A stretch of 64,000 nucleotides of DNA from a virus. Where the stretch lies: IMG/VR virus record IMGVR_UViG_3300002494_000005, positions 3,482-67,481 of that record; one strand, written 5' to 3'. Shown here in pieces: positions 1-64,000 of the stretch (positions are counted from its first letter, which is position 1; every line of letters starts with the position of its first letter). The position numbers and the translations under genes are program-made. A model generated the notes under the pieces. It was given only the letters and a program-made list of their open reading frames with translations. It was not told where the DNA came from and ran no database searches.

Positions 1-206
1 AAGGTAACCGCATACCACCGGTACAGGCTAAGGACATTGTTAACCTGACTGGAGCCTTGCAGAGGCTTAAAGCTTCTAAGATTGCTCTCTTGCGAGAGAC
101 GCTGGGCAACAAGAATAAAGCGCCAGCTTTACCGTCGCAGTCGCAAGTAGTAGTTGAAGCCGACTTTGTGGATGTGTTAGATGAAGTTGAGCGTGCAAAA
201 AATTAG
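1..206 (+). CDS. Partial CDS (C-terminus), probable terminase small subunit
   Basis: Frame 3 is open from the window edge to TAG at 204-206 (GNRIPPVQAKDIVNL...EVERAKN*). Function is assigned from its position directly upstream of TerL only. Confidence 0.5.
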   Translation, partial: GNRIPPVQAKDIVNLTGALQRLKASKIALLRETLGNKNKAPALPSQSQVVVEADFVDVLDEVERAKN

Positions 207-212
207 TGCGTT

Positions 213-223
213 TGTGGTATAAT
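213..223 (+). promoter_or_regulatory. Extended -10 host-RNAP promoter (TGTGGTATAAT)
   Basis: Perfect TGnTATAAT upstream of the structural operon. The same TGTGnTATA(A/C)T form recurs at 32228 (+) and 43765 (-). Confidence 0.7.
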
Positions 224-262
224 GTAACTGGCTGACGGTTAGGGTCAGTCAGGTTTGACGCT

Positions 263-320
263 GGCCGGATGGTTGGGCAAATGTATTTATGCGCCCTTGG
301 GGGGCCATCCGGCCTTTTAT
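263..320 (+). terminator. Intrinsic terminator/attenuator-like hairpin before terL
   Basis: GGCCGGATGG...CCATCCGGCC followed by TTTTATT. Confidence 0.5.
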
Positions 321-342
321 TCCCCCGTAACTACGGAGTGCT

Positions 343-1764
343 ATGAGTATTCGCAAGTACGCGCCTAGCCAACGTTTCTTTGACCTGCTCGGATACCAGC
401 CGTATCCGTATCAGGCTGACATTCATAGTTCCCGTGCCCAGCATAGGGTAGTCGTGGTGGGTAGGCAGTCGGGCAAGTCTACATTAGCCGCTGTAGAAGC
501 TACGTTTGAGTTGCTGTTTAACAAGACTTCTTGGGGTTGGGTAGTAGCGCCGGTGTACCAGCAGGCTAGTATTATCTTTGACCGTGTAACTGACATGGTC
601 TATCTGGCCGACACCAAACTGCCGGGTACTCGCGAGATTCGTGTTTCCCGTCGTAACATGACCATTGAAGTTCGCCACTACGACCAGCAGGGTAGGTTCT
701 TGGGTCGTAGTCGCTTTCAGGGTAAAACTGGTGAGAACCCCGATAACCTCCGCGGTGCTAGCTTGAACTACCTGATTGTAGACGAAGCGGCGATGGTAGA
801 CTCTCAGGTCATCTTTGAGTCTTTGATGCCTACTCTGACCACGACTAACGGCTGGACTCTGTTTATCAGCACTCCGAAGGGTTACAACTGGTTCTACGAC
901 ATGTTTCAGCACGCCCTTTCGCACAGACATCACGAAGACTACCCTTACTTGACGCAGTACGCCGCTTGGCAGTTGGCTACCTGGGACGCTAACCCGTCTA
1001 TTCCAGACTCTTTCTTTGAGCAGCAACGTCTTATCATGCCGGAGCGAGTGTTCCGACAAGAGTATGGAGCTGAGTTCTTGGCCGACTCTGGTAGCGTCTT
1101 TCAGCGTCTTGACGAGTGCCCTAAGCTTAAGCCGCTCCGCGTCTCTCCAACGGAACTTCTGCTCAGGTATTCAATACCATACCATCGTTACGTCATTGGC
1201 GCTGACTTTGCTCGTCTTGACGACTTCTCGGTGTTCACCGTGGTAGACGTGGATACTCGTGAAGTGGTGCGCATTTTGAGGATGAACACCGTTTCCTGGG
1301 AACGTCAGTTGGAGGAACTGGCTAAGCTTTATCGTGAATATCCAGGCGCTTTTGTAGCGGTAGACGCCAGGGGTGTTGGAGACCCGTTGGTAGAAGCCTT
1401 AGCTTCCAGAGGCATTCCTGTTAGTCCTATCCAACTGTCTACCGCCGCCATCAAGGAGCAGCTAATCAACAAGCTAGCTCTTGCCATCGAACACGGACGC
1501 ATTACTCTACCGGATAACTACGAGTACTTGCAGGAGTTTAGAGATTTTGTGTATGAGCGCACGGCCGCTGGTGGCTTGAGGATGCGCGCTGCTGGACGTG
1601 GCAAGGACGACCGAGTGTTGTCCTTGGCCATCGCTTGGTGGTTTGTTCCCGAGGAAGGCGTAGGACATGTCCTTGTACCAGATAACTTTACCATTGAACT
1701 GGCCGAAATCCAAGACACTATGGGCGATGAGGCGCTAGAGGACATGGAATCTCTACCGGTTTAG
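343..1764 (+). CDS. terL: Terminase large subunit
   Basis: Walker A GRQSGKS, Walker B YLIVDEAA, ISTPKG motif, RNase H-like nuclease domain (IGADFARLDD, DDRVLSLAIA). Confidence 0.95.
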   Translation: MSIRKYAPSQRFFDLLGYQPYPYQADIHSSRAQHRVVVVGRQSGKSTLAAVEATFELLFNKTSWGWVVAPVYQQASIIFDRVTDMVYLADTKLPGTREIRVSRRNMTIEVRHYDQQGRFLGRSRFQGKTGENPDNLRGASLNYLIVDEAAMVDSQVIFESLMPTLTTTNGWTLFISTPKGYNWFYDMFQHALSHRHHEDYPYLTQYAAWQLATWDANPSIPDSFFEQQRLIMPERVFRQEYGAEFLADSGSVFQRLDECPKLKPLRVSPTELLLRYSIPYHRYVIGADFARLDDFSVFTVVDVDTREVVRILRMNTVSWERQLEELAKLYREYPGAFVAVDARGVGDPLVEALASRGIPVSPIQLSTAAIKEQLINKLALAIEHGRITLPDNYEYLQEFRDFVYERTAAGGLRMRAAGRGKDDRVLSLAIAWWFVPEEGVGHVLVPDNFTIELAEIQDTMGDEALEDMESLPV

Positions 1765-1775
1765 TCGGAGGTGAG

Positions 1776-3179
1776 ATGCGTATACAAGATGCCCCCAAGC
1801 TAATTCTTGGAGCCTTTGGACTCCTGCGCAACGGTGACACTCAGCACGCTGTACCAACTGACGAGTCTACTCCGCTTGACGACTCCGACTTGAATAAGCT
1901 AGTTGGCAATCAGCGTGTACCGCTACTCTCCCTTGACCTGGAAGACAACCAAGGCCAGCTTTTGGTTCAGGCTAACGAGCTTGTTGACCCAGACATGACC
2001 AGGGAGCGGTGGCTTCAGGAGTTTCACCACATGCGCCTAGACGACTCGGTGCAAGACGCGTTAAACATCCTGACCACGGCTCTGCATGGCTTCAAGTACT
2101 ACGTACTACCCGCTAGCGATGACGCCAAGGACGTTAAGGTAGCGGCGTTTATTGCCGACCAGCTTGGCATAGGCCGACCTAGCTTTAGCAAGTACGCGCA
2201 CTTCCGTGTGCTCATGAAGTCCTACGAGTTAGCCCTTATCTATGGCTACTCGGCTGTGGAGATAGTCACCGATACCAATGGTGGCCTGGCTAAGCTGGTA
2301 CCTATCCACCCCTTCCACATCGTGGACATTGAGCGCGACAACAAGGGTGGGCCTAAGAATCTGATTGTGCGTGGTACTGTCAAGGCTGGCGAGACACAGG
2401 TACCCGAGTACAAGGAAGTTAAGGTACCTTTTGTCAAGATTGTGTACTTTGCCCACGATGACGATGGTAACTTGGACGGCAGAAGCCTGCTAAGGGCGGC
2501 TTACGTGCCTTGGCGCATTAAACGCGCCATGCTCCGTTTGGTCAACGCCGGCTATGAGCGCTTTCTGCTTGGTATTCCGGTGCTTACGGTGCCAAAGACC
2601 GTAGTGCCGGGTACCAAGGAGTGGTCGATGGCGGAAAACACGCTCAAGGCCCTCGCTGCCAAGCCGCGGAGCGGCGTAGCTTTGCCTGAGGGTTGGCAGC
2701 TGGAGATTTACACGGTCAACTCTCAGATGCCTGATGCCTTACCGTACATCATCAGGCAGGACGTAGCCATCAAGAGGGCCATGGGTGTGTCGATGGCTTC
2801 TTTGGGTCTAGACACCTCTGGAAACTACAAGCAGGCTGACCAGCTTGGTAAGGTGTCTAGAGAGATGGCCCTTAAATTGGCTAGGGAGTTCATAGACTAT
2901 GTGAACTTGTACCTTGTCAACCGTTTGGTTTTCTTGAACTTTCCTAACCTGACTAGGTACCCGTATCTTGGTCTGGTTAGTTCCGCCCAAGCCGACCCGG
3001 CAAGTGTGCTTAACGCTTTCGCTCAGATGCTGTCCGCCGCCGCTGGCGCTGGAGGCTTTAACGAAGAGACATACAACCGCATCGCTGAATTGGCACCTAG
3101 GGCCATTAGGGATATGTTGGGTTTTGAAGAGGACAAGCTGCTGCGACTGGTTGAAGCGCAGAGGAGGAGTGTGTCATGA
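1776..3179 (+). CDS. Portal protein
   Basis: 467 aa after terL; ALIYGYSAVEIV and GRSLLRAAY motifs typical of DUF935/Mu gp29-like portals. Confidence 0.85.
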   Translation: MRIQDAPKLILGAFGLLRNGDTQHAVPTDESTPLDDSDLNKLVGNQRVPLLSLDLEDNQGQLLVQANELVDPDMTRERWLQEFHHMRLDDSVQDALNILTTALHGFKYYVLPASDDAKDVKVAAFIADQLGIGRPSFSKYAHFRVLMKSYELALIYGYSAVEIVTDTNGGLAKLVPIHPFHIVDIERDNKGGPKNLIVRGTVKAGETQVPEYKEVKVPFVKIVYFAHDDDGNLDGRSLLRAAYVPWRIKRAMLRLVNAGYERFLLGIPVLTVPKTVVPGTKEWSMAENTLKALAAKPRSGVALPEGWQLEIYTVNSQMPDALPYIIRQDVAIKRAMGVSMASLGLDTSGNYKQADQLGKVSREMALKLAREFIDYVNLYLVNRLVFLNFPNLTRYPYLGLVSSAQADPASVLNAFAQMLSAAAGAGGFNEETYNRIAELAPRAIRDMLGFEEDKLLRLVEAQRRSVS

Positions 3180-4144
3180 GTGATATTGATAGGACGCTAC
3201 TTCTTTTTAGTGAGCAGGGTGAGGTCACCGCCCCACTGAACTTTGAGGAAGACCCTGACACTCCACCTAGCTTTGCCGGCAATAAGGTGTCTAAGCCGAT
3301 TCCCATCCTGGTAGAGGGTACTTTCTACGGGTACACGCCTTCCGGGCGTTCGGTGGAGGTGAAATACGACAGGGCCTTCCTTGAAGCGATGGTCAAGAAT
3401 ACCAAGCGTGATGTGGCCATGAACTATGAGCACGTTCGCTATGGTCCTAACACTGTCGGTTGGGTGAAGACAAAGAACGGGAAGTTTTACGTTGACAAGC
3501 TTCCCGATGGCAGGTACGCTCTGTTTGCCCAACTTGAGGTCACGCCTGAGGCGTATGAACGAATTACCTCTGGGCAGTATAGGGACATTTCCGTTGAGGT
3601 TGACCGGAGCAAGAGACGTCTGGTCGGTTTGGCGTTGACTAACTACCCGGCTATTGACGGGATTCATCAGTTTTCTTTGCCAGATGAAGAGACGGAGGTA
3701 GGCATGGAGGAGGCTAAGGTGAAGGACGTTAACGAGGTCGAGGCGCGTTTCTCTGAACAGCTGAACGCGCTTCAGGCTAAGCTGGTCGAGCTTGAGGCCA
3801 AGCTGGAAGAGGAACGCCGTAGGGCTGAGCGGGCTGAACGCCTGCTTCAGTTCTCCGAGAAGCTGGAGCGTTATCAGGGGCGTATTCCCGCCGGCGTGAA
3901 GCCCGCTCTGGTTGAGTTGTACCTGTTTGCCGCGGCGCATGACCAGGAGGTGGTGCAGTTCTCTGACGCTGCCGGAGAGCCCGTCAAGGCTACGCCCGTT
4001 GAGCTTATTGACATGCTTCTGGATGGGTTGGCCACGGTCAACTTCTCCGAGCAGGTGGTAAGCAAGGCCGCTACCACCGATACTCCGGATTTGGACCTGA
4101 GCTACGTGGAGGCGGTTAAGTCTATCGCCAAGAGGCGTCTCTAA
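3176..4144 (+). CDS. Prohead protease/scaffold
   Basis: Mu-I-like protease motifs (NYEH, YRDISVE, GLALTNYPAI) plus an acidic coiled-coil C-terminal scaffold. Confidence 0.75.
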   Translation: MSDIDRTLLLFSEQGEVTAPLNFEEDPDTPPSFAGNKVSKPIPILVEGTFYGYTPSGRSVEVKYDRAFLEAMVKNTKRDVAMNYEHVRYGPNTVGWVKTKNGKFYVDKLPDGRYALFAQLEVTPEAYERITSGQYRDISVEVDRSKRRLVGLALTNYPAIDGIHQFSLPDEETEVGMEEAKVKDVNEVEARFSEQLNALQAKLVELEAKLEEERRRAERAERLLQFSEKLERYQGRIPAGVKPALVELYLFAAAHDQEVVQFSDAAGEPVKATPVELIDMLLDGLATVNFSEQVVSKAATTDTPDLDLSYVEAVKSIAKRRL

Positions 4145-4156
4145 GCGAGGTGAAGC

Positions 4157-4765
4157 ATGCCTAAGTTCACTGGATTCCAGAAGGTTTTTGGTGTCGGGCA
4201 GAAGTTCCACGACTCCCTTGAAGGCCTGCTTCGGGAGCCGCTGGTGGTTTCCGGTCGGATGACCAACGGGTTTGTTGGTCGGCGCGGTCGGCCTGTTGTC
4301 TACGATGCCGCTACCGGCCGGTTTAGGCCCCTTGTGTTGGCCAAGGTGGTATCTGTTCTTGACGCCGCCACTAAGAAGGTTGAGCTTTCCGCTTACGACG
4401 GTGTGGTTGCCGGGCAGCCTTACAAGCTCATTCTTCGTGACGGTACCACCGCTGACGCTACCGTCACTGCGGTTGTGGCGCCCTCTTACGACCCCGTGTC
4501 TACCCTGCAGACTAACCAGGACTACGTGACCCTGAACATCACCACCACTCCCGCTCCCGACATCTCCCAGGTGGCTTACATCGCTCCCGCTACCTTCACC
4601 GCCACCACCAAGGCTGACGGGTTTGTGTACGAGGACTCCGACTCTGAGACGGTAGCCGTGGCGGTCACGCTTGAGGGGGCCAAGCTTGAGCAGCTGCTTG
4701 GAGTCGAACTGTTTGGCTTTGGCGCTAAGGTGATTAACGGTCTGGTGTTCTTCTACACCGCTTAA
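4157..4765 (+). CDS. Probable capsid decoration protein
   Basis: Beta-rich 202-aa protein between scaffold and major capsid gene, with highly biased codon usage. Confidence 0.6.
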   Translation: MPKFTGFQKVFGVGQKFHDSLEGLLREPLVVSGRMTNGFVGRRGRPVVYDAATGRFRPLVLAKVVSVLDAATKKVELSAYDGVVAGQPYKLILRDGTTADATVTAVVAPSYDPVSTLQTNQDYVTLNITTTPAPDISQVAYIAPATFTATTKADGFVYEDSDSETVAVAVTLEGAKLEQLLGVELFGFGAKVINGLVFFYTA

Positions 4766-4780
4766 TGGATGAGGTGAAGC

Positions 4781-5947
4781 ATGGCTATCTTTGAGCTGAA
4801 TGCCGGTTCTGACCTTCGGTTCCCTACGAAGAAGGAAGTTGAGCGCATTCTCCAGGACCTGGACACCGAGTATTTCGGTTGGGCCGACACCAGCCAGTAC
4901 AAGCTGGCTTCTAAGTTTTTCCCTGTCAACGCTATCACGGCCACCGAGCTTGAGATGTATGTGGTCAAGACCCCGCACAAGTACGGGATGACCTACTTCC
5001 ACGCTCCCGGCACTGAGCCCAGGACCTGGAACAAGGAGGAGGCTTATGAAGTCTACAAGGCCTCCTTCAAGGGAGCGCACTTCAAGGAGGGCGTGTACTG
5101 GGGTGAGGTGGAACTGACCGAGCTCGCTTCTGTCGCTCCAGGCCTTCGCACCGTGCGCATTCAGGAGCAGGTGGCCGAGGCTTTGGCCGATATGGCCGAG
5201 CGCCGTAAGCGCCGCATCGAATGGATGGTGGCGCAGATTCTCACCACCGGCAACCTGGTGGTTACTCGTACCTTGCCCGACAACCCCGAGGGCATCGAGT
5301 TCACTGTCGACTACCGTCTGCACAACCCTCTAATTACCCTTACCCACAGGTTTGACGAAGTGGATGCTAGCGGCAAGTCTTTGACCGACCCCATCAAGTT
5401 CTTTGTTGACCTTCGTTACAGCGCCCTTAACGACATGACTGTGGGGCCCGGCAAGTACCTGCCCGCTGAGCTTATCGTCACCTCTAACTTTGTGCGTGTG
5501 CTGCGGAATAACACCAAGTTCTGGGAGGCCTGGTACGGCTTCAACAACCGGGACACCACCAAGGAAGTCACCCCCATCTACTTCTACCCCGACGAGTACA
5601 TTCTTGACGCCTTCTCTCGCATGACCGGGCTGAAGGTTACCGTCTACGACCAGGGCTACCTGGACCAGGACGGGACTTTCCACAAGTTTATCCCCGACAA
5701 TAAGGCTGTGCTCATCTACAGCGGTCCTGGCAAGTTTGGTGAGTTTACCATGACCGCTCACGTGCACACTACCGGGGATAGGCTTACGGTCGGTACTGGC
5801 CCCTATGTGCTTGTGGACGACGGCCGTCGTAAGCCCAACCCCTACTATGCCATTTACCACGGCTTCCACGGCCTGCCCAGGCTTTTGGACTACGACCCCA
5901 AGACTATGGCCAACCACCGTATCAAGTTCTTCCAGTACTCCGCCTAA
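4781..5947 (+). CDS. Major capsid protein
   Basis: 388 aa, lambda gpE-like segment (RRIEWMVAQILTTG; KFIPDNKAVL), strong RBS, followed by a terminator. Confidence 0.85.
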   Translation: MAIFELNAGSDLRFPTKKEVERILQDLDTEYFGWADTSQYKLASKFFPVNAITATELEMYVVKTPHKYGMTYFHAPGTEPRTWNKEEAYEVYKASFKGAHFKEGVYWGEVELTELASVAPGLRTVRIQEQVAEALADMAERRKRRIEWMVAQILTTGNLVVTRTLPDNPEGIEFTVDYRLHNPLITLTHRFDEVDASGKSLTDPIKFFVDLRYSALNDMTVGPGKYLPAELIVTSNFVRVLRNNTKFWEAWYGFNNRDTTKEVTPIYFYPDEYILDAFSRMTGLKVTVYDQGYLDQDGTFHKFIPDNKAVLIYSGPGKFGEFTMTAHVHTTGDRLTVGTGPYVLVDDGRRKPNPYYAIYHGFHGLPRLLDYDPKTMANHRIKFFQYSA

Positions 5948-5958
5948 TAGTAGGGTAT

Positions 5959-5990
5959 GCCGGGGTGGGTTAAATCCCACCCCGGCCTTC
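5959..5990 (+). terminator. Hairpin after major capsid gene
   Basis: GCCGGGGTGGG-TTAAAT-CCCACCCCGGC; weak U-tract. Confidence 0.65.
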
Positions 5991-6003
5991 GTTGGAGGAA
6001 GGC

Positions 6004-6225
6004 ATGCGTCTACTGGTGACTAACATTGTTTACATTGACCGACTTTACGTGCCTGGTGAATATGTGGAGGTAGACAAGGCCTTGGCCGACAGGCTTGTGA
6101 GCTTGGGCGTGGCTGAACCCGTTGTTGAACCTAAGGCTACTGAGCCTGTACCGGCTGAGGCACTTGAGTCGTCCCAGGAACAAGCGGCGGAGCCGCGGGA
6201 TAAGCCTCGCCGCCGTAAGGAGTGA
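6004..6225 (+). CDS. Small head-associated hypothetical protein
   Basis: GGAGG RBS before ATG 6004; typical small post-capsid ORF. Confidence 0.7.
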   Translation: MRLLVTNIVYIDRLYVPGEYVEVDKALADRLVSLGVAEPVVEPKATEPVPAEALESSQEQAAEPRDKPRRRKE

Positions 6226-6228
6226 GAT

Positions 6229-6639
6229 ATGCTCGACCCAGACGCCTTTGTTCCCTATGTGTGGCAGCATATGCCTCCGGAAATAGCTAAGCCGGAAAAC
6301 GTTACGGTAGACGGGCGTGCTGGGGTAACCACGACCACTTACAGGCAACTCGCGCGGTACGCTTTTTCTCAGGCTGACCAGCACCTGCGAGTGCGTTTTA
6401 ACACCCCCCTGCCGGACACTGTACCTGACGGTAGCACTTTGCAGTTTGCCCTGTCTCAGTTGATAGCCGCTTACATCTTGCGCCGCTTCGCCGCTTACCA
6501 GGCGTTGGCCAAGGACATGTTTGCCAACGCTTTCGCTACGCTAGACGAGTGGGCGGTACAAGTACTGCAAGGACGGAACGCGGTAGCTGGCCCCACTTTT
6601 GTGGAAGATAAGTTTCTAGCGGAGTTTCCTAAGCTATGA
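6229..6639 (+). CDS. Probable head-tail adaptor
   Basis: Position and helical gp15/gp36-like pattern (ADQHLRVRFNTPL...LSQLIAAY). Confidence 0.55.
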   Translation: MLDPDAFVPYVWQHMPPEIAKPENVTVDGRAGVTTTTYRQLARYAFSQADQHLRVRFNTPLPDTVPDGSTLQFALSQLIAAYILRRFAAYQALAKDMFANAFATLDEWAVQVLQGRNAVAGPTFVEDKFLAEFPKL

Positions 6640-7088
6640 ATGTATCTAGACGCGGTCAGGCGCAGATAAGGCGCATTCTCCTCACATCGGCTAAAGGTGC
6701 GGCCGGTATGGCTATGCAAGCGTTGTTGGAGTCTTTAGGCGAAGCCATTGCCTTAGGACTTGACAACGTCTCTCTTCGCGCCACGTCAACGGCTAGGGTG
6801 CAGGAGAAAGTGCGCACTATGGCCGAACGCCATCTAGCTACACGCGCTAAGAGAGCGTTCTCTGACAAACTGCGTGAGGTGGCTTCCAGCACTTTACTGG
6901 CACCCGAAAAGTTCGCTGCTCACGAACGCCAGCGTCTAAACCCACTCTTCAGTGCGCTAAAACGTCCACTCAAGCCTAGCTCTATAAAAGTTCGTGACTG
7001 GGCTAGAGAGAAACACGGCAGCTACCGTATGTACCGTTGGGGTAGGCTGGACAGTAAAAAGGCGGTAGACCTTGGCAGATTTAGCTAA
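6636..7088 (+). CDS. Hypothetical basic protein (neck/morphogenesis region)
   Basis: ATGA overlap with upstream gene, operon context. Confidence 0.55.
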   Translation: MNVSRRGQAQIRRILLTSAKGAAGMAMQALLESLGEAIALGLDNVSLRATSTARVQEKVRTMAERHLATRAKRAFSDKLREVASSTLLAPEKFAAHERQRLNPLFSALKRPLKPSSIKVRDWAREKHGSYRMYRWGRLDSKKAVDLGRFS

Positions 7089-7106
7089 GGTGTTGATACC
7101 GGAAGC

Positions 7107-7463
7107 TTGGCCAGAATGCTTGGCTCTCCGCGGTATACTAGTATAAGGGCGGAGAAGGTTAGGTTGGAGGGCTGGAGGGGTGGTATACATCACGGCATTG
7201 ACCGGCCTTTAGCTAGGAAGCTTATGGCCGGTATGCGTAGCGGTGATATCGCCGCCAACAAGGAACTGCTTGTGGGTTTGCTGAACAAGGAGCAAGCCCA
7301 ACTTTACGTCAGTTACCGCTGGATAGTGAAGGGTGCCTCATTTGCTCCGGCTTACTACCAGATATTCGCCAAGCAACCCAGGTTGAACATCTTGGAGAAC
7401 AAGGGTGTGGCCGCCGTGGCCCTGTTGCGTGCGTTGAAGGAGGAACTGGATGAGGAACCGTGA
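7107..7463 (+). CDS. Hypothetical protein (neck region); start uncertain
   Basis: Fills the operon gap and overlaps the next start. Confidence 0.5.
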   Translation: MARMLGSPRYTSIRAEKVRLEGWRGGIHHGIDRPLARKLMAGMRSGDIAANKELLVGLLNKEQAQLYVSYRWIVKGASFAPAYYQIFAKQPRLNILENKGVAAVALLRALKEELDEEP

Positions 7464-7938
7464 GCGTGAGTTTGTCAATGCGCTAGTAACATGGCTGCGT
7501 GGTCGAACGTTCTTACTCTACGATGGCTTGGCTGTCGGCTTTACAGTGGTCACGGTTGGCCGCTATCCAGAGCGCGCTCCTGGGTTTCCTGTGGCTGTGG
7601 TGGTACCTCTAGGCCCTACGTGGGAGAACGTGGTGTTGGGTGCTGGAAGTCGTCTTGACCGCGTGGCTCGCAAGGTGCAAGTTGCCATAGAAGTCCACTA
7701 CGAACATGTAGACGCTGAAACTGGGCTTTATCACATGTCTGACATCTTCAACCAGCTGGTAGAAGGCCTTTTGCAGCCTCCTAGAGTGTTGGACGAGGTG
7801 ATGCTACGAATAGTGGACACCGACTACAGTTACGCCATTCAGGACAAGATTACTCAGGACCAAGAGATTCCTGACCTCATTCCTGATTGGGGTTACAAGG
7901 GCGTTGGGGTTGTGGTGCTAGAAGCGGAATGGAGGTGA
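7450..7938 (+). CDS. Probable tail terminator/completion protein
   Basis: Position before the tail tube; alpha/beta pattern with FPVAVV. Confidence 0.55.
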   Translation: MRNREREFVNALVTWLRGRTFLLYDGLAVGFTVVTVGRYPERAPGFPVAVVVPLGPTWENVVLGAGSRLDRVARKVQVAIEVHYEHVDAETGLYHMSDIFNQLVEGLLQPPRVLDEVMLRIVDTDYSYAIQDKITQDQEIPDLIPDWGYKGVGVVVLEAEWR

Positions 7939-7940
7939 GT

Positions 7941-8129
7941 GTGGTCAAGGTTCGGTATGTCGGTCCTCTGGAAGAGATTGCACTGCTTGGCTTCTCCGTC
8001 GCATATCGCATGAAGCGAGGAGAGCCTACGCTAGTGCTTGAGGAAGACGCTAATAGGCTCTTGGAAGACCCGGCTTTTGAGCTTGTGGACGACGAGGTTT
8101 TTGACAAGTTTCACGAGGAGGTTGACTAA
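7941..8129 (+). CDS. Small hypothetical protein
   Basis: GGAGG RBS then GTG; stop overlaps the tail tube start. Confidence 0.6.
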   Translation: MVKVRYVGPLEEIALLGFSVAYRMKRGEPTLVLEEDANRLLEDPAFELVDDEVFDKFHEEVD

Positions 8130-9151
8130 TGGCGCGTGGCATTGATTCCATTGTGGTCTTGAAGCAGCAGTCGGCTCAGGGCACCCCGGCTACGCTGGCG
8201 GCCAGCGACTACGCGCTTCCTATTCGCAGCGAAAGCTTGCAGGCTAGGCCAACCATCTACGGTTCCGAGGCCTTGCGTAAGCAGGCCATGCGGGACAAGA
8301 AGTTGGCGAGGCTTGGTACGCTTGACGTCAGCGGTAGCCTGGAAGTGGAGGCTACTAACCACGGGCTGAGCATCATCCTGCCGCTGGTGTTTGGGCAGGT
8401 TAGTACGCTGACGGCTGTGGGGTCTGATACCGGCGTTACCTGGCCGGCTAATAACTACGGCAAGCGGTATCAGCTTTCTACCGCCGACTTGCCCTACTCC
8501 ACGGTAGCCGTCTACGATGGGGAAGTCCGTAAACTTTTCACCGACATGAAGGTATCCCGCCTGAGCCTGCGGGCTGACATCAACCAGCTGGCTCTTCTTA
8601 GCCTTGACCTTGTGGGCATTCAGGCCAGCGTAGACGGTACCGCCGTCACGGCTACGGTGCCGGCTTCGGAATACGGGTTGTACTTTGAGCACGCTGATGT
8701 CCTTATTGGAGACGCTGGCGGTACGCTGACCAGTGTCCCCGTGCGCTCCTTCAGCTTGGACATTAACACCAACCCCAACACCGACCGGTACCGGCTTGGT
8801 AGCCGCTTCCGCAGGGCTGTGCCCACCGGGCGGTTTGACATCACCGGTAGCGTTGACCTGGACGCTAACAGCTTCCCCGGTGACCCGCAGAAGTTCTACA
8901 CCGCCGTCCTCAACGGTCAGTTCTTGAAGCTGAGGTTGGTGTTCTCCGACCCCACCAACACGGTTAGCTACACCGTGGGCACTACCAACCACACCACTAA
9001 TTCTCAGTTCATCGTGGACATTCCTTTCGCGCTTATCGAGTGGCCCAACCACAACATCAACGGTCCTGACATCATCACCGGGGCTGTGAACTTCACCGCT
9101 TACGCTGACGGTAGTACCGGCGTTTCCATTGACCACATCTACAAGCTTTAA
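8129..9151 (+). CDS. Major tail tube protein
   Basis: 340 aa, beta-rich, siphoviral tube-like motifs (VSGSLEVE, DITGSVDL), followed by a terminator and TAC genes. Confidence 0.8.
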   Translation: MARGIDSIVVLKQQSAQGTPATLAASDYALPIRSESLQARPTIYGSEALRKQAMRDKKLARLGTLDVSGSLEVEATNHGLSIILPLVFGQVSTLTAVGSDTGVTWPANNYGKRYQLSTADLPYSTVAVYDGEVRKLFTDMKVSRLSLRADINQLALLSLDLVGIQASVDGTAVTATVPASEYGLYFEHADVLIGDAGGTLTSVPVRSFSLDINTNPNTDRYRLGSRFRRAVPTGRFDITGSVDLDANSFPGDPQKFYTAVLNGQFLKLRLVFSDPTNTVSYTVGTTNHTTNSQFIVDIPFALIEWPNHNINGPDIITGAVNFTAYADGSTGVSIDHIYKL

Positions 9152-9160
9152 GCTTGACTT

Positions 9161-9208
9161 AAACGGGGGTACAGGCCAAATATCGGCTTGTACTCCCGTT
9201 TTCTTTTT
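9161..9208 (+). terminator. Intrinsic terminator after tail tube
   Basis: ACGGGGGTACAGGCC...GGCTTGTACTCCCGT + TTTTCTTTTT. Confidence 0.7.
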
Positions 9209-9217
9209 GGAGGTAGT

Positions 9218-9586
9218 GTGAGACTAGGAGACATTTACGGTATTCCGGTAGAACGTGAGTTTCCTTTCGCCACCTTAAAGTTCTCGCCCATTAACATTGA
9301 CTACTGGATTCGTCTAGAGCGGGATTACAAGCGTTCACTTGATGACTTTTCGTCTATCAGTCAAGATAACCCTATTCAGACACTTGACGTCATCCTAGCC
9401 ATGCTACACTGCGCTACCTACCCATATGTGCAAGATGAGTACAGAAGCGAAGCTTGGGCTGACATCCTTGCCACTTACGCGGTAGCGTATCCGGTACTGA
9501 TTGAATGGTTCTTGAAGTATGTTAACGACAGTCTAATAGACCCAAGCAAAAAGCCTAAACAGGGGGTGAAGCGCCCAAAATTCTAA
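9218..9586 (+). CDS. Tail assembly chaperone (G-like)
   Basis: Between tube and tape measure; GGAGG RBS before GTG 9218; slippery C CCA AAA just before the stop. Confidence 0.7.
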   Translation: MRLGDIYGIPVEREFPFATLKFSPINIDYWIRLERDYKRSLDDFSSISQDNPIQTLDVILAMLHCATYPYVQDEYRSEAWADILATYAVAYPVLIEWFLKYVNDSLIDPSKKPKQGVKRPKF

Positions 9587-9804
9587 ACCCCCGCACTGGA
9601 GAAGCTGAAGAGGTGAAGGGCTTCTCGTGGGAGTTCCTCCTTGACTTAGTAGTCCTCACAGGTCTGCCTCCAGAGTCAGTGCGGGGGATGACGGTACGCG
9701 CGGTGTTGACGTTGCTTGAGAAGAAGCTAGAGCTTGAGAAGGCGCGCATGGAGGCTATGACGGCTTCTCTTGGAATGCAGGCTATGCCGTTGAGCGGGAG
9801 GTAA
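9574..9804 (+). CDS. Tail assembly chaperone GT extension via -1 frameshift
   Basis: The -1 frame is open from heptamer 9574-9580 through ORF 9613..9804. Confidence 0.7.
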   Translation, partial: PKILNPRTGEAEEVKGFSWEFLLDLVVLTGLPPESVRGMTVRAVLTLLEKKLELEKARMEAMTASLGMQAMPLSGR

Positions 9805-9807
9805 GCC

Positions 9808-12800
9808 ATGGCGGATGTGCGTGTGGATGTGGAGCTGACCACCAGCATGAAAGGTGTGCAAACCGAACTCGCTAGAGTTCTCAGGCCCATTGAGCAGCTT
9901 CTGCAGAAACTAAGCGGTAACGCTACTCTTGACCTACAGTTGACCAAGCAAGGTGCTGGTCTGGTATCTAAGCAGTTAGAGGAGTTCGCTTCTAAAGTCG
10001 GTATTGACCAAAAGGAAGCTAAGAGACTTGGAGAGGCTTTCCGTGTCTTTGTAGCCGACATTGACCGCTACTTGCGCAATGTGCGTCGTGGTGAGTTAGA
10101 AGAAGCCGGTAGGCGTCTTGACTCTGCCATGAAAAGTCTGCAAACCTTTACTGAAGGAATTGCTGCGTGGGATGAAAAACTCAAAGGTGTTACTCTGCCA
10201 ACCTTTAGAATAACTGCCGTACGCGATGGTAAAGCCATTATCATTATTGACTCCAAGAAAGTCATTGACGTGGCAGAGGCAATAGAAGCTGATTTGAACC
10301 GGTTTTTTACTGACCGCACTAAGAAAGAGGCGCAGGAACTTAGGAAGCAGCTGTATTTGCGACTGCAGAGAATTAAGCGAGACGCTAGCCAGGGTAAACT
10401 CGATGAGGCTAAGGAGGCTTTAGAAGGCGTTTACAAGGAACTGAAGACCTCTGGCGGTTTGCCTGACCCACGTCAGCTTAAGGATATTAAGAACGTGCTT
10501 AGAGAGTTGAGTGCGCAAACTAAAGACCTAGTCGCTAACACGGCCGCTGAACTGCAGAAGCTGGCTAAAGAATACCTGGTCAGCTCCGTGTTGCCTAAGT
10601 TTGCTCCAGGAGTAGACCCTGATGCCCTATTGCGCGCCTATAGCTATCTGGGGGGTTCCAGGCAAGCTTTGCTTGACGCTTTCTTTAACGCGCTAATACA
10701 AAACAATCAGTTTAACAACATGGCAGCTGGTCAGACTGCTAAAGGTTTACAGCAGACTGTAGCCAGGCTGGTAGGCCACATAGAGCAGACCATGATGCAA
10801 AGCTTGATGAGTACCGAGTATGGTCGTGACCTTATCGCTTCCAAAGGTCAGGAAGCGTTTATGGACCAGCTAGCCGGAGCGTACAGTCTTTTGTCCAGTC
10901 GGCTTCTGTACGCCAGTCCGCAAAGTCTACAAAACACGGCTAACATGTTCTTAAAGGACGCTGAAGCCGCTAAGAAGAAGTTTAATATAGCGCTGGATGA
11001 CGTTCGTGGCATTGGGTTGGCCCTTAACTCAGTGGCTGAAATGCTAGAAAAGCAGTTTGGTGAGTCGGTCTCCATTATGGAGGCCTTGAGCATGTACGCT
11101 CATAGCAATCTCCTAAACGAGATGGCCGAAAGTAACCCCTTGACCGGAGCATACAGGTTTGGTCGTCAACGCGCTTTGGACACCAGGCACGAAGACTACT
11201 TGAGAGCTTTCCTGCCTGGCCTGTACAACCGTTACCGGCAGCTATCGGCGGCGGGAGACCCAACCGCGCTCAAGTTCCGCACCGAGTTTGTGTCCCGCCT
11301 AGGGACCTCGGTGGACGCTATGCACGGCCTGCTACTAAACTCGCTGGCCAACTTTGCGTCCGGTATCGGTATCGGAGCTTTCTTTGGCACTGTTTACGCT
11401 GTATCTCAATACGTTCAGCAAATGCAGGAACTCAATAAGCAGCTGCTCGCCTACAAGAAGATACTGGAAATGCGTGGTGAGCAAAGCATGGCCGATAGCG
11501 TGAGCGCGCTCCGCGACCGTCTACTGGAGCTGGCCAAAGCTAGCGGCGTGGCTGTAGAGGAAGTAGCTAGACTGTTTGGTACTGTTGCCCGCAACGGCAT
11601 GAGCACAGACGGAATGGAACGCCTGCTCGGTGTAGTCGGCAGGCTAAACGAAGTGTTTGGCATACCGTTTGATGCCTTGCGTAGTGACATCGCTGAAACT
11701 TTATTGCAACACAGGCAGTACTTCCTCGGTCCGGACACCATTTCTAGAGTGCTAGAGTACGGCGGACCACAAGCTGACAAAGCTTTGAACATTTTTAACG
11801 AGTTGATAAAGATGGCCAGTAGCGCCGCTTTCTCGTTTGACGAGCTGGCTAAAGCTGTACGTTTTTATCTTGACACTGGTAAACCGGTAAAAGACAGTTT
11901 CTACGAAATCGCTAAAGCCGTGGAATACGGCGGTACCGTTGCTGAGGACATGGCCAAGAAGCTTCACCAGATGGCCGAAGAAACTGTTGATTTTGGTCAA
12001 ATACTTACCCATGGAGGCGAATACCAGGAAAACCTTCAGCAGCTGCAAAAGCAACTAGGTCTTACCATATCTTCGCTTGGTCACGACATCATGGCCGGGT
12101 TCGGCATTGGCGAGGCGTCTACCTTCATGGCGACTCTGCAGGCTATGCTGACCGGCTTTCTGGCTTTGGTCAAAGGTCTGCAAGACTTTATTAACGCCGT
12201 CCTGAATCTGAAAGTGATTGGGCCAATGCTGCAGGCTGCCCTCGCTGTCTTGACCGGTACTGGCATAACGGTCCTGGTAGTCTCCATGTTCCGCCTGTTG
12301 GCTTTGTTCGCCTCAAGGGTCATGGAGTCTGTGACGGCTACCACGGCTATACTGCGTAGCGCTAACCTGACTACCGGCATAGCTACGGCTACCAATCTCT
12401 TGGTGGCCCTGCGTGTCAACCTGGTCAAGTTCTTCACCTCGCTAGGCGCTGTGATAGCGGCTGCCGGTACCGGCGCTATGAGTTTGCTGCGCTCCGGTGG
12501 GCTGGCAGCGCTAGCTGGTGGGGCTTTGGCCGCCGTTCGTGGTGGTATTGGTGCCGCCTTGGCAGGTGGGGCGGCATTACTCGGGGCTATCCCTGGTATT
12601 GGCTGGATGGCTTTAGGCGCCACGGCGTTGGTCGGTACCGGAGTGTACCTAGCCACAAAGAACGCTAGACGTCGCGAAGAGGAGATTAACAAGGCATTAG
12701 AGTCTTCGCGACAGCTGATACCGTCCATTAATCGGGCAGAGTATAAGGGCGGTGTAGTCAACCTTTACTCTCCAGACAACACCACCAGCACTCCGACTTA

Positions 12801-15800
12801 TGCCATTGACCTTGAAAAGCTGCGTAGTAAGGACGCCACCGACAAGCTGGTAGCCTATATGCTTGGAAAGCTTCAAGGAGCGGATAGACTAGTTTACGAG
12901 CAAGCTGCTAACTTAATGCGCGCCCTTAACATTCAGGATAAGGCCTCGCTGGAGCGGTACCGCGAACAGCTTAAGGAGGAAATGATAAAACTCTCTAAAG
13001 ACTATGCCACGGCTGACCAGAAACGTAGAGAACTTATTAATCAGCAGCTGCTGAACTTGACTGCCGTAGCTAACATCGTTAACGCTGTCGGAGATGCTTA
13101 CGTTGCGGCTGTTCAAAGGGCTTCCGGTGTGATGCAACAGACGGAAACGCGCGCTTCTCTGGATGCGCAGTACCGGGCTAAACTGACCGAACACGCCACT
13201 GAGATGGCCAAGATGACTGACCGCGAAAAGGCTGAGTTTCAAAAGAAAATTGCTTTGAAGCTTATCCAGAACACTGTTGGTGACGAGCGTGGAAAGGGTC
13301 TGTTTGCCGTGGATTCTGCGCAATCGTGGCTTACTCAAGTGCTGGAAAACTTGGAACGGGAGCTTAACGACCGGTTGCTGGAAGCGGAATCTTTCTCGAC
13401 TGAGACCGCTAGAAACTCCGCTAAACGGGCGGCTTACTCTTGGTACATATCTCAGCTTCAAGCCACAAAAAGCGAACTCACCTCGTTTTTTAAGAAGGCT
13501 AAGCTTGACCCCCAACTCGCTACCAGGCTTAATGGCCTGCTATACGTGAAGACGCGCGAAGCCAAAGCGCGTGTTGAGCAGATAGACAGACAGGTGCGGG
13601 ATTTTGAGCGCTCTCTCGCTGACGCCGGCGCTCAGTCTGCTCAGCAGCTAAACAACGTCATGAAGGAAGCTTTCTATGGTCCTACCAGCACACCCAGCCT
13701 CGCTGCCAAGCTGCTGGCTACCGCTGAGAGCATTCTGAACACTACCGCTAATGACGCCCCTGAAAAAGCTGCAATTGTAGCCAAGCAGGTTAACGCTTAC
13801 TTGGCCAAGAATCTCGCGGTAGCGCAAGAGTATGACCGCAAAGTGCAGACCATGCTCAACGAGTTTGCCGCAGCTAAAAGGGTCTCCGACCCTGAAAAGC
13901 GGTTCCAAAACTTGAAACTTGTGGTTCAGAAATACTTGGGTGAGTACTCCAAGAGTCTCAATAAGGTGCCTGGGCTAGCTTTGCAGATTGCCGACCAACT
14001 AGAGGCCGCGCTGTTTAAAGACGGCGGCATGCTGTCGGCCATCAATAGCCTGACAGATTCTACAATCAGAGAGCTTAAGAACATAGCCGAGCGGGTTAAG
14101 CAAAAAGACTATGGTCCATTTGCCGACTTGGGCAGGGTGATAGAGGGCTTTGCCAAAGGCGTGGAGACACTAGCCAAGGTTGGTGTTATGACCGCCGACT
14201 TCAAAAACTTGAGCAGTAAATACCAAACGCTTCTCCAAGACGTCAGGCTAACTCAGGTAAAAGGTTTAGACAAGGCTATAACTATTACCAAAGACGAGCT
14301 AAAACATTACAAGAGCCTTTCTAAACTGTCTGACGGGGACAAAGCGTACATGGCCATGCTTGAGGCACACATTAATAACCTTACCGAAATCAAAAACCTG
14401 ATGGTAGAGTTAGAGAGCATAGATAGACAGTTGAGCAGTAACATTGATGCCAAGACCAAAACCGCTTTGTCGTCCAAGCGGCGACAAGAACTAATCGCTA
14501 GGAAGATTGAAATTGAACGTAAACTAGCAGCTTTGCGCGCTGACGCTGAGAAGCGTAGTCAGGATTTGGCAACCGCCACCTCTCAGCTTATGGATACACT
14601 CACCGACTACACCGGCAGCCTTAAAGACGCCATATCCGGGCTACTCTCCGCTATAACTAGCACGCTTGAAGATTTTAAGAACAAGATTAACGACCAAAAA
14701 GAAAAACTAGATAGCATGGTAAAAGCTTACTTGCAGCGTGGAACTCGTGTGTCTCTTGTAGAAGAAGAGGACCAAAGGTATGAGGAACTAAAGAAGTCTA
14801 TCGATGAACAACGCAAGTCTGTAGAGCCGTTTAAGAAAGCTTTGGATGAGATAGAAAAACTGTTGAATGGTAACCAAATCAACAACCTTAAGACGGTACT
14901 GGAAGCTATAGCTAGCGGTAAAACTTTGCCAGATACCGCTAGTGATGAAGTGAAAAAGATGTACAATGCTTTGAAGGGAAGCATCTCGGCTGCTTTTGCA
15001 GAGGAACTCTTAAGTAAGCTTGTGTCTGGTGTAGACGTGATAAGTGAGTTTATTGGCAAAGTAAAGGACGAGTTAAACGCCCTTTTCCTTGGCTTTGAAG
15101 CAGCAAAACAGAACGCTGCCCAGCATTACGAAGGTTTGCGCGAAGCTGCTCAGATTCGTGAAAAGGTGCAGCGTTTGGAAGAGTCTAAGAGCAAGCTAAT
15201 TGAGACGCTATCTGTTGCTGATGACCTTGAAGCTTATCGTGGTCAAGTAGACGACTTTGTTAGGGAAGCCGGAACCCTGCAAAGCAAACTGAACGAGTTT
15301 AAGGCAAAGTACCCCGAGTTTGACGTTAAGGACATAGAACAGTCGCTAAGCGAAACAAACCAGATTATCGTTGAGTACTTCTCCATGTTTGTGGATAAAG
15401 CAATTAACCAGCTACCACAGCTGTCTGAAGTGCTTAAGCCAACTGACGAAGACTTGAAGAAAATTACCGATGCTTTGAATCTGCTAGACAAAATAGACCA
15501 GGAATTGAGCGTTACTAAAGACCCTAAGGTAAAGGCCGGGCTTAGTAAGCTACGCAAAAATCTAGTGAACGCTTTGGTACAACTGGCAGAAAAAGATGGC
15601 GATTCTGTTTTGAGCTACATAGAATCTGCCCTTGGCCCAGAGATGTTTGCCAAACTACGAGCAGAGAAGACCCTGAAAGAATTTGGCGACAAGGTAGCGT
15701 CTGTTGGCAAGCTATTAGACGTCAAGGTCGAGTCTTTAAGCGACATACCGGCCGCCGAAGAGAGTATTCAGCGTGCCAAAGAAGCGTTAGAACAGCGTAA

Positions 15801-18135
15801 AAAGGACTTTGAAGCGCTAAAGAGCAGTGGATTGTATAAAGACACCGCTCTTAGCGCGTATGAGCAGAATTTGGCTGACCTTGAAAAGCGCATAAAAGAC
15901 ACCGAAAAATATGTGAGTGACCGAGAGTACCAGCTTCTCCAGCAAATGGACGCTGAACTTTTAAAGGACGCTAGGGAAAGCGTGGATTACACCAATGGGC
16001 TTGCTAAAAAACTGCTATTGGCCGGTAGAGGTATTAATGAAATACTAGAGCTGTACAAGAACGCCATAAACGGTATCTTTAACCTTCCACTTAACACACC
16101 AGAAGCTAAAGCTGAAGCTGCTGAAATAGCAAAGAACTTGGTGGAAGGGCTAACGTCTTTACTATCGGATGGTATTCCCGAGGCCGCTAAAGCGCTAGGA
16201 GACATATTCGGTGACCCCACTAAATTCCTAACGTCTATTGAAGGTTTTGGCGACGTGAACAGCCCTGACACGCTTGCTCGTGTGAGAAAAGCGGTCATAG
16301 ATAAGTTTGCAGCTGCAGGGTTCGAAATTAATGAAACTCAAGCAGAAGCTATAGCTAGAGCCCTCATTTCTAAAGCGACTAAAGACGTTGACGCCGCCTA
16401 CGAAGCAGCTATTAAAGCTTTTAACGAAGTCTCTTTTAATGACGTTACGCTGAAGATGAAGCAAGGCGACTTTTCCGCTTTGCAAGAATACTCTAGCAAG
16501 ATAGACGCAGCTGGCAAGTCGCTGTCTACTCTGGTCAACTTGGCTGCTCTTGCAGCTAAGTTTGGAATAAAATTGGACGACAAGGTTAAAGACGAGTTTG
16601 TGCAGTTTGCTACTGAAAATATTAGTAGCGTTGAAAACATGCCAAGCATTCTGCAAGAACTGGTCGAACAGGGAAAGCTGTCCGAACTTGCTGTAACTGA
16701 ATGGATTGAAAAGCTTATAGACACGCTGCAGTTTGTCCGCGGCATGCTCTTAAACCTGGCCAAGACTTTGGGACTTAGCGAACAGCAAATAACCGCTTTG
16801 CAAACGCAGCTTCTTGACGCTGAGCGTAAACTTCAAAATGACCTTGTCACGCGCAAAGCTGCATCTCTGCACATGTACCTGCGGGGCGACCTAACCTCTG
16901 ACGAATATAGCCGCAGGTTGCGCGGAAGAGAAATCCTGATTGGTGCTAAGTCACTGACCGAATTTACTCAGCTTACTGATGGGCTGGTCCAGTTGTTTAC
17001 AAAGCTAGAGCGTGTTCCTGGGCTTAGCGACGCTGCCAGGCGGTCTAGGTTGATTGGTCGTCTATCGGCTGCGGCCCTGCTTGATGACGCGTCCTTGGTA
17101 AAGCTAGTAGCGCCAGATATATCGGACGAAGAAGTAAAACTCTTTTTGAATAGCGCTACCTCTAAAGAACGTTTAGAAGCGCTCCGCGCTTCTATCAAAC
17201 GGGCTATTAACGACTTGCAAGAAGAGGCGCAACAAGAGCTTGAACAAATGATTGACGGGTTGGTAAATAGCCTGCGGGATGCTCTGGCTAACTTGTTCAC
17301 CTCTATTTTTACTATCCCTGTCCAAATGCTCAGGTCTTGGCGTGAGCAGCAGAGACAGCTGCAAGAACTGCGCTTTGAACTTCGCCTCGCCGCTTCTGAC
17401 GTTGACTACTGGCAGAAAAAGTATGACGAAGCGGTCAAGACTTACGGTGTACTGTCCGATGAAGCCCGACGGTACGCTGAAAAGGTAGCCGAGGCCAAGC
17501 GCGCGCATGAAGAGCTAAGCGAGCGTATCAAGGAAACGGAAAACAACGCTAAGAGTCTGTTCTCTTACCTGCTAGACGCTATCGCGCAGTTCCTTGAAGC
17601 CTTGGCTCAGGCTATCACGCAGCAAGCCGCTTTTAGAGCCGCCACGTGGCTTGTTGACACGGTCATAGGAGCGGCGTTTGGAGGCGGGAATACTGGCGCT
17701 GTCACCCCACAGGGCTTGTCCGTGCAATCGGTCGGCGTCCAACCCCAAGGACAAGCCGCGGTAGCGGCTAGTACACCGACTGGTTATGGCGCTGTTTCTG
17801 GTATAATGAGTGTAGGCGGTGCTGTAGCTACACGCGCTTTAAGCGGAGCCATCGCTTCGCTTGGAGTAGCTTCTCCCATCGCCGGACTGTTGGCCGGGCT
17901 TGCGGTAAGCGTTGTTGCGGACTGGATATCTGACATCGCCGACCGCGCGTTTAACTCCAAGTACTACACCTTCGCTTACGGTACTAAGGGCCGGTTTGAC
18001 TACACCACCTCGCCGGTGCGTCTCCAGCAGCCTGTCAATGTCAATGTGCAGGTGCAGGCCGAGCTAGACAAGAACAAGGTTGCTAAGGAGACTACCGACC
18101 GGCTGGTCAGGGAGTTGATACACTCGGGAGTGTAA
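9808..18135 (+). CDS. Tape measure protein (2775 aa)
   Basis: Very long, helical, A/L/K/E-rich, with hydrophobic membrane-like segments; follows the TAC genes. Confidence 0.9.
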   Translation: MADVRVDVELTTSMKGVQTELARVLRPIEQLLQKLSGNATLDLQLTKQGAGLVSKQLEEFASKVGIDQKEAKRLGEAFRVFVADIDRYLRNVRRGELEEAGRRLDSAMKSLQTFTEGIAAWDEKLKGVTLPTFRITAVRDGKAIIIIDSKKVIDVAEAIEADLNRFFTDRTKKEAQELRKQLYLRLQRIKRDASQGKLDEAKEALEGVYKELKTSGGLPDPRQLKDIKNVLRELSAQTKDLVANTAAELQKLAKEYLVSSVLPKFAPGVDPDALLRAYSYLGGSRQALLDAFFNALIQNNQFNNMAAGQTAKGLQQTVARLVGHIEQTMMQSLMSTEYGRDLIASKGQEAFMDQLAGAYSLLSSRLLYASPQSLQNTANMFLKDAEAAKKKFNIALDDVRGIGLALNSVAEMLEKQFGESVSIMEALSMYAHSNLLNEMAESNPLTGAYRFGRQRALDTRHEDYLRAFLPGLYNRYRQLSAAGDPTALKFRTEFVSRLGTSVDAMHGLLLNSLANFASGIGIGAFFGTVYAVSQYVQQMQELNKQLLAYKKILEMRGEQSMADSVSALRDRLLELAKASGVAVEEVARLFGTVARNGMSTDGMERLLGVVGRLNEVFGIPFDALRSDIAETLLQHRQYFLGPDTISRVLEYGGPQADKALNIFNELIKMASSAAFSFDELAKAVRFYLDTGKPVKDSFYEIAKAVEYGGTVAEDMAKKLHQMAEETVDFGQILTHGGEYQENLQQLQKQLGLTISSLGHDIMAGFGIGEASTFMATLQAMLTGFLALVKGLQDFINAVLNLKVIGPMLQAALAVLTGTGITVLVVSMFRLLALFASRVMESVTATTAILRSANLTTGIATATNLLVALRVNLVKFFTSLGAVIAAAGTGAMSLLRSGGLAALAGGALAAVRGGIGAALAGGAALLGAIPGIGWMALGATALVGTGVYLATKNARRREEEINKALESSRQLIPSINRAEYKGGVVNLYSPDNTTSTPTYAIDLEKLRSKDATDKLVAYMLGKLQGADRLVYEQAANLMRALNIQDKASLERYREQLKEEMIKLSKDYATADQKRRELINQQLLNLTAVANIVNAVGDAYVAAVQRASGVMQQTETRASLDAQYRAKLTEHATEMAKMTDREKAEFQKKIALKLIQNTVGDERGKGLFAVDSAQSWLTQVLENLERELNDRLLEAESFSTETARNSAKRAAYSWYISQLQATKSELTSFFKKAKLDPQLATRLNGLLYVKTREAKARVEQIDRQVRDFERSLADAGAQSAQQLNNVMKEAFYGPTSTPSLAAKLLATAESILNTTANDAPEKAAIVAKQVNAYLAKNLAVAQEYDRKVQTMLNEFAAAKRVSDPEKRFQNLKLVVQKYLGEYSKSLNKVPGLALQIADQLEAALFKDGGMLSAINSLTDSTIRELKNIAERVKQKDYGPFADLGRVIEGFAKGVETLAKVGVMTADFKNLSSKYQTLLQDVRLTQVKGLDKAITITKDELKHYKSLSKLSDGDKAYMAMLEAHINNLTEIKNLMVELESIDRQLSSNIDAKTKTALSSKRRQELIARKIEIERKLAALRADAEKRSQDLATATSQLMDTLTDYTGSLKDAISGLLSAITSTLEDFKNKINDQKEKLDSMVKAYLQRGTRVSLVEEEDQRYEELKKSIDEQRKSVEPFKKALDEIEKLLNGNQINNLKTVLEAIASGKTLPDTASDEVKKMYNALKGSISAAFAEELLSKLVSGVDVISEFIGKVKDELNALFLGFEAAKQNAAQHYEGLREAAQIREKVQRLEESKSKLIETLSVADDLEAYRGQVDDFVREAGTLQSKLNEFKAKYPEFDVKDIEQSLSETNQIIVEYFSMFVDKAINQLPQLSEVLKPTDEDLKKITDALNLLDKIDQELSVTKDPKVKAGLSKLRKNLVNALVQLAEKDGDSVLSYIESALGPEMFAKLRAEKTLKEFGDKVASVGKLLDVKVESLSDIPAAEESIQRAKEALEQRKKDFEALKSSGLYKDTALSAYEQNLADLEKRIKDTEKYVSDREYQLLQQMDAELLKDARESVDYTNGLAKKLLLAGRGINEILELYKNAINGIFNLPLNTPEAKAEAAEIAKNLVEGLTSLLSDGIPEAAKALGDIFGDPTKFLTSIEGFGDVNSPDTLARVRKAVIDKFAAAGFEINETQAEAIARALISKATKDVDAAYEAAIKAFNEVSFNDVTLKMKQGDFSALQEYSSKIDAAGKSLSTLVNLAALAAKFGIKLDDKVKDEFVQFATENISSVENMPSILQELVEQGKLSELAVTEWIEKLIDTLQFVRGMLLNLAKTLGLSEQQITALQTQLLDAERKLQNDLVTRKAASLHMYLRGDLTSDEYSRRLRGREILIGAKSLTEFTQLTDGLVQLFTKLERVPGLSDAARRSRLIGRLSAAALLDDASLVKLVAPDISDEEVKLFLNSATSKERLEALRASIKRAINDLQEEAQQELEQMIDGLVNSLRDALANLFTSIFTIPVQMLRSWREQQRQLQELRFELRLAASDVDYWQKKYDEAVKTYGVLSDEARRYAEKVAEAKRAHEELSERIKETENNAKSLFSYLLDAIAQFLEALAQAITQQAAFRAATWLVDTVIGAAFGGGNTGAVTPQGLSVQSVGVQPQGQAAVAASTPTGYGAVSGIMSVGGAVATRALSGAIASLGVASPIAGLLAGLAVSVVADWISDIADRAFNSKYYTFAYGTKGRFDYTTSPVRLQQPVNVNVQVQAELDKNKVAKETTDRLVRELIHSGV

Positions 18136-18168
18136 ACCGGATGGCATAAAGCCATCCGGTTTTTCTTC
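18136..18168 (+). terminator. Intrinsic terminator after TMP
   Basis: ACCGGATGGC-ATAAA-GCCATCCGGT + TTTTCTT. Confidence 0.75.
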
Positions 18169-18221
18169 TCCCGATAGTCGGGCGCGGAGCGCCTTAGCAC
18201 TGGTATTTGTCAGGAGGTACC

Positions 18222-21200
18222 ATGCCTAGGAAGACGCCTATTTACGGCTTTAACCTGTTTTATCACGACGAAAGCATAATCAGCGCTGAAGACGTTCGCC
18301 CCGGAAGCGCGTACACTGGCACACTTCAGCCAGACCCCACTAACACCCTCAACTACAACTTCAAGCTCATGGAAGACTTAGTCCAGTCTATCTTGAACGG
18401 TAGGCTGGCCTTTACCAGCATCTCCACTGTCCAGGATGTTATAGCTGGTAGGGATGTGGTAGTGGGGCGACAGCTGATTCTTAACCCGGAATATGGTCTG
18501 GTACTGAACGCCGACCACAGGCCGTCTCCTCACATCTTGCTGGATTTCGCTGACGCGCTTGTTTACGCTGGAGACGCGGATAACACGACGCTGACCGTTA
18601 CCGCAGCTGGAAATAGCATTACAAACGGCACGCAAAAGAATCCGTTTAAACCCGATAACAGTGTTCTTGCGCTTAGCGGTAACTCTGTATACCCGGTGGT
18701 ATTTCTGGTGTCTTCCAGTGGTACGCTGATTGACACCAGCCTATCGGCTAAAGTACGGCTTTACCTGTCGTTTGACACCGTACCGCAAGGCATATCCGGT
18801 GTACGGCTGGAGGCTAGCCAGGACGGTAGCACCTTCACCACGATTGGTTACTACACGCGAGACCTGGGAAACAAGTATCTGCTCCTTGGACCAGCTATCC
18901 TTACTGGCAGCGCCAAAGCGGTGCGGATAACGCTGGAAGGTACCAACTCTACGTCTACTAACTTCAAGATTAGGCGTGTAGCTTTGCTGCACGAGGGTAC
19001 ACCAGCGCTTGAGGGCTTCTATTTGCCCAGAGCCGGAGGCTCTGTGTATGGCAACGTAAATGTTCGGGGAAATATCACCACTACCGGTGCCATACAGACA
19101 CGAGTTATCCAAGGTCATAACAACGGAGAAATACTAGTTAATGCGCGTAACTACGGAGTAGAACTCCGTATTGACGAAGACGCGACCATTACAGATAGTT
19201 TCAAAGTTACCCGCGGTCCTAACGGCTCTACCACACTCATGGTGGTGCACAGCAGTGGTAACGTTGGTGTTGGTACTGCCGCGCCAACGCAAAAGCTGGA
19301 TGTAGCCGGAAATATCCGTGGTGCGCAGTTTATATCAACCGCCACTACAGGTACCGCCCCATTCCAGGTCAGCAGCTCGACAAAGGTAGTTAACTTGAAC
19401 GCTGACTTGCTTGACGGGTATGATAGCGCTGACTTCCCACGTAAAGATGAAAACGCCACTATTAGAGGTACATGGACGTTTTCTGGTGCGCCAACCTTCT
19501 CTTCTACTCCAACAACGCGGGCCGGGTTAAGAGTAGCTGATGGTGCTGGTCTGTGGACAACCCACGGGTGGCATAAGGCAATAGACTTGGATAAAGGTCA
19601 GGCTTTGGTCTGGCGTACTGGGGGCGGATTGTCAGTTGGTTTGGGTGTTGCCAGGACTACCAACCGCATTTACTTCGCTTCTAGTACAGCGGAGGATGCC
19701 AGCACCGACCCTAGCTATCCGATTGTGTTTGATGTTGGGTCCGGAGACATATTATTTACTCTTGCAAGCTCCAGCATCAAACTTAGTGGCAAGCGAACCA
19801 TTGACGTTTTTGTTGACCACGGCGGGGACACAAACACACGGTATTACTACTTGGGAAAAGTAAATAAAGGCGCTGGAATCTTAAAAGTGCAAGGCATCAT
19901 GGGAGGGCACACATGGGACCAAGGGAGGGCTAATGTAGACTTGCAGTTTTCTGCCCGCGACGGTTTTCGTGTAGACGGCGAAGTCATAGGAAATGTAGGA
20001 CGTGCAGATATTTACGTGTACGACCCAAGTGGAGACCAGTATATATACATCTATCTTGTAACCAAAACTTGGGCGCTAGTCAACTTAGAACTTTCCGCCA
20101 CTGGTTATAGCGCTGTAATAGAATATAACGGAAACTACACAACCACGGAACCGACTTTTGGCGGAAGTCCAATTACGCCAATTTTCAAACTTAGCAACGG
20201 TCCTTCTAGTAATATTCTCTGGACTGACAATAGCGGCGCTTTAACAGTTCCTGCCATCCTTGGCAGAAACACCGGAGAGTTGCTTGTTAGCGGAAGAAAC
20301 TACGGGGTTGAAGTTCGTGTTGATGAAGACGCCACCAGTTATGATGCCTTTAGAGTTACTCGGGGTTCTGGCGGTTCCACCACGCTCATGGTGGTACAAA
20401 GCGGCGGAAGTGTGGGTATAGGTACTACCTCCCCAACGCAGAAACTTGACGTCGCTGGAAACATTAAAGGAACCCAGTTTATATCAACCGCCAGCTCAGG
20501 TACCTCCCCAATGGTGGTAAATAGCACCACTACCGTCATTAATCTTAGCGCTGACATGGTGGATGGTTTACACTCTAGCCAGTTCCTCCGCTCTGACGCT
20601 GATACAACTTTTAACGGTACCACGCTAACTGTAAACGGAAATATTATCATGGCAGCTGGAAAAACGGTAGACGGTGTGGACATTTCGGTCTTCAAGTCCG
20701 CTTACGATGTTCATGAGCACAATGGGACCGACGCGCCTAAAGTTAAAGCCGAAAATGTACTCTCGCAGCCGTACAACGGCACCAGTTATAGTACCACTGT
20801 CAAGGCTTACCTCGATAGCCTTCAGACACAAATAAACAACCTGATTCAAGGTGCGCAGACCGCCGACACACTTCTTGTCAACCATCTAACGGTTAATAAC
20901 ACTATATCCGCCGGTACTGCCACGGCTACGGTTAGCGCTCTCACTGTGAACAGCAACGCCACTGTCAAAGGAGACTTGATAGTTGAAGGTGGAGCTGGTG
21001 CCGTCGCGATAAAAGAAGGCTCGTCGGATAGCACTCCTGGATACCTGGAGAAAGTAGGTGGTACGCTTCGTCTGGCACACACATCCACCAATCCAGTGAC
21101 GGTGTATCGCGGAACGACAGCTGGGCAAGCGGATTTTGAAATTTTCAAAGACGCTGGTAGTGGTGAATTGCCAATCTACCTGAGGTTTCACCAAACCACA

Positions 21201-21929
21201 CGCCACTGGGAGTCTATCAAGGCCACCAACGGTCTTATATCCTTTGTAAACGGCAACGACACTGATTACATTGACATCAAGGCTAGGCGTGTAACGGCTA
21301 CCCAAGACTTAGTTGTAGCTGGTAACACGATAGCTACCCCATCCGGTATTCCATACGCACCACTACCAGCGCTTGGCAATAGAGGCAGAGACATCCTCGT
21401 AGACAGGGTGGCGGTGTGGGGAGATGGTGAGTATCCTTTTGCCCTGGAGTTGTTCAAGTCGGATGGGTGGTTCATAATTCCGCGCCATATCTATTACGGA
21501 GCCTTTGGACAAGCCATGAACGGTTCTATAGGTCCTAGAAGCGGCGCAACACGTGTCTTGCGTATTTACATAACTGGCGTGGATAACGCCCGTGACGTTT
21601 ACGACCCAGCAAACCAGTACTGGAACAATGGACGTACTACCGGGAGACCGTGGGTGCGTTTGATTAAAGGTAGTAGCACGTGGGATGGGGCTTTAACTCC
21701 CACGTGGGGCGGTGGGACTAACATACGTACTTACGTACTAGAACTCCCTGCCGCATTCTTAGATGGCTACTTTCAGATAGCTTTAGGCATTTGGTGGGAC
21801 GGTAACAGCCCAAGTTGGCCGACAGCTAATGTTTCTGGAGACACGGCACCAAATAACTACCTAAACTACGGCGCTGATATTCAATGGACCATCTATCAGG
21901 CGTGGTTTGAGACATACGATAGGTACTAG
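18222..21929 (+). CDS. Tail fibre/receptor-binding protein 1
   Basis: G/T/S-rich; repeats GNVGVGT..PTQKLDVAGNI and NLNADLLDG; AGGAGG RBS before ATG 18222. Confidence 0.8.
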   Translation: MPRKTPIYGFNLFYHDESIISAEDVRPGSAYTGTLQPDPTNTLNYNFKLMEDLVQSILNGRLAFTSISTVQDVIAGRDVVVGRQLILNPEYGLVLNADHRPSPHILLDFADALVYAGDADNTTLTVTAAGNSITNGTQKNPFKPDNSVLALSGNSVYPVVFLVSSSGTLIDTSLSAKVRLYLSFDTVPQGISGVRLEASQDGSTFTTIGYYTRDLGNKYLLLGPAILTGSAKAVRITLEGTNSTSTNFKIRRVALLHEGTPALEGFYLPRAGGSVYGNVNVRGNITTTGAIQTRVIQGHNNGEILVNARNYGVELRIDEDATITDSFKVTRGPNGSTTLMVVHSSGNVGVGTAAPTQKLDVAGNIRGAQFISTATTGTAPFQVSSSTKVVNLNADLLDGYDSADFPRKDENATIRGTWTFSGAPTFSSTPTTRAGLRVADGAGLWTTHGWHKAIDLDKGQALVWRTGGGLSVGLGVARTTNRIYFASSTAEDASTDPSYPIVFDVGSGDILFTLASSSIKLSGKRTIDVFVDHGGDTNTRYYYLGKVNKGAGILKVQGIMGGHTWDQGRANVDLQFSARDGFRVDGEVIGNVGRADIYVYDPSGDQYIYIYLVTKTWALVNLELSATGYSAVIEYNGNYTTTEPTFGGSPITPIFKLSNGPSSNILWTDNSGALTVPAILGRNTGELLVSGRNYGVEVRVDEDATSYDAFRVTRGSGGSTTLMVVQSGGSVGIGTTSPTQKLDVAGNIKGTQFISTASSGTSPMVVNSTTTVINLSADMVDGLHSSQFLRSDADTTFNGTTLTVNGNIIMAAGKTVDGVDISVFKSAYDVHEHNGTDAPKVKAENVLSQPYNGTSYSTTVKAYLDSLQTQINNLIQGAQTADTLLVNHLTVNNTISAGTATATVSALTVNSNATVKGDLIVEGGAGAVAIKEGSSDSTPGYLEKVGGTLRLAHTSTNPVTVYRGTTAGQADFEIFKDAGSGELPIYLRFHQTTRHWESIKATNGLISFVNGNDTDYIDIKARRVTATQDLVVAGNTIATPSGIPYAPLPALGNRGRDILVDRVAVWGDGEYPFALELFKSDGWFIIPRHIYYGAFGQAMNGSIGPRSGATRVLRIYITGVDNARDVYDPANQYWNNGRTTGRPWVRLIKGSSTWDGALTPTWGGGTNIRTYVLELPAAFLDGYFQIALGIWWDGNSPSWPTANVSGDTAPNNYLNYGADIQWTIYQAWFETYDRY

Positions 21930-21950
21930 ACAGGTACTAGGGGGTGATGT

Positions 21951-24554
21951 ATGGCGAAGCTACACGTTAATCGAGGACTCAACCTGACGCTCGATGCCTC
22001 TACTACAGACTTTATAGTCAAAAGCCTCTCTGGACCGAATGACACCCTGCTTCTTAACGGTCGCAACTGGGGAGTAGAGATTCGCATCGATGAAGACAAC
22101 TATGGTTGGGACATTTTTAGAATAACTAAAGGGCCAAACGGGTCTACCACGCTTTTCACAGTTTGGAATGACGGTTCTGTTACCACAAACGGCATTCTTA
22201 ACGTAGGTGGGTTTGACTTAAAATTAGGTACTTCTGACCAAAGCTCAAGAGGCAATAGCGGTCAATCTCGTGCCTTGGTTAAATTTATCAACTCTACCCT
22301 TGTCATCAACTTCGAAGGCGACTTTACCGGCGGCACACGTGTGGAGGGACCTGGACTTGGCGTTGGTAGCACGAACTACATTTACAACACAACTGTGTCT
22401 TACCAGATACCAGGAGCGAACGCAAACGCTAAATGGCTTATTGTCGGGGACAACGCTTCTGGTAGTGGCGTTATAAGCTTCAACAACACCAAGGACTCTG
22501 ACGGTAACATTCTTGGCTCTATAGTTTGGACTAGAGAAGGGGGGCAAGCTGACGGGCACCGGCAAGTAGCTGGCATTGTAGCTGCTCAGTCTGGTACAGG
22601 TGCTATAGCTGGTTCAGAGTTACGTTTCTATGTCAAAGGTTCGGCTGGGCCTTACCAGGCAATGGTAATAAACCGAGGCGGAAAGGTTGGTATAGGAGTC
22701 AGCGCTCCTACGGAAAGACTGGAAACTGATGGTAACGTCAAAGCGTCTAGATTTATTTCTACAGCCCCAGCGGGAGTTTCACCTTTACAGGTGTATAGTA
22801 CGACGAAGGTTGATAACCTAAACGCCGACCTGCTTGATGGCTACGACAGCTCTGACTTCCCACGCAAGGCCGAAGATGCCATTATTAGTGGTACATGGAC
22901 GTTCTCAAAAACTGGCGTCGCTCCATTCAACGTTAGCAGCGCAGTAAAAGTAAACAACCTGAACGCTGACTTGCTTGACGGTTACGATGCTGCCGACTTT
23001 ACTAGAAAAAACGAAAACGCCAACATTACCGGGACTTGGACTTTTAACGCTTTAGGTGTCAATAAGCCGAATCCAGAGTACAGACTGGTTGTGGAAGAAG
23101 CGGGTAACCGCACCGCTACCGCTATCCGTAAAACTAATAACGGCAACGGTGGTAATGGGTCTTTGGACGGTCCCACTCTGTTAGTGGAAAACAGCTATGG
23201 TAACCACTCCTACGGTAATCTGGCTGAGTTCAGGATAGCAGACAATGGAACTTTTGACCCGCCGAACATCACTTTCACCGCCGGCTGGGCTTCCACTGGC
23301 TGGTCTGTGGGAATGGCCGGAAGCAATGACGCCGACTTTGGAATCGTCAGCAACAGAGGTCCGCGGTTTAATAGCTTCGGCACTCTCCAGCTACGTGTAA
23401 AGCCGGATGGGCAGTTGATTACCACCGGCACAATCACGCCAGGTATTAGCCCTGGCTTCGCTGGGCACATCAACGGAAGCGGGCCAATCAAGTTTGTCAA
23501 TGGTGGCGCCGCTCAAGAGATATACGTGAAAAAAGTGCGAGCTTCGGCGTCGTGGGCGGTTAACGACGCTAACGACCCCGGAGATGGTGGTGGGTTCTTT
23601 AGCGGCAACCTGTTGGTAAACGGCAGCTTTTCCGGTAGTAGCGGGTCGTTTAGTAACAACCTTTCGGTAGGTAGCAATCTTTTGGTTGGAGGTCAGGTAC
23701 GCTTTGGCGATAAGCGCATTATCAATGTCTACGTTGACCACGGTGGTGATACTAATACGCGCTACTATTACTTAGGCAAAGTAAGCACGGGCAGTGGAAT
23801 TTTGAAAGTGCAAGGTATTATGGGCGGACACACGCCAGATGAGGGGAGGGCTAACGTAGACGTGCAATTCTCCGCCCGCAGTGGATTCCGCGTGGACGGT
23901 GAAGTCATCGGTAAGCTTGGGCGAGCTGATATCTGGGTATATGCCCCAAGCGGAGACTCGTTTATTTATCTCTACCTGGTAACCAAAACCTGGGCTTTGG
24001 TAAACTTGGAGTTGTCCTCTGTTGGTGTAGCTAGTATTGAATTTGATGGTGGTTTTTCTTACTCTGCCCCGGCGCATACTGGCAGCTTGGTTAAGCTTTC
24101 CGAAACGGTTAATGTTCTTCGTTACAACTCTTTTTTTGATGGGAGTGGGATTCCTGTTACCTATTCAGCTGGTACCGGTGTTACGATTAATGGTTCTTTT
24201 AGCTTTGATGCTTACGCATTTATGATGGGACCATTTGCATTGATTATCATAGTTCCAAGTTATGTGAACCCAAACTCAGGTTTTTCCGGAGAAGGGCAAA
24301 TTACCCTTACCATGCCTTTAACTACCCTGAAAAATGCCCTCGCCTTAAATAGCGCTATGTTCCCGTGGATTAGGTCTGTACAGCTGACCGTGCATCAGGC
24401 AATTGATAACATTTACTCCGATAACCAATATAACTACTTTGGCCCGTTTTACGATGTCTCAAACGACCGTTGGGGTATTCAGGTGTACCGTCCAAAATTT
24501 ACATACGACGATGCGCCCAACTTGCTACACGCTTGGATACTGGCCACTATTTAA
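21951..24554 (+). CDS. Tail fibre protein 2
   Basis: Same NLNADLLDGYD repeats and a VDHGGDTNTRYYYLGKV module shared with fibre 1. Confidence 0.8.
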   Translation: MAKLHVNRGLNLTLDASTTDFIVKSLSGPNDTLLLNGRNWGVEIRIDEDNYGWDIFRITKGPNGSTTLFTVWNDGSVTTNGILNVGGFDLKLGTSDQSSRGNSGQSRALVKFINSTLVINFEGDFTGGTRVEGPGLGVGSTNYIYNTTVSYQIPGANANAKWLIVGDNASGSGVISFNNTKDSDGNILGSIVWTREGGQADGHRQVAGIVAAQSGTGAIAGSELRFYVKGSAGPYQAMVINRGGKVGIGVSAPTERLETDGNVKASRFISTAPAGVSPLQVYSTTKVDNLNADLLDGYDSSDFPRKAEDAIISGTWTFSKTGVAPFNVSSAVKVNNLNADLLDGYDAADFTRKNENANITGTWTFNALGVNKPNPEYRLVVEEAGNRTATAIRKTNNGNGGNGSLDGPTLLVENSYGNHSYGNLAEFRIADNGTFDPPNITFTAGWASTGWSVGMAGSNDADFGIVSNRGPRFNSFGTLQLRVKPDGQLITTGTITPGISPGFAGHINGSGPIKFVNGGAAQEIYVKKVRASASWAVNDANDPGDGGGFFSGNLLVNGSFSGSSGSFSNNLSVGSNLLVGGQVRFGDKRIINVYVDHGGDTNTRYYYLGKVSTGSGILKVQGIMGGHTPDEGRANVDVQFSARSGFRVDGEVIGKLGRADIWVYAPSGDSFIYLYLVTKTWALVNLELSSVGVASIEFDGGFSYSAPAHTGSLVKLSETVNVLRYNSFFDGSGIPVTYSAGTGVTINGSFSFDAYAFMMGPFALIIIVPSYVNPNSGFSGEGQITLTMPLTTLKNALALNSAMFPWIRSVQLTVHQAIDNIYSDNQYNYFGPFYDVSNDRWGIQVYRPKFTYDDAPNLLHAWILATI

Positions 24555-24590
24555 TACAGTTCAGGTAAGCGAATAGGCAGGTGATACACC

Positions 24591-25136
24591 ATGGGACTGA
24601 CAGTCGGACAGATACAGACCACTTTGGAGCGTAGGTACAGCGAGTTGCGAGTCATTAAGGACTTGCATCGGAACGCCGTCCAGATAGTCATCTCGTACGT
24701 TGACGGCTTTTACGCTCAAGACGGTAGCTGGAGGACAGTGGATTATGGCACGACGACCGTTGAAGGCGACGCGGTGTTGGCCATCATGAGCTTAACGCCA
24801 ACTCATCTTGGTCTACAGACTAACGCTATTGGTCCCGCTTTGGATAAGGCCGTTTATGGCGTACTGAGCGGACAAATTCCGCTGAAAGCGGCGCTTTCTG
24901 TGCGTGTGGTAGACCAAGCCGGTAAGCCAGTAAGCGCTACCGTCAGTGTAGCCAAGGGTGATGTGAAGTACGGCATCCAACAGGGGGCTGAGGTGGTGTT
25001 TGACTTGCCGGTATTGGTCGGTGTGAGAGTAACGGCTGAAGCGGAGGGGTACCAGCCCGCTACTGAAGACATAGCCGTGTTGCAGGGTAATAAGTCTCTG
25101 ACGCTTACTCTAACGCCACTAGGAGAGACAGCTTAG
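24591..25136 (+). CDS. Fibre-associated protein with C-terminal Ig/PEGA-like domain
   Basis: VRVVDQAGKPVSATVSV...VTAEAEGYQ pattern. Confidence 0.55.
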   Translation: MGLTVGQIQTTLERRYSELRVIKDLHRNAVQIVISYVDGFYAQDGSWRTVDYGTTTVEGDAVLAIMSLTPTHLGLQTNAIGPALDKAVYGVLSGQIPLKAALSVRVVDQAGKPVSATVSVAKGDVKYGIQQGAEVVFDLPVLVGVRVTAEAEGYQPATEDIAVLQGNKSLTLTLTPLGETA

Positions 25137-25149
25137 CCAGTGAGCGCAG

Positions 25150-25179
25150 AAAGGCGGGGGTAGTCCCCGCCTTTCTTTT
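25150..25179 (+). terminator. Intrinsic terminator
   Basis: AAAGGCGGGG-GTAGT-CCCCGCCTTT-CTTTT. Confidence 0.75.
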
Positions 25180-25187
25180 GACTGCCA

Positions 25188-25970
25188 ATGTACGCCATCA
25201 TATCAGACACACACTTTGGGCTGTCGTCAGCCGACTGGAGGGTGCTAGATATAGCCGAGTCCTACCGTTCTAAGGGCTATACCATTGTGTGGCTAGGAGA
25301 TGTGTTTGACCTGTGGGTAGACCCCGGAGCTGGACGGTACGCAGAGTTGGTGTTTCGCCCTGGAGACATCTACGTCGTGGGTAACCACGACTACGGCTAC
25401 CGTCCTCCGGAGTGGGTGAGGTTTTACCCCAGAGGTCTGACACTAGAAGCGGCCGGTGAGCGTTGGTATGCCTTGCACGGAGACATACTTGACTTCCCAT
25501 ACCTGTTCGCCTTGCTTAAGCAAGGCAAGCTGCCACTAAGCCGCGTTAAACGCTGGACTGGTGGCGAATACGAGAACGTATACCGTGTGCTGTCGGTTAT
25601 GCCTAATCAAGAACTTCAAGCGCTACTGGCCGGAAAGTTCACATGGACGTTGGCTGCCTGGCTATTCCCGTTACTGTACGCCGCCGTGGGTCCGGCACAA
25701 GACGTGCCCACATATCGTGAGCTTACACCAGGCCCACTGATTCCTAAGGACGTCAAGACCATTGCCGAGCGCGTACTCGCCTTTCACCAAGAGGCTGAAG
25801 ACGCGCGCGGCTTTGTGCTCGGGCATCTGCATCGTCCGATGAGCGGTGGGGTTACGCTGGACGGTCGTGTCTACACGGTGCAGGTACTTGGAGCGTGGTG
25901 TGACGATTGGCCGCGCACTGTTGGCGTGTTAGATAACGCTGGTTTTCGGCTGGAGGTTCACGATGTCTGA
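25188..25970 (+). CDS. Calcineurin-like metallophosphoesterase (LpxH-like motif set)
   Basis: SDTH, GDVFD, GNHD, HGD and GHLH motifs in the canonical order. Confidence 0.85.
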   Translation: MYAIISDTHFGLSSADWRVLDIAESYRSKGYTIVWLGDVFDLWVDPGAGRYAELVFRPGDIYVVGNHDYGYRPPEWVRFYPRGLTLEAAGERWYALHGDILDFPYLFALLKQGKLPLSRVKRWTGGEYENVYRVLSVMPNQELQALLAGKFTWTLAAWLFPLLYAAVGPAQDVPTYRELTPGPLIPKDVKTIAERVLAFHQEAEDARGFVLGHLHRPMSGGVTLDGRVYTVQVLGAWCDDWPRTVGVLDNAGFRLEVHDV

Positions 25971-26445
25971 CTTTGTGAGGTATGCCTTGGACTACATTAT
26001 TGACGTGCTGATTCCTTCAGTACACAAGATTATAGGGCTTGTACTAGCTTACCTGTTTGTTGGACCGGCTACCTTGTACCACCTCGCAGTGTTGGCTATT
26101 GTCCTAGACACCGTAACGGGTGTTGTCAAAGCGATAGCCAAAAAGGAGCTGTCTAGTCGTGTCATGCGCGTAAAGACCATGGCTAAGCTGTTTAGCTATG
26201 GTCTGGCGGTAGCCGGGGCTGGAATTCTTTACCACGCACTTAAAGAGCTAGGAATTGACCCTAACGCAACACTACTCGCCGTCAAGTTTACGTTAGTCAG
26301 CGTTATTGTAACGGAAGTGCTGTCTATGTGGGAGAACATACAAGAAGCTACCGGTCGTAAGCCAATAGCGGCTAAGGCATTTGGCAAGCTATTGAAGTCG
26401 TTTAACGACCAGCTGGAGTCGCTTGACAATAAGCGGGAGGAGTAA
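25963..26445 (+). CDS. Holin (phage holin 4-like)
   Basis: TM helices; DTVTGVVKA..KELSSR and EVLSMWENI motifs. Confidence 0.75.
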   Translation: MSDFVRYALDYIIDVLIPSVHKIIGLVLAYLFVGPATLYHLAVLAIVLDTVTGVVKAIAKKELSSRVMRVKTMAKLFSYGLAVAGAGILYHALKELGIDPNATLLAVKFTLVSVIVTEVLSMWENIQEATGRKPIAAKAFGKLLKSFNDQLESLDNKREE

Positions 26446-28292
26446 TGCTAGCTGCCAGCCTGACCCGTCCATTAGACCCAAGCCGTGACCAGTACTTATG
26501 GAGCAGTTATAGAGACGTATCTAACTTTACAGGTGTGTACTGGAAGGCCGGCGGTGGTTTGTACGCTGTCACCGTCAGTAGTGGGCAAACGGAGACCAAG
26601 CTGCTAGCTAATGATGTGGAAGCTAGCAAGGTCCACAGAGTAGAGCTGCTGGACAATGGCAAAGTATATCTTAACGGTACGCTAGTAGCCACTTTCACTA
26701 ACGCTAGGACTTATGGCCCAACGCTATACCTAGGCCGTGGGCAGCCAAACGGAAGCGAGTGGACGGGGGGGTGTGGTTTCTTTGAGCTTTCTCCCGCGCT
26801 AAAGCAATCAGTTACGACAACAGACGCTAACAACGTCAGGGAAGACTTGTTGACTTACCCTAGTAACCTAAGCCGCGCTACAGGTACACCCACCGAGAGA
26901 GTATTCGCCAAGACATTAGAAGCTGGTTCTCTTGGTCTGGTAAGTTCTCAAGCTGAAGTGGAACCAAACCTTGACGCGCCGTTTGAGCTTTGGGTAGACG
27001 ACACTAAGCTGCTTTATCCAATAACCCAATGGTCTTTTACGCCTAACGAAGACGTGGTGGTAGATGACGTAGGCTACGGTCCTGTACGAGTAGCGTGGCC
27101 AGAACTCCAAGCTTCGGGTGTACTAAGCTTTACGCTGGATGATGTACCCGCAGCGGATATTCCAACTCTTAGGTCTCTATTTCTGAAACCGAAAACTAAG
27201 CGTTGGTTAGCTTTTAGAGGAAGGCGGTACCAAGCCGATGAGTTTGAGTTTTCTGAACGACCGGACAACACACGCTTTGGCGAACTTTATTCGGTCAGCG
27301 TTACTACCAGCGTGTACCGTCCTTACATCGGCTTGCCTTCAGTGCCTGGTACTCGTATTTGGCCGATACTGTCTATACGCCGCATGCAAGGTTCTGTGCA
27401 TGCCCGCATTCTGGAAGTGTTCGTTGTCTACCCAAAGATGTTTGTAGTGCATAGCGAGGGTGTGTACATGCAGGACTTGGAAACTGGAACCTGGGACTTT
27501 ACTCCTGCTAGTTTAGCTTACGGCATAGATGCTATGTACTGGTACACCGAAAGCGATAACACCAGATGGTACGCTATCGCTGTAGCCGATGATAATGCCA
27601 ATCCGATAGTCTTCTTTCTGCGTGAAAACAAGTTTACTAGTCGGGTGCTTCGACCTCCTGTACAAGCGACTAAAGGACGTTTTTACGGCAAAAAGCTTTT
27701 GCTGGAAACCTCTGGGAATGTATACGCGTTGGACATCAATGAGTCGAGTTTGACACCACACCAGCTTAACGCCAGGATTAATCTGGCTGGAACTCCCTTA
27801 CTACTGTCTTCGACAGAAAAGAACAACACTGTTTATCCGGCACCAAGCGATATGCTGTGGGCAATACCGGCAGACAATAGGCGTATGCTAGTAGCCAGCA
27901 CCAACGCTATTGCCATATATGAGGTAACAAAAGAACTCAAAGGCTATCGCCTTGATAGGCTAATACGCACTTTGGTAACCGACAACATTGAGCGTGCCGG
28001 TTATTTTGGCAAACCAGGGTTCCTGGAAGGCTACTGGTACACTCGTGTGCCACAGACACGCCCATTGCGCTGGTATCCGGTTGGTAGTGTACCATCTTGG
28101 TCTAACCACCGTACCGACTCTGACGGTGACGGCTGGACAGACGCTAATGAAGTCCTGCGCTATGGGCACATCTTCCACCAAAGCGCGGCGTATCCGGTCT
28201 ACTGGAGCAACCTACGTGGCTTCGCCTCTGACGGCTTCGCCTACTTTCCTTACACCGACAAACTGGTGTTCAGAGTTGAGATTCTGCTTTAG
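26445..28292 (+). CDS. Probable virion tail-tip/baseplate protein
   Basis: 615 aa, beta-rich, late operon; DSDGDGWTDANE Ca-binding-like motif. Confidence 0.5.
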   Translation: MLAASLTRPLDPSRDQYLWSSYRDVSNFTGVYWKAGGGLYAVTVSSGQTETKLLANDVEASKVHRVELLDNGKVYLNGTLVATFTNARTYGPTLYLGRGQPNGSEWTGGCGFFELSPALKQSVTTTDANNVREDLLTYPSNLSRATGTPTERVFAKTLEAGSLGLVSSQAEVEPNLDAPFELWVDDTKLLYPITQWSFTPNEDVVVDDVGYGPVRVAWPELQASGVLSFTLDDVPAADIPTLRSLFLKPKTKRWLAFRGRRYQADEFEFSERPDNTRFGELYSVSVTTSVYRPYIGLPSVPGTRIWPILSIRRMQGSVHARILEVFVVYPKMFVVHSEGVYMQDLETGTWDFTPASLAYGIDAMYWYTESDNTRWYAIAVADDNANPIVFFLRENKFTSRVLRPPVQATKGRFYGKKLLLETSGNVYALDINESSLTPHQLNARINLAGTPLLLSSTEKNNTVYPAPSDMLWAIPADNRRMLVASTNAIAIYEVTKELKGYRLDRLIRTLVTDNIERAGYFGKPGFLEGYWYTRVPQTRPLRWYPVGSVPSWSNHRTDSDGDGWTDANEVLRYGHIFHQSAAYPVYWSNLRGFASDGFAYFPYTDKLVFRVEILL

Positions 28293-28301
28293 GGGGTGGG
28301 C

Positions 28302-29408
28302 ATGAGAATCAGCTTTTATGGCTACGACAACGACGCGGACTTGGTGGTAACCCCACCAAACGAAATCTCTTATCGCGTACCAAACCCGGCTAAGTCTCTT
28401 ACTACCGTAGCCAGAGGGTACAGCTTGCGCAGATTACCAAACGTCAACGGCTTGCAGATAGAACTTAGCTGGGACGCTATACCCGAAAACGAACTAGCCG
28501 CTTTGGCGATTATACCGGCCGACGAGATTCATGAACTGGTCATGGAGTCCGCCACCTATTCAGGCGTCTTTTCAGAGCCGACCAGAGAAATGCAGCCGTA
28601 CTTAACGTGGGACGGCCAACCAACGTATCGGGCTAGACTGACGTTTTTCACAGTCAACGAGTTTGCGCTTGGAGAAGTAAAGCAAATATCGCCCCCCACC
28701 AAGCGTGTACTGTCCAACACCACTTACCTCAATCAGGCTATCCGAAGCTACCCACCGCAACAGATTAGTCCAGCGTACACGCCTATAGTTCCGCGCGCTT
28801 CTACAGGCTTACCTCCAGGTGTTGGACATCTAGAAGGCTACCGTTGGACGTTCTATGAAGCCGATACCGCTACCGGTGTTTTACGATTTTTTGACGAGTC
28901 GTCTGAAGGTTGGTTTAATGTCTCTGGTAGTCAGTCTTATCGTGACTGGTATAGCGTGTTTCAAAACAACGTGACGGCTAAAGCTACGTTACAACGAGTG
29001 TGGTTTAGTCCTGACTACCAATGGTCTATTGGTATGCTGCTGTATCGAGACCGAACGCTGGGTGATGGCCCTTTGCTGGAAGTGTGGGACAGCGGACATT
29101 ATTTGTACTTACACAATGTGGGAGACACACTAAACATACAGTATATCCGTGTAAACGGAGTAGAGTATGTAGCGTCAAAGACACTAACTGGCGGTTATGA
29201 CTATCTGTGGCTTCAATATTCAGATGGTAACTTCACTTTGGGCTTTAACGGCAATATCAGTACTATAACACCCATCACCAGCGCTACAATTAACACCGAC
29301 GTGAAGTTTATCCTGGGCGGTGGTGGAGTATTGCTAGACGACTTGGTGATAGTCAACTCTGTTCAGGTGGACATGGAAGTCGTGCGTAGGTGGCTGCTCG
29401 GTCTGTGA
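28302..29408 (+). CDS. Probable distal tail protein with lectin/LamG-like C-terminus
   Basis: N-terminal IELSW Dit-like segment; beta-sandwich C-terminus. Confidence 0.45.
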   Translation: MRISFYGYDNDADLVVTPPNEISYRVPNPAKSLTTVARGYSLRRLPNVNGLQIELSWDAIPENELAALAIIPADEIHELVMESATYSGVFSEPTREMQPYLTWDGQPTYRARLTFFTVNEFALGEVKQISPPTKRVLSNTTYLNQAIRSYPPQQISPAYTPIVPRASTGLPPGVGHLEGYRWTFYEADTATGVLRFFDESSEGWFNVSGSQSYRDWYSVFQNNVTAKATLQRVWFSPDYQWSIGMLLYRDRTLGDGPLLEVWDSGHYLYLHNVGDTLNIQYIRVNGVEYVASKTLTGGYDYLWLQYSDGNFTLGFNGNISTITPITSATINTDVKFILGGGGVLLDDLVIVNSVQVDMEVVRRWLLGL

Positions 29409-29416
29409 GGTGCTAT

Positions 29417-31981
29417 ATGGCTGAGCGTTTAATGTATCTTGATAGCTTTCATGACTTGACAGACGCTACTACCAACATGGAAGCCGGTAGCGTACTGATG
29501 CCGATGCCTCAGTTCCTTGGTCAAGGACAAATAAACGCTGGATTTTTGGCTAACACTGAAAACTATGGAAGCGGACTTTATATAACTAAAACTTCGTCGT
29601 ACACCGGCATCAATGACAGATGGTTTAACTTTTGGGTTAACGTACCGTTAGACAGCGGGTATAGCGTGCAAGTGCACCTAAGGAAGCCTAGTGATGGAGA
29701 AAACGACCCGCAGGTACACACTATAGTGGAGCCGGTCAAGCCCTTCATGTCGTTTGACGGCAGACAGCCTGGTACTCACCTTTTCTACCTTCTAGAGAGT
29801 GAGTGTGACATTGCAATTTCCCTTTTGACTTCGGACAACAGGACTGTACCGGATAGCGCCAACAGGATATTTAGAGCAGCAAACTGGCCTTCGGCTTTTT
29901 CTTGGACAAGTAAGCCGTTTCATCTTAGCAACTTTTTAACTGCTGTGACTAAATTGGAACTCAAACTTACCGACGGCAGCGTTCGTTCAGTGGCCCTTGA
30001 CTGGTACCGCATAGGATACACACTGGGGTTCTTTTCAAACTACACCCCACCAAGTCTGACCTTTGACTCGGTGTGGAAAGCTAAACTTTATCTCGCAAAG
30101 GAACAAAGTGGGCCTTACGTGGAGTTTACTCGTCTTCCACTACCCTCTGAGGTAGTGCAGGGTGAGTACCGTTGGGCTAAGCTAGTCATCTACGGTAACG
30201 CGCCTACTACAACCGCCCCCATTGTCGGCGTAGAAGAAGTGGTAATTGGTCTGACAGAAGAGTACGCTTCTTCCGCTCCGACATTAGAAAAGCGCGTGAC
30301 CAGGTCTAACCTGTACATTCCTAGGCTTCAAGTACTCGTCAACGGCGTAGACGTCACCAAATACGTCTCGTCTGTAAGTAACACGGAAATTACAATACTT
30401 GACAACTCGGACTGGGTGCGCAGCGTATTGCAGCAAGGCATGCCAATATCTGTAACGTTAGACGGTCAACTAATTGTTTCTGGTTTGCTTGGAGAAATGC
30501 GTAAAGAACAGTATCTAAACGGCAATATTATTAGCGCTCATATTTTGCGTCCTATTGATTTCCTAGGCCGTAGCGAAGATGTGGAGATTATAGTGCAGCC
30601 TGATGAGCATACCGGCCAGTTACCATTTTCTGATGACCTTGGCTACATCGCACACCTGGTTAACGCGGTAGTTGCTGGAGCTAGAGTGTTGGCCGATGAT
30701 AGGACTGGCTGGCGTCCACTTTCCATATGGAAGCAGAGACCAGACACTAGAGCCGGAGAACACCGATTTGTGCAGTTGGACACCGACTTTGACTGGCTGC
30801 AGTTGTACGCCGTTAATAACAGTTCGGTGCGTGAGAAGATAGAGCGTGTAGCTCAGGCTAATGGCTTCTTGGTCTCTTCTTTCGCTGGAAACGTGTACTT
30901 GACGCCAATTACGCCATACCCAAACGATAACTTGCTAGACTTGTACAACCGGGCTAGGATACTGCACATGACTAAAGACGGTAGGTTTTTCCCTGAGGTG
31001 CGGTTTGGTGTGCCTGAGCTTAGCTATAGCGATTCCGCTCCAAAAGAGATAACCCTGATTGGTCTTGCTGATGCCGTGCCTGACACACTACCGTCGGTTC
31101 CTGTAATATTTAAGCGGGCAGACGGTACATGGACAGACAAACTCGCCATCAATAGTAACTACTCAAGAACACGAGCAGACACGTTTGTGCGCATAGACGG
31201 CCAGTACCACCGCGCCGTGTTTAAGAGCATTGACAAAGTGAATATTGAGCATGTAGAAGGCGTAGACTTGTCACCGTTCTTTCATAATCAGCCATACTAC
31301 AAGCTCATATATGGCACCATATCCGGCTACTACGGGATTACTGCCATAGAGTTTTGGATGTCTGGTGGATTTTTAGAATATGATGAGTTCTACCTATCAG
31401 CCGAAGGTACGCTGCTTTATCGAGACAGCGGAACTAGGGACGACACAGCGTTGTGGAAAGCTACAGGACAGTACGCGCCTAAATGGGCGCAGCATAGTGA
31501 CGGCACTAATTTAGTCGGACATTTGCTAACTGTTGGAACTCGTTTAAACGGTCCTAAGGAGTCAATAGAAAACCCGTTTGTACCGAAATACGACACGCCT
31601 AACGGCGAACAAACTTACACGCTAGGCAATTACACGGTGTACAAGAATTATGGTGATAGGTTAACCGACATGTTGGCTACTCGCAAAGCGCTAGAGCGTG
31701 TAGTGGCTACAATGCCGGTAGTCGGGCCGGCAGGATTCAAGGTCAATGACGTGGTCGGTATTGCCCGTCTGCCAGAAGACGGGATAGGCGGCGTTGTGCG
31801 TGAAGTGGACTTGTACCTGGTACTTGAGGAGCCGGAGATACATGTATCTCCCGGTGGTCAAGCGCGGAGCGTTGTACGCATGGGTTACGTAGGCACTGTC
31901 CGTGACGGTCAGCCTGTGTATGACGACATGGCCGTCTCTTGGAGCAGCCTGCCACCAGGCACCGACACCTGGTACTTGTGA
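29417..31981 (+). CDS. Probable tail-tip hub protein
   Basis: Large structural-type protein; VNGVDVTKYV and VREKIERVAQANG hub-like segments. Confidence 0.5.
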   Translation: MAERLMYLDSFHDLTDATTNMEAGSVLMPMPQFLGQGQINAGFLANTENYGSGLYITKTSSYTGINDRWFNFWVNVPLDSGYSVQVHLRKPSDGENDPQVHTIVEPVKPFMSFDGRQPGTHLFYLLESECDIAISLLTSDNRTVPDSANRIFRAANWPSAFSWTSKPFHLSNFLTAVTKLELKLTDGSVRSVALDWYRIGYTLGFFSNYTPPSLTFDSVWKAKLYLAKEQSGPYVEFTRLPLPSEVVQGEYRWAKLVIYGNAPTTTAPIVGVEEVVIGLTEEYASSAPTLEKRVTRSNLYIPRLQVLVNGVDVTKYVSSVSNTEITILDNSDWVRSVLQQGMPISVTLDGQLIVSGLLGEMRKEQYLNGNIISAHILRPIDFLGRSEDVEIIVQPDEHTGQLPFSDDLGYIAHLVNAVVAGARVLADDRTGWRPLSIWKQRPDTRAGEHRFVQLDTDFDWLQLYAVNNSSVREKIERVAQANGFLVSSFAGNVYLTPITPYPNDNLLDLYNRARILHMTKDGRFFPEVRFGVPELSYSDSAPKEITLIGLADAVPDTLPSVPVIFKRADGTWTDKLAINSNYSRTRADTFVRIDGQYHRAVFKSIDKVNIEHVEGVDLSPFFHNQPYYKLIYGTISGYYGITAIEFWMSGGFLEYDEFYLSAEGTLLYRDSGTRDDTALWKATGQYAPKWAQHSDGTNLVGHLLTVGTRLNGPKESIENPFVPKYDTPNGEQTYTLGNYTVYKNYGDRLTDMLATRKALERVVATMPVVGPAGFKVNDVVGIARLPEDGIGGVVREVDLYLVLEEPEIHVSPGGQARSVVRMGYVGTVRDGQPVYDDMAVSWSSLPPGTDTWYL

Positions 31982-31989
31982 GGTGAACT

Positions 31990-32232
31990 ATGAAGGAAGT
32001 TCTTGACCGCAGGATTGACCACAAAGCTACCGTCTTGTCTGGCGTGGTAAAAACCGTGTTTCAGGACAACGGGTATACTTACTTGAAGGTGTTTGTTCCG
32101 ACACTAGGCGTGATTCTGCCATATGTACGCACCTCATTACCGCACAACACACCACTAACTGACGCAAACAGAACATATCCGGTTGGTACTAAGGTCACCA
32201 TCTTCAAACGCGCTGGACAGTGGTTTGTGTGA
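31990..32232 (+). CDS. Small OB-fold-like tail-tip protein
   Basis: GAGG RBS; GVVKTV...YPVGTKVTI pattern. Confidence 0.5.
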   Translation: MKEVLDRRIDHKATVLSGVVKTVFQDNGYTYLKVFVPTLGVILPYVRTSLPHNTPLTDANRTYPVGTKVTIFKRAGQWFV

Positions 32233-32238
32233 TATACT
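32228..32238 (+). promoter_or_regulatory. Extended -10 promoter for the endolysin cluster
   Basis: TGTGATATACT. Confidence 0.6.
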
Positions 32239-32268
32239 GAAAGTGTAACACGTGTTTTGGGAGGAACT

Positions 32269-32610
32269 GTGCTGCCGACTCCAGGCTTGAAGATAGCTCA
32301 AGACAGATACGTGTGGAAGCTTACCGGGGAGATTCGTTCTCCTGTCAAGGGCAAGGTAATAAGTGTAGACAAGACCGCTAACGGCTATGTTGTGACCTTG
32401 CGAGTATTTGACCGATATGTGTTTGCGTTTCGCGGTCTAGAAGACGTGAAGGTACGACCGTTTGAGGAGGTTAGGTCAGGTAGGCCATTAGGCGTCGGGA
32501 AGGAGGTGGAGTACTGCGTGTTTCTGCGTGGTAAGGGAGACCCGTTGTTCCTCAAGCCTAAGCCAGGAGTAGCGGTACCGCTTGATGCGTTGCATTCTGT
32601 GGAGGTGTAA
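32269..32610 (+). CDS. Degenerate M23 peptidase-like protein
   Basis: IRSPVKGKVISV and VKVRPFEEVRSGRPLG resemble the M23 fold; Zn ligands not evident. Confidence 0.45.
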   Translation: MLPTPGLKIAQDRYVWKLTGEIRSPVKGKVISVDKTANGYVVTLRVFDRYVFAFRGLEDVKVRPFEEVRSGRPLGVGKEVEYCVFLRGKGDPLFLKPKPGVAVPLDALHSVEV

Positions 32611-32612
32611 GG

Positions 32613-32801
32613 ATGCTGTGTTTGTTATGCGCAAACAATTTGGACTGTTTTATTAGAGAACAGGTAGAACTATACGCTAAGTCATTGAACACCGAAGTGG
32701 CGGTAGTTCAATGCGAAGCCTTTGAATCGGCAGTTTCTCAGATTGTAGAGGACATTCCCGATGAGGAGTTAGCTGAGCTTTTTGGGGAGGCCTTGAAGTG
32801 A
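32613..32801 (+). CDS. Small Cys-containing acidic protein
   Basis: RBS; CLLC..C..C; overlaps the endolysin start. Confidence 0.55.
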   Translation: MLCLLCANNLDCFIREQVELYAKSLNTEVAVVQCEAFESAVSQIVEDIPDEELAELFGEALK

Positions 32802-33337
32802 AGCACCCGTTCTTTGAAGAGTTGATTCCACACGCTCGGGAGATGCAGCGGAGGACTGGCATTCCCGCTTCCGTGGCATTAGCTCAAGCGGCCTTAGAGA
32901 GTGGTTTTGGCAAGTCTCTGCTTTCCAAACAGGCCAAGAACCTGTTTGGCATTAAGACCGGTAAAAGTTGGAAGGGCGAGATTATTACTTTGCCTACCAC
33001 CGAGTACTACCAAGGCAGGCCAGTACGCGTCGTAGCTAGATGGCGGAAGTACCACTCTTACCTAGACGCTTTTCTTGACCTTGCTCGTGTGTACTACAAC
33101 GGGCTTTACGAGGAAGCCTTGCCTTATCGGCAGAACCCACGAGAGTTTATCAAGCGGGCAGCTAAGACTTACGCTACCGACCCGAAGTACGCGGAGAAGG
33201 TAATCGCGCTCATCGACAAATATCGGCTAGACCAATACGACGTACCACCAAGTGAATGGGTATTGGACCATAGCATCGTACCAGAAACCTGGTATCGTGC
33301 TTGGGCTAAGGTGTATGGTGAGGAGGTGAAGGTGTAA
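32798..33337 (+). CDS. Endolysin, GH73 glucosaminidase (FlgJ-like)
   Basis: LAQAALESGFG, NLFGIK, YATDPKY. Confidence 0.9.
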   Translation: MKHPFFEELIPHAREMQRRTGIPASVALAQAALESGFGKSLLSKQAKNLFGIKTGKSWKGEIITLPTTEYYQGRPVRVVARWRKYHSYLDAFLDLARVYYNGLYEEALPYRQNPREFIKRAAKTYATDPKYAEKVIALIDKYRLDQYDVPPSEWVLDHSIVPETWYRAWAKVYGEEVKV

Positions 33338-33696
33338 TGGACACTCTAGCTCTGATTACCACGTTGGCAGGACTGGTTGTACCCATCGCGGAGTTTATTG
33401 GTGGGAAGCTGCTTAAGTTGGATGGTGCTAAGGCTAGGCTGCTAAGCTGGCTTATCGGCGTGCTTCTTGGCCTTGGCGCGGGTGCTATTGGCTTGGCACC
33501 TGACCTGATGCAGGGCGCGTTGATTGGGTTCCTTGCAGCCCTGGTAGCCAACGGAGTCTTCACCATGGACCAGGTGAAGCGACTCCTAGAGGCCCTCAAG
33601 CTGCGGGAGCCTGAGTCTGTAACAACGGCTCCACAGGGCACTGATGCCAAGCCTATTAACAGGCGGGTGGAAGACATCCTGCGTAACCGGCGATGA
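33337..33696 (+). CDS. Membrane protein (holin/antiholin-like)
   Basis: About three TM segments and a charged C-terminus, directly after the endolysin. Confidence 0.55.
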   Translation: MDTLALITTLAGLVVPIAEFIGGKLLKLDGAKARLLSWLIGVLLGLGAGAIGLAPDLMQGALIGFLAALVANGVFTMDQVKRLLEALKLREPESVTTAPQGTDAKPINRRVEDILRNRR

Positions 33697-33980
33697 AGCG
33701 TTTGCTAGTGGCCTTGATGGTAGCCCTGGGCCTAGGAATGGCTCAGGGCTACGCCCTTGTAGAAGCGGCTACCAACGGGGCGTACCGTCTATACTTGGCT
33801 TATGACTTCTCAGTCGCGGGTTTTGTACTAAGCCCTTACACAGAAGGACGGTACGGGCCTGATGGGTATGACTTAGAGGCTGGACTTGAGTTTTACGCCC
33901 AAGACTGGAGGCTTGGTATTGCTTGGAGCGCGCGATACGGTCTAATCGCTCGCTCAACCTGGATATTGCGCTGGAGGTAG
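33693..33980 (+). CDS. Secreted small beta-strand (outer-membrane-like) protein
   Basis: Signal peptide MKRLLVALMVALGLGMAQ, amphipathic aromatic strands, C-terminal ..WILRWR. Confidence 0.55.
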   Translation: MKRLLVALMVALGLGMAQGYALVEAATNGAYRLYLAYDFSVAGFVLSPYTEGRYGPDGYDLEAGLEFYAQDWRLGIAWSARYGLIARSTWILRWR

Positions 33981-33981
33981 T

Positions 33982-34179
33982 ATGGCCAAGAACTGGATTC
34001 AACGTGCCATTAAGAAGCCTGGCTCGTTGCGCGCTTATGTAAAGCGCAAGTATGGCAGCGCTGGGTTTACCAAGGATGGCACCATTAAGAGAGAGGTGCT
34101 AGACCGCTTAGCCAAGCGCAACGACACCATTGGCCGCAGGGCTAGACTGGCTAAGGCGTTGCGGAGAATGAGCAAGTGA
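33982..34179 (+). CDS. Small highly basic phage protein
   Basis: GGAGG RBS; KNWIQRAIKKPGSLR...GRRARLAKAL. Confidence 0.75.
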   Translation: MAKNWIQRAIKKPGSLRAYVKRKYGSAGFTKDGTIKREVLDRLAKRNDTIGRRARLAKALRRMSK

Positions 34180-34183
34180 TGAC

Positions 34184-34212
34184 AGGCCGGGGGCTTAAAC
34201 CCCCGGCCTTTT
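34184..34212. terminator. Terminator at the convergence of the late and replication arms
   Basis: AGGCCGGGGG-CTTAAA-CCCCCGGCCT-TTT between convergent genes. Confidence 0.8.
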
Positions 34213-34222
34213 CGTTTATCGG

Positions 34223-34672
34223 CTAGAGGGCACGCGTGAGGTTAATGTAGATGCCGAGCTCTATGTTGGTCAGGTACTCCGCTAAACTAGGTAAGAGTAC
34301 AGGCAGCTGGTCTTCGGTGGTTTTCAGCAAGTACGGAAACAGGCGATAAACGCCGGAAGGGTAGACAGCGGGTATGAGCACAAGGATGTAGTAGGTGTCT
34401 TCAGATGGATTCTGGCGCTTTACAAACGCCTTAGCTTCTTCGATGGCGAACTTGTAAGCCTGCTCCAGATAGTCCTCGGTCATTGGGTTGGCAAACCAAC
34501 GACTGGCAGCGCGAGGGTTTACAAGCTCGCATTCGCCCTTAATCACCAAGACAGGTATCTCTTCTGGAAACACATCTCGTTCACCCTTCCAGAGTGGCCG
34601 GTACTGGCTGACAATGAGATTAGGCTCTACTAGCTCAAAGGCTTCTCCGAGTTCAAGCGGCAACGTTTTCAT
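34223..34672 (-). CDS. Hypothetical protein
   Basis: GAGGAGG RBS within the end of pol; last gene of the operon. Confidence 0.7.
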   Translation of the reverse strand: MKTLPLELGEAFELVEPNLIVSQYRPLWKGERDVFPEEIPVLVIKGECELVNPRAASRWFANPMTEDYLEQAYKFAIEEAKAFVKRQNPSEDTYYILVLIPAVYPSGVYRLFPYLLKTTEDQLPVLLPSLAEYLTNIELGIYINLTRAL

Positions 34673-36911
34673 GTAGTTCCTCCTCAGGTATCGGCGATTC
34701 AGCTTTGGACATGGTGCGCTTGAGTTCTGGCTCGGCGTCTAGCTTAACCCCGTTTACCTCGCGTACCATGGCCTCCAGCATAATTTGCATCACGCGCTTA
34801 GCGTGCTTGATGTTAGCTTGGACGCCTATCTCATCGTGCACTTGGTAAGCCACCCACGCGTCTAACCCTTCTTCCCTGAGCCTGCGGTCAATCTCCACAA
34901 TGGCCTCTTTGACGACAAATGCCGACAGGCCCTGGATAAGGGCGTTCTGACAAGTGCGCAAAGCGGCGTGGTATTGGCGAGACACCTCTCGGTCGTTGGC
35001 GATGATGTGAGGCCACAACTCTTTCCTAGCCCGCCTAAGCTTTTCAGGCAGGTCTAGTCGCTTGATGTAGCCGTAGATGGGGTACTCCACGTACCCTTTC
35101 TCTTCCAGCTCCTTGTACACTTCCTCCATCCAGGTCTTGACCCTAGGATACGCCTCAAAGTAGCCGTCAATGAGCTGCTCGGCTTCGTCTTCAGTGAAAC
35201 CGAAGTTACGCACCAGAGTGTATCGCGTACCACCGTAGATGAGGGCGAAGTTAACTGTCTTGGCCTTCTGCCTGTAGTCCTTGTACTTCGCCTTAAACTC
35301 CTTGTCGTCCAAGTCTAAGCCTACCTTGAAGGCGTACCTGGCAGTGTAGGCGTGTAAGTCTCGTCCCTGGTTAAGCAAGTTGCGCATGGTTTCATCACCA
35401 CTGACAGCGGCGCACATCACAAGCTCCATGCTGGTGTAATCGGCGGTCACAAAGACGTAGCCGGGGTCAGCCTCAAAGGCCTTGCGAATGTCCACGCCTT
35501 GCAGGTATGGCTTTTCGGCCACCTCTTCAGGGAGGAGACGAGGTAGATTCTGTAGGTTGGGGTCAGAGCTAGACATACGCCCTGAGACGGTACCCACGGT
35601 GTTGAAAAACGTGTGAACGCGGCTATCGGGGTCTAGCTTTTCTATCAGAGAATCGGTGTAGGTGGACACCAACTTCTTGATGGCCTCGTACTCCAGTTTG
35701 GCCTGGATGAAGGCATAGGCGGTGTCCTTTAATTCTAAAGCCCGTCTTGGCGTGAGTTTACGCTGCAGAATGGTTTGCAGAGCAGAGCGGCTGGTAGAAG
35801 CCTCACCCGAGTCGGTGGCTTCTACCACCGGGAATCCAAGGTCTTCGAAGAGTATCTTACGAAGCTGAACGGCTGAGTTAAGCACTGTATCCAGGTTGTA
35901 CACGCCCATCAGTTTTTCGGGTGGTAGCAGTTCGGCGAGGTAGCCATAAGCTTTGTTCTTAGTCTCTTCTAGCCGGTTTAGCAGAAGTTCCTTGACTTGG
36001 CGCAGATGTTCTTGATTGACCAAAACACCACGATAAGTGGCCCTGGTCATTACGTCGTTGACGGGGAGTTCTATTTTCTGGTAAAGCTCATCGAGCTTGG
36101 GATGCATGTCCAGAAAGACCTGGACACGTTCCCACAGGGCGTAGGTGTTCATTACGTCGTCTAGAGCGTATTCAGCTGCAATGTTTACTGGAAAGTAGCG
36201 GAAATCGTTAGGAAATGTACCGGCGTATTCTACCAGTCCGCGAGCGCGGAGCATTCCGAACACGCTGGAGATTAGTTTGTAAAGCAGGCTATACGATACA
36301 GCGCCGCGGTGAATACTCTCCTTGAAGTAGGCGTACACCTGGTCAAGCCAGTCTTCCCTAAGCCGGTACACTCGCTTACGGTAACGCCTACCGGCCTTGT
36401 TCAAGACGTACTCAAAGTCCTCGGTGAACAGAGACAGCTGTGGTTCCACGAACGAGCTAGTCTGTTCGGTGATGCCCAACGCCGTCTTGGCCCACTCCTT
36501 CAAGCTAGAAGGATGGTTCTCGTCCATGAGGTGCAGGGCAATCATGGTGTCGTCACCGTAGGACTGCTCAAAGGGAATGCCTAGTGTCTGGGCCAACACT
36601 AGCCGGTCATAGCTAGCGTTGTGGTAGATTGGACGCACATGTTGCAGGAGCTCGGCGAGGAAGTCCTTAACGCCATCCAAGGACACGTTCTCCGGCTGGT
36701 ATTCCAATCCGCCAAAGTTTTCATGGCCGACAGGAATGTAATAGCCCTCGCTTGGCGAAGAAGCGAGGGCTAGACCGACAAGACGAAACTCGGGCTTGAA
36801 GATTTCTAATCCGGTAGTCTCGGTGTCTATGGCTACTCGATTAGTTCCTTTTAGCCGTTTCAGCAGGCTGGATAGTTCCGCTGGCTTCACCACCGTGTAC
36901 TTTCTGTCCAT
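34653..36911 (-). CDS. DNA polymerase family A with 3'-5' exonuclease
   Basis: IDTETTG, HNASYD, GRMSSSDPNLQN, DYTSMEL, KTVNFALIYG, QVHDEI. Confidence 0.95.
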   Translation of the reverse strand: MDRKYTVVKPAELSSLLKRLKGTNRVAIDTETTGLEIFKPEFRLVGLALASSPSEGYYIPVGHENFGGLEYQPENVSLDGVKDFLAELLQHVRPIYHNASYDRLVLAQTLGIPFEQSYGDDTMIALHLMDENHPSSLKEWAKTALGITEQTSSFVEPQLSLFTEDFEYVLNKAGRRYRKRVYRLREDWLDQVYAYFKESIHRGAVSYSLLYKLISSVFGMLRARGLVEYAGTFPNDFRYFPVNIAAEYALDDVMNTYALWERVQVFLDMHPKLDELYQKIELPVNDVMTRATYRGVLVNQEHLRQVKELLLNRLEETKNKAYGYLAELLPPEKLMGVYNLDTVLNSAVQLRKILFEDLGFPVVEATDSGEASTSRSALQTILQRKLTPRRALELKDTAYAFIQAKLEYEAIKKLVSTYTDSLIEKLDPDSRVHTFFNTVGTVSGRMSSSDPNLQNLPRLLPEEVAEKPYLQGVDIRKAFEADPGYVFVTADYTSMELVMCAAVSGDETMRNLLNQGRDLHAYTARYAFKVGLDLDDKEFKAKYKDYRQKAKTVNFALIYGGTRYTLVRNFGFTEDEAEQLIDGYFEAYPRVKTWMEEVYKELEEKGYVEYPIYGYIKRLDLPEKLRRARKELWPHIIANDREVSRQYHAALRTCQNALIQGLSAFVVKEAIVEIDRRLREEGLDAWVAYQVHDEIGVQANIKHAKRVMQIMLEAMVREVNGVKLDAEPELKRTMSKAESPIPEEELHENVAA

Positions 36912-37461
36912 AGTGTTCCTCCAAGTCATCTAGGCACCAGTACCAGACACCATTAATGCGCTTAAGGCGCATGCCGTCAAGCTTACCGGCGCGATAGTCG
37001 GCTAGCAAAGTTTCCCTAGGGACACCAAGTAGTTTCGCCGCCTCCTCGCTGGTGACGTAGCGCTCTGGCTTAGCGGAATTATTAGCGCTCCGCGCTAGTT
37101 CACCGAGCACACGTCCCATGAAAAGGTTAGAAACCGGCACAAAACCGGAAAGAACTAACCCCACCAACGCCTGGTGCAGAGGTAGCCCTTCCGGCAGGCG
37201 AAGCATGCTGGTCACCACGGCAAACCAGACTAGCAGAACACTAGACAGTGAAGCGGTGCGGGCTAGCTTGCTACCGGTAAGCACCGCCACGTAAGAGTAG
37301 TAAAGAGCAGACAAGTCTAGCCCCACCGCCACACCCAAGGCTACCCACACCGACTCTACAAAGGGAAACCCACTGCCAAACTTGCTGTAGGCTTCCCACA
37401 CGTGCATAAACGACGTGAGGAGAGTCAAGGTGTAGATGCCCAAGCCTAGTCTTACCAGCAT
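36841..37461 (-). CDS. Membrane protein with C-terminal excisionase-like HTH
   Basis: Four TM segments then YVTSEEAAKLLGVPRETL. Confidence 0.7.
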   Translation of the reverse strand: MLVRLGLGIYTLTLLTSFMHVWEAYSKFGSGFPFVESVWVALGVAVGLDLSALYYSYVAVLTGSKLARTASLSSVLLVWFAVVTSMLRLPEGLPLHQALVGLVLSGFVPVSNLFMGRVLGELARSANNSAKPERYVTSEEAAKLLGVPRETLLADYRAGKLDGMRLKRINGVWYWCLDDLEEHYGQKVHGGEASGTIQPAETAKRN

Positions 37462-37494
37462 TTTTACCTCCATTTGAGAACGCGCGGAGCGCGT

Positions 37495-39480
37495 TTACCG
37501 TACCGGACAAGCGCCGGTAGCGCAAGAAGGGTCAAGGTCATCGTCCATGATTCCACCAAGTTCGTCGTAGAAGGCGATGTTTTCATCAAGAAGAGAAAAG
37601 TCTGGAAGCTTGGCCACCAGTTCGTTGTACTGCTCTTTAGTAATGGCCTCAAAGGGCATGAGTGGGTAGGTACTGTCGTCCTTTGGCAGGAACGAGACGG
37701 CGACATAGTCGTCCCAATTTTCCAGAAGCCAGTCTACCACCTGTTCTTTCTCTTCTGGCGAGACGTAGATGGTGACGCTGGTGTTGTGCTGAGTGTAAAC
37801 AGAGTTTACCAGCCGGTACCGCTCTAGTTGTTCGATGGCGGTGTAATCGTGGGCTTTACGTTTAGCCGAGGTTTTGACGGGAAACTCAAAGACCCAAACG
37901 TCAGCGGACTCAAGAGAGTCGTAGCCCACCTCAGGTTTGGGCTCCATACCCAAGGCGCGGAGCGCCTGAGCTACCGAGTCGTGCTTGTTAATCCTAACAC
38001 GCCTGATGTAGTACGGTGAGTAAGCCGGATGAACACCGCTGGAAGTTCCGGCCAGAAGGCTAAGCGTTCCTTCAGGCTTGACAGTAGTCACCAACCTAGG
38101 CCTAGGAATGCCCAAATAGTCGGCGTACTCCCTAGCCGCCGTAACGGCTACGTCTCGCATCCAACCGAGAATGTTAGCAAGAGAATGCTCAGGTAAATTG
38201 AGCAGGTTAATGAAGTCGTCAAGACCGGTAAAGCTGACGCCGACAAGCCTGTCTTCGTCCTGCACCTTCTGCCAGTCCTGAAGCGTTTCATGAAACTGGG
38301 CAAAAGTGATTCTGACGGCGTGCCTGGCCAGCGTGCGGATGGTATTCATTAGCTTAGGCTTATTTAGCTTACCGTCCTCAACGTGGGCTGGTAGGCTAAC
38401 GGTGACCAAGTTACACACGCCTTTGTTCCGCAACAGAATTTCCGCGCATGGGTTTAGCCCACGGAAGTCCGACCTGCGCTTTTTGGCGGCTTGCTCATTG
38501 ACGAAACCCGGCTCACCATACTGCAAGATGGCGTCGAAGAAAGTAAGCAAGGTGTCTCGGTCAGGCTTCTCGGAGAACAAGACCGAGTTGTTGGACTGTG
38601 ACCTCCACGGAGCGTTTTGCCACCAGGCACCGGTCTTGGCAGCGACAAAGGCTGAGCTGTTCCAGTCGCCGAGGGCAATCTGAGCGCTACGCCGTGTACC
38701 GCCGGCCACTACCATCCTGCCGATAAGGTTAGCGATGTCCAAGGCTTTGACGTCAGTCCAGCCTTCAGAATTGTTATTGCCAAGAATTAAAGCGGCGTTG
38801 ATGAAGAAGTCCTCAAGTGGACCAGGACCAGAAGCGAAGCCGCCAAAACGCTTGAGAGGACTACCTAGTGGCCTGACAGAGTTCATGTTGATGTGCAAGA
38901 GCTCAAGGTTACGGTTTCCAAGAAGGTTTAAGAACAGCTGCACCGCCTCTGCCCAGCCTTCCCTGGAATCTCCCACCACCAAAGTAGCTTCCCTACCGTT
39001 ACGCTTGACGAAGCTATGTTCGGTGTAAAGCGGGTGCGTAAACCCATAAAACTCGTATGGGTAGACGTGAAGCTTGGGAACTCTGCGGATGGGAAGGTTG
39101 GTGTTAAGGGCTTCCACATTATCCTTGGTAACTCGGAATCCTACTCCGGCCCCGGACATGAGCAAGATGACCAAGTCGTAGAAGTCTTTGCCTGTCCTCA
39201 AGTCGGTGAAAGCGCAGTTGTAGTTTGCTTGACCGTTATGGGTTATAAAGTCGGTACCACCAGCCCACAGAGTCCTACCGGCTACAAAGCCCCGCAGTTC
39301 CATGAGCGTGTTACGCAAGGACTCGGCTTCGCCGGGCTCAGTAGGAGCTAGGCTGGTGGAGTAGCGGACAACACGGTCCACAACTTCTGGCCAATTCTCC
39401 CTGGTACCGTCTAGTTTCTTGCGGCTGTAAGTCCTGTAGAACACAACCTTACCGAGCGGATTGTTCTTGAACGCGTCCAT
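37495..39480 (-). CDS. nrdJ: Class II (B12-dependent) ribonucleotide reductase
   Basis: YNCAF, NPCAEI, TTVKPEGT, C-terminal CATGACP; no NrdB/NrdG partner. Confidence 0.9.
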   Translation of the reverse strand: MDAFKNNPLGKVVFYRTYSRKKLDGTRENWPEVVDRVVRYSTSLAPTEPGEAESLRNTLMELRGFVAGRTLWAGGTDFITHNGQANYNCAFTDLRTGKDFYDLVILLMSGAGVGFRVTKDNVEALNTNLPIRRVPKLHVYPYEFYGFTHPLYTEHSFVKRNGREATLVVGDSREGWAEAVQLFLNLLGNRNLELLHINMNSVRPLGSPLKRFGGFASGPGPLEDFFINAALILGNNNSEGWTDVKALDIANLIGRMVVAGGTRRSAQIALGDWNSSAFVAAKTGAWWQNAPWRSQSNNSVLFSEKPDRDTLLTFFDAILQYGEPGFVNEQAAKKRRSDFRGLNPCAEILLRNKGVCNLVTVSLPAHVEDGKLNKPKLMNTIRTLARHAVRITFAQFHETLQDWQKVQDEDRLVGVSFTGLDDFINLLNLPEHSLANILGWMRDVAVTAAREYADYLGIPRPRLVTTVKPEGTLSLLAGTSSGVHPAYSPYYIRRVRINKHDSVAQALRALGMEPKPEVGYDSLESADVWVFEFPVKTSAKRKAHDYTAIEQLERYRLVNSVYTQHNTSVTIYVSPEEKEQVVDWLLENWDDYVAVSFLPKDDSTYPLMPFEAITKEQYNELVAKLPDFSLLDENIAFYDELGGIMDDDLDPSCATGACPVR

Positions 39481-39491
39481 GCACACCTCCG

Positions 39492-39524
39492 AAACAAAAA
39501 ACGCCTAGGAGTTAGTCCCCTAGG
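39492..39524 (-). terminator. Terminator between thyX and nrdJ
   Basis: Minus strand GCCTAGG...CCTAGGC-GTTTTTTGTTT. Confidence 0.55.
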
Positions 39525-39583
39525 CAACCAGTTAGACAGGGTGGTGGGCCACTTAAGCTAGCGGCCCACACACCGGACAAGTG

Positions 39584-40336
39584 TCAGCCTTTTTGCGCGT
39601 ATAGTTCCTCCCACACAGCTATCGTCACCGGTATTAAAGGCCGGATGAGGTTAAGTATTGCTATAGCGTATTGCCTAATCTCCCACTGAGCGTGAGAGTC
39701 TAGGCGTAGCTTCAGGAAGTGCAGGAGGTTCCTCAGGTCCTGCTTCCAGTAGAACTGGGTGTACACGCTGATGGGCAGGACCATCCTGGCCATTTCTCTG
39801 GCTACACCAGCGTCTAGCAAAGCCTGATACGCCTTGTAAGCGTACTCCAAGGCTTCAGTGTAAGCGTCTGTAGCGTAAGCGTTAGTGAGCGGGTCTAATT
39901 GCCCGATACTACCCTGCTTGTTTTCGGTGTCCTGTAGTCTCCAAACCTCGGGCACGTAGAACTCATCTTCAATTACCGAATACCGGCCAGAAATTTCGTT
40001 TACATTGCCAGTGCGGTGACGAAACCACTGCCTGGCTACAAATATTGGAGCTTTCACGTGGAACTTGAATTCCACCATCTCGAACGGTGACCAGTGTTCG
40101 TGCTGTAGTAAGTAGCGGATGAGTTTTTCATCATCGCGTACCGTCTTAGTACCTTTCCCGTAGGACACTCTAGCCGCGCGCACTATCTGCGTGTCTAGAG
40201 TCATGCCTTCGGGAATAATCCTGGCATTGACCGCCATATGGTCGTCGTAACCGTATGGCGAGGTGTCTATTAGGTCAACGCCATAGCCTACTAGGCGTAC
40301 AAAGCCCCTGTCAAGAACAGGAATCTCTTCCATCAC
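39584..40336 (-). CDS. thyX: FAD-dependent thymidylate synthase
   Basis: HWSPFE, RQWFRHR, NEISGRY, AQWEIR. Confidence 0.95.
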   Translation of the reverse strand: MMEEIPVLDRGFVRLVGYGVDLIDTSPYGYDDHMAVNARIIPEGMTLDTQIVRAARVSYGKGTKTVRDDEKLIRYLLQHEHWSPFEMVEFKFHVKAPIFVARQWFRHRTGNVNEISGRYSVIEDEFYVPEVWRLQDTENKQGSIGQLDPLTNAYATDAYTEALEYAYKAYQALLDAGVAREMARMVLPISVYTQFYWKQDLRNLLHFLKLRLDSHAQWEIRQYAIAILNLIRPLIPVTIAVWEELYAQKG

Positions 40337-40572
40337 TTTTTCTTCCCCCTTATCTTAGCGTCTATTCTCCTGGCAGCTTCAGCCAGCTCCGGATTGGATT
40401 CGACTACCCAATCCGAGTCCCAGTCGACATACACGTTGCAGGCCTCACACTTATACAAGGCCCAATAGCGGGGGTGATAGATTAATTTCATCTCACCCCC
40501 GCATTGGGGACACGGGACGGTCTGGACTAAGTACTTAAAGCTCATGAGTAAGCGAACATGATGGCGTGCCAA
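40333..40572 (-). CDS. Small Zn-ribbon protein
   Basis: CPQC...CEAC. Confidence 0.6.
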   Translation of the reverse strand: MARHHVRLLMSFKYLVQTVPCPQCGGEMKLIYHPRYWALYKCEACNVYVDWDSDWVVESNPELAEAARRIDAKIRGKKK

Positions 40573-41081
40573 AGCGCCCTTACACGACTTCTTAAAGCCT
40601 CCACGTCACCATCATTGACCAGCGTGGCGTGTACCAACCCTCGCTCCTTAAGACGCGCTAGGTTCTCAGCTTCACGCGGCTCCGCCGCTTCTACACCGGG
40701 TCTATACACCTCCACAATCACTCCACCGGACTTTACCCACCATTCAGCCTCCTTGAGGTCAAAGACACGGGTATTGACCAGAAATGGTTCTGGCTCACAC
40801 AAGGCCTTAAAGGCCTCTAGAAACTCGTCGTAGTGTTCGTATCCATGGCTGACCAAGAAAGGGCGAATGCGCTCTTTCTCGGAACGGTCGGTGGTGAAAG
40901 CGCTTATGCCTAGGTTCTCACGCAAGTACTGGTCTGCGGAGCGCTTGATTAAGTCTCCCATGCTGACCAGTTTCAGCCTAGGCTCTAATTCTTGAAGCGT
41001 GCTTGCTACAAGATTCTTACCGCTTTCGGCGTAACCAGTTAAGCCAACCCAGACTCGCATAGTAATTTCAGGCTTGCACAA
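40542..41081 (-). CDS. Deoxynucleoside monophosphate kinase
   Basis: P-loop GLTGYAESGK, E..W..GGVIVEV.R, LVNDG. Confidence 0.75.
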   Translation of the reverse strand: MCKPEITMRVWVGLTGYAESGKNLVASTLQELEPRLKLVSMGDLIKRSADQYLRENLGISAFTTDRSEKERIRPFLVSHGYEHYDEFLEAFKALCEPEPFLVNTRVFDLKEAEWWVKSGGVIVEVYRPGVEAAEPREAENLARLKERGLVHATLVNDGDVEALRSRVRALWHAIMFAYS

Positions 41082-41439
41082 GCGAAGTAAAGCTGTCAGT
41101 AAACAACGAAGACTCGCTAATCAAGTCGTACTTACCGTTGGCGTACTTAAGCACGGCGTACCTCTGACTAGGCCCCATAGGAGCGTACATGCCAACTAGA
41201 AGGGCAGCGCGTTTGACCAAGTCCACCGGCAGCCCATTCTTCTCCGCCGACTTTTCTATCGGTACATTGTCTAAGACGTCACGCATCACATTGGTAAACC
41301 CACGGACAAAGTCTGTTAGTTCTTCGTAGCTAGAAAACACAGCTAACACGGTTCCGTACACAGACGGGTAAACCGTGTTTTCGCTAGTTTCCTTGACCAT
41401 TTGAGGGTAACCTAGCATCAGCATGTAAACGTCAGACAT
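41068..41439 (-). CDS. Hypothetical protein
   Basis: GGAGG RBS, operon context. Confidence 0.7.
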   Translation of the reverse strand: MSDVYMLMLGYPQMVKETSENTVYPSVYGTVLAVFSSYEELTDFVRGFTNVMRDVLDNVPIEKSAEKNGLPVDLVKRAALLVGMYAPMGPSQRYAVLKYANGKYDLISESSLFTDSFTSLVQA

Positions 41440-41448
41440 AGCACCTCC

Positions 41449-41748
41449 TCACTTGACTCGTGTCTCGCCTAAGAGGCGAAACTTGCCGTAGTCGTCTGGA
41501 CCATACACCGACACGTACAAGCCACCGTCTTTGACGCTTAGGGTGCAGGTAAAGTCGTAAACGGAACCCCAGCCATAGTGAATGATGGCTTGAGCGCAAG
41601 CGGTGACCAAGTCGTGGTCCATGTACACCACTGGCCGTATAGCCAGCTGACTAGACTGCGCGGTCTTCTTGTCGTTCAGACAGAAGTACGTCCACAGCGC
41701 GTTTGCGAACACCATGAGCCCTAAAAGCAACAACCAGCGGTTTGCCAT
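41449..41748 (-). CDS. Hypothetical protein with N-terminal TM/signal
   Basis: Hydrophobic N-terminus; RBS. Confidence 0.6.
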   Translation of the reverse strand: MANRWLLLLGLMVFANALWTYFCLNDKKTAQSSQLAIRPVVYMDHDLVTACAQAIIHYGWGSVYDFTCTLSVKDGGLYVSVYGPDDYGKFRLLGETRVK

Positions 41749-42328
41749 TGAGTCTCCTCTCCTTCTTGAAGCAAAGCATGCACCTGTCGCAGGTCACATC
41801 AGGATTGGTCTGGTTAGGGCAAACGAGAACGCTGACCTGGTCGTGTTCAACACGTTTTGGGAAACCTGATGGCACTACCACGACGGTAGGCCACCCATTA
41901 GCCAACGCGCGGAGCGCGTCTTCCAACGACTCGGTAGAAGCGTTGATGGTCAAGTTAGGCAAAGAGTTAAGCAAAGAAGAGTCTAGTCTCCTCCACCCGT
42001 GGGTGTAACTCCAACCTTTTAGGTCTTTTCGGTTGGAGTGTACTTCTAGTATACCAGAAATGGTACTCCAGTCAGGTTGGTCATTAGCAAATAAGTCTCC
42101 AGACACCATGTAACGAATTTTAGAGCCCGGAGGCAACCGCAAAAGCTTGTCTTTCCAATTGTCAGGCGCGGTAGCGCTCCTAGACGAGTGCATAGCTACA
42201 GGACCATGCTGAGCGTAGCAACCGTTATTGAGTAATGGACACTCACTAGGGCAAGCGTCTCCAACAGGACGGTAGGTGCGATACGCGTTTCCAAGCTTTG
42301 GGTGAAAGTCGTTTTTGGCTACCAGCAT
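41651..42328 (-). CDS. Cys-rich putative Fe-S protein (gp88-like phage family)
   Basis: CPSECP..GCYA, RYMVSGD, WSYTH, CP..TCDRCMLC, FRAHG. Confidence 0.6.
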   Translation of the reverse strand: MLVAKNDFHPKLGNAYRTYRPVGDACPSECPLLNNGCYAQHGPVAMHSSRSATAPDNWKDKLLRLPPGSKIRYMVSGDLFANDQPDWSTISGILEVHSNRKDLKGWSYTHGWRRLDSSLLNSLPNLTINASTESLEDALRALANGWPTVVVVPSGFPKRVEHDQVSVLVCPNQTNPDVTCDRCMLCFKKERRLNGKPLVVAFRAHGVRKRAVDVLLSERQEDRAV

Positions 42329-42343
42329 GCTAGCCTCCTTTGA

Positions 42344-42380
42344 GAAAAGAAAAACCCCCAACCAAGATGGTTGGGGGTTT
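42344..42380 (-). terminator. Intrinsic terminator
   Basis: Minus strand AAACCCCCAACCA-TCT-TGGTTGGGGGTTT-TTCTTTT. Confidence 0.75.
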
Positions 42381-42391
42381 GGTATGTTCTC

Positions 42392-42682
42392 TTACTTGAA
42401 CAAGTCCATGCGGTCGTCGCCGACTATCTGCAAGAACAGGTAAGCCTGTTTGCCTTCAAGCCTGACTGTGTGGGTGGAATACTCCACCAAGACCAGCTTA
42501 GCCGGCTGTGTCACCACCTGGTAGGTGTGCCACGTCAGCGGATTTAGTCCTCCCCACTGTGTGTAGATAGGCCTAGGTGGGCGAGGGTACTTACCACCGC
42601 TAGTCTTGGTATGGGTATCCTCAGACAAGCCAGACAAACCAGTGATTTGCGTGTAGTCGATATCCTCAATGTACTTAGCCAT
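42392..42682 (-). CDS. Hypothetical protein
   Basis: GGAGG RBS; overlaps the end of dcd. Confidence 0.65.
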   Translation of the reverse strand: MAKYIEDIDYTQITGLSGLSEDTHTKTSGGKYPRPPRPIYTQWGGLNPLTWHTYQVVTQPAKLVLVEYSTHTVRLEGKQAYLFLQIVGDDRMDLFK

Positions 42683-43241
42683 GATTCGTCCTCCTATCAG
42701 TGTAAGACTTGGTAGGGCCTAACTGACCTTGGTAGTGACTATCTGTGTGTCCGTATGGTCGTTCTGGTACCTCCGCTCTGAAGAAGATGAGTTGCGCAAA
42801 GCGCATTCCGGCCGTTAGCCGGACAGGGTGATGTGCATACACCTCAAACACGGCTTGACCCTCAAAACCGGGGTCAAACCAGCCCGCCAAAGCGTGGTCA
42901 AAACCTTCACGTCCTCTAGACGACTTAAGCGTCAGCAGGGCAGCCGTGTCTTCAGGTATGACCACATACTCTCGGCTATGAAGCAGAGCCATCTGTCCGG
43001 GAAGAAGCCAGTATCCGTTGGTGATGTCCACCAACCTTTCCCGCTTACTCCAACGCTTAGCCGCCTCATCTCCGAGGAGAAGTCGTGTCATTAGCCACGG
43101 CGCTCGGTAATGCCAAGGCCAATCAAATACGATAGCTTGCTCGCCAAGGGTCAGGTCAACGCTGGCCGGGTTTACCTTCGCGTTTTCAGCCAGCTTGAAC
43201 TGACTCAGAATGTTTTTCAGGCTTCTGTCGTTCAGTACCAT
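42675..43241 (-). CDS. dcd: dCTP deaminase (trimeric dUTPase superfamily)
   Basis: NPASVDLTL, KSSRGREG, AGWFDPGFEG, FAQLIF, YQGQ. Confidence 0.85.
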   Translation of the reverse strand: MVLNDRSLKNILSQFKLAENAKVNPASVDLTLGEQAIVFDWPWHYRAPWLMTRLLLGDEAAKRWSKRERLVDITNGYWLLPGQMALLHSREYVVIPEDTAALLTLKSSRGREGFDHALAGWFDPGFEGQAVFEVYAHHPVRLTAGMRFAQLIFFRAEVPERPYGHTDSHYQGQLGPTKSYTDRRTNHG

Positions 43242-43695
43242 AACTCACCTTGCGGAATGGTAAGCTATCACGTGAGATTAGGTAAAAGTACGCTTGGACA
43301 TCGTGCACCGTCGTAGTCTTTACCGGTAACTGATTCTCTTGCACCATAAGCCTGACTTCGGCTGTTGGTAGTAAGTAAGCTTCTCGGAAGGCTGAGAGTA
43401 TGTACAGTACGTAGTCGGCTTTGGTCCGGTACAACCATCCAGGAACTACCTGCCCACTGGCGTAGACCAGCTTAGTCTCCAAGACCAGATTGCCTGTGCC
43501 GTAGGTGTCGTACTTGACTTCTACCAGGTAACGTTTATCGCCCAAAACAAGAAAGTCAGCATGCAACCATCGCTGGTCTTCTCGCTCTATGGGTATGATG
43601 TGACTATCGGGAAACAGCCGTGGTAGCAATAACTTTTCAGCTAGTCGTTCTCCACGGTCACCTAACTTTAGCGCTTCTGGCCACACTCTGCTCAT
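43186..43695 (-). CDS. PD-(D/E)xK nuclease-like protein
   Basis: G..GE, ADF..VEVKYD..TGNL.LE, PGWL..TKADY. Confidence 0.65.
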   Translation of the reverse strand: MSRVWPEALKLGDRGERLAEKLLLPRLFPDSHIIPIEREDQRWLHADFLVLGDKRYLVEVKYDTYGTGNLVLETKLVYASGQVVPGWLYRTKADYVLYILSAFREAYLLPTAEVRLMVQENQLPVKTTTVHDVQAYFYLISRDSLPFRKVSYGTERQKPEKHSESVQAG

Positions 43696-43764
43696 GTCAC
43701 CTCCTATCGTAAGACTAAGGCGGTACCGGCTTCAGTACCGCCAAACTAGAGTTTACTTGAATTT

Positions 43765-43775
43765 AGTATAACACA
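43765..43775 (-). promoter_or_regulatory. Extended -10 promoter
   Basis: Minus strand TGTGTTATACT in the intergenic gap upstream of the nucleotide-metabolism genes. Confidence 0.6.
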
Positions 43776-43780
43776 AACAA

Positions 43781-44332
43781 CTATGTGTTTAGTTTCTTTA
43801 GCAAGCGCAACTCGTAGTCGAAGACGCTAGTAGTCCGCCTTTGACCGGCGGGGTCAAAGAAGTAGAAGACGCCGGGTTCTAACTCCATCAGTTCATCGTG
43901 GTCATAGTAACGGTATAGTCTTGTAAGTACGTCTGGTAACTCCTTTCCATCGTGTAACGCTCGGAAGAAGTTAAATTTAGTCAGTCTCTCTCCAGGTAAC
44001 ACTTCAAGCAGGTGTATCAGGTTGTTGTCCCCCTGCCAAGCCGGTACCGTCATCACTACCCTCTCGTAGACAACTCCGACTTGCTCGTCGTACTCGCGTT
44101 CCTTTAACGACACAAAACAACGAAGGTGACGTTTACCGCGGGCAATGTAGTGGACTTCGGTAAACCTTGACGGTACCATATGGCCCCAATAGCTGAATAT
44201 GGTAGGCAGTTCACCGCGCTTGTAAGCGTCCTCGTCGTAGAGTTTGAAGTCCGAAAACCATTCAGCTGTGTCGCTCACAGACCACGCTGTCAGGTCTATG
44301 TACCCTTCCACAATGGACAGGTCGTCACGCAT
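43781..44332 (-). CDS. Hypothetical protein
   Basis: 183-aa ORF in the operon. Confidence 0.65.
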   Translation of the reverse strand: MRDDLSIVEGYIDLTAWSVSDTAEWFSDFKLYDEDAYKRGELPTIFSYWGHMVPSRFTEVHYIARGKRHLRCFVSLKEREYDEQVGVVYERVVMTVPAWQGDNNLIHLLEVLPGERLTKFNFFRALHDGKELPDVLTRLYRYYDHDELMELEPGVFYFFDPAGQRRTTSVFDYELRLLKKLNT

Positions 44333-45246
44333 AGTCCTAACTCCCGCACCTCCCTACAACTGAACTTATGCTCGTTGCGGTAGACGGCGTTTACGGTCGA
44401 CCTAGCGGCTTTGACACGTCCTCTCTCGGAGGTCCGCGTGTTGGCGTTGTGTAAAAGGGCGTACTCTTCCAGCATGTCTGTGGCTTCTTCAAGACTCACA
44501 CCTCTCGCACGGTAGTAACTTGCCAGGATGTGGTACACTTGATTCCTGGTACCTGGAGTCGGTATACCGTCTATGTACAAAGTCTGCACACATGGAGGCA
44601 GGATTTTAGTCAGGTTAATCCAGCGATGGTCATCGGTGTCGTGGTCCATAGCCGACTCCCTGCCTTGGTTTACCGCTACAGACTTTATGGCTTCTGCCAG
44701 TCTGGTAGCGTCACCGGCATTGTACTCTGACTCTGCGCGAGGGTCAAGGTAGTCGTCTAGCTGGTCCAGCGAGATTAGACGCTTACGCCTACCGGTTTTC
44801 CAGTTGACTGTACCCGGTACTCGAATCAAGGCGCGGTAGCGGAAGGTAGCCGGGTCGTATGGTATGCCCAACGACTTGGTAAAGGCTTCGTAGTGTTGCC
44901 TCCAATCACCGGGAGGCAAGTTAAGATTGGAGGCCGGCACCACGATGTGAAAGCCCTTGCTACCGGAGTAGTAAAGCAAGGGACGTTCGGCGTATCGGCT
45001 AATGGCTAGATACGCTTCCCTGACCGTCTCCAGGGGCACACCATCCAGGTCTATGACGAAGTCGCTTTCCACCACCTTTTTGTCGCGAGTATACCTGGAC
45101 ACGGACACAAAAGCGTTGCCCGGAAACGATAGGGTACTGTCTAGCGTGGTCCAATAGCGGAGGCGTACGCCCCCACGGAAGTGAGAGCATACGCCTACCG
45201 CTTCACCGCAGACAGGACACAGGTCTTCAGGTTCCAGCAGGAACAT
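44296..45246 (-). CDS. Archaeo-eukaryotic primase (AEP) with PriCT-like C-terminus
   Basis: IDLD, YSGSKGFH, IRVPGTVNWKTG, PPC..GTRN, terminal Cys cluster. Confidence 0.8.
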   Translation of the reverse strand: MFLLEPEDLCPVCGEAVGVCSHFRGGVRLRYWTTLDSTLSFPGNAFVSVSRYTRDKKVVESDFVIDLDGVPLETVREAYLAISRYAERPLLYYSGSKGFHIVVPASNLNLPPGDWRQHYEAFTKSLGIPYDPATFRYRALIRVPGTVNWKTGRRKRLISLDQLDDYLDPRAESEYNAGDATRLAEAIKSVAVNQGRESAMDHDTDDHRWINLTKILPPCVQTLYIDGIPTPGTRNQVYHILASYYRARGVSLEEATDMLEEYALLHNANTRTSERGRVKAARSTVNAVYRNEHKFSCREVRELGLCVTTCPLWKGT

Positions 45247-45685
45247 CCGTTCCTGCAGAAGTGAGCTCCGCGGAGAAGGTTTCACGAGCCACCGTCAACA
45301 CCGCCGCGCCAATGGCTACGACAGCGTTCCCGTCTTGTAACAGCTCGGGCTTGTAACCCGCCGCTCCGGCCACGAATCCAATGGCAAAGATGGTAGCGGC
45401 GAGGTTCCTCAAGATGTCCTCGCTTACCGCGTCTTTGGTCAGCTGTACGCGGATGTCAGTCCACTGCTTGATGTACGCCTCCAAGGCGGGGTCAAGCTTC
45501 TCGCGGATATTACCGAACAACAGCTCGTTGTCGCTGACGCCGAGCAATGCTATCCGCTGAATCAAGTCGCTTACCGTCAGTCTTTCTTCACCAGTATCCA
45601 TCCCACTCTGTTCATTCGTATTGCCAGCACTGGATTCTTGCGTATCAGCGTCAGAAACCACGTCGTGTCGAAGCTTCTCGTCCAC
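45227..45685 (-). CDS. Hypothetical protein; start uncertain
   Basis: Fills the gap between Hjc and primase. Confidence 0.55.
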   Translation of the reverse strand: MDEKLRHDVVSDADTQESSAGNTNEQSGMDTGEERLTVSDLIQRIALLGVSDNELLFGNIREKLDPALEAYIKQWTDIRVQLTKDAVSEDILRNLAATIFAIGFVAGAAGYKPELLQDGNAVVAIGAAVLTVARETFSAELTSAGTDVPAGT

Positions 45686-46005
45686 GTATCCACCTCCAAT
45701 CGTAAAAGCAGTCTTAAGTCGCTACCCGGCATCACCAAGAGCCGGTTACCTTCCGAGTCCTCTATGCCGATAGGAGCCTGTAACTCCCTTAACCAGCAAG
45801 GGTAGTTAGAGCGGTACTTGACCTCAATGGTGAGGTTTAGCTCCGGGACATAGACATCACCCTCAAGGGCTTGTTGAGTATTGCCCTTGAGGATGGTGCC
45901 TATAGCCCCGGAGCCATACACTCGTTCCGCCTTAAACCCTTGCTGACGTAGGAGTTTGACCAGCTCCCTCTCGTATCGCTTACCCGTGTTCTTAGGGTTA
46001 GGCAT
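45577..46005 (-). CDS. Archaeal-type Holliday junction resolvase (Hjc-like)
   Basis: GKRYERELVKLL..GF..RVYGSG..D..IEVK. Confidence 0.8.
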   Translation of the reverse strand: MPNPKNTGKRYERELVKLLRQQGFKAERVYGSGAIGTILKGNTQQALEGDVYVPELNLTIEVKYRSNYPCWLRELQAPIGIEDSEGNRLLVMPGSDLRLLLRLEVDTWTRSFDTTWFLTLIRKNPVLAIRMNRVGWILVKKD

Positions 46006-46496
46006 CAGATGGGCAGGTCTTCCATTTCGTACGGCTGAGAGGAGATGGGCTTGACTTCCGTGACTACCAGGTTAGAAAAACCGTTGCGAGACTGCAAGTA
46101 GCCCCTAAAGCCTACCGTCTGACCAAGCAAGGGTTCTAAGTCGTCCCTGCTGGTAATCAAGACCTTGCCCTCTCCGTTGCTTAGCACAGCCTCACTGCTG
46201 TTCTTGCCGAACTTTCGCACGGCTTCCACATAACCGGTACCGGCCACGGTGGAAGTCTCGTAACCGTCCTGAGCAGCGCTAAGGCTAGTGAGCCTAAGGC
46301 TGGTGAAGAAACGATTGCTACCCGCCTTGGCGGACACGTCCACGGTGGCGATGACGTTCTTGTGCTCCAAAGAGCGAGCGCGCTCCTGAAGCCATTCACC
46401 AAACGCCGCCACCTGGTGTCCGGCAATTTCCAGCACCAGAGCCTTACCAGCCTGCTTGACCACTGCCAACTTACCGATAATCACACCAGCAGCCAT
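46005..46496 (-). CDS. ssb: Single-stranded DNA-binding protein
   Basis: OB-fold-like strands; acidic EMEDLPI tail. Confidence 0.65.
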   Translation of the reverse strand: MAAGVIIGKLAVVKQAGKALVLEIAGHQVAAFGEWLQERARSLEHKNVIATVDVSAKAGSNRFFTSLRLTSLSAAQDGYETSTVAGTGYVEAVRKFGKNSSEAVLSNGEGKVLITSRDDLEPLLGQTVGFRGYLQSRNGFSNLVVTEVKPISSQPYEMEDLPI

Positions 46497-46497
46497 G

Positions 46498-47340
46498 TCA
46501 CTCCTCCTTCTCTCGTATGTACCGAACTTTACCGTCCTCGACCACTTGCTTAAAGTCTGGCCAACACATCTGCACGAAAGCGCAGTAACTGCACTGCCAA
46601 GGCAAGTATAGCCTGCCGGTTGGCTTTTTGTTCTTGACTTCCTCTTGCGGACCGTACTCTCGTTCAGGGAGGCTATCAGGCGTAGACCTGATAGCGTTTA
46701 AAAACCTAGTCTTTACACGTTTCACCTCCTCTTCACTGTAAGTCACTGGAAGCACCATCCTATGGCTGGTGTCTTTATTATACAACCACAGGAAGGCTTG
46801 CTTGATTCCTGTAGCCTCCATGTAGGCGTTGACTTGGGCTACGTAGTCATCCCTAGGACCGTTGCGGGCCATGTCATTGAAAGACTTAGCGTTAGCGGTT
46901 TTGATGTCAATGATAAATGGCCCTTCGGCTGTGTCCACAATTCCGTCGATGTGACCGGGAACACGATAACCCTCACCAATGTCGAGTTCAACCCACATCT
47001 CTTCACTGTGGAGCGGGGCGACTTTCTTGATGAGATTTCTCTCCAAGTCATGCAGGACGTGTCCGAGCAGCAGAACCGACACTCCCCTATGGCCGGTACT
47101 GGCCGGGATAGGGTAGTGCAAGCTATAAGCGATAGCTCTTTGACACTTCCCGGAGGAAGACAGTCTCAGATAGTTGTACTCCGACTCCTCAGCGGCGATG
47201 TAGGTCATGTTGAAGCGTAGCTCTATTTCACCTCCGTCTACGTACAAGCGTTCAAGGTACTCATGCACCCGGATGAGTAGTTCTTCCGGGTTTTCAGGCA
47301 TGGAAGGTAAGGTATTCTCCGATGTAGTTGGCTGTAACAT
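46498..47340 (-). CDS. Cas4-like PD-(D/E)xK exonuclease
   Basis: N-terminal Cys, GHIDG, DIKT, QVNAY, C-terminal CSYC..C (four-Cys Fe-S staple). Confidence 0.8.
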   Translation of the reverse strand: MLQPTTSENTLPSMPENPEELLIRVHEYLERLYVDGGEIELRFNMTYIAAEESEYNYLRLSSSGKCQRAIAYSLHYPIPASTGHRGVSVLLLGHVLHDLERNLIKKVAPLHSEEMWVELDIGEGYRVPGHIDGIVDTAEGPFIIDIKTANAKSFNDMARNGPRDDYVAQVNAYMEATGIKQAFLWLYNKDTSHRMVLPVTYSEEEVKRVKTRFLNAIRSTPDSLPEREYGPQEEVKNKKPTGRLYLPWQCSYCAFVQMCWPDFKQVVEDGKVRYIREKEE

Positions 47341-48469
47341 GCGTGGTCAGTCCTCCGATGCGATTCTTGGTAGTCCAAATCTCCCGCTGGTGTGGAGACT
47401 TGGGCAGGATGAACGACACCACCCACGCGTACTGCGGTACTTTGCTTGACCCTTCAATGGCCGTGTTATCAGGCGGCATCGGTTGACCATCCCGGTCACC
47501 GTACAACACTCGCTTTACACCCTCACGATTCATCTGACTCAAGACTAACCAGACGGTACTGGTGTCTCTCGCGAAGCGGAATATCTGCTTCATGGCGTTT
47601 GTGATGAGAGTGTACTGGTCGGTGTACTCATTGCCGACCAACGACTGCACAAAGTCTAGCACAAACACTTTTGCGCCGTTTTCGGTAAACCGCTCCGCGG
47701 TTCCAATAATGGAGTGTATGTCGTCGGTACCGCTTACGATGTAAAGTGGCAGGTTAGCCAAGTCATCTTTAAGCTTACTAAGCTTTTCCTTGTTGACCGT
47801 CTTCTGGAAGTAAGCCTGTGGTCCCACATCCGCTCCACCGAGGTGCTGTAAGTAGCGGAGTACACGCACTTGAGCCGCGAGTTCTAGCGTGAAGTCCACT
47901 ACCGGGTACCCGCTCTTGGCAGCGTGTAACGCTACTTGCTCTGCGAAAGCGCTTTTGCCAACACCTTCAGGAGCGGCTATCACGTACACACCACCAGGAT
48001 ACAGAGGTCCCCAAACCTTTTGCAAACCGGCAAGTTCCAGCGGCAAGTCTACCGTGTATCCCGGTTCATTTAAGTCATCAAGAAGCATGCTAATGGTATA
48101 TTCCTCACCGGTGCTGAACGGTTCGGTAGGAAAGCTCGTGATTAAGTCGCTGACCTGACTTAAGTCACGGCGTGTACACGCTTGCTGAACCTTGGTAGCG
48201 TGGTGTTCCACCTCTCTCAGGTAACCCTCCAAGAGCAGGTCATTCACCACTTGTTCTAAGGGCGGTAGCCCTTGGACGATGGCTATGTCTCGCAAGAGCA
48301 GAGACTCACCACCAAGCGGTTGACCATCTATGAGCCTTTCCGCTATACGCCGGTAAGTGGGATTGCTGAAGTAGCGCAACGGTACTCGCATTAGCTGCTT
48401 AATTCCATCAGGACCGGCGTGGTAAGCTGCGGAAAGAGCGGTTAGTTCCAGTCGTTCTTTGGTGTCCAT
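47294..48469 (-). CDS. DnaB-like (SF4) helicase
   Basis: APEGVGKS, FTLEL, LDFVQ, LSQMNR, KNR. Confidence 0.85.
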   Translation of the reverse strand: MDTKERLELTALSAAYHAGPDGIKQLMRVPLRYFSNPTYRRIAERLIDGQPLGGESLLLRDIAIVQGLPPLEQVVNDLLLEGYLREVEHHATKVQQACTRRDLSQVSDLITSFPTEPFSTGEEYTISMLLDDLNEPGYTVDLPLELAGLQKVWGPLYPGGVYVIAAPEGVGKSAFAEQVALHAAKSGYPVVDFTLELAAQVRVLRYLQHLGGADVGPQAYFQKTVNKEKLSKLKDDLANLPLYIVSGTDDIHSIIGTAERFTENGAKVFVLDFVQSLVGNEYTDQYTLITNAMKQIFRFARDTSTVWLVLSQMNREGVKRVLYGDRDGQPMPPDNTAIEGSSKVPQYAWVVSFILPKSPHQREIWTTKNRIGGLTTHVTANYIGEYLTFHA

Positions 48470-48559
48470 ACGCCTCCTAGACGACAAGTAATGCCGGGGT
48501 GGGGGGCGCTGAAGCCCCCCACCCCTCCACCAGACATCCAGACATTTACCCGCTACCCA

Positions 48560-49288
48560 TTATAGCATATCGTACAAGGAGTCAAGGGCTTCTTTCAGGA
48601 TAGCAGGGTCTTGCACTTTGCTAAGCCTGTCTACTCCGGCCTTACGAGCAAAATCGGCCAGTAGCTTGGTGGCCTGATTCTTTTTGTCAGGGTCAGTGAT
48701 GCCCTGATACACCTTTGTCAAGGAGTCCAGCAAGGTCTTGACTTCCTCATTGACCGGCCGCGGAGCGGCGGACTGCTGTGTATTAGCCGGCTCAGACTTA
48801 GTAGTAAAACTTTTAGTCCGGTTGGTCTTGTCAAAGCCCTGAGCCTGACGTTCGTCTTCGGAGTAGAGGTCCAGACCAAACTGAGGACCCCAATGACGCA
48901 GAGTACGCTTCAGAGCATCGGTGACCGCTTCCTTGATGGCAGACTCCACAGCGTCTGAAACATTGCTCATCACACCCTGACCGGTACCGACATCGCTGTG
49001 GGTGTTGTACACATGACCGGTCTCAGGGTCGTGTACCCTTACCGTGACTAAAGCCGTGTACACGCACACCCATTTCTTGCGGTTCTCGTCAAAACCGAGA
49101 TGCACCTGCTTAAGCTCACCGACCTCGCTAGACCAACCAAGGTGACCAAACGCCTGGTTGGCATTGTTGATAGCGGTATAACCCTCGATGTATGCCAACT
49201 GTCTACCGGCCTGCTCCCTGTACTTGACCACACTAGGGTCAAGCTTGACCTTAAGCTTCTCCTCAATGACCTGAACGTTCACACTCAT
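48560..49288 (-). CDS. Rad52/Sak single-strand annealing protein
   Basis: LAYIEG..AINNANQAFGHLGWS, DVGTG, AIKEAVTDALKR..G..FGLDLY. Confidence 0.9.
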   Translation of the reverse strand: MSVNVQVIEEKLKVKLDPSVVKYREQAGRQLAYIEGYTAINNANQAFGHLGWSSEVGELKQVHLGFDENRKKWVCVYTALVTVRVHDPETGHVYNTHSDVGTGQGVMSNVSDAVESAIKEAVTDALKRTLRHWGPQFGLDLYSEDERQAQGFDKTNRTKSFTTKSEPANTQQSAAPRPVNEEVKTLLDSLTKVYQGITDPDKKNQATKLLADFARKAGVDRLSKVQDPAILKEALDSLYDML

Positions 49289-49342
49289 GTTCTTCTCCTC
49301 CTTATGTTCTGCTCCTTCACGCTTGCTTACAATTCTGGCCAT

Positions 49343-49897
49343 TTACTTAACCTCCAGTGGCTTGAATGCCAAAGCTTCGATGTTGGTCGGACGTTCCGCT
49401 AAACGCCAAGATATTGGCTCTATCATGTTGTGTGGTGGATTCTTGTCCAGCAAGTCGTAGGTGATGGCGTCGTTGTTACCCCGCAGTTTTATCACCTTCT
49501 CATGGAAGACCTGATGCACGCCTGAACCTATGTATTTGAGAGCAGCTATGTAAGCGCGGTCAATGTCTATGTAAGCCGGCCACTCATCACCATCCTCCTC
49601 TCGTACAATCAAAGCCCTGCTCGGTACCCTCAAGTGTGGTAGCCCCGGTATTAAGGGCCACTGAAAGCCAATTCCACCTCCACGCGGGAACTCTATGACA
49701 GAAAACCAGTCATAGAGCCAGAGGTTCACCTTTAGCGTGATGTATCCGATGTTTACCTTGTGACCAATGTTCATTGTATCGCCGTACAACGGAAGGTAGC
49801 CCTTGACGACATAGTGATTGCCTTGTGGAATTAGCTCCTTGACAGCTCCGTACATGCTAGAGAACACCATTTCAGCGCGGTATTCAGCGCTTTTCAC
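49343..49897 (-). CDS. Hypothetical protein
   Basis: Coupled ORF. Confidence 0.65.
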   Translation of the reverse strand: MKSAEYRAEMVFSSMYGAVKELIPQGNHYVVKGYLPLYGDTMNIGHKVNIGYITLKVNLWLYDWFSVIEFPRGGGIGFQWPLIPGLPHLRVPSRALIVREEDGDEWPAYIDIDRAYIAALKYIGSGVHQVFHEKVIKLRGNNDAITYDLLDKNPPHNMIEPISWRLAERPTNIEALAFKPLEVK

Positions 49898-50652
49898 AGC
49901 ACACCTCCTTCTGCGTTGACGTAGAAGTCAGACACCATGGCAGTGAAGTACTTATTCCTGTCACGCACTTTGAAGTTACGCCCTAAGGCGCGATTAACGT
50001 AGTAAAGCATGTCGGACAGGGATACTGCTTTTGTCCAAGCGTGACCGGGAAATACCCAATCAAAGAGCGGTTTTGTCGCGTTGTCTCGGTCGTAGGTTTG
50101 TAGCCTAGTACCAGACCTGTGTTCGTAGTACAGGAAGAAGTGCACAGGCCTGACAACAGGTAAGGCTGATGCCCACTCAGGCGGGTACAGGCCGTTCGCC
50201 AAGTACGCCGAACCATAGGCCATTGCACTGGACACACCGGATGTGCTGCTACCTCCAAACTTAACGTAAATTACGGCATTGTCTTCTGGTACAGCCGGTA
50301 AGTAGTAATTTACTCCAGCGCTACGCACATGTACCAGAAGTCCGTCTTTTTCAATTGCCTTGGCAATGTAAGTGCCGGTAAACGGCACATAAATGCTATC
50401 GCTAGCGCGATATAGACCGTTACCGACAGGTTGGAGTGTCACCTCAACATCCGGTTGGTCAGTCACAAAGATGTCTTTGGTGACAATCTCGATGACGTTG
50501 TTATTTTCGCTGTAAACACCGGTCTGCATGATGTAAGCGCGATGCGTGTAGTAATAACCTTCGCGTTTAGTTTCAATGTGAACAACACCAAAGCTATCAC
50601 CTTTGTCTACCCACCAGTACCTGCGAATTAAGTCCTTGAGGTTCACTTTCAT
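49894..50652 (-). CDS. Hypothetical protein (paralogue of 51364..52125)
   Basis: Shared C-terminal YE..GTR..W..DM..VNR.LG..VR. Confidence 0.7.
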   Translation of the reverse strand: MKVNLKDLIRRYWWVDKGDSFGVVHIETKREGYYYTHRAYIMQTGVYSENNNVIEIVTKDIFVTDQPDVEVTLQPVGNGLYRASDSIYVPFTGTYIAKAIEKDGLLVHVRSAGVNYYLPAVPEDNAVIYVKFGGSSTSGVSSAMAYGSAYLANGLYPPEWASALPVVRPVHFFLYYEHRSGTRLQTYDRDNATKPLFDWVFPGHAWTKAVSLSDMLYYVNRALGRNFKVRDRNKYFTAMVSDFYVNAEGGVL

Positions 50653-50690
50653 GGCTTTTGCCCTCCTGCCCATACACCAGACGCGGAGCG

Positions 50691-51377
50691 TCAGATTATC
50701 CTGTATCCTTTACCGCGCGCTAACGGCCTGAGTTCTTCCGGCATTCTGTCTATGTATTCTGGAAGCTTCTCTTTCAAGAACTCCTTTAGATGGTCGTTGT
50801 TGCTGTACATGCCCATTTTATTGTTGGTGTGCACTATTTCTCTGATGAGGTCGTAAGTTGGCAACGACACAAAAGCTGGCCTGGTGAAACGCAAGTTGTA
50901 GTCTTCCACCATGAATGTGGGCAAGTAGCCGATTTTGGTATCAAACACCAACGACAGGTACTTGCCCTCAAGACCATGCACGATGTCCGGTAGCTTAGTG
51001 CCGTCAAACACAACGATTGCCGAGTTTTCTGAGAGAGTGTAAAACGCGTTGCGTTGGAGGATAATAGACCTCTGACGAATCGGACGAATAGACTCATTCT
51101 TTACCAGGATGTCAAAGAGTATAGCGTAGTCCGGGTATAACTGCACAACACACGACATGTTGTACATGGTCAACGTAATCGGATGAACAGAAATTGGTAG
51201 AGACAGGTGTTCTGTTGTGTTTTCGTTTTTAGGAGACAAAGTTAAGTCCACGTCCGAGAGTGTAAACTCGACCATGACTCGTGACTGTGTGTGTTCATTA
51301 CTATCCAGTTCTTTCATGTCTTTTACCACACCACCAAATGCCGATATTAGCCGCAGAACTCTTTCACGTGTGCGCAT
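50691..51377 (-). CDS. Hypothetical protein
   Basis: GGAGG RBS, coupled. Confidence 0.7.
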   Translation of the reverse strand: MRTRERVLRLISAFGGVVKDMKELDSNEHTQSRVMVEFTLSDVDLTLSPKNENTTEHLSLPISVHPITLTMYNMSCVVQLYPDYAILFDILVKNESIRPIRQRSIILQRNAFYTLSENSAIVVFDGTKLPDIVHGLEGKYLSLVFDTKIGYLPTFMVEDYNLRFTRPAFVSLPTYDLIREIVHTNNKMGMYSNNDHLKEFLKEKLPEYIDRMPEELRPLARGKGYRII

Positions 51378-52125
51378 AACTAACCTCCAACGCTTTCGTG
51401 GCCAGTAGGGCGTAGAACTTCTCGGGTGTCCTGACCGTAAGCTTATGACCCATTAGACGGTTTACCGACACCATCAAGTCATCAAAGTCCTTAGCGTCTA
51501 GCCAAGATTTACCGACGTGTGTGATGCCGTACATAAGCTTGTACGGATTGGTAGAACGGAATTCTACTCGCGTTCCGTTTCCGCGTTCGTAGAGCAGTCC
51601 TAGCATTCCGTCAACGGCGTCAATGAACAAGTTAGCGTGCTGTTTAGGAAAAACAGCTCTAATGCTAGGGCTATAACTAGCCTTCACGACCAAAGCAGCT
51701 GTATATACAGTGCCATGAGAGTTGTGCGCGAACAACATTGGCTTATCGTCCGGAAGAGGTAGCACATAGTCGTCGACAAAGCCAACAGGCTCGTTAAAGG
51801 TTACCATTCGCTGGTACAGGTTCTCTCGGTGAAGTAGTTTTATCTCCGCCATGTCTTCAGCTTCCCGCAAGAACCCTTTCTGGTAAAAGACAACACGACT
51901 ACTTGGTTTAAAGGTACGAAACACTTCGAGACGGCTAAAGCTACGTGTTCGACCGCTATCGCTAATAAGGTCATACCAAGCGTAGTGTTCGTACTTTCCT
52001 TGTCCGTAGCTATGTTCGACACTAAAGCCAAGAAAGCCTTTCACTTTGTGACTAGAGCTGTACACACCACTTTCGTGGTAGTGGTAGAGATACGGCATGA
52101 AAAGATTGTACAAGTCTAACGTCAT
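51364..52125 (-). CDS. Hypothetical protein (paralogue of 49894..50652)
   Basis: AGGAGG RBS; shared C-terminal motif. Confidence 0.7.
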   Translation of the reverse strand: MTLDLYNLFMPYLYHYHESGVYSSSHKVKGFLGFSVEHSYGQGKYEHYAWYDLISDSGRTRSFSRLEVFRTFKPSSRVVFYQKGFLREAEDMAEIKLLHRENLYQRMVTFNEPVGFVDDYVLPLPDDKPMLFAHNSHGTVYTAALVVKASYSPSIRAVFPKQHANLFIDAVDGMLGLLYERGNGTRVEFRSTNPYKLMYGITHVGKSWLDAKDFDDLMVSVNRLMGHKLTVRTPEKFYALLATKALEVSYAHT

Positions 52126-52136
52126 GGTCTTCCTCC

Positions 52137-52703
52137 TTATCCGTTGGTCAGTAACTCCTTCCAGAGGTTTGACAGTACACGCTCAGGTCTATTTCCGTTG
52201 ACCTTAGTGAACAGATTCTTTGCCTTTCTCTTGAAGCCTAGTGGTCGGTACACTTGTGGTCCGTACACCATGACGAACTTAGCGTCAGGTGATTCTTCAA
52301 ACGCTATGACCTGTCTAACAGACACGTTTGGAGGCAAAGCGCTAACCATGTCAGCCGGAAGCAAGTACGCCCTCTCTGCTTGAAAGACTAGAGCAGCGTC
52401 TAGCTTTTGCAAAATTCCCCTGTTCAAAAACTCTGTGACAGAACCTTCTATGTCGTTAAGTGGAAACAGGTAACCGCTACGCGTGACACCAAGTCCAAAG
52501 TTGTGCACATGCTTGGCTACCGCAGGTACCTCATCTGGATTTAGCAGCCTACCGTCAACTGTGACTGTCAACACCACGTCATCATAAGTGTGGGGGTGGC
52601 TGATGAGAAGCATACGAGCGATGAAGCCAACGTCTATAAATCCTGCCAGCGTGACCCTGTATCCAAGCGACCTAAGATAGTCGACTATGTGCTCAAGAGT
52701 CAT
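52137..52703 (-). CDS. Hypothetical protein
   Basis: GGAGG RBS before ATG 52703. Confidence 0.7.
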   Translation of the reverse strand: MTLEHIVDYLRSLGYRVTLAGFIDVGFIARMLLISHPHTYDDVVLTVTVDGRLLNPDEVPAVAKHVHNFGLGVTRSGYLFPLNDIEGSVTEFLNRGILQKLDAALVFQAERAYLLPADMVSALPPNVSVRQVIAFEESPDAKFVMVYGPQVYRPLGFKRKAKNLFTKVNGNRPERVLSNLWKELLTNG

Positions 52704-52728
52704 GAACACCTCCTGACACCTCTAGAAT

Positions 52729-52839
52729 GCCCCTATAAGCCCGTAAAATGGCTTATACGGCCCTGGAAGAGTTGCCCTAGTGTTAGACACTAGGGTTATC
52801 ACCCAAGGCCGTATAAGCCATTATAGCGGGTTACAGGGC
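52729..52839 (+). repeat. Long inverted-repeat element, copy A
   Basis: About 37-bp imperfect terminal IRs around CCCTAGTGT-TAG-ACACTAGGG. Confidence 0.85.
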
Positions 52840-53996
52840 TATTGCAGCTTGGTCACCTTACCGAAGGGTACTTTTTCAATTTCAATGCTATTGGGTGTGA
52901 GTACCCACAGCACAGGGTAGTCAGGTTCTCGTTCGGGAAAGAGACCATAGCCGTCGGTGAAGAACATTAGCATCCGAGGCCTATCATCATTCAAGCGTTC
53001 AAACACAGGGCGAAAGTCGGTACCACCACCTCCCCTGAACTTAACCCGCTGAGCGAAGCTGTCAATGTCGTTTTCATCCAGCTCCACGTCTTCGTGCACC
53101 GCTGCATCACAGGTGAGAACGCGAAGCTTGATGTGGTCAAACTGCTGCAGAAGTCCGACCACTTCAGACAGGTAAAGCTTAAGCTCATCTGGGCTAATGG
53201 AGCCGGAAGTGTCAAAGGCCACAGCCAGCTCCACCTGTTCGCCTCCAAGAGACGGGAGGACAAAGTCTGCGTCGTGGAACCGCCTGTCAGGTGGAGTGAA
53301 AGTAAAGTCGGCGGGGAAAGTTTCAATTAAGTCCGCCAATTCACGCCTCCAATCGCGAGGCGGGTTGAGTACACCATCCACCACCCTCTCAATGCCTGCC
53401 GGTAGCGTTCCACGAAGCTTAGCGGCTTGCATCGCTTGAGCTAGTCTCTGTTTCACTTCGGCGACAACGTGGTCGTTACCGACAGAAGCGTCTTCCTGAA
53501 GAATGTCACCAAACAGGCTGAAGAGGTCATCATCTTCCTCTTCTCCTTCCTCCTCTTCCAGCTTGGCGTATACCTGCTCAGCGGACATGTTGGCAAACTT
53601 ATCATCAAGCAGGGCATCGTCCGGCAGATAAAACTTAGGCTTGCCAAACGTTTTGGCAACCCTGTCAGCCTCCTGCTTGATAAGCCAGTTGATGGCGTAG
53701 TCAGCTGCCCAATTCCACCGCCTAGGCTTCCTACCCCGACGGCGTGGAACGTGCAGGAAGGCAATGTGCAACAACTCATGCATCAAGACAGCGGTGAACT
53801 CTTCCCTGGACAAGGAGTTAGCGAACTCGGTATTAAAGTAGACGTTTAGCCCGTCAGTCCAGGCAGTAGGCATAGGAGACTCACTTGGTTCCTTGAAGCG
53901 CACGTCGGTCTGCAAAGCCAGAGTGGCGAAGAAAGGTGAACTAATAGACAATATGGTCCTAGCGTACTGAAGCTTCTCTTTTACACTTACGCTCAT
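52839..53996 (-). CDS. DUF2201 metallopeptidase-like + VWA protein
   Basis: TAWTDG, HELLH, WNWAADYAIN, DTSGS MIDAS, RGGGGTDF, FFTDG. Confidence 0.9.
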   Translation of the reverse strand: MSVSVKEKLQYARTILSISSPFFATLALQTDVRFKEPSESPMPTAWTDGLNVYFNTEFANSLSREEFTAVLMHELLHIAFLHVPRRRGRKPRRWNWAADYAINWLIKQEADRVAKTFGKPKFYLPDDALLDDKFANMSAEQVYAKLEEEEGEEEDDDLFSLFGDILQEDASVGNDHVVAEVKQRLAQAMQAAKLRGTLPAGIERVVDGVLNPPRDWRRELADLIETFPADFTFTPPDRRFHDADFVLPSLGGEQVELAVAFDTSGSISPDELKLYLSEVVGLLQQFDHIKLRVLTCDAAVHEDVELDENDIDSFAQRVKFRGGGGTDFRPVFERLNDDRPRMLMFFTDGYGLFPEREPDYPVLWVLTPNSIEIEKVPFGKVTKLQ

Positions 53997-54012
53997 GGTA
54001 ACCTCCCCGATT

Positions 54013-54228
54013 CTAAGCCGTGGGTTTGCGGCTAAACCCGTCAATGACCGTTTGGTTATCGTCAATTGACTCTGATGTAACGACGCTTGTATTATTCGGC
54101 AGAATGGAATGCAAGTACAAGGAGGCAAAAGTCTGCAGCGTCATGGACACTACCTGCAGTATAGCAGCTATTGCTACGACAAACACTAGCACAACGGCCA
54201 GCAGAGTTTCCCACATGTCTATCATCAC
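54013..54228 (-). CDS. Small membrane protein
   Basis: GGAGG RBS; one TM helix. Confidence 0.55.
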   Translation of the reverse strand: MMIDMWETLLAVVLVFVVAIAAILQVVSMTLQTFASLYLHSILPNNTSVVTSESIDDNQTVIDGFSRKPTA

Positions 54229-54236
54229 CTCCAGCG

Positions 54237-54734
54237 TTAGTCAGCCTTGTTAAAGGCTCTGTCAACTTTTTTGAGTCTGTTCTTAGCCTCGGGATTATCC
54301 TTAAGCCAGTTCAGGGCTTGGTCTAGCGCCTCCTTAAGCGTCTTGGGAAGATTAAGCTTAGAGTTGACAGTACCGGTCATAATCCAAGTGTACGCTACCT
54401 GGCTATCAGTAGCTACCGTGCCGTCGGTTAATTGCAACGCCCTTACAGCGGCGATGAACTCGCCAATATTCACAGCGTGTTCGTTTACTCCCCAAATGTC
54501 GGAGTGCAGAAGCTTACCGTCATTGTCTACGATACGAATGCTGAGCTTACCATGACGGTAAGAAGCGTCACAGAAAACGTCAGCTACAGTCTCGCCGTTA
54601 AACGCCGCTAAAGCGTCTTCAAGTGTCTTAAACTTCCGGAACCTAGCTCCGCTATACCCGTCTACTTGCATTTTCGCCTCTTCCCAAGTCTCGTACACAC
54701 CAGGCTTCTTTCCATTCCAGACAACGTAAGGCAT
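54237..54734 (-). CDS. Ribonuclease HI with N-terminal hybrid-binding (viroplasmin-like) domain
   Basis: YVVWNGKKPGVYETWEE..VDGYSGARFRKF; CDAS, NIGEF.A, TDSQ, KAD. Confidence 0.85.
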   Translation of the reverse strand: MPYVVWNGKKPGVYETWEEAKMQVDGYSGARFRKFKTLEDALAAFNGETVADVFCDASYRHGKLSIRIVDNDGKLLHSDIWGVNEHAVNIGEFIAAVRALQLTDGTVATDSQVAYTWIMTGTVNSKLNLPKTLKEALDQALNWLKDNPEAKNRLKKVDRAFNKAD

Positions 54735-54801
54735 AGTCCGCTCCTTCATGGATATGAGGGTGGGACCTATTCAGGTCCCACCCCCTCACTACTAGTCTAT
54801 T

Positions 54802-55806
54802 TTACCTCACAGCGCTACCGATGCTGGACAGCGCCTTCCTCCACTCAGGCAGACCAATCAAGACGGTATTGATTGGGGCGCTATTCACACCCAACACGGC
54901 TACTGGCAATAGCTCGGTGGGTACCGTCTCCAAAGCCTTGACAAAGTTCTTGGCCAGAGACTGAGTAGGCTTCTGATTCCTCACCCTACCGACCAGTCCG
55001 GTGACATAAGCGTACATCACGGACAGGTCGTCGTTCTTATACGGCGGAATTTTGCCGGCGAGGATGGCATCCAGGTCAGGAAGCTTACCGACCAAACGAC
55101 GGTAAGCCAAGAACTCAGCTGCCACGTCTCCAATCAACCCACTGATGGCTTCGTAAGAGTCGTCATACGCTAGAATCGCGTTGACGTACTCCCACGACCT
55201 TGGAGACGGGAAAGCTTCTTGGTTGCCCTTCGGTGGCTGGTACAAGTAGTCAGGCCTCCACTTCAGGAACGCCAAGACAACAGAGTCCCACCCATGCTGC
55301 AAGCCATACTCGTAAGTGGTGTCGACGTCAGGTTCAATGGTGATGTGCATCATGCGATTCCTGAGCGGTACCGGCATAGCATGAGTAGCACCCCTGTCTT
55401 CCATGCGGTTACCGGCCATGATGACAATGGTACCCTCAGGCAGAGGATGACCACCAACCCTACGGTCAAGAGCAATTTCGTAGGCTACCACCTGATTCGC
55501 CGGCGGAGCGGTATTCACCTCGTCAAAGAACAGCAGTGCCGGCTCATCAGGCACGAAGAATGGCTTAGCAAAGTGAGTAACGCCCCTTTCCTTGTCGATG
55601 AAAGGAAGTCCCCTCACATCAACGACACTAAGGGTGGACAACCTAACATCAATCAAGGGCAGACCAAGCTCTTCAGCTACCTGACGTACAATGCTAGACT
55701 TACCGACACCAGGAGGGCCCCACAGCATGGTAGCCCCCTTGAACTTACCGTCCTTCTGAGCCTTGACAGCGTTCAACAAAACTCCACGAGCCCTAGCGAT
55801 ATTCAT
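54802..55806 (-). CDS. MoxR-like AAA+ ATPase
   Basis: GPPGVGKS, LFFDEVN, AGNR, LRNRM, SPRSW. Confidence 0.9.
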   Translation of the reverse strand: MNIARARGVLLNAVKAQKDGKFKGATMLWGPPGVGKSSIVRQVAEELGLPLIDVRLSTLSVVDVRGLPFIDKERGVTHFAKPFFVPDEPALLFFDEVNTAPPANQVVAYEIALDRRVGGHPLPEGTIVIMAGNRMEDRGATHAMPVPLRNRMMHITIEPDVDTTYEYGLQHGWDSVVLAFLKWRPDYLYQPPKGNQEAFPSPRSWEYVNAILAYDDSYEAISGLIGDVAAEFLAYRRLVGKLPDLDAILAGKIPPYKNDDLSVMYAYVTGLVGRVRNQKPTQSLAKNFVKALETVPTELLPVAVLGVNSAPINTVLIGLPEWRKALSSIGSAVR

Positions 55807-55818
55807 GCTTCTCCTCCC

Positions 55819-56556
55819 TTACTCCCTGACAGACACTTCGGAATCTTTTACCAGCAGCTTAGCTTCAATGGCCTGCATTTCTGTGTTTACTACCCAAGAT
55901 GCCTTTCTGGCCACACCGTCCTTGTTGACGTGCTTTAGTATATCGCGTATAGCGTGCAAGTCTAACAGGGAACCTGTGTAGCCGTTATCCAGTGTGACCA
56001 TCACAGCTTTTTCGTTCACGTAACCATATCTCACCCCCTTGTAGTTATACCAGTACTTACGTTTGGCATGCAGGTACTTTCGTGGTCTTCGTTGTGGCTT
56101 ATAACCAGCTTTGCTCAAGTACACCTTAGTGTAACTGGTAACAGCGTTTCGAAGTATCTGCGCGATTTTACTACGCAACGCGTGAAAAGAGCGCTGATGG
56201 TAGTTACCGTTTGTGTCTATCAAACTGTACAAGTAGACAGTATACGCCGCGTAGATGTGCGTGTTTCTGTTAAGAGCAGCTAAAGGACCATAGATTTGAA
56301 TGGTAACTGACTGTTCGCCATTTTTCAAGTAATCACGTACGCTGCTGGCAAGTACACCAGCGTAGTTTTTGAAGTGCTTGTTAGTTGGCGACGCTAAACG
56401 TCGAGTACCGTCACGTCTATAGGCCCTCTTTAGTAATCCCCAATGTCTAGGACCGCGGACAGTATACCTAAACGGAAGTTCATGTATTAGCTGTCCTCTA
56501 TCGCCGGTCATCACAATCTTAAGTTCCGCTTTCACCGGAAATGCTTGTGTGTTCAT
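55819..56556 (-). CDS. Basic hypothetical protein (tandem paralogue 1)
   Basis: Shares FPV..HxLPFRYTV..HWGLLK.AY..SPTNKHF with its neighbour. Confidence 0.75.
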   Translation of the reverse strand: MNTQAFPVKAELKIVMTGDRGQLIHELPFRYTVRGPRHWGLLKRAYRRDGTRRLASPTNKHFKNYAGVLASSVRDYLKNGEQSVTIQIYGPLAALNRNTHIYAAYTVYLYSLIDTNGNYHQRSFHALRSKIAQILRNAVTSYTKVYLSKAGYKPQRRPRKYLHAKRKYWYNYKGVRYGYVNEKAVMVTLDNGYTGSLLDLHAIRDILKHVNKDGVARKASWVVNTEMQAIEAKLLVKDSEVSVRE

Positions 56557-56600
56557 ACACTTTGTCCTCTTTAGGGCCCCTGCCCCAAATGAACCGCCAG

Positions 56601-57347
56601 TCAGAACTCTAGGTCATCAAACTTTTCCCTTATCGTAACACAACCATTAGTGTGTAAGAGTTCAGCTTCTATCGCTTGTTCTGGAGTATTCACTGCCCAA
56701 AACACATAAGAGTTTTGGGCATACCTAAGTATTTCTGGTAGTATCTTGACGTCAAGCAGTGAACCCTTGTATCCGTAGTCAATGTTAACAAATGCTTCTT
56801 TCGGGGTTATCAAGGCTTCCATTAAGCCCTTGTAACCACGCCACTCTTTACGCTTATCACGCAAGTACTTCCTAGGACGCTTTTGAGGACGGTAGCCCAT
56901 CTTGTCGAGGTAAACGCTCATGAAGGTTACCAAAGCCTTGCGTATCGTGTTTTTCATCAAGCCTCTAATGGCGTAGAACGGGAGCTTATAACGCTGTTTG
57001 ACACTTGCAAGTGCAAACAAGTGAAAGACTTTGTTAGCGTAAACGTCTTCTTGTCTATGTTCGTGTACAAGGTTTGGTCCTACTACTTGCACAGAGACGG
57101 TACCGTGTTCGCCTAGATAGTCTAGTAGTGTATTCGTCATGGCACTAGCAAACTTGGTGAAGTGTTTATTCGTTGGTGACGACACATGTCTAACACCGTT
57201 AGACTGGTACGCTTTCTTTAGCAGTCCCCAATGCTTAGCGTGCTTTACAGTGTACCTGAACGGTAACTTATGGAGTAGCGTACCATTATCACTAAGAAAC
57301 CTAACCCAAAGCTGTACACTGACTGGAAATATGTCTTTCTCCTTCAT
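56601..57347 (-). CDS. Basic hypothetical protein (tandem paralogue 2)
   Basis: GAGG RBS before ATG 57347; shared motifs. Confidence 0.75.
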   Translation of the reverse strand: MKEKDIFPVSVQLWVRFLSDNGTLLHKLPFRYTVKHAKHWGLLKKAYQSNGVRHVSSPTNKHFTKFASAMTNTLLDYLGEHGTVSVQVVGPNLVHEHRQEDVYANKVFHLFALASVKQRYKLPFYAIRGLMKNTIRKALVTFMSVYLDKMGYRPQKRPRKYLRDKRKEWRGYKGLMEALITPKEAFVNIDYGYKGSLLDVKILPEILRYAQNSYVFWAVNTPEQAIEAELLHTNGCVTIREKFDDLEF

Positions 57348-57357
57348 GTTCACCTCA

Positions 57358-57636
57358 CTACCATAGCCACCACCAGAGTGATTTCTTTTCTTCAGCACTG
57401 TAACGTTCAAATCTAACTTCATCTCCCATGCACCAGGCGCGGAGCGCCATCTTCTCTCTACTCCTCCTTCTTCTAGCCTTTTCACGTTTAAAGTCTTTAT
57501 ATCCCTTGCTCCTTATTCCCTTCTGAGACTTGTAGAACTTTCTCACGTAAGCGTCTATGTCGTTTACCAAGAACATCACTTTAGCCTTCATCCTACGCTT
57601 AGCTACCTTCCTTTGCATCAGCTTCTCCTGATACAT
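57358..57636 (-). CDS. Small very basic protein
   Basis: K/R-rich, coupled to its neighbours. Confidence 0.6.
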   Translation of the reverse strand: MYQEKLMQRKVAKRRMKAKVMFLVNDIDAYVRKFYKSQKGIRSKGYKDFKREKARRRRSREKMALRAWCMGDEVRFERYSAEEKKSLWWWLW

Positions 57637-57637
57637 A

Positions 57638-57718
57638 CTACCACCCCTCTTTGCTAGCTATCACACCAACGACAATGACGATAACAGCGTATATGAAAAG
57701 CCACAAAGGTATGTCCAC
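57638..57718 (-). CDS. 26-aa single-TM peptide (not in the ORF track)
   Basis: AGGAGG RBS, GTG start, MDIPLWLFIYAVIVIVVGVIASKEGW*, stop abuts the next start. Confidence 0.6.
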   Translation of the reverse strand: MDIPLWLFIYAVIVIVVGVIASKEGW

Positions 57719-58179
57719 GACTCACCTCCTGTCTAGTTATCAAGATACTTAAGCAAGTAGCGGTGATGAAGTTAAGCTAGCTAACTTATTAAGCTGATTA
57801 AGTAATATGACTCAGTTAGCTTAGTAAGTTATCTAGTTAGCTTTAATAATCGACTGTTAATGTCTTAGATATTTCTGATTTGATAAATGAACGTAACTAG
57901 ATATTAATGTTCAATATTAGCAAGTAGTGGTGATTAAGTTAAGTTAACTATCTAGCTAGATTAATTTATCTACCGCTACCATCTAGGATAACTAGCTAGA
58001 TTAATTAATCGAACTAAGTAACTAGTTAAAGTCACAATTATGTTACTTCTAGCCAGATTAACTAAACAGGCACTATTGTCTAATATTAAACGCTAAGACG
58101 GCAACGTCTTTAAACGACGTTGCCGTCTATAGCTAATTCTGTTTAGTTATTATTCTGTAGCCCCGTTTCTCCGCCATTA

Positions 58180-58208
58180 TGTATAGCATGTATTTTTGTT
58201 TTTGTCAA
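58180..58208 (-). promoter_or_regulatory. Sigma70-type promoter
   Basis: Minus strand TTGACA-N17-TATACA with TGn extension. Confidence 0.65.
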
Positions 58209-58567
58209 TAGGTCAATAGCGAGTAGCTGGTATGAAAAGTGTGAATGGAAAATGTTGTCGGGTTGTGTGAGATATCAATGTTGGGTTGTGTGAGGTGAAC
58301 TGAAATTGCTGACGTCCCCCGAAACTATCAAACCCATCACTATAAAATCCAAAGCACTATCTATTTCATACTTACTTGACACATGTCAACTACCTAATCC
58401 TGACCCGCTACTTGCTTAACGTGTTTAACCGAATTAACTATGTTCGCGTGGTCAGTGTCGTCTTCAATAACAACACTGACCACACTCACTAGCAGCTAGT
58501 GTTAGCTACTATGATAGCTGACTTGGTTAACTTACTTCCAGCCCCGCTTCTCCGCCATTATAATTAT

Positions 58568-58596
58568 ATCATATAGCTTGTTTTTTTGTTTGTCAA
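58568..58596 (-). promoter_or_regulatory. Sigma70-type promoter
   Basis: Minus strand TTGACA-N17-TATGAT. Confidence 0.65.
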
Positions 58597-59109
58597 GCGT
58601 CACTATCATATGTCAGTAACGTATTTTTTGCTTGTCAAGAGGTAATATTAACGTGTGATATTAGCACACTACACTATGCCGCTACCGTCATAATACCAGT
58701 TGTGATAATAGCGACTGGTGTCGTTTTAAGCGACACCAGTCGCGTGACACGAATAGCTGACAGTCGTCATAGCTGTTAGCTTTAACGACACTGACTACAC
58801 TGTTATGAACTACATTGACCAGCTACTTGCTTTGAACTTAGCCGATAAATAACGACTGGTGTCGTCCTTGAAGACGGCACCAGTCGCGAAATAGCTATTA
58901 GACGGTAGCGGTGATAATAGCGCTGATTTATGGCTGATGTTAGCTAACTATCCTGACCCGATACTGTCTTAACTGATTTGCTAGACGGTAGCGGTTGGGA
59001 TTGGACGACACTGCTGGGATTAACGACATTGACTTGCAGCATCGTTGTTGTGAACGACATACTCTGCGTTACTCCACCGTTTACCGTGAGCCCACTGTTT
59101 ACCGCATAG

Positions 59110-59141
59110 AGCCGAGTTAGCCCCTTGCGGGGCTAACCGGC
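59110..59141 (-). terminator. Hairpin after early gene
   Basis: GTTAGCCCC-TTGC-GGGGCTAAC directly after the stop codon. Confidence 0.5.
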
Positions 59142-59143
59142 TT

Positions 59144-59839
59144 TTACACCTCTCCGAATCCAGTTATGCTTAGGGCAGTACTTGCCATCTTGGAGGCTAT
59201 TAGTTTAGCCTTCTCAGTAGAGTACCAGCCCCTTAGGAGTTCACCAGACACCCCGAGCAGAGTGTCAGTGGCGAACTCAATGTGTCTCTCTTCGGCTAGA
59301 TGGGTAACCGAATAGTTAGCGGTCACCTCATCTCCTAGCAGCTCAACGATAACCTCAAGGGCCGTCAGGCCCTTGAAGTTACCTCCCCGAGTAACCCTGA
59401 AGCCGAATGTGAGTCTGCCTGGAGCGCTTTCTATCGTGAAACTACCACGGCCAGTAGCCGTGGTGTGGTGCCACACGCACCCGTACTGTCCAACCTTGAC
59501 TCCCGGGCTGTTAATGCCCGGGATGTCGTCTTTCATGTAGGTGTGCCTAGTTAACTCAGCAATAGTATCACCCTCTAGAACGAGGTCAAGAAAGTCTTTT
59601 TGCGCAGCCTCGCGAATAAGGTTCGCGAGGCCAGTGGCTTCTCTCGCGGACATTCCCTTCAGATAGAAGGGATTGTCTGGGAGCGCGGCCAACAAGGCCG
59701 CGCCCTCCAGTCCCCTTCCGACCACTTCTACAAAAGAGGGCCAGGTACCCCCAATGTACCTGGCCCACCTATGACCGAGATAGCTAGCGACGGCCACCAC
59801 AATGGCGGCCAAAGTGAGGTCGTACTTGCTCTTGTTCAT
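59144..59839 (-). CDS. Hypothetical early protein
   Basis: About 231-aa ORF with hydrophobic N-terminus. Confidence 0.65.
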   Translation of the reverse strand: MNKSKYDLTLAAIVVAVASYLGHRWARYIGGTWPSFVEVVGRGLEGAALLAALPDNPFYLKGMSAREATGLANLIREAAQKDFLDLVLEGDTIAELTRHTYMKDDIPGINSPGVKVGQYGCVWHHTTATGRGSFTIESAPGRLTFGFRVTRGGNFKGLTALEVIVELLGDEVTANYSVTHLAEERHIEFATDTLLGVSGELLRGWYSTEKAKLIASKMASTALSITGFGEV

Positions 59840-59913
59840 GTTCACCTACCTTCCGGGTCTGTTCACTTGAAGGGTTGGGTTATCCGGAAACACCCAACCC
59901 TTTGTTTTAAATA

Positions 59914-60077
59914 CCCCTGTAGCCCCGTAAAACGGCTTATACGGCCTTGGAGACAGTGCCCTAGTGGTAGACATTAGGGCAAGAGTACCAAAATCAGGAT
60001 TATGCCGATACTCATCGGCAAAAGCCCGATTTTGGCATCTTTAGGTCCAAGGCCGTATAAGCCATTTTACGCGGTTA
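59914..60077 (+). repeat. Long inverted-repeat element, copy B
   Basis: Same IR arms and inner hairpin as copy A, plus an extra nested hairpin. Confidence 0.85.
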
Positions 60078-60113
60078 TCCACAGGCTGGTGATAGCCTGT
60101 GGATAACTTTCAC

Positions 60114-60356
60114 TTACTTACACTCGCTGAGTATTTTCGCTAGTAATGACCGAACAATGTTTTGGTCAGCCTTGGGCAACTCATAAAGAGTTGCCAAAAG
60201 CTTTTTCCGCTCCTGAACGGTTACCTGCTCTGGAGCGAGCAGCATCACGCCGACCACTTGGTATAGGTCGGCGTACAACTCCCCTAGCCGACTGCCGTCA
60301 TGGAATGACGCCAATCCGGCTAGGATATCCAGCAGCACTGTTTCTTTATCACGCAT
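60114..60356 (-). CDS. Hypothetical early protein
   Basis: Coupled ORF. Confidence 0.6.
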   Translation of the reverse strand: MRDKETVLLDILAGLASFHDGSRLGELYADLYQVVGVMLLAPEQVTVQERKKLLATLYELPKADQNIVRSLLAKILSECK

Positions 60357-60795
60357 CTCTCACCCTCTCCAGAGCTTGGTCCAGCCACTCTGGAGTTATC
60401 CGATAACCGTCCACCGTTCCGGTATAGTGGACGGTACCGGTGGGAGACACTTCCCACCGGTCCCAATAGTCCATGGAACCCCATCCGCTGAATACGGATG
60501 AGCTGCCGTCCTCACGCAGGTCCAGGCTAGTCTGCGTGAGGTCATTCTCAACGGCTAGACGGATAGCGCCGTCGAGCTTAACCAGAAAGACGTCGTGCTC
60601 GTGGTTGCTGGTGTCAAGAGTTAGGAAGCCCTTAAGCAGGTTAAGCTGAGTTTTATTAAGAATGAACTCCGTTGGCTTAACAAACAGGCCAGTAACGGTG
60701 ACACCAACACCAGCGTCGGTGTTGCTAAACGTTACACCATTGTGGCTGACCTCACGCTCGTTACCGCTCAGTAGCTTCTTCAGCTGGCTCAACAT
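60349..60795 (-). CDS. Hypothetical early protein
   Basis: GGAGG RBS. Confidence 0.7.
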   Translation of the reverse strand: MLSQLKKLLSGNEREVSHNGVTFSNTDAGVGVTVTGLFVKPTEFILNKTQLNLLKGFLTLDTSNHEHDVFLVKLDGAIRLAVENDLTQTSLDLREDGSSSVFSGWGSMDYWDRWEVSPTGTVHYTGTVDGYRITPEWLDQALERVRDA

Positions 60796-60813
60796 ACTAC
60801 CCTCCCCGTGTAC

Positions 60814-61083
60814 CTACTTTTCCCGCTTTATGTGGTGGAGTACACTGTCGTACTCCACCGCAAACACCTGGTACTCTCTTCCGTCCACCGTGTAGTGGCC
60901 TGCCATTACAGGTAGGTTTTTGACAACAAAAGTCTCCGGAAGCGAGTACAGGTTGCTCACTTTATCAGAGAAGATGGTCATGGTGTGGAAGGTATTTTCA
61001 TTGATGAGCCGGTATTTACGATAATACCGGCCGTTCTTGGCCTTCCCCACCATATTGTCGAGTTTGTTTATCCAATTAAGCAT
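60814..61083 (-). CDS. Hypothetical early protein
   Basis: GAGGA RBS, coupled. Confidence 0.65.
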   Translation of the reverse strand: MLNWINKLDNMVGKAKNGRYYRKYRLINENTFHTMTIFSDKVSNLYSLPETFVVKNLPVMAGHYTVDGREYQVFAVEYDSVLHHIKREK

Positions 61084-61324
61084 AGCTTTCCTCCTCTACA
61101 GACTCAAGAAGATTGTTTAGTGCGTGGATAAGATTCTCCTGCTGGTCGTTGAAGTAAACCCGGTGGGTGTTCTTGTCGAGGTACAACGTTATATAACCGC
61201 TGTACCTGAACTCAGTGTCCCTGAGCTTACGAATAAGCTCGCGGGACAAGCACACACCCTCGATTTCTTCTTTTACCCTACCCCTGCCATCGTACAACTC
61301 GACGCTGATTAACGCTTTAGTCAT
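61076..61324 (-). CDS. Hypothetical early protein
   Basis: AGGAG RBS. Confidence 0.65.
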   Translation of the reverse strand: MTKALISVELYDGRGRVKEEIEGVCLSRELIRKLRDTEFRYSGYITLYLDKNTHRVYFNDQQENLIHALNNLLESVEEESYA

Positions 61325-61349
61325 GTTTCTACTCCTTTCTGGAGGTTAC

Positions 61350-61422
61350 CCTCCGTTCAACAGGCGCGGAGCGCCTGTCTTCTCTTTTTAAAGTAACCTC
61401 CATTCGACACGCGCGGAGCGCG
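61350..61422 (-). promoter_or_regulatory. Tandem copies of the CGCTCCGCG-N9-YGGAGG motif (candidate phage-RNAP promoters)
   Basis: Two intergenic copies pointing into the early operon; the motif recurs genome-wide. Confidence 0.55.
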
Positions 61423-61530
61423 ATTATCTCTACTGTCTGTGTCTCTTTTTTCTGTAGAGGTGGTGGTGGTGGGTGGATAAGACGGCGATGTGGGTGGGAC
61501 ATCGCCGTCAGGAACGGTGTTCGTAAACAT

Positions 61531-61691
61531 CCGGCTTAAAACGGCTTATACGGCCTTGGGGTTCAAAACTTGGAATAGCGACTTTTGCGATAACTATCGT
61601 AAAAGCCTCAAATTAGGTGTTTAGCCCTAATGTCTAACACTAGCCCCCCTGTCCGAAGGCCGTATAAACCGTTTTACGGGCTTACAGGGGC
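61531..61691 (-). repeat. Long inverted-repeat element, copy C (opposite orientation)
   Basis: Reverse complement matches the arms and inner hairpin of copies A and B. Confidence 0.85.
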
Positions 61692-61713
61692 ATTTTAAGA
61701 GATGCATGGGAAT

Positions 61714-61743
61714 ATCCCGGAGGGTTTTACAACCCTCCGGGAT
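61714..61743 (-). terminator. Hairpin downstream of the RNAP gene
   Basis: ATCCCGGAGGGTT-TTAC-AACCCTCCGGGAT. Confidence 0.5.
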
Positions 61744-61763
61744 TCGGGGGGTGGTAGAGTTGG

Positions 61764-63851
61764 TTAGATGGCCTGGAACTCTACCACCCTTCCCCGGACC
61801 TTAGTGACGGTGTACTGGACGCCGGCCTTGATGAAGCCGGTGTCGTCCAGTAACTCATACCGAGCGCCGTCTATTTCAAACCGGCGCTCAATTGCCTCTT
61901 GCTCTTCCACTTCGAAGACATCGCCTTCCGCGAGGGTGTGGCTACCCTCGCGGAGGATGGCTACCATCACCTCCTTACCGAAGGTGCTGTAGAGCTCCTG
62001 CAGCACCTCCGGATGTACCAGGAACACCCACTCGCTAGAGTGGGCGTTGCCCACCAACCACCTTGAGAACTCTTTCCAGTCCTCCTCGGGGATTTCGAGG
62101 AGGTACTCTGGACCGCGTACGTGAACGAATTCTTTAATCTCCCTGTTAATTTGCCAGGCCAGCTGGCCATCATCCCGCGCGATGGCCTCAGCCTTCAGCC
62201 TCTTCAGGTGGGTGAGATAGTCATACACCCACCTGTCCTTCGGCTCAACATTACGGGAGAAGGCCTTCACCTTCTCCTCCGTTAGCCACAAGCGGGGCTG
62301 GAGCTTATTCAGCCCTGCGATGGCCTCAGTGACCCTGGTCCAGAGCTTGGTTGCCCACTCTGGACCGTTAATTGGTTTGTTGCCCTCCCGCAAGGCGTCC
62401 ATCCAAGTGCTACCAGCCAGCTGGGTGGCGATGCCCAACAGATTGCTAAGAAGCGGGTACCAGGGCTGGTCTTCGATTCGCCCCACCCGCTTCTTTAACG
62501 AGATTACAGTCTGGATGGCCGCGGTGAATAGCCCGCGGCCATCGTTGTCCAACTTCCCGACCGCCAGCAACCTCCTGGCGGCCAGGTCAAACACGCCAAT
62601 ATTGGTGGCAACTTCGTTTTGCCACCGCATGAGTCTTTCCTCTACCGTGTTGCCCTCCAACTTCCTACCAGAGGGCTTGATAGACTGCAAGTCCAGCCAC
62701 CCCTCCGGTACCTCGTAGTCCTCTACCGGCGCGCTGTAGAATATTACAGCGTCGTCGCCATCGTGGTCTCCCCCAAGGAGACCACTCCACTGTTTGTCGT
62801 TTGCGGGGAATACCACGAAGTTACCCTCGTGGTATCCGGCTACACGGTAGATACCCCAACCCTGGCTGGGTAGGGCTGGATTCCGCCCTACCCAAATAGT
62901 GCCGCCGACTTTTGTATACCTTTTAGCCGTAGTCGGCAGCAACACCTCCCCGCTCTTCAGGAGCGGGGAAGCGGTAGTCTTGGCCCTGAGACCATACTCA
63001 GGGCCAAATTTTATTCTGCGAAGCAATTTACGCAACTCGCCGCTCAGGTGTTCCCTGAGCGACGCCAGCGTGACGTTCCAGGCGGGGCTAAAGCCCAACG
63101 CGGTCAAGTACCCCGTGGTAGTCCACGGGGTAGTCCTAAACTCCAGAATTCGGCTGATTTCTTTTTCCAGCGCTTCCCACAGCCAGGCTGCGGGTTCGTT
63201 GCCTCGCGTCCAGTATTCGAGTTCCTGGACGCTAATGGCTGGACGCGGCCGATAGACCGCGTCCACCGTGAGGATGGTTGTGTATTCGGTCCTTACAGGA
63301 CCGAATTTTTTCCAAGACTGTGGGAACACGGTCGGCTTTTCGCCGACCAGTGCCCTACGCAGGGTGCCCTTTGCGGACACCTTGTTCTCCAAGTCAAATA
63401 CCGTGACCTGGGCCAGCCCGGCATCGGCTGGCAGGTCGAAGGACTGGAGCAGTCGGCTCCAGTCCTTCTCGTCTAGTATTGCCAGGAGTCCCTCGTCTTC
63501 CTGGGACTCCTGGTAGCCGTCCCACGTGAATACCGTGGGGCTAACACACAGCTTTCCGGGCCGCAGCATACTAGCTGCGGCCCAGTGTGAATCTTGGGCC
63601 GCGGCTTCGAGCCAGCGGCCCACTTCTTCCTTTTTGACGTATACGAGTCTATGGGCGTTACCGCCCACAAATTCGTACACATTATCGATTACGGCCTCGG
63701 GTTTATCCGAGGCCGTGGTAATCTTTACGATACCATCATATTTGGCGTGTAGGCTTTCTGGAGCCCACACGCCTCCAACCATTTCGCCCGTGTATACCAC
63801 GGGCGTTTCTACCATCTTGCTTTCTACTATCTTTTTGAATCTTTCAAGCAT
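61764..63851 (-). CDS. Single-chain two-barrel (DPBB) phage RNA polymerase, P23-45 gp64-like
   Basis: GRNPALP followed by GGDHDGDD (RxP...DxDGD catalytic loop); upstream AKG and WKK lysines as in the beta-like barrel; AAGGAGG RBS. Confidence 0.85.
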   Translation of the reverse strand: MLERFKKIVESKMVETPVVYTGEMVGGVWAPESLHAKYDGIVKITTASDKPEAVIDNVYEFVGGNAHRLVYVKKEEVGRWLEAAAQDSHWAAASMLRPGKLCVSPTVFTWDGYQESQEDEGLLAILDEKDWSRLLQSFDLPADAGLAQVTVFDLENKVSAKGTLRRALVGEKPTVFPQSWKKFGPVRTEYTTILTVDAVYRPRPAISVQELEYWTRGNEPAAWLWEALEKEISRILEFRTTPWTTTGYLTALGFSPAWNVTLASLREHLSGELRKLLRRIKFGPEYGLRAKTTASPLLKSGEVLLPTTAKRYTKVGGTIWVGRNPALPSQGWGIYRVAGYHEGNFVVFPANDKQWSGLLGGDHDGDDAVIFYSAPVEDYEVPEGWLDLQSIKPSGRKLEGNTVEERLMRWQNEVATNIGVFDLAARRLLAVGKLDNDGRGLFTAAIQTVISLKKRVGRIEDQPWYPLLSNLLGIATQLAGSTWMDALREGNKPINGPEWATKLWTRVTEAIAGLNKLQPRLWLTEEKVKAFSRNVEPKDRWVYDYLTHLKRLKAEAIARDDGQLAWQINREIKEFVHVRGPEYLLEIPEEDWKEFSRWLVGNAHSSEWVFLVHPEVLQELYSTFGKEVMVAILREGSHTLAEGDVFEVEEQEAIERRFEIDGARYELLDDTGFIKAGVQYTVTKVRGRVVEFQAI

Positions 63852-64000
63852 CTTTTTACCTCCTTGGAGCCGGGTTGGCGATTACACGCCCGGCTCGGGG
63901 CGAAGCCCTGCCGAAGGCGCAAGGCGAGTGTCAAGGCCGGCGAAGCCGCCCGGAGGGCCCGAAGGGGCCTTGACACGAGCCGCGCCGAGGCACCGTAAGG

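Follow-up and report, generated by a model that had tools for sequence, protein, structure and literature searches.

A bipartite hairpin motif recurs throughout the 64,000-nucleotide stretch of viral DNA analyzed here (the window), and it is probably a hairpin-type promoter read by the phage's own RNA polymerase, a two-barrel, sigma-less, non-virion enzyme homologous to P23-45 gp64. The exact 9-mer at its core, CGCTCCGCG, occurs 16 times, compared with a mean of 0.56 and a maximum of 2 in 100 dinucleotide-preserving shuffles. This k-mer count agrees in coordinates and strands with the initial annotation, which had listed at least 16 copies against about 0.5 expected. All 16 copies in the 67.5-kb contig fall inside the window, and 11 of them lie inside ORFs, where synonymous-codon permutation of 64 ORFs predicts 0.48. 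No published description of the motif was found in the literature.

The bipartite motif and its covarying stem

A second element at near-fixed spacing had been claimed for every copy, and Y|G-R-R is indeed present 10-12 nt downstream of CGCTCCGCG in 16/16 copies (8.0% of random positions). A stricter form, Y|GGR at N10-11, accompanies 12 of the 16 (null 2.7%). Copies with one mismatch are at chance level (n=11, against about 15 copies with 0-1 mismatch in shuffles), and the second element is absent from all 11 of those in the window. The near-match annotated at 36245 exists (CGCGGAGCA), but it too lacks the second element. Two sites overlooked in the annotation, at 6186 and 40678, are compensatory GGC-TCC-GCC variants, each correctly spaced from a Y|GGG. 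When 16 compensatory variants of the 3-bp core were examined in the window, the second element was found with CGC..GCG (16/16) and GGC..GCC (2/2), and with none of ten occurrences of the remaining variants. A set of 118 unrelated IMG/VR loci served as a negative control: of their 352 copies of the 9-mer, 13% have the second element, 10% a stem extension and 1% both.

Flanking nucleotides extend the stem, as had been noted from the sequence. At least two extra flanking Watson-Crick pairs are present at 13/16 sites (null 6.2%), with contiguous extra pairs per site of 0,2,0,6,2,0,3,4,3,3,3,2,2,2,5,2, and when 3' flanks were exchanged at random between sites, 0/20000 trials reached the observed pair sum. 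Across 42 sites from four genomes, stem pair 4 is GC19/CG17/AU2 (4 unpaired) and stem pair 5 is GC23/AU8/CG7 (4 unpaired), giving these positions a covariation score of 0.473 versus 0.167 when shuffled (reached by 0/500) and at most 0.20 in slid controls. The motif is a hairpin whose stem positions covary; stems are mostly 5-6 bp long, and at site 17180 a compensatory A-T to G-C change separates the window from the relative G003. Computed folds (37 C) are not clearly better than those of shuffles in 3/8 cases, and at the temperatures where Thermus grows a hairpin of 5 bp is marginal. Counts of G.T/A.C mismatches in the stems gave no hint of the folding strand.

The 9-mer's specificity is all-or-none, unlike the 'less conserved' promoter described for the homologous P23-45 enzyme (PMC10770324). 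Such specificity would also suit a recognition site for another DNA-acting phage protein, such as a structure-specific nickase, a regulator, or a recombination or packaging factor, with the G-rich element being part of the recognition site instead of a start of synthesis. We consider this unlikely, given that stem pairs 4-5 are free in identity while their complementarity is kept, which points to a nucleic acid that folds and not to a duplex operator, and that no candidate protein was found.

The two-barrel polymerase and the motif in relatives

The window derives from a phiFa-like Thermus phage that is a distant relative of P23-45; the genome is that of a hot-spring phage. On its minus strand, ORF 61764-63851 encodes a 695-aa single-subunit protein with a GGDHDGDD metal-binding motif, the presumed reader of the hairpin motif. 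The product is 54% identical in amino acids to the phiFa_44 'RNA polymerase', and a profile search matches it to P23-45 gp64 around the catalytic loop. Its AF2 model (pLDDT 87) has P74-26 gp62, P23-45 gp64, QDE-1 and RDR2 as its best Foldseek matches; the Pfam RdRP match is weak. As initially proposed, the enzyme is a two-barrel polymerase; it belongs to the P23-45 gp64/QDE-1 clade. The homologous P23-45 enzyme is reported to initiate at 'GC-rich' promoters of its own, which serve early and some middle genes (PMC10770324).

The motif changes along with the polymerase lineage. Its 9-mer is present 18 times in the 71 kb of phiFa (about 1.2 expected), whose polymerase is 54% identical. It does not occur in G001 (polymerase 45% identical), where five GCGCC-TCC-GGCGC(C)-N7-8-C|GGGG sites, all on the polymerase-gene strand, occupy a 7-kb early block beginning 29 nt after the polymerase gene. 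In P23-45, with a barely alignable polymerase, three copies of the 9-mer amount to no enrichment, and a search for the TCC-triloop class found none. Every lineage has sites immediately 3' of its polymerase gene. The motif's association with the polymerase, as suggested by these sequence comparisons, is correlative.

Selection on individual sites is suggested by comparison with G003 (~80% nucleotide identity), in which the entire 9-mer is kept at 4/5 alignable late-region sites. By our own arithmetic, the chance of keeping it is 0.8^9 = 0.13 per site and P(>=4/5) is ~0.001, consistent with purifying selection on these sites. Among sites alignable to phiFa, the 9-mer is kept at 4/11 and lost at 7/11, and sites are gained and lost among close relatives. 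This turnover is unaccounted for by the promoter reading, as is a tendency toward convergent pairs.

We infer that the polymerase binds the motif, that DNA is the folding species (as opposed to duplex sequence or RNA), and that synthesis starts at the predicted +1. The non-template strand would then carry, in order, a purine-rich tract, a GC-rich stem of 5-6 bp with three invariant inner pairs (CGC/GCG), a TCC loop, a spacer of ~10 nt ending in A-A/T-Y, and the +1 G-G-R-G. On the template strand, the inverted repeat would form a G-G-A triloop with a C:G closing pair, a member of the very stable GNA mini-hairpin class, perhaps extruded by negative supercoiling or local melting. The polymerase would read the loop and inner stem sequence-specifically and the outer stem as structure only, and RNA synthesis would start ~15 nt from the loop center. 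At many sites the first transcribed bases might also serve as a Shine-Dalgarno sequence, or else form the 5' arm of a hairpin at the start of the RNA. The comparison with N4 made in the initial annotation is accurate for architecture, judging from PMC4496689: a GNA triloop, a C:G closing pair, a presumed template-strand location and free stem identity are shared. However, the N4 enzyme has an unrelated fold, and the polymerase proposed here is non-virion.

Sites at gene starts

Downstream of the polymerase gene lies a tandem pair on the minus strand. Its first member, site 61412 (61398..61425), is sense and intergenic, with a 5-bp stem and a predicted +1 at 61401 (GGAGG). The second, site 61365 (61351..61381), has an 8-bp stem and a predicted +1 at 61354; its predicted transcript has a GGAGG/CCTCC hairpin at the 5' end and an ATG ~30 nt downstream. 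The pair is syntenic in phiFa (5114/5166), L133 and L134. Three further sense sites on the minus strand precede long ORFs. At site 57438 (57424..57451; ortholog phiFa 7685), the predicted +1 at 57427 (GGGAG) is followed by an in-frame ATG, leaving a 5-nt leader for a 273-aa ORF. Intergenic site 50682 (50668..50695) has a predicted +1 at 50671, a GGAGGG Shine-Dalgarno and, 19 nt from +1, the ATG of a 252-aa ORF. Site 37483 (37468..37498), intergenic and directly 3' of the ribonucleotide reductase (RNR) gene, has a 7-bp stem and a predicted +1 at 37471 on GGAGG, 10 nt from the ATG of a 206-aa ORF; its syntenic counterpart is phiFa 31088.

At 57438, 37483, 50682, phiFa 16815 and G001 21496, a long ORF has its start codon 5-19 nt downstream of the predicted +1, and reading the sequence gives the same spacing at phiFa 18179 and 31088. 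At these gene-start sites in the window, phiFa and G001 the predicted +1 falls on GGAGG or GGGG, and at several sites the Shine-Dalgarno coincides with the +1 region. The annotated placement of 61365, 61412, 50682 and 37483 upstream of ribosome-binding sites in the sense direction stands, but the genes concerned are encoded on the minus strand; therefore, the sense-strand form is CGCTCCGCG...GGAG. This coupling to gene starts, together with the tandem pair that follows the polymerase gene in each lineage, fits transcription better than recognition by some other protein.

In phiFa and the window, several sites lie in tiny intergenic spaces between genes of the same direction, immediately past one gene's stop codon and 10 nt ahead of the Shine-Dalgarno of the following gene. 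This arrangement, and stem covariation that is equally compatible with RNA, would be expected of a UCC-loop mRNA hairpin 10 nt before GGAG, acting in processing, stability or translational control of the downstream gene. Such an RNA-level element is very improbable, because 7/18 sites are antisense to all long ORFs with the bipartite motif still complete, several intragenic sites are not followed by a start codon, Rfam has no family matching the motif, and G.U pairs are not in excess on the sense strand at informative stem positions.

Intragenic and antisense sites

Six sense sites lie within genes. On the minus strand, site 48759 (48745..48772; predicted +1 48748) is within ORF 48560-49342 and precedes the DnaB-like helicase gene. 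Site 41908 (41893..41922; predicted +1 41896), within ORF 41651-42361, has a strong hairpin at the 5' end of its predicted transcript and is kept in phiFa (26770) with its entire spacer and start. Site 37956 (37942..37970; predicted +1 37945), within the RNR gene, is lost in phiFa and has a full copy at the orthologous place of P23-45 (8456). On the plus strand, the tape-measure gene contains site 17180 (17171..17204; 9-bp stem, spacer 12, predicted +1 17201), whose 9-mer is retained in G003 and lost in phiFa, and site 11507 (11502..11529; no stem extension, predicted +1 11526), whose 9-mer has two substitutions in G003/L140 and is lost in phiFa. Site 1133 (1128..1155; no stem extension, predicted +1 1152), within the large terminase gene, is retained in L139 and L140/G003 and lost in phiFa.

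The antisense sites on the plus strand each face a minus-strand site. Site 47691 (47686..47714; predicted +1 47711), within the DnaB-like helicase gene (codons A-E-R), faces 48759, and its 9-mer is kept at the orthologous place in phiFa (19796). Variant site 40678 (40673..40701; predicted +1 40698), with a compensatory change of the outer core pair, faces 41908. Site 37086 (37080..37108; predicted +1 37105), within ORF 36841-37473 and lost in phiFa, faces 37483 at 0.4 kb. On the minus strand, site 31863 (31849..31876), within late ORF 29390-31981, has a predicted +1 at 31852 with a palindromic hairpin after it and is lost in phiFa. Site 18183 (18169..18196; predicted +1 18172) points antisense from the intergenic space separating the tape-measure gene from the late gene that follows it; its predicted transcript enters a terminator-like hairpin 3' of the tape-measure gene, and the site is absent, at an indel, from G003 and phiFa. 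Variant site 6186 (6172..6199; predicted +1 6175), in the late region, retains core, stem and start in G003 with altered flanks. Site 2665 (2651..2678; predicted +1 2654), within the portal gene (codons P-R-S-G), faces 1133, and its 9-mer is retained in phiFa, L139 and L140/G003.

Overall, 12 of the 18 sites in the window point leftward and 6 rightward. The proposal of a hairpin promoter with +1 at the GG is partly supported: each component testable in silico was borne out (the enzyme, the covarying hairpin, the +1 position relative to Shine-Dalgarno sequences and start codons, the change of motif with polymerase lineage, and the N4-like architecture), but a plain role in front of genes leaves unaccounted the 7/18 antisense sites, the approximately ten inside ORFs and an antisense excess in late regions. 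Counting the exact 9-mer and variants in the window and phiFa, this excess is 8 versus 4 to 5 sense sites, and thus the sites are not simple boosters of late genes.

Copies on both strands and inside genes, whatever the direction of transcription, would be expected of a single-strand initiation (priming) signal, in which a hairpin on unwound DNA directs a primer begun at the G-rich element. Plasmid and phage ssi signals are in general built in this way, as a hairpin plus a nearby start. The recognizing enzyme might be the phage's archaeo-eukaryotic-type primase working together with its DnaB-like helicase, or else the RNA polymerase in a primase role; the phage family encodes both a eukaryotic-type primase small subunit (phiFa annotation) and a DnaB helicase (Pfam DnaB match), and sites inside coding sequence are conserved at the nucleotide level. 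Nevertheless, priming appears improbable. The five G001 sites share one strand in an early block right after the polymerase gene, and a start element that is also a Shine-Dalgarno 5-19 nt before start codons, as in three lineages, would be pointless for a primer. Predicted products have a terminal RNA hairpin at +1/+2 in 13/36 sites versus 10.5-11.5% of random positions, with a peak at offset 0, which also supports the promoter reading. Moreover, lagging-strand priming would need more than the 18 sites present over 64 kb, and their orientation does not switch around any genome point. That the motif follows the polymerase lineage is a weak argument against priming because the primase diverges in parallel.

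Neighboring sites within 1.7 kb form 5 convergent, 0 divergent and 2 tandem pairs (label shuffle: 403/100000). The convergent arrangement is unpredicted by a simple promoter model and would favor another DNA-acting protein, as would the dispersal of sites over two strands and their conservation inside genes. The phiFa-like phages also carry long terminal repeats resembling those of T5, a lifestyle for which nicked genomes are known. Intragenic sites keep to one codon phase, reading x-Leu-Arg-x in 5/6 sense and x-Arg-Ser-x in 3/4 antisense cases; therefore, coding constraints shape the possible site positions.

A strict two-part signal and its paired stem

All 16 positions at which the initial annotation had placed the 9-mer are correct, and this count is about 30 times that expected by chance. 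Inside ORFs, 11 copies were observed compared with 0.48 under synonymous-codon permutation (about 20-fold). This permutation rules out codon usage or a peptide repeat as the origin of the 9-mer; a codon-phase bias stays. The second element that had been proposed was also found, since on the CGCTCCGCG strand a pyrimidine followed by the predicted start G-R-R (Y|G-R-R) lies 10-12 nt downstream in every copy, mostly in the form A-A/T-Y|GGAG or GGGA. Likewise, the 3-bp core stem is lengthened by 2-6 pairs in 13 of the 16 copies, in agreement with the stem extension initially described.

The 9-mer signal is all-or-none. Copies with one mismatch (n = 11) are no more numerous than chance would provide, and none of them carries the second element. 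A near-match that had been listed at 36245 is indeed present, but it lacks the second element. Two further sites, at 6186 and 40678, had escaped the initial annotation. Both read GGC-TCC-GCC, in which the outer core pair is swapped in a compensatory manner and the start element is correct. Of the 16 compensatory forms that the core could take, only the 9-mer core and GGC-TCC-GCC are accompanied by the start element in the window. As a negative control, 9-mer copies in unrelated viral DNA (IMG/VR) were inspected, and both features are present in only 4 of 352 among the matches listed.

Pairing in the stem was evaluated by using an alignment of 42 sites from four genomes, centred on the loop. 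The inner three stem pairs are fixed or are exchanged as whole pairs. At positions 4 and 5, pairing is kept in 38 of the 42 sites, with GC, CG and AU all in use. The covariation score for pairs 4 and 5 is 0.473, compared with 0.167 for shuffled alignments (0 of 500 reach the observed value). Controls in which the two sides were slid give 0.20 or less, and this comparison is flattered because the alignment was built around the hairpin. The shuffle control is independent of the hairpin-centred alignment, as are the separate compensatory changes found between the window and its close relative G003 and among the core variants. Stems formed by Watson-Crick pairs comprise 5 bp (n = 18), 6 bp (n = 13), 7-9 bp (n = 5) or 3-4 bp (n = 6). 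When folded as single-stranded DNA, the hairpin is the minimum-energy structure at 8 of 8 sites, and 5 of these 8 beat nearly all shuffled sequences.

Counts of G.T versus A.C at stem positions gave no indication of which strand folds. Provided that the CGCGGAGCG strand is the template, an assignment that follows from the inferred direction of reading, all 42 sites have a G-G-A loop that a C:G pair closes. The template-strand C-GGA-G set within GC pairs would then belong to the GCGNAGC class of mini-hairpins, which are described as extraordinarily stable (PMC13037366). That description is one of physical chemistry and is silent on any function in the window phage.

The phage polymerase and its relatives

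The window covers 64 kb of a viral record of 67.5 kb. Long ORFs run rightward from 343 to approximately 33.7 kb and leftward from 63851 to approximately 34.2 kb, and the leftward block includes genes for a family-A DNA polymerase, a class II ribonucleotide reductase (RNR) and a DnaB-like helicase, along with a 695-aa ORF at 61764-63851. Similarity to the phage collection at the DNA level is restricted to the RNR region, which matches P23-45-like Thermus phages at about 75% identity.

The 695-aa ORF, which gives a weak RdRP match, had been called a two-barrel RNA polymerase, and several lines of evidence uphold this assignment. It shares 54% amino acid identity with the protein annotated as RNA polymerase in Thermus phage phiFa, whose gene order is the mirror image of that in the window. 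A profile of 21 homologues aligns with P23-45 gp64 around the GGDHDGDD loop (hhalign, 150 columns around DxDGD, E 5e-5, probability 67%). Furthermore, an AlphaFold model (pLDDT 87) has as its best PDB fold matches by Foldseek P74-26 gp62, P23-45 gp64, QDE-1, plant RDR2 and then the gp96 polymerase, with 8f5m and 8f72 as the top entries. Searches of PDB sequences with the polymerase, its profile or the tape-measure protein yielded no match.

In the tape-measure protein (2775 aa, window 9808-18135), the C-terminal part alone aligns to P23-45 gp96. There is no counterpart of the gp96 N-terminal polymerase and no polymerase domain, in contrast to P23-45. Both phiFa and G18 are described as having the nonvirion polymerase while lacking the virion polymerase fused to the tape measure (Chaban et al. 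2024, PMC10770324), and the match to gp96 in the C-terminal part only thus groups the window phage with these two.

Relatives were sought with several queries. The polymerase as a single query against viral contigs, a polymerase alignment against genome contigs and a DnaB query each returned none, and the polymerase alignment otherwise recovered one viral locus and two metagenome loci. Homologues of the polymerase at about 64-67% identity are the proteins P0002-P0017, and those at 40-46% identity include P0026 and P0028-P0031.

The 9-mer is present 18 times in the nonredundant 71 kb of phiFa, in the same layout as in the window. Two metagenome fragments near phiFa (L133 and L134) repeat the phiFa pattern, and the core is the same in all four, with polymerases in the latter three that are 54-55% identical to that of the window. 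The window and phiFa have in common a tandem pair about 0.35-0.45 kb past the polymerase gene and a site directly after the RNR gene. They also share the sites 57438/7685 and 41908/26770 (window/phiFa), as well as antisense intragenic sites in the portal (2665/65676) and helicase (47691/19796) genes.

A more distant viral record of 69.7 kb (G001), whose polymerase is 45% identical, has 0 copies of the 9-mer. It carries instead five GCGCC-TCC-GGCGC(C) hairpins, and in each of them C|GGGG comes after a further 7-8 nt. The five hairpins share the strand of the polymerase gene, and the first is 29 nt past that gene. Relative to the window motif, the loop, a GC-rich stem and the loop-to-start distance (15-16 nt) have been conserved, and the stem sequence and the start differ. 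TCC/GGA ranks first among the triloops of hairpins with stems of 5 bp or more in the window (18/160), in phiFa (22/250) and in G001 (9/184), whereas it accounts for 6 of 238 in P23-45 and does not rank first there. Across the three lineages compared, the motif changes with the polymerase: the loop is the same and the stem is different in G001, and the class is absent in P23-45.

The 9-mer is not enriched in P23-45, where there are 3 copies. The sole complete site is within the RNR gene, the only stretch that resembles the window at the DNA level. It lies at 8456-8464 of the P23-45 locus (L011), is orthologous to window site 37956, and has a 6-bp stem, the spacer and Y|GGAG. These sequences suggest that the RNR gene was exchanged between phage lineages with different polymerase signals. 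The GC-rich promoter motif of P23-45 itself was not recovered from P23-45 k-mers or intergenic regions.

Gene starts and competing readings

Sense copies had been noted to lie just before ribosome binding sites, and this is the case for 61365, 61412, 50682 and 37483. At 61365, 57438, 50682 and 37483, the predicted first base is 5-30 nt before the start codon of an ORF. Site 61412, a further 47 nt upstream, shares its downstream ORF with 61365. At phiFa sites 16815, 18179 and 31088 and at G001 site 21496, the predicted first bases are the Shine-Dalgarno sequence itself. In the early/middle half of the window, 8 of 11 sites are in the sense orientation, and five of these are directly before gene starts. 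Predicted transcripts carry a terminal hairpin at 13 of 36 sites, compared with about 11% at random positions, and the peak is exactly at the predicted +1. These stem-loops begin at +1 or +2 (window 61354-61341, 41895-41868 and 31851-31834; G001 14672-14702 and 16247-16281) and possibly serve as 5'-end stability elements.

The main reading of these observations is that the motif is a hairpin-type promoter of the phage polymerase. The P23-45 homologue of this enzyme reportedly initiates at phage-specific GC-rich promoters of early and some middle genes (PMC10770324). Alternatively, the motif could be a priming signal or the site of another DNA-acting protein, either of which would explain the intragenic copies on both strands more easily than a promoter does. 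Neither is as good a fit as a promoter to the coupling with gene starts, to the tandem pair that follows the polymerase gene (in every lineage) or to the early cluster on one strand in G001. The same three observations also fit less well with an element that acts at the RNA level than with a promoter. A search for a known RNA family that matches the motif found none.

The possibility that the hairpins are intrinsic terminators was rejected. On the gene strand they are followed by the spacer and the G-rich element, with no T-runs. A terminator scan flagged three hairpins, on the opposite strand only, because of an upstream pyrimidine tract that on the gene strand is a purine-only tract. Such tracts (AGAGAAGA-like on the gene strand) precede intergenic early sites at window 57447-57475, 61374-61400 and 61421-61450 (-), and are present before phiFa sites at 5085-5113, 5140-5165 and 7660-7684.

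No RNA sequencing run that contains the sequence was listed by a search of runs, and the one metatranscriptome of the same sample contained next to none of its sequence words. No transcript-start data published for phiFa-like phages were found in the portions of the literature searched. As a separate observation, the best match to a sigma-70-like promoter in the early region is at window 58568-58596 (-), with TTGACA-17-TATGAT and 11 of 12 positions correct. This is a candidate promoter for the host polymerase, and the regional count of such matches is not above that of shuffled sequences.

Known promoters and proposed genome-wide use

A promoter for a polymerase of the gp64 family is already known in kind. 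The window polymerase is of the same enzyme family as P23-45 gp64, given that P74-26 gp62 and P23-45 gp64 are its best structural matches, and in both phages the polymerase gene is at the entering end and is followed, on its own strand, by early/middle genes. The P23-45 promoters and the putative promoter in the window are both GC-rich, phage-specific and used without sigma. However, the P23-45 promoter is described as 'less conserved' and GC-rich, and the word 'hairpin' is absent from the text available (PMC10770324), a comparison made by description and not by logo.

The early promoters of the N4 virion RNA polymerase provide a second parallel, as summarized in the accessible text of a review (PMC4496689). 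Both signals comprise an inverted repeat that folds into a short hairpin around a 3-nt loop. The template-strand loop in N4 has G at its 5' end and A at its 3' end, with C:G as the closing pair, features named as a requirement for hairpin extrusion and stability, and the same loop would be present here if the template strand is correctly inferred. The inner stem and loop are fixed in both, and the outer stem is free as long as it pairs. In each case the start is a fixed short distance downstream (as predicted here), and the polymerase is a single-subunit enzyme that acts without sigma. The differences are also considerable. The N4 enzyme has a T7-like fold and that of the window a two-barrel fold, and thus any likeness would be convergent. 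There are three early promoters in N4, all in the portion of the genome injected first, whereas the 18 window sites are distributed genome-wide on both strands. The loop is centred on -11 in N4 and, counted from the predicted +1, on about -15 in the window. In addition, the need for gyrase and SSB has been demonstrated for N4. Given that the two-barrel enzyme is the only polymerase found and that the tape-measure protein has no polymerase domain, the motif might be N4-like at most in how it works, and lies outside the N4 system.

The AR9 polymerase (PMC5449584), also a phage-encoded two-barrel enzyme, has no classical sigma factor and recognises its promoter on the template strand. However, the AR9 enzyme consists of several subunits and requires uracil in the DNA, and neither title nor abstract mentions a hairpin.

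No description of the exact motif, its hairpin nature or its genome-wide use on both strands was found among the papers listed by full-text searches, which covered text rather than figures and supplements. Passages of PMC10770324, PMC7515739, PMC4124052 and PMC11437467 likewise contain no such description. On the question of how single-subunit two-barrel phage polymerases find promoters without sigma, the text of PMC10770324 describes for P23-45 gp64 only a loosely conserved GC-rich motif. The signal in the phiFa-like lineage is much sharper, with an exact 9-mer, a covarying stem and a fixed start, so that a single purified protein and short oligonucleotides would be enough to address the question directly. 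If it is the hairpin that is read, this would represent a clear case of convergent promoter architecture for two unrelated polymerase folds, and would offer a compact, thermostable and orthogonal promoter-polymerase pair.

Seven of the 18 window sites are oriented against their local genes, and about 10 are inside ORFs, with the intragenic sites mostly in one codon phase. When late-region sites were aligned to G003 (80% identical), 4 of 5 retain all nine bases, one of these four with a compensatory stem change; judged by their sequences, the antisense and intragenic sites are not decaying junk. There is turnover as well, in that site 11507 is missing in G003 and, of the 11 sites that can be aligned to phiFa, 7 have no retained copy there. 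The terminase gene of the close relatives L139 (at 2542) and L140/G003 (L140 position 2333) contains an additional antisense site, opposite window ~751-759, where 4 of the 5 local differences from the window fall at key motif positions. On this pattern, the difference looks like a directed gain or loss of the site.

Neighbouring window sites within 1.7 kb, a threshold picked after the data were inspected, include five convergent, no divergent and two tandem pairs, an arrangement that shuffled labels reach in 403 of 100000 trials. The equivalent count in phiFa is weaker (convergent 4, divergent 1, tandem 5; 12270 of 100000). In both phages, 5 of 6 sites in the minority direction face one in the majority direction, and 12 of 18 point with the reading direction of the early genes, which is likely also the direction of DNA entry according to the scheme in the phiFa paper. 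That antisense and head-on sites are conserved points to a level of genome-wide control so far undescribed for these phages.

A broader proposal, possible but rather doubtful, is that a sigma-less RNA polymerase of the gp64/QDE-1 clade reads an extruded GNA-triloop DNA hairpin in the template strand, as a second and independent arrival at the N4 solution, and that the signal is used genome-wide in both orientations for purposes beyond gene expression. Leftward sites would run with the direction of genome entry, through the late genes, and the minority of rightward sites would meet them head-on at 0.4-1.5 kb. The motif might then also organise antisense transcription, the boundaries of transcription units or DNA internalisation. 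Head-on pairing, antisense silencing of late genes and transcription-driven DNA entry are hypotheses only.

Two other repeats were encountered in the window. The 9-mer ATGAGCACA is present at 2207, 5707, 11599, 20713 and 34374, inside ORFs on both strands (5 copies, compared with 0.14 expected from a third-order Markov estimate), with no obvious shared context. An element of about 60 nt with a CAAGGCCGTATAAGCC core and an adjacent CTAGTGT...ACACTAG palindrome forms three inverted pairs in gaps of the early region (52740-52830, 59920-60070 and 61530-61680). This element was rejected as a rival promoter, as its three pairs are inverted and do not follow gene direction. One pair separates the polymerase gene from the tandem hairpin sites. 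Sequence resembling the element is also present at P23-45 38117-38963, within the large gap at the left end of that genome, and beside phiFa site 2451.
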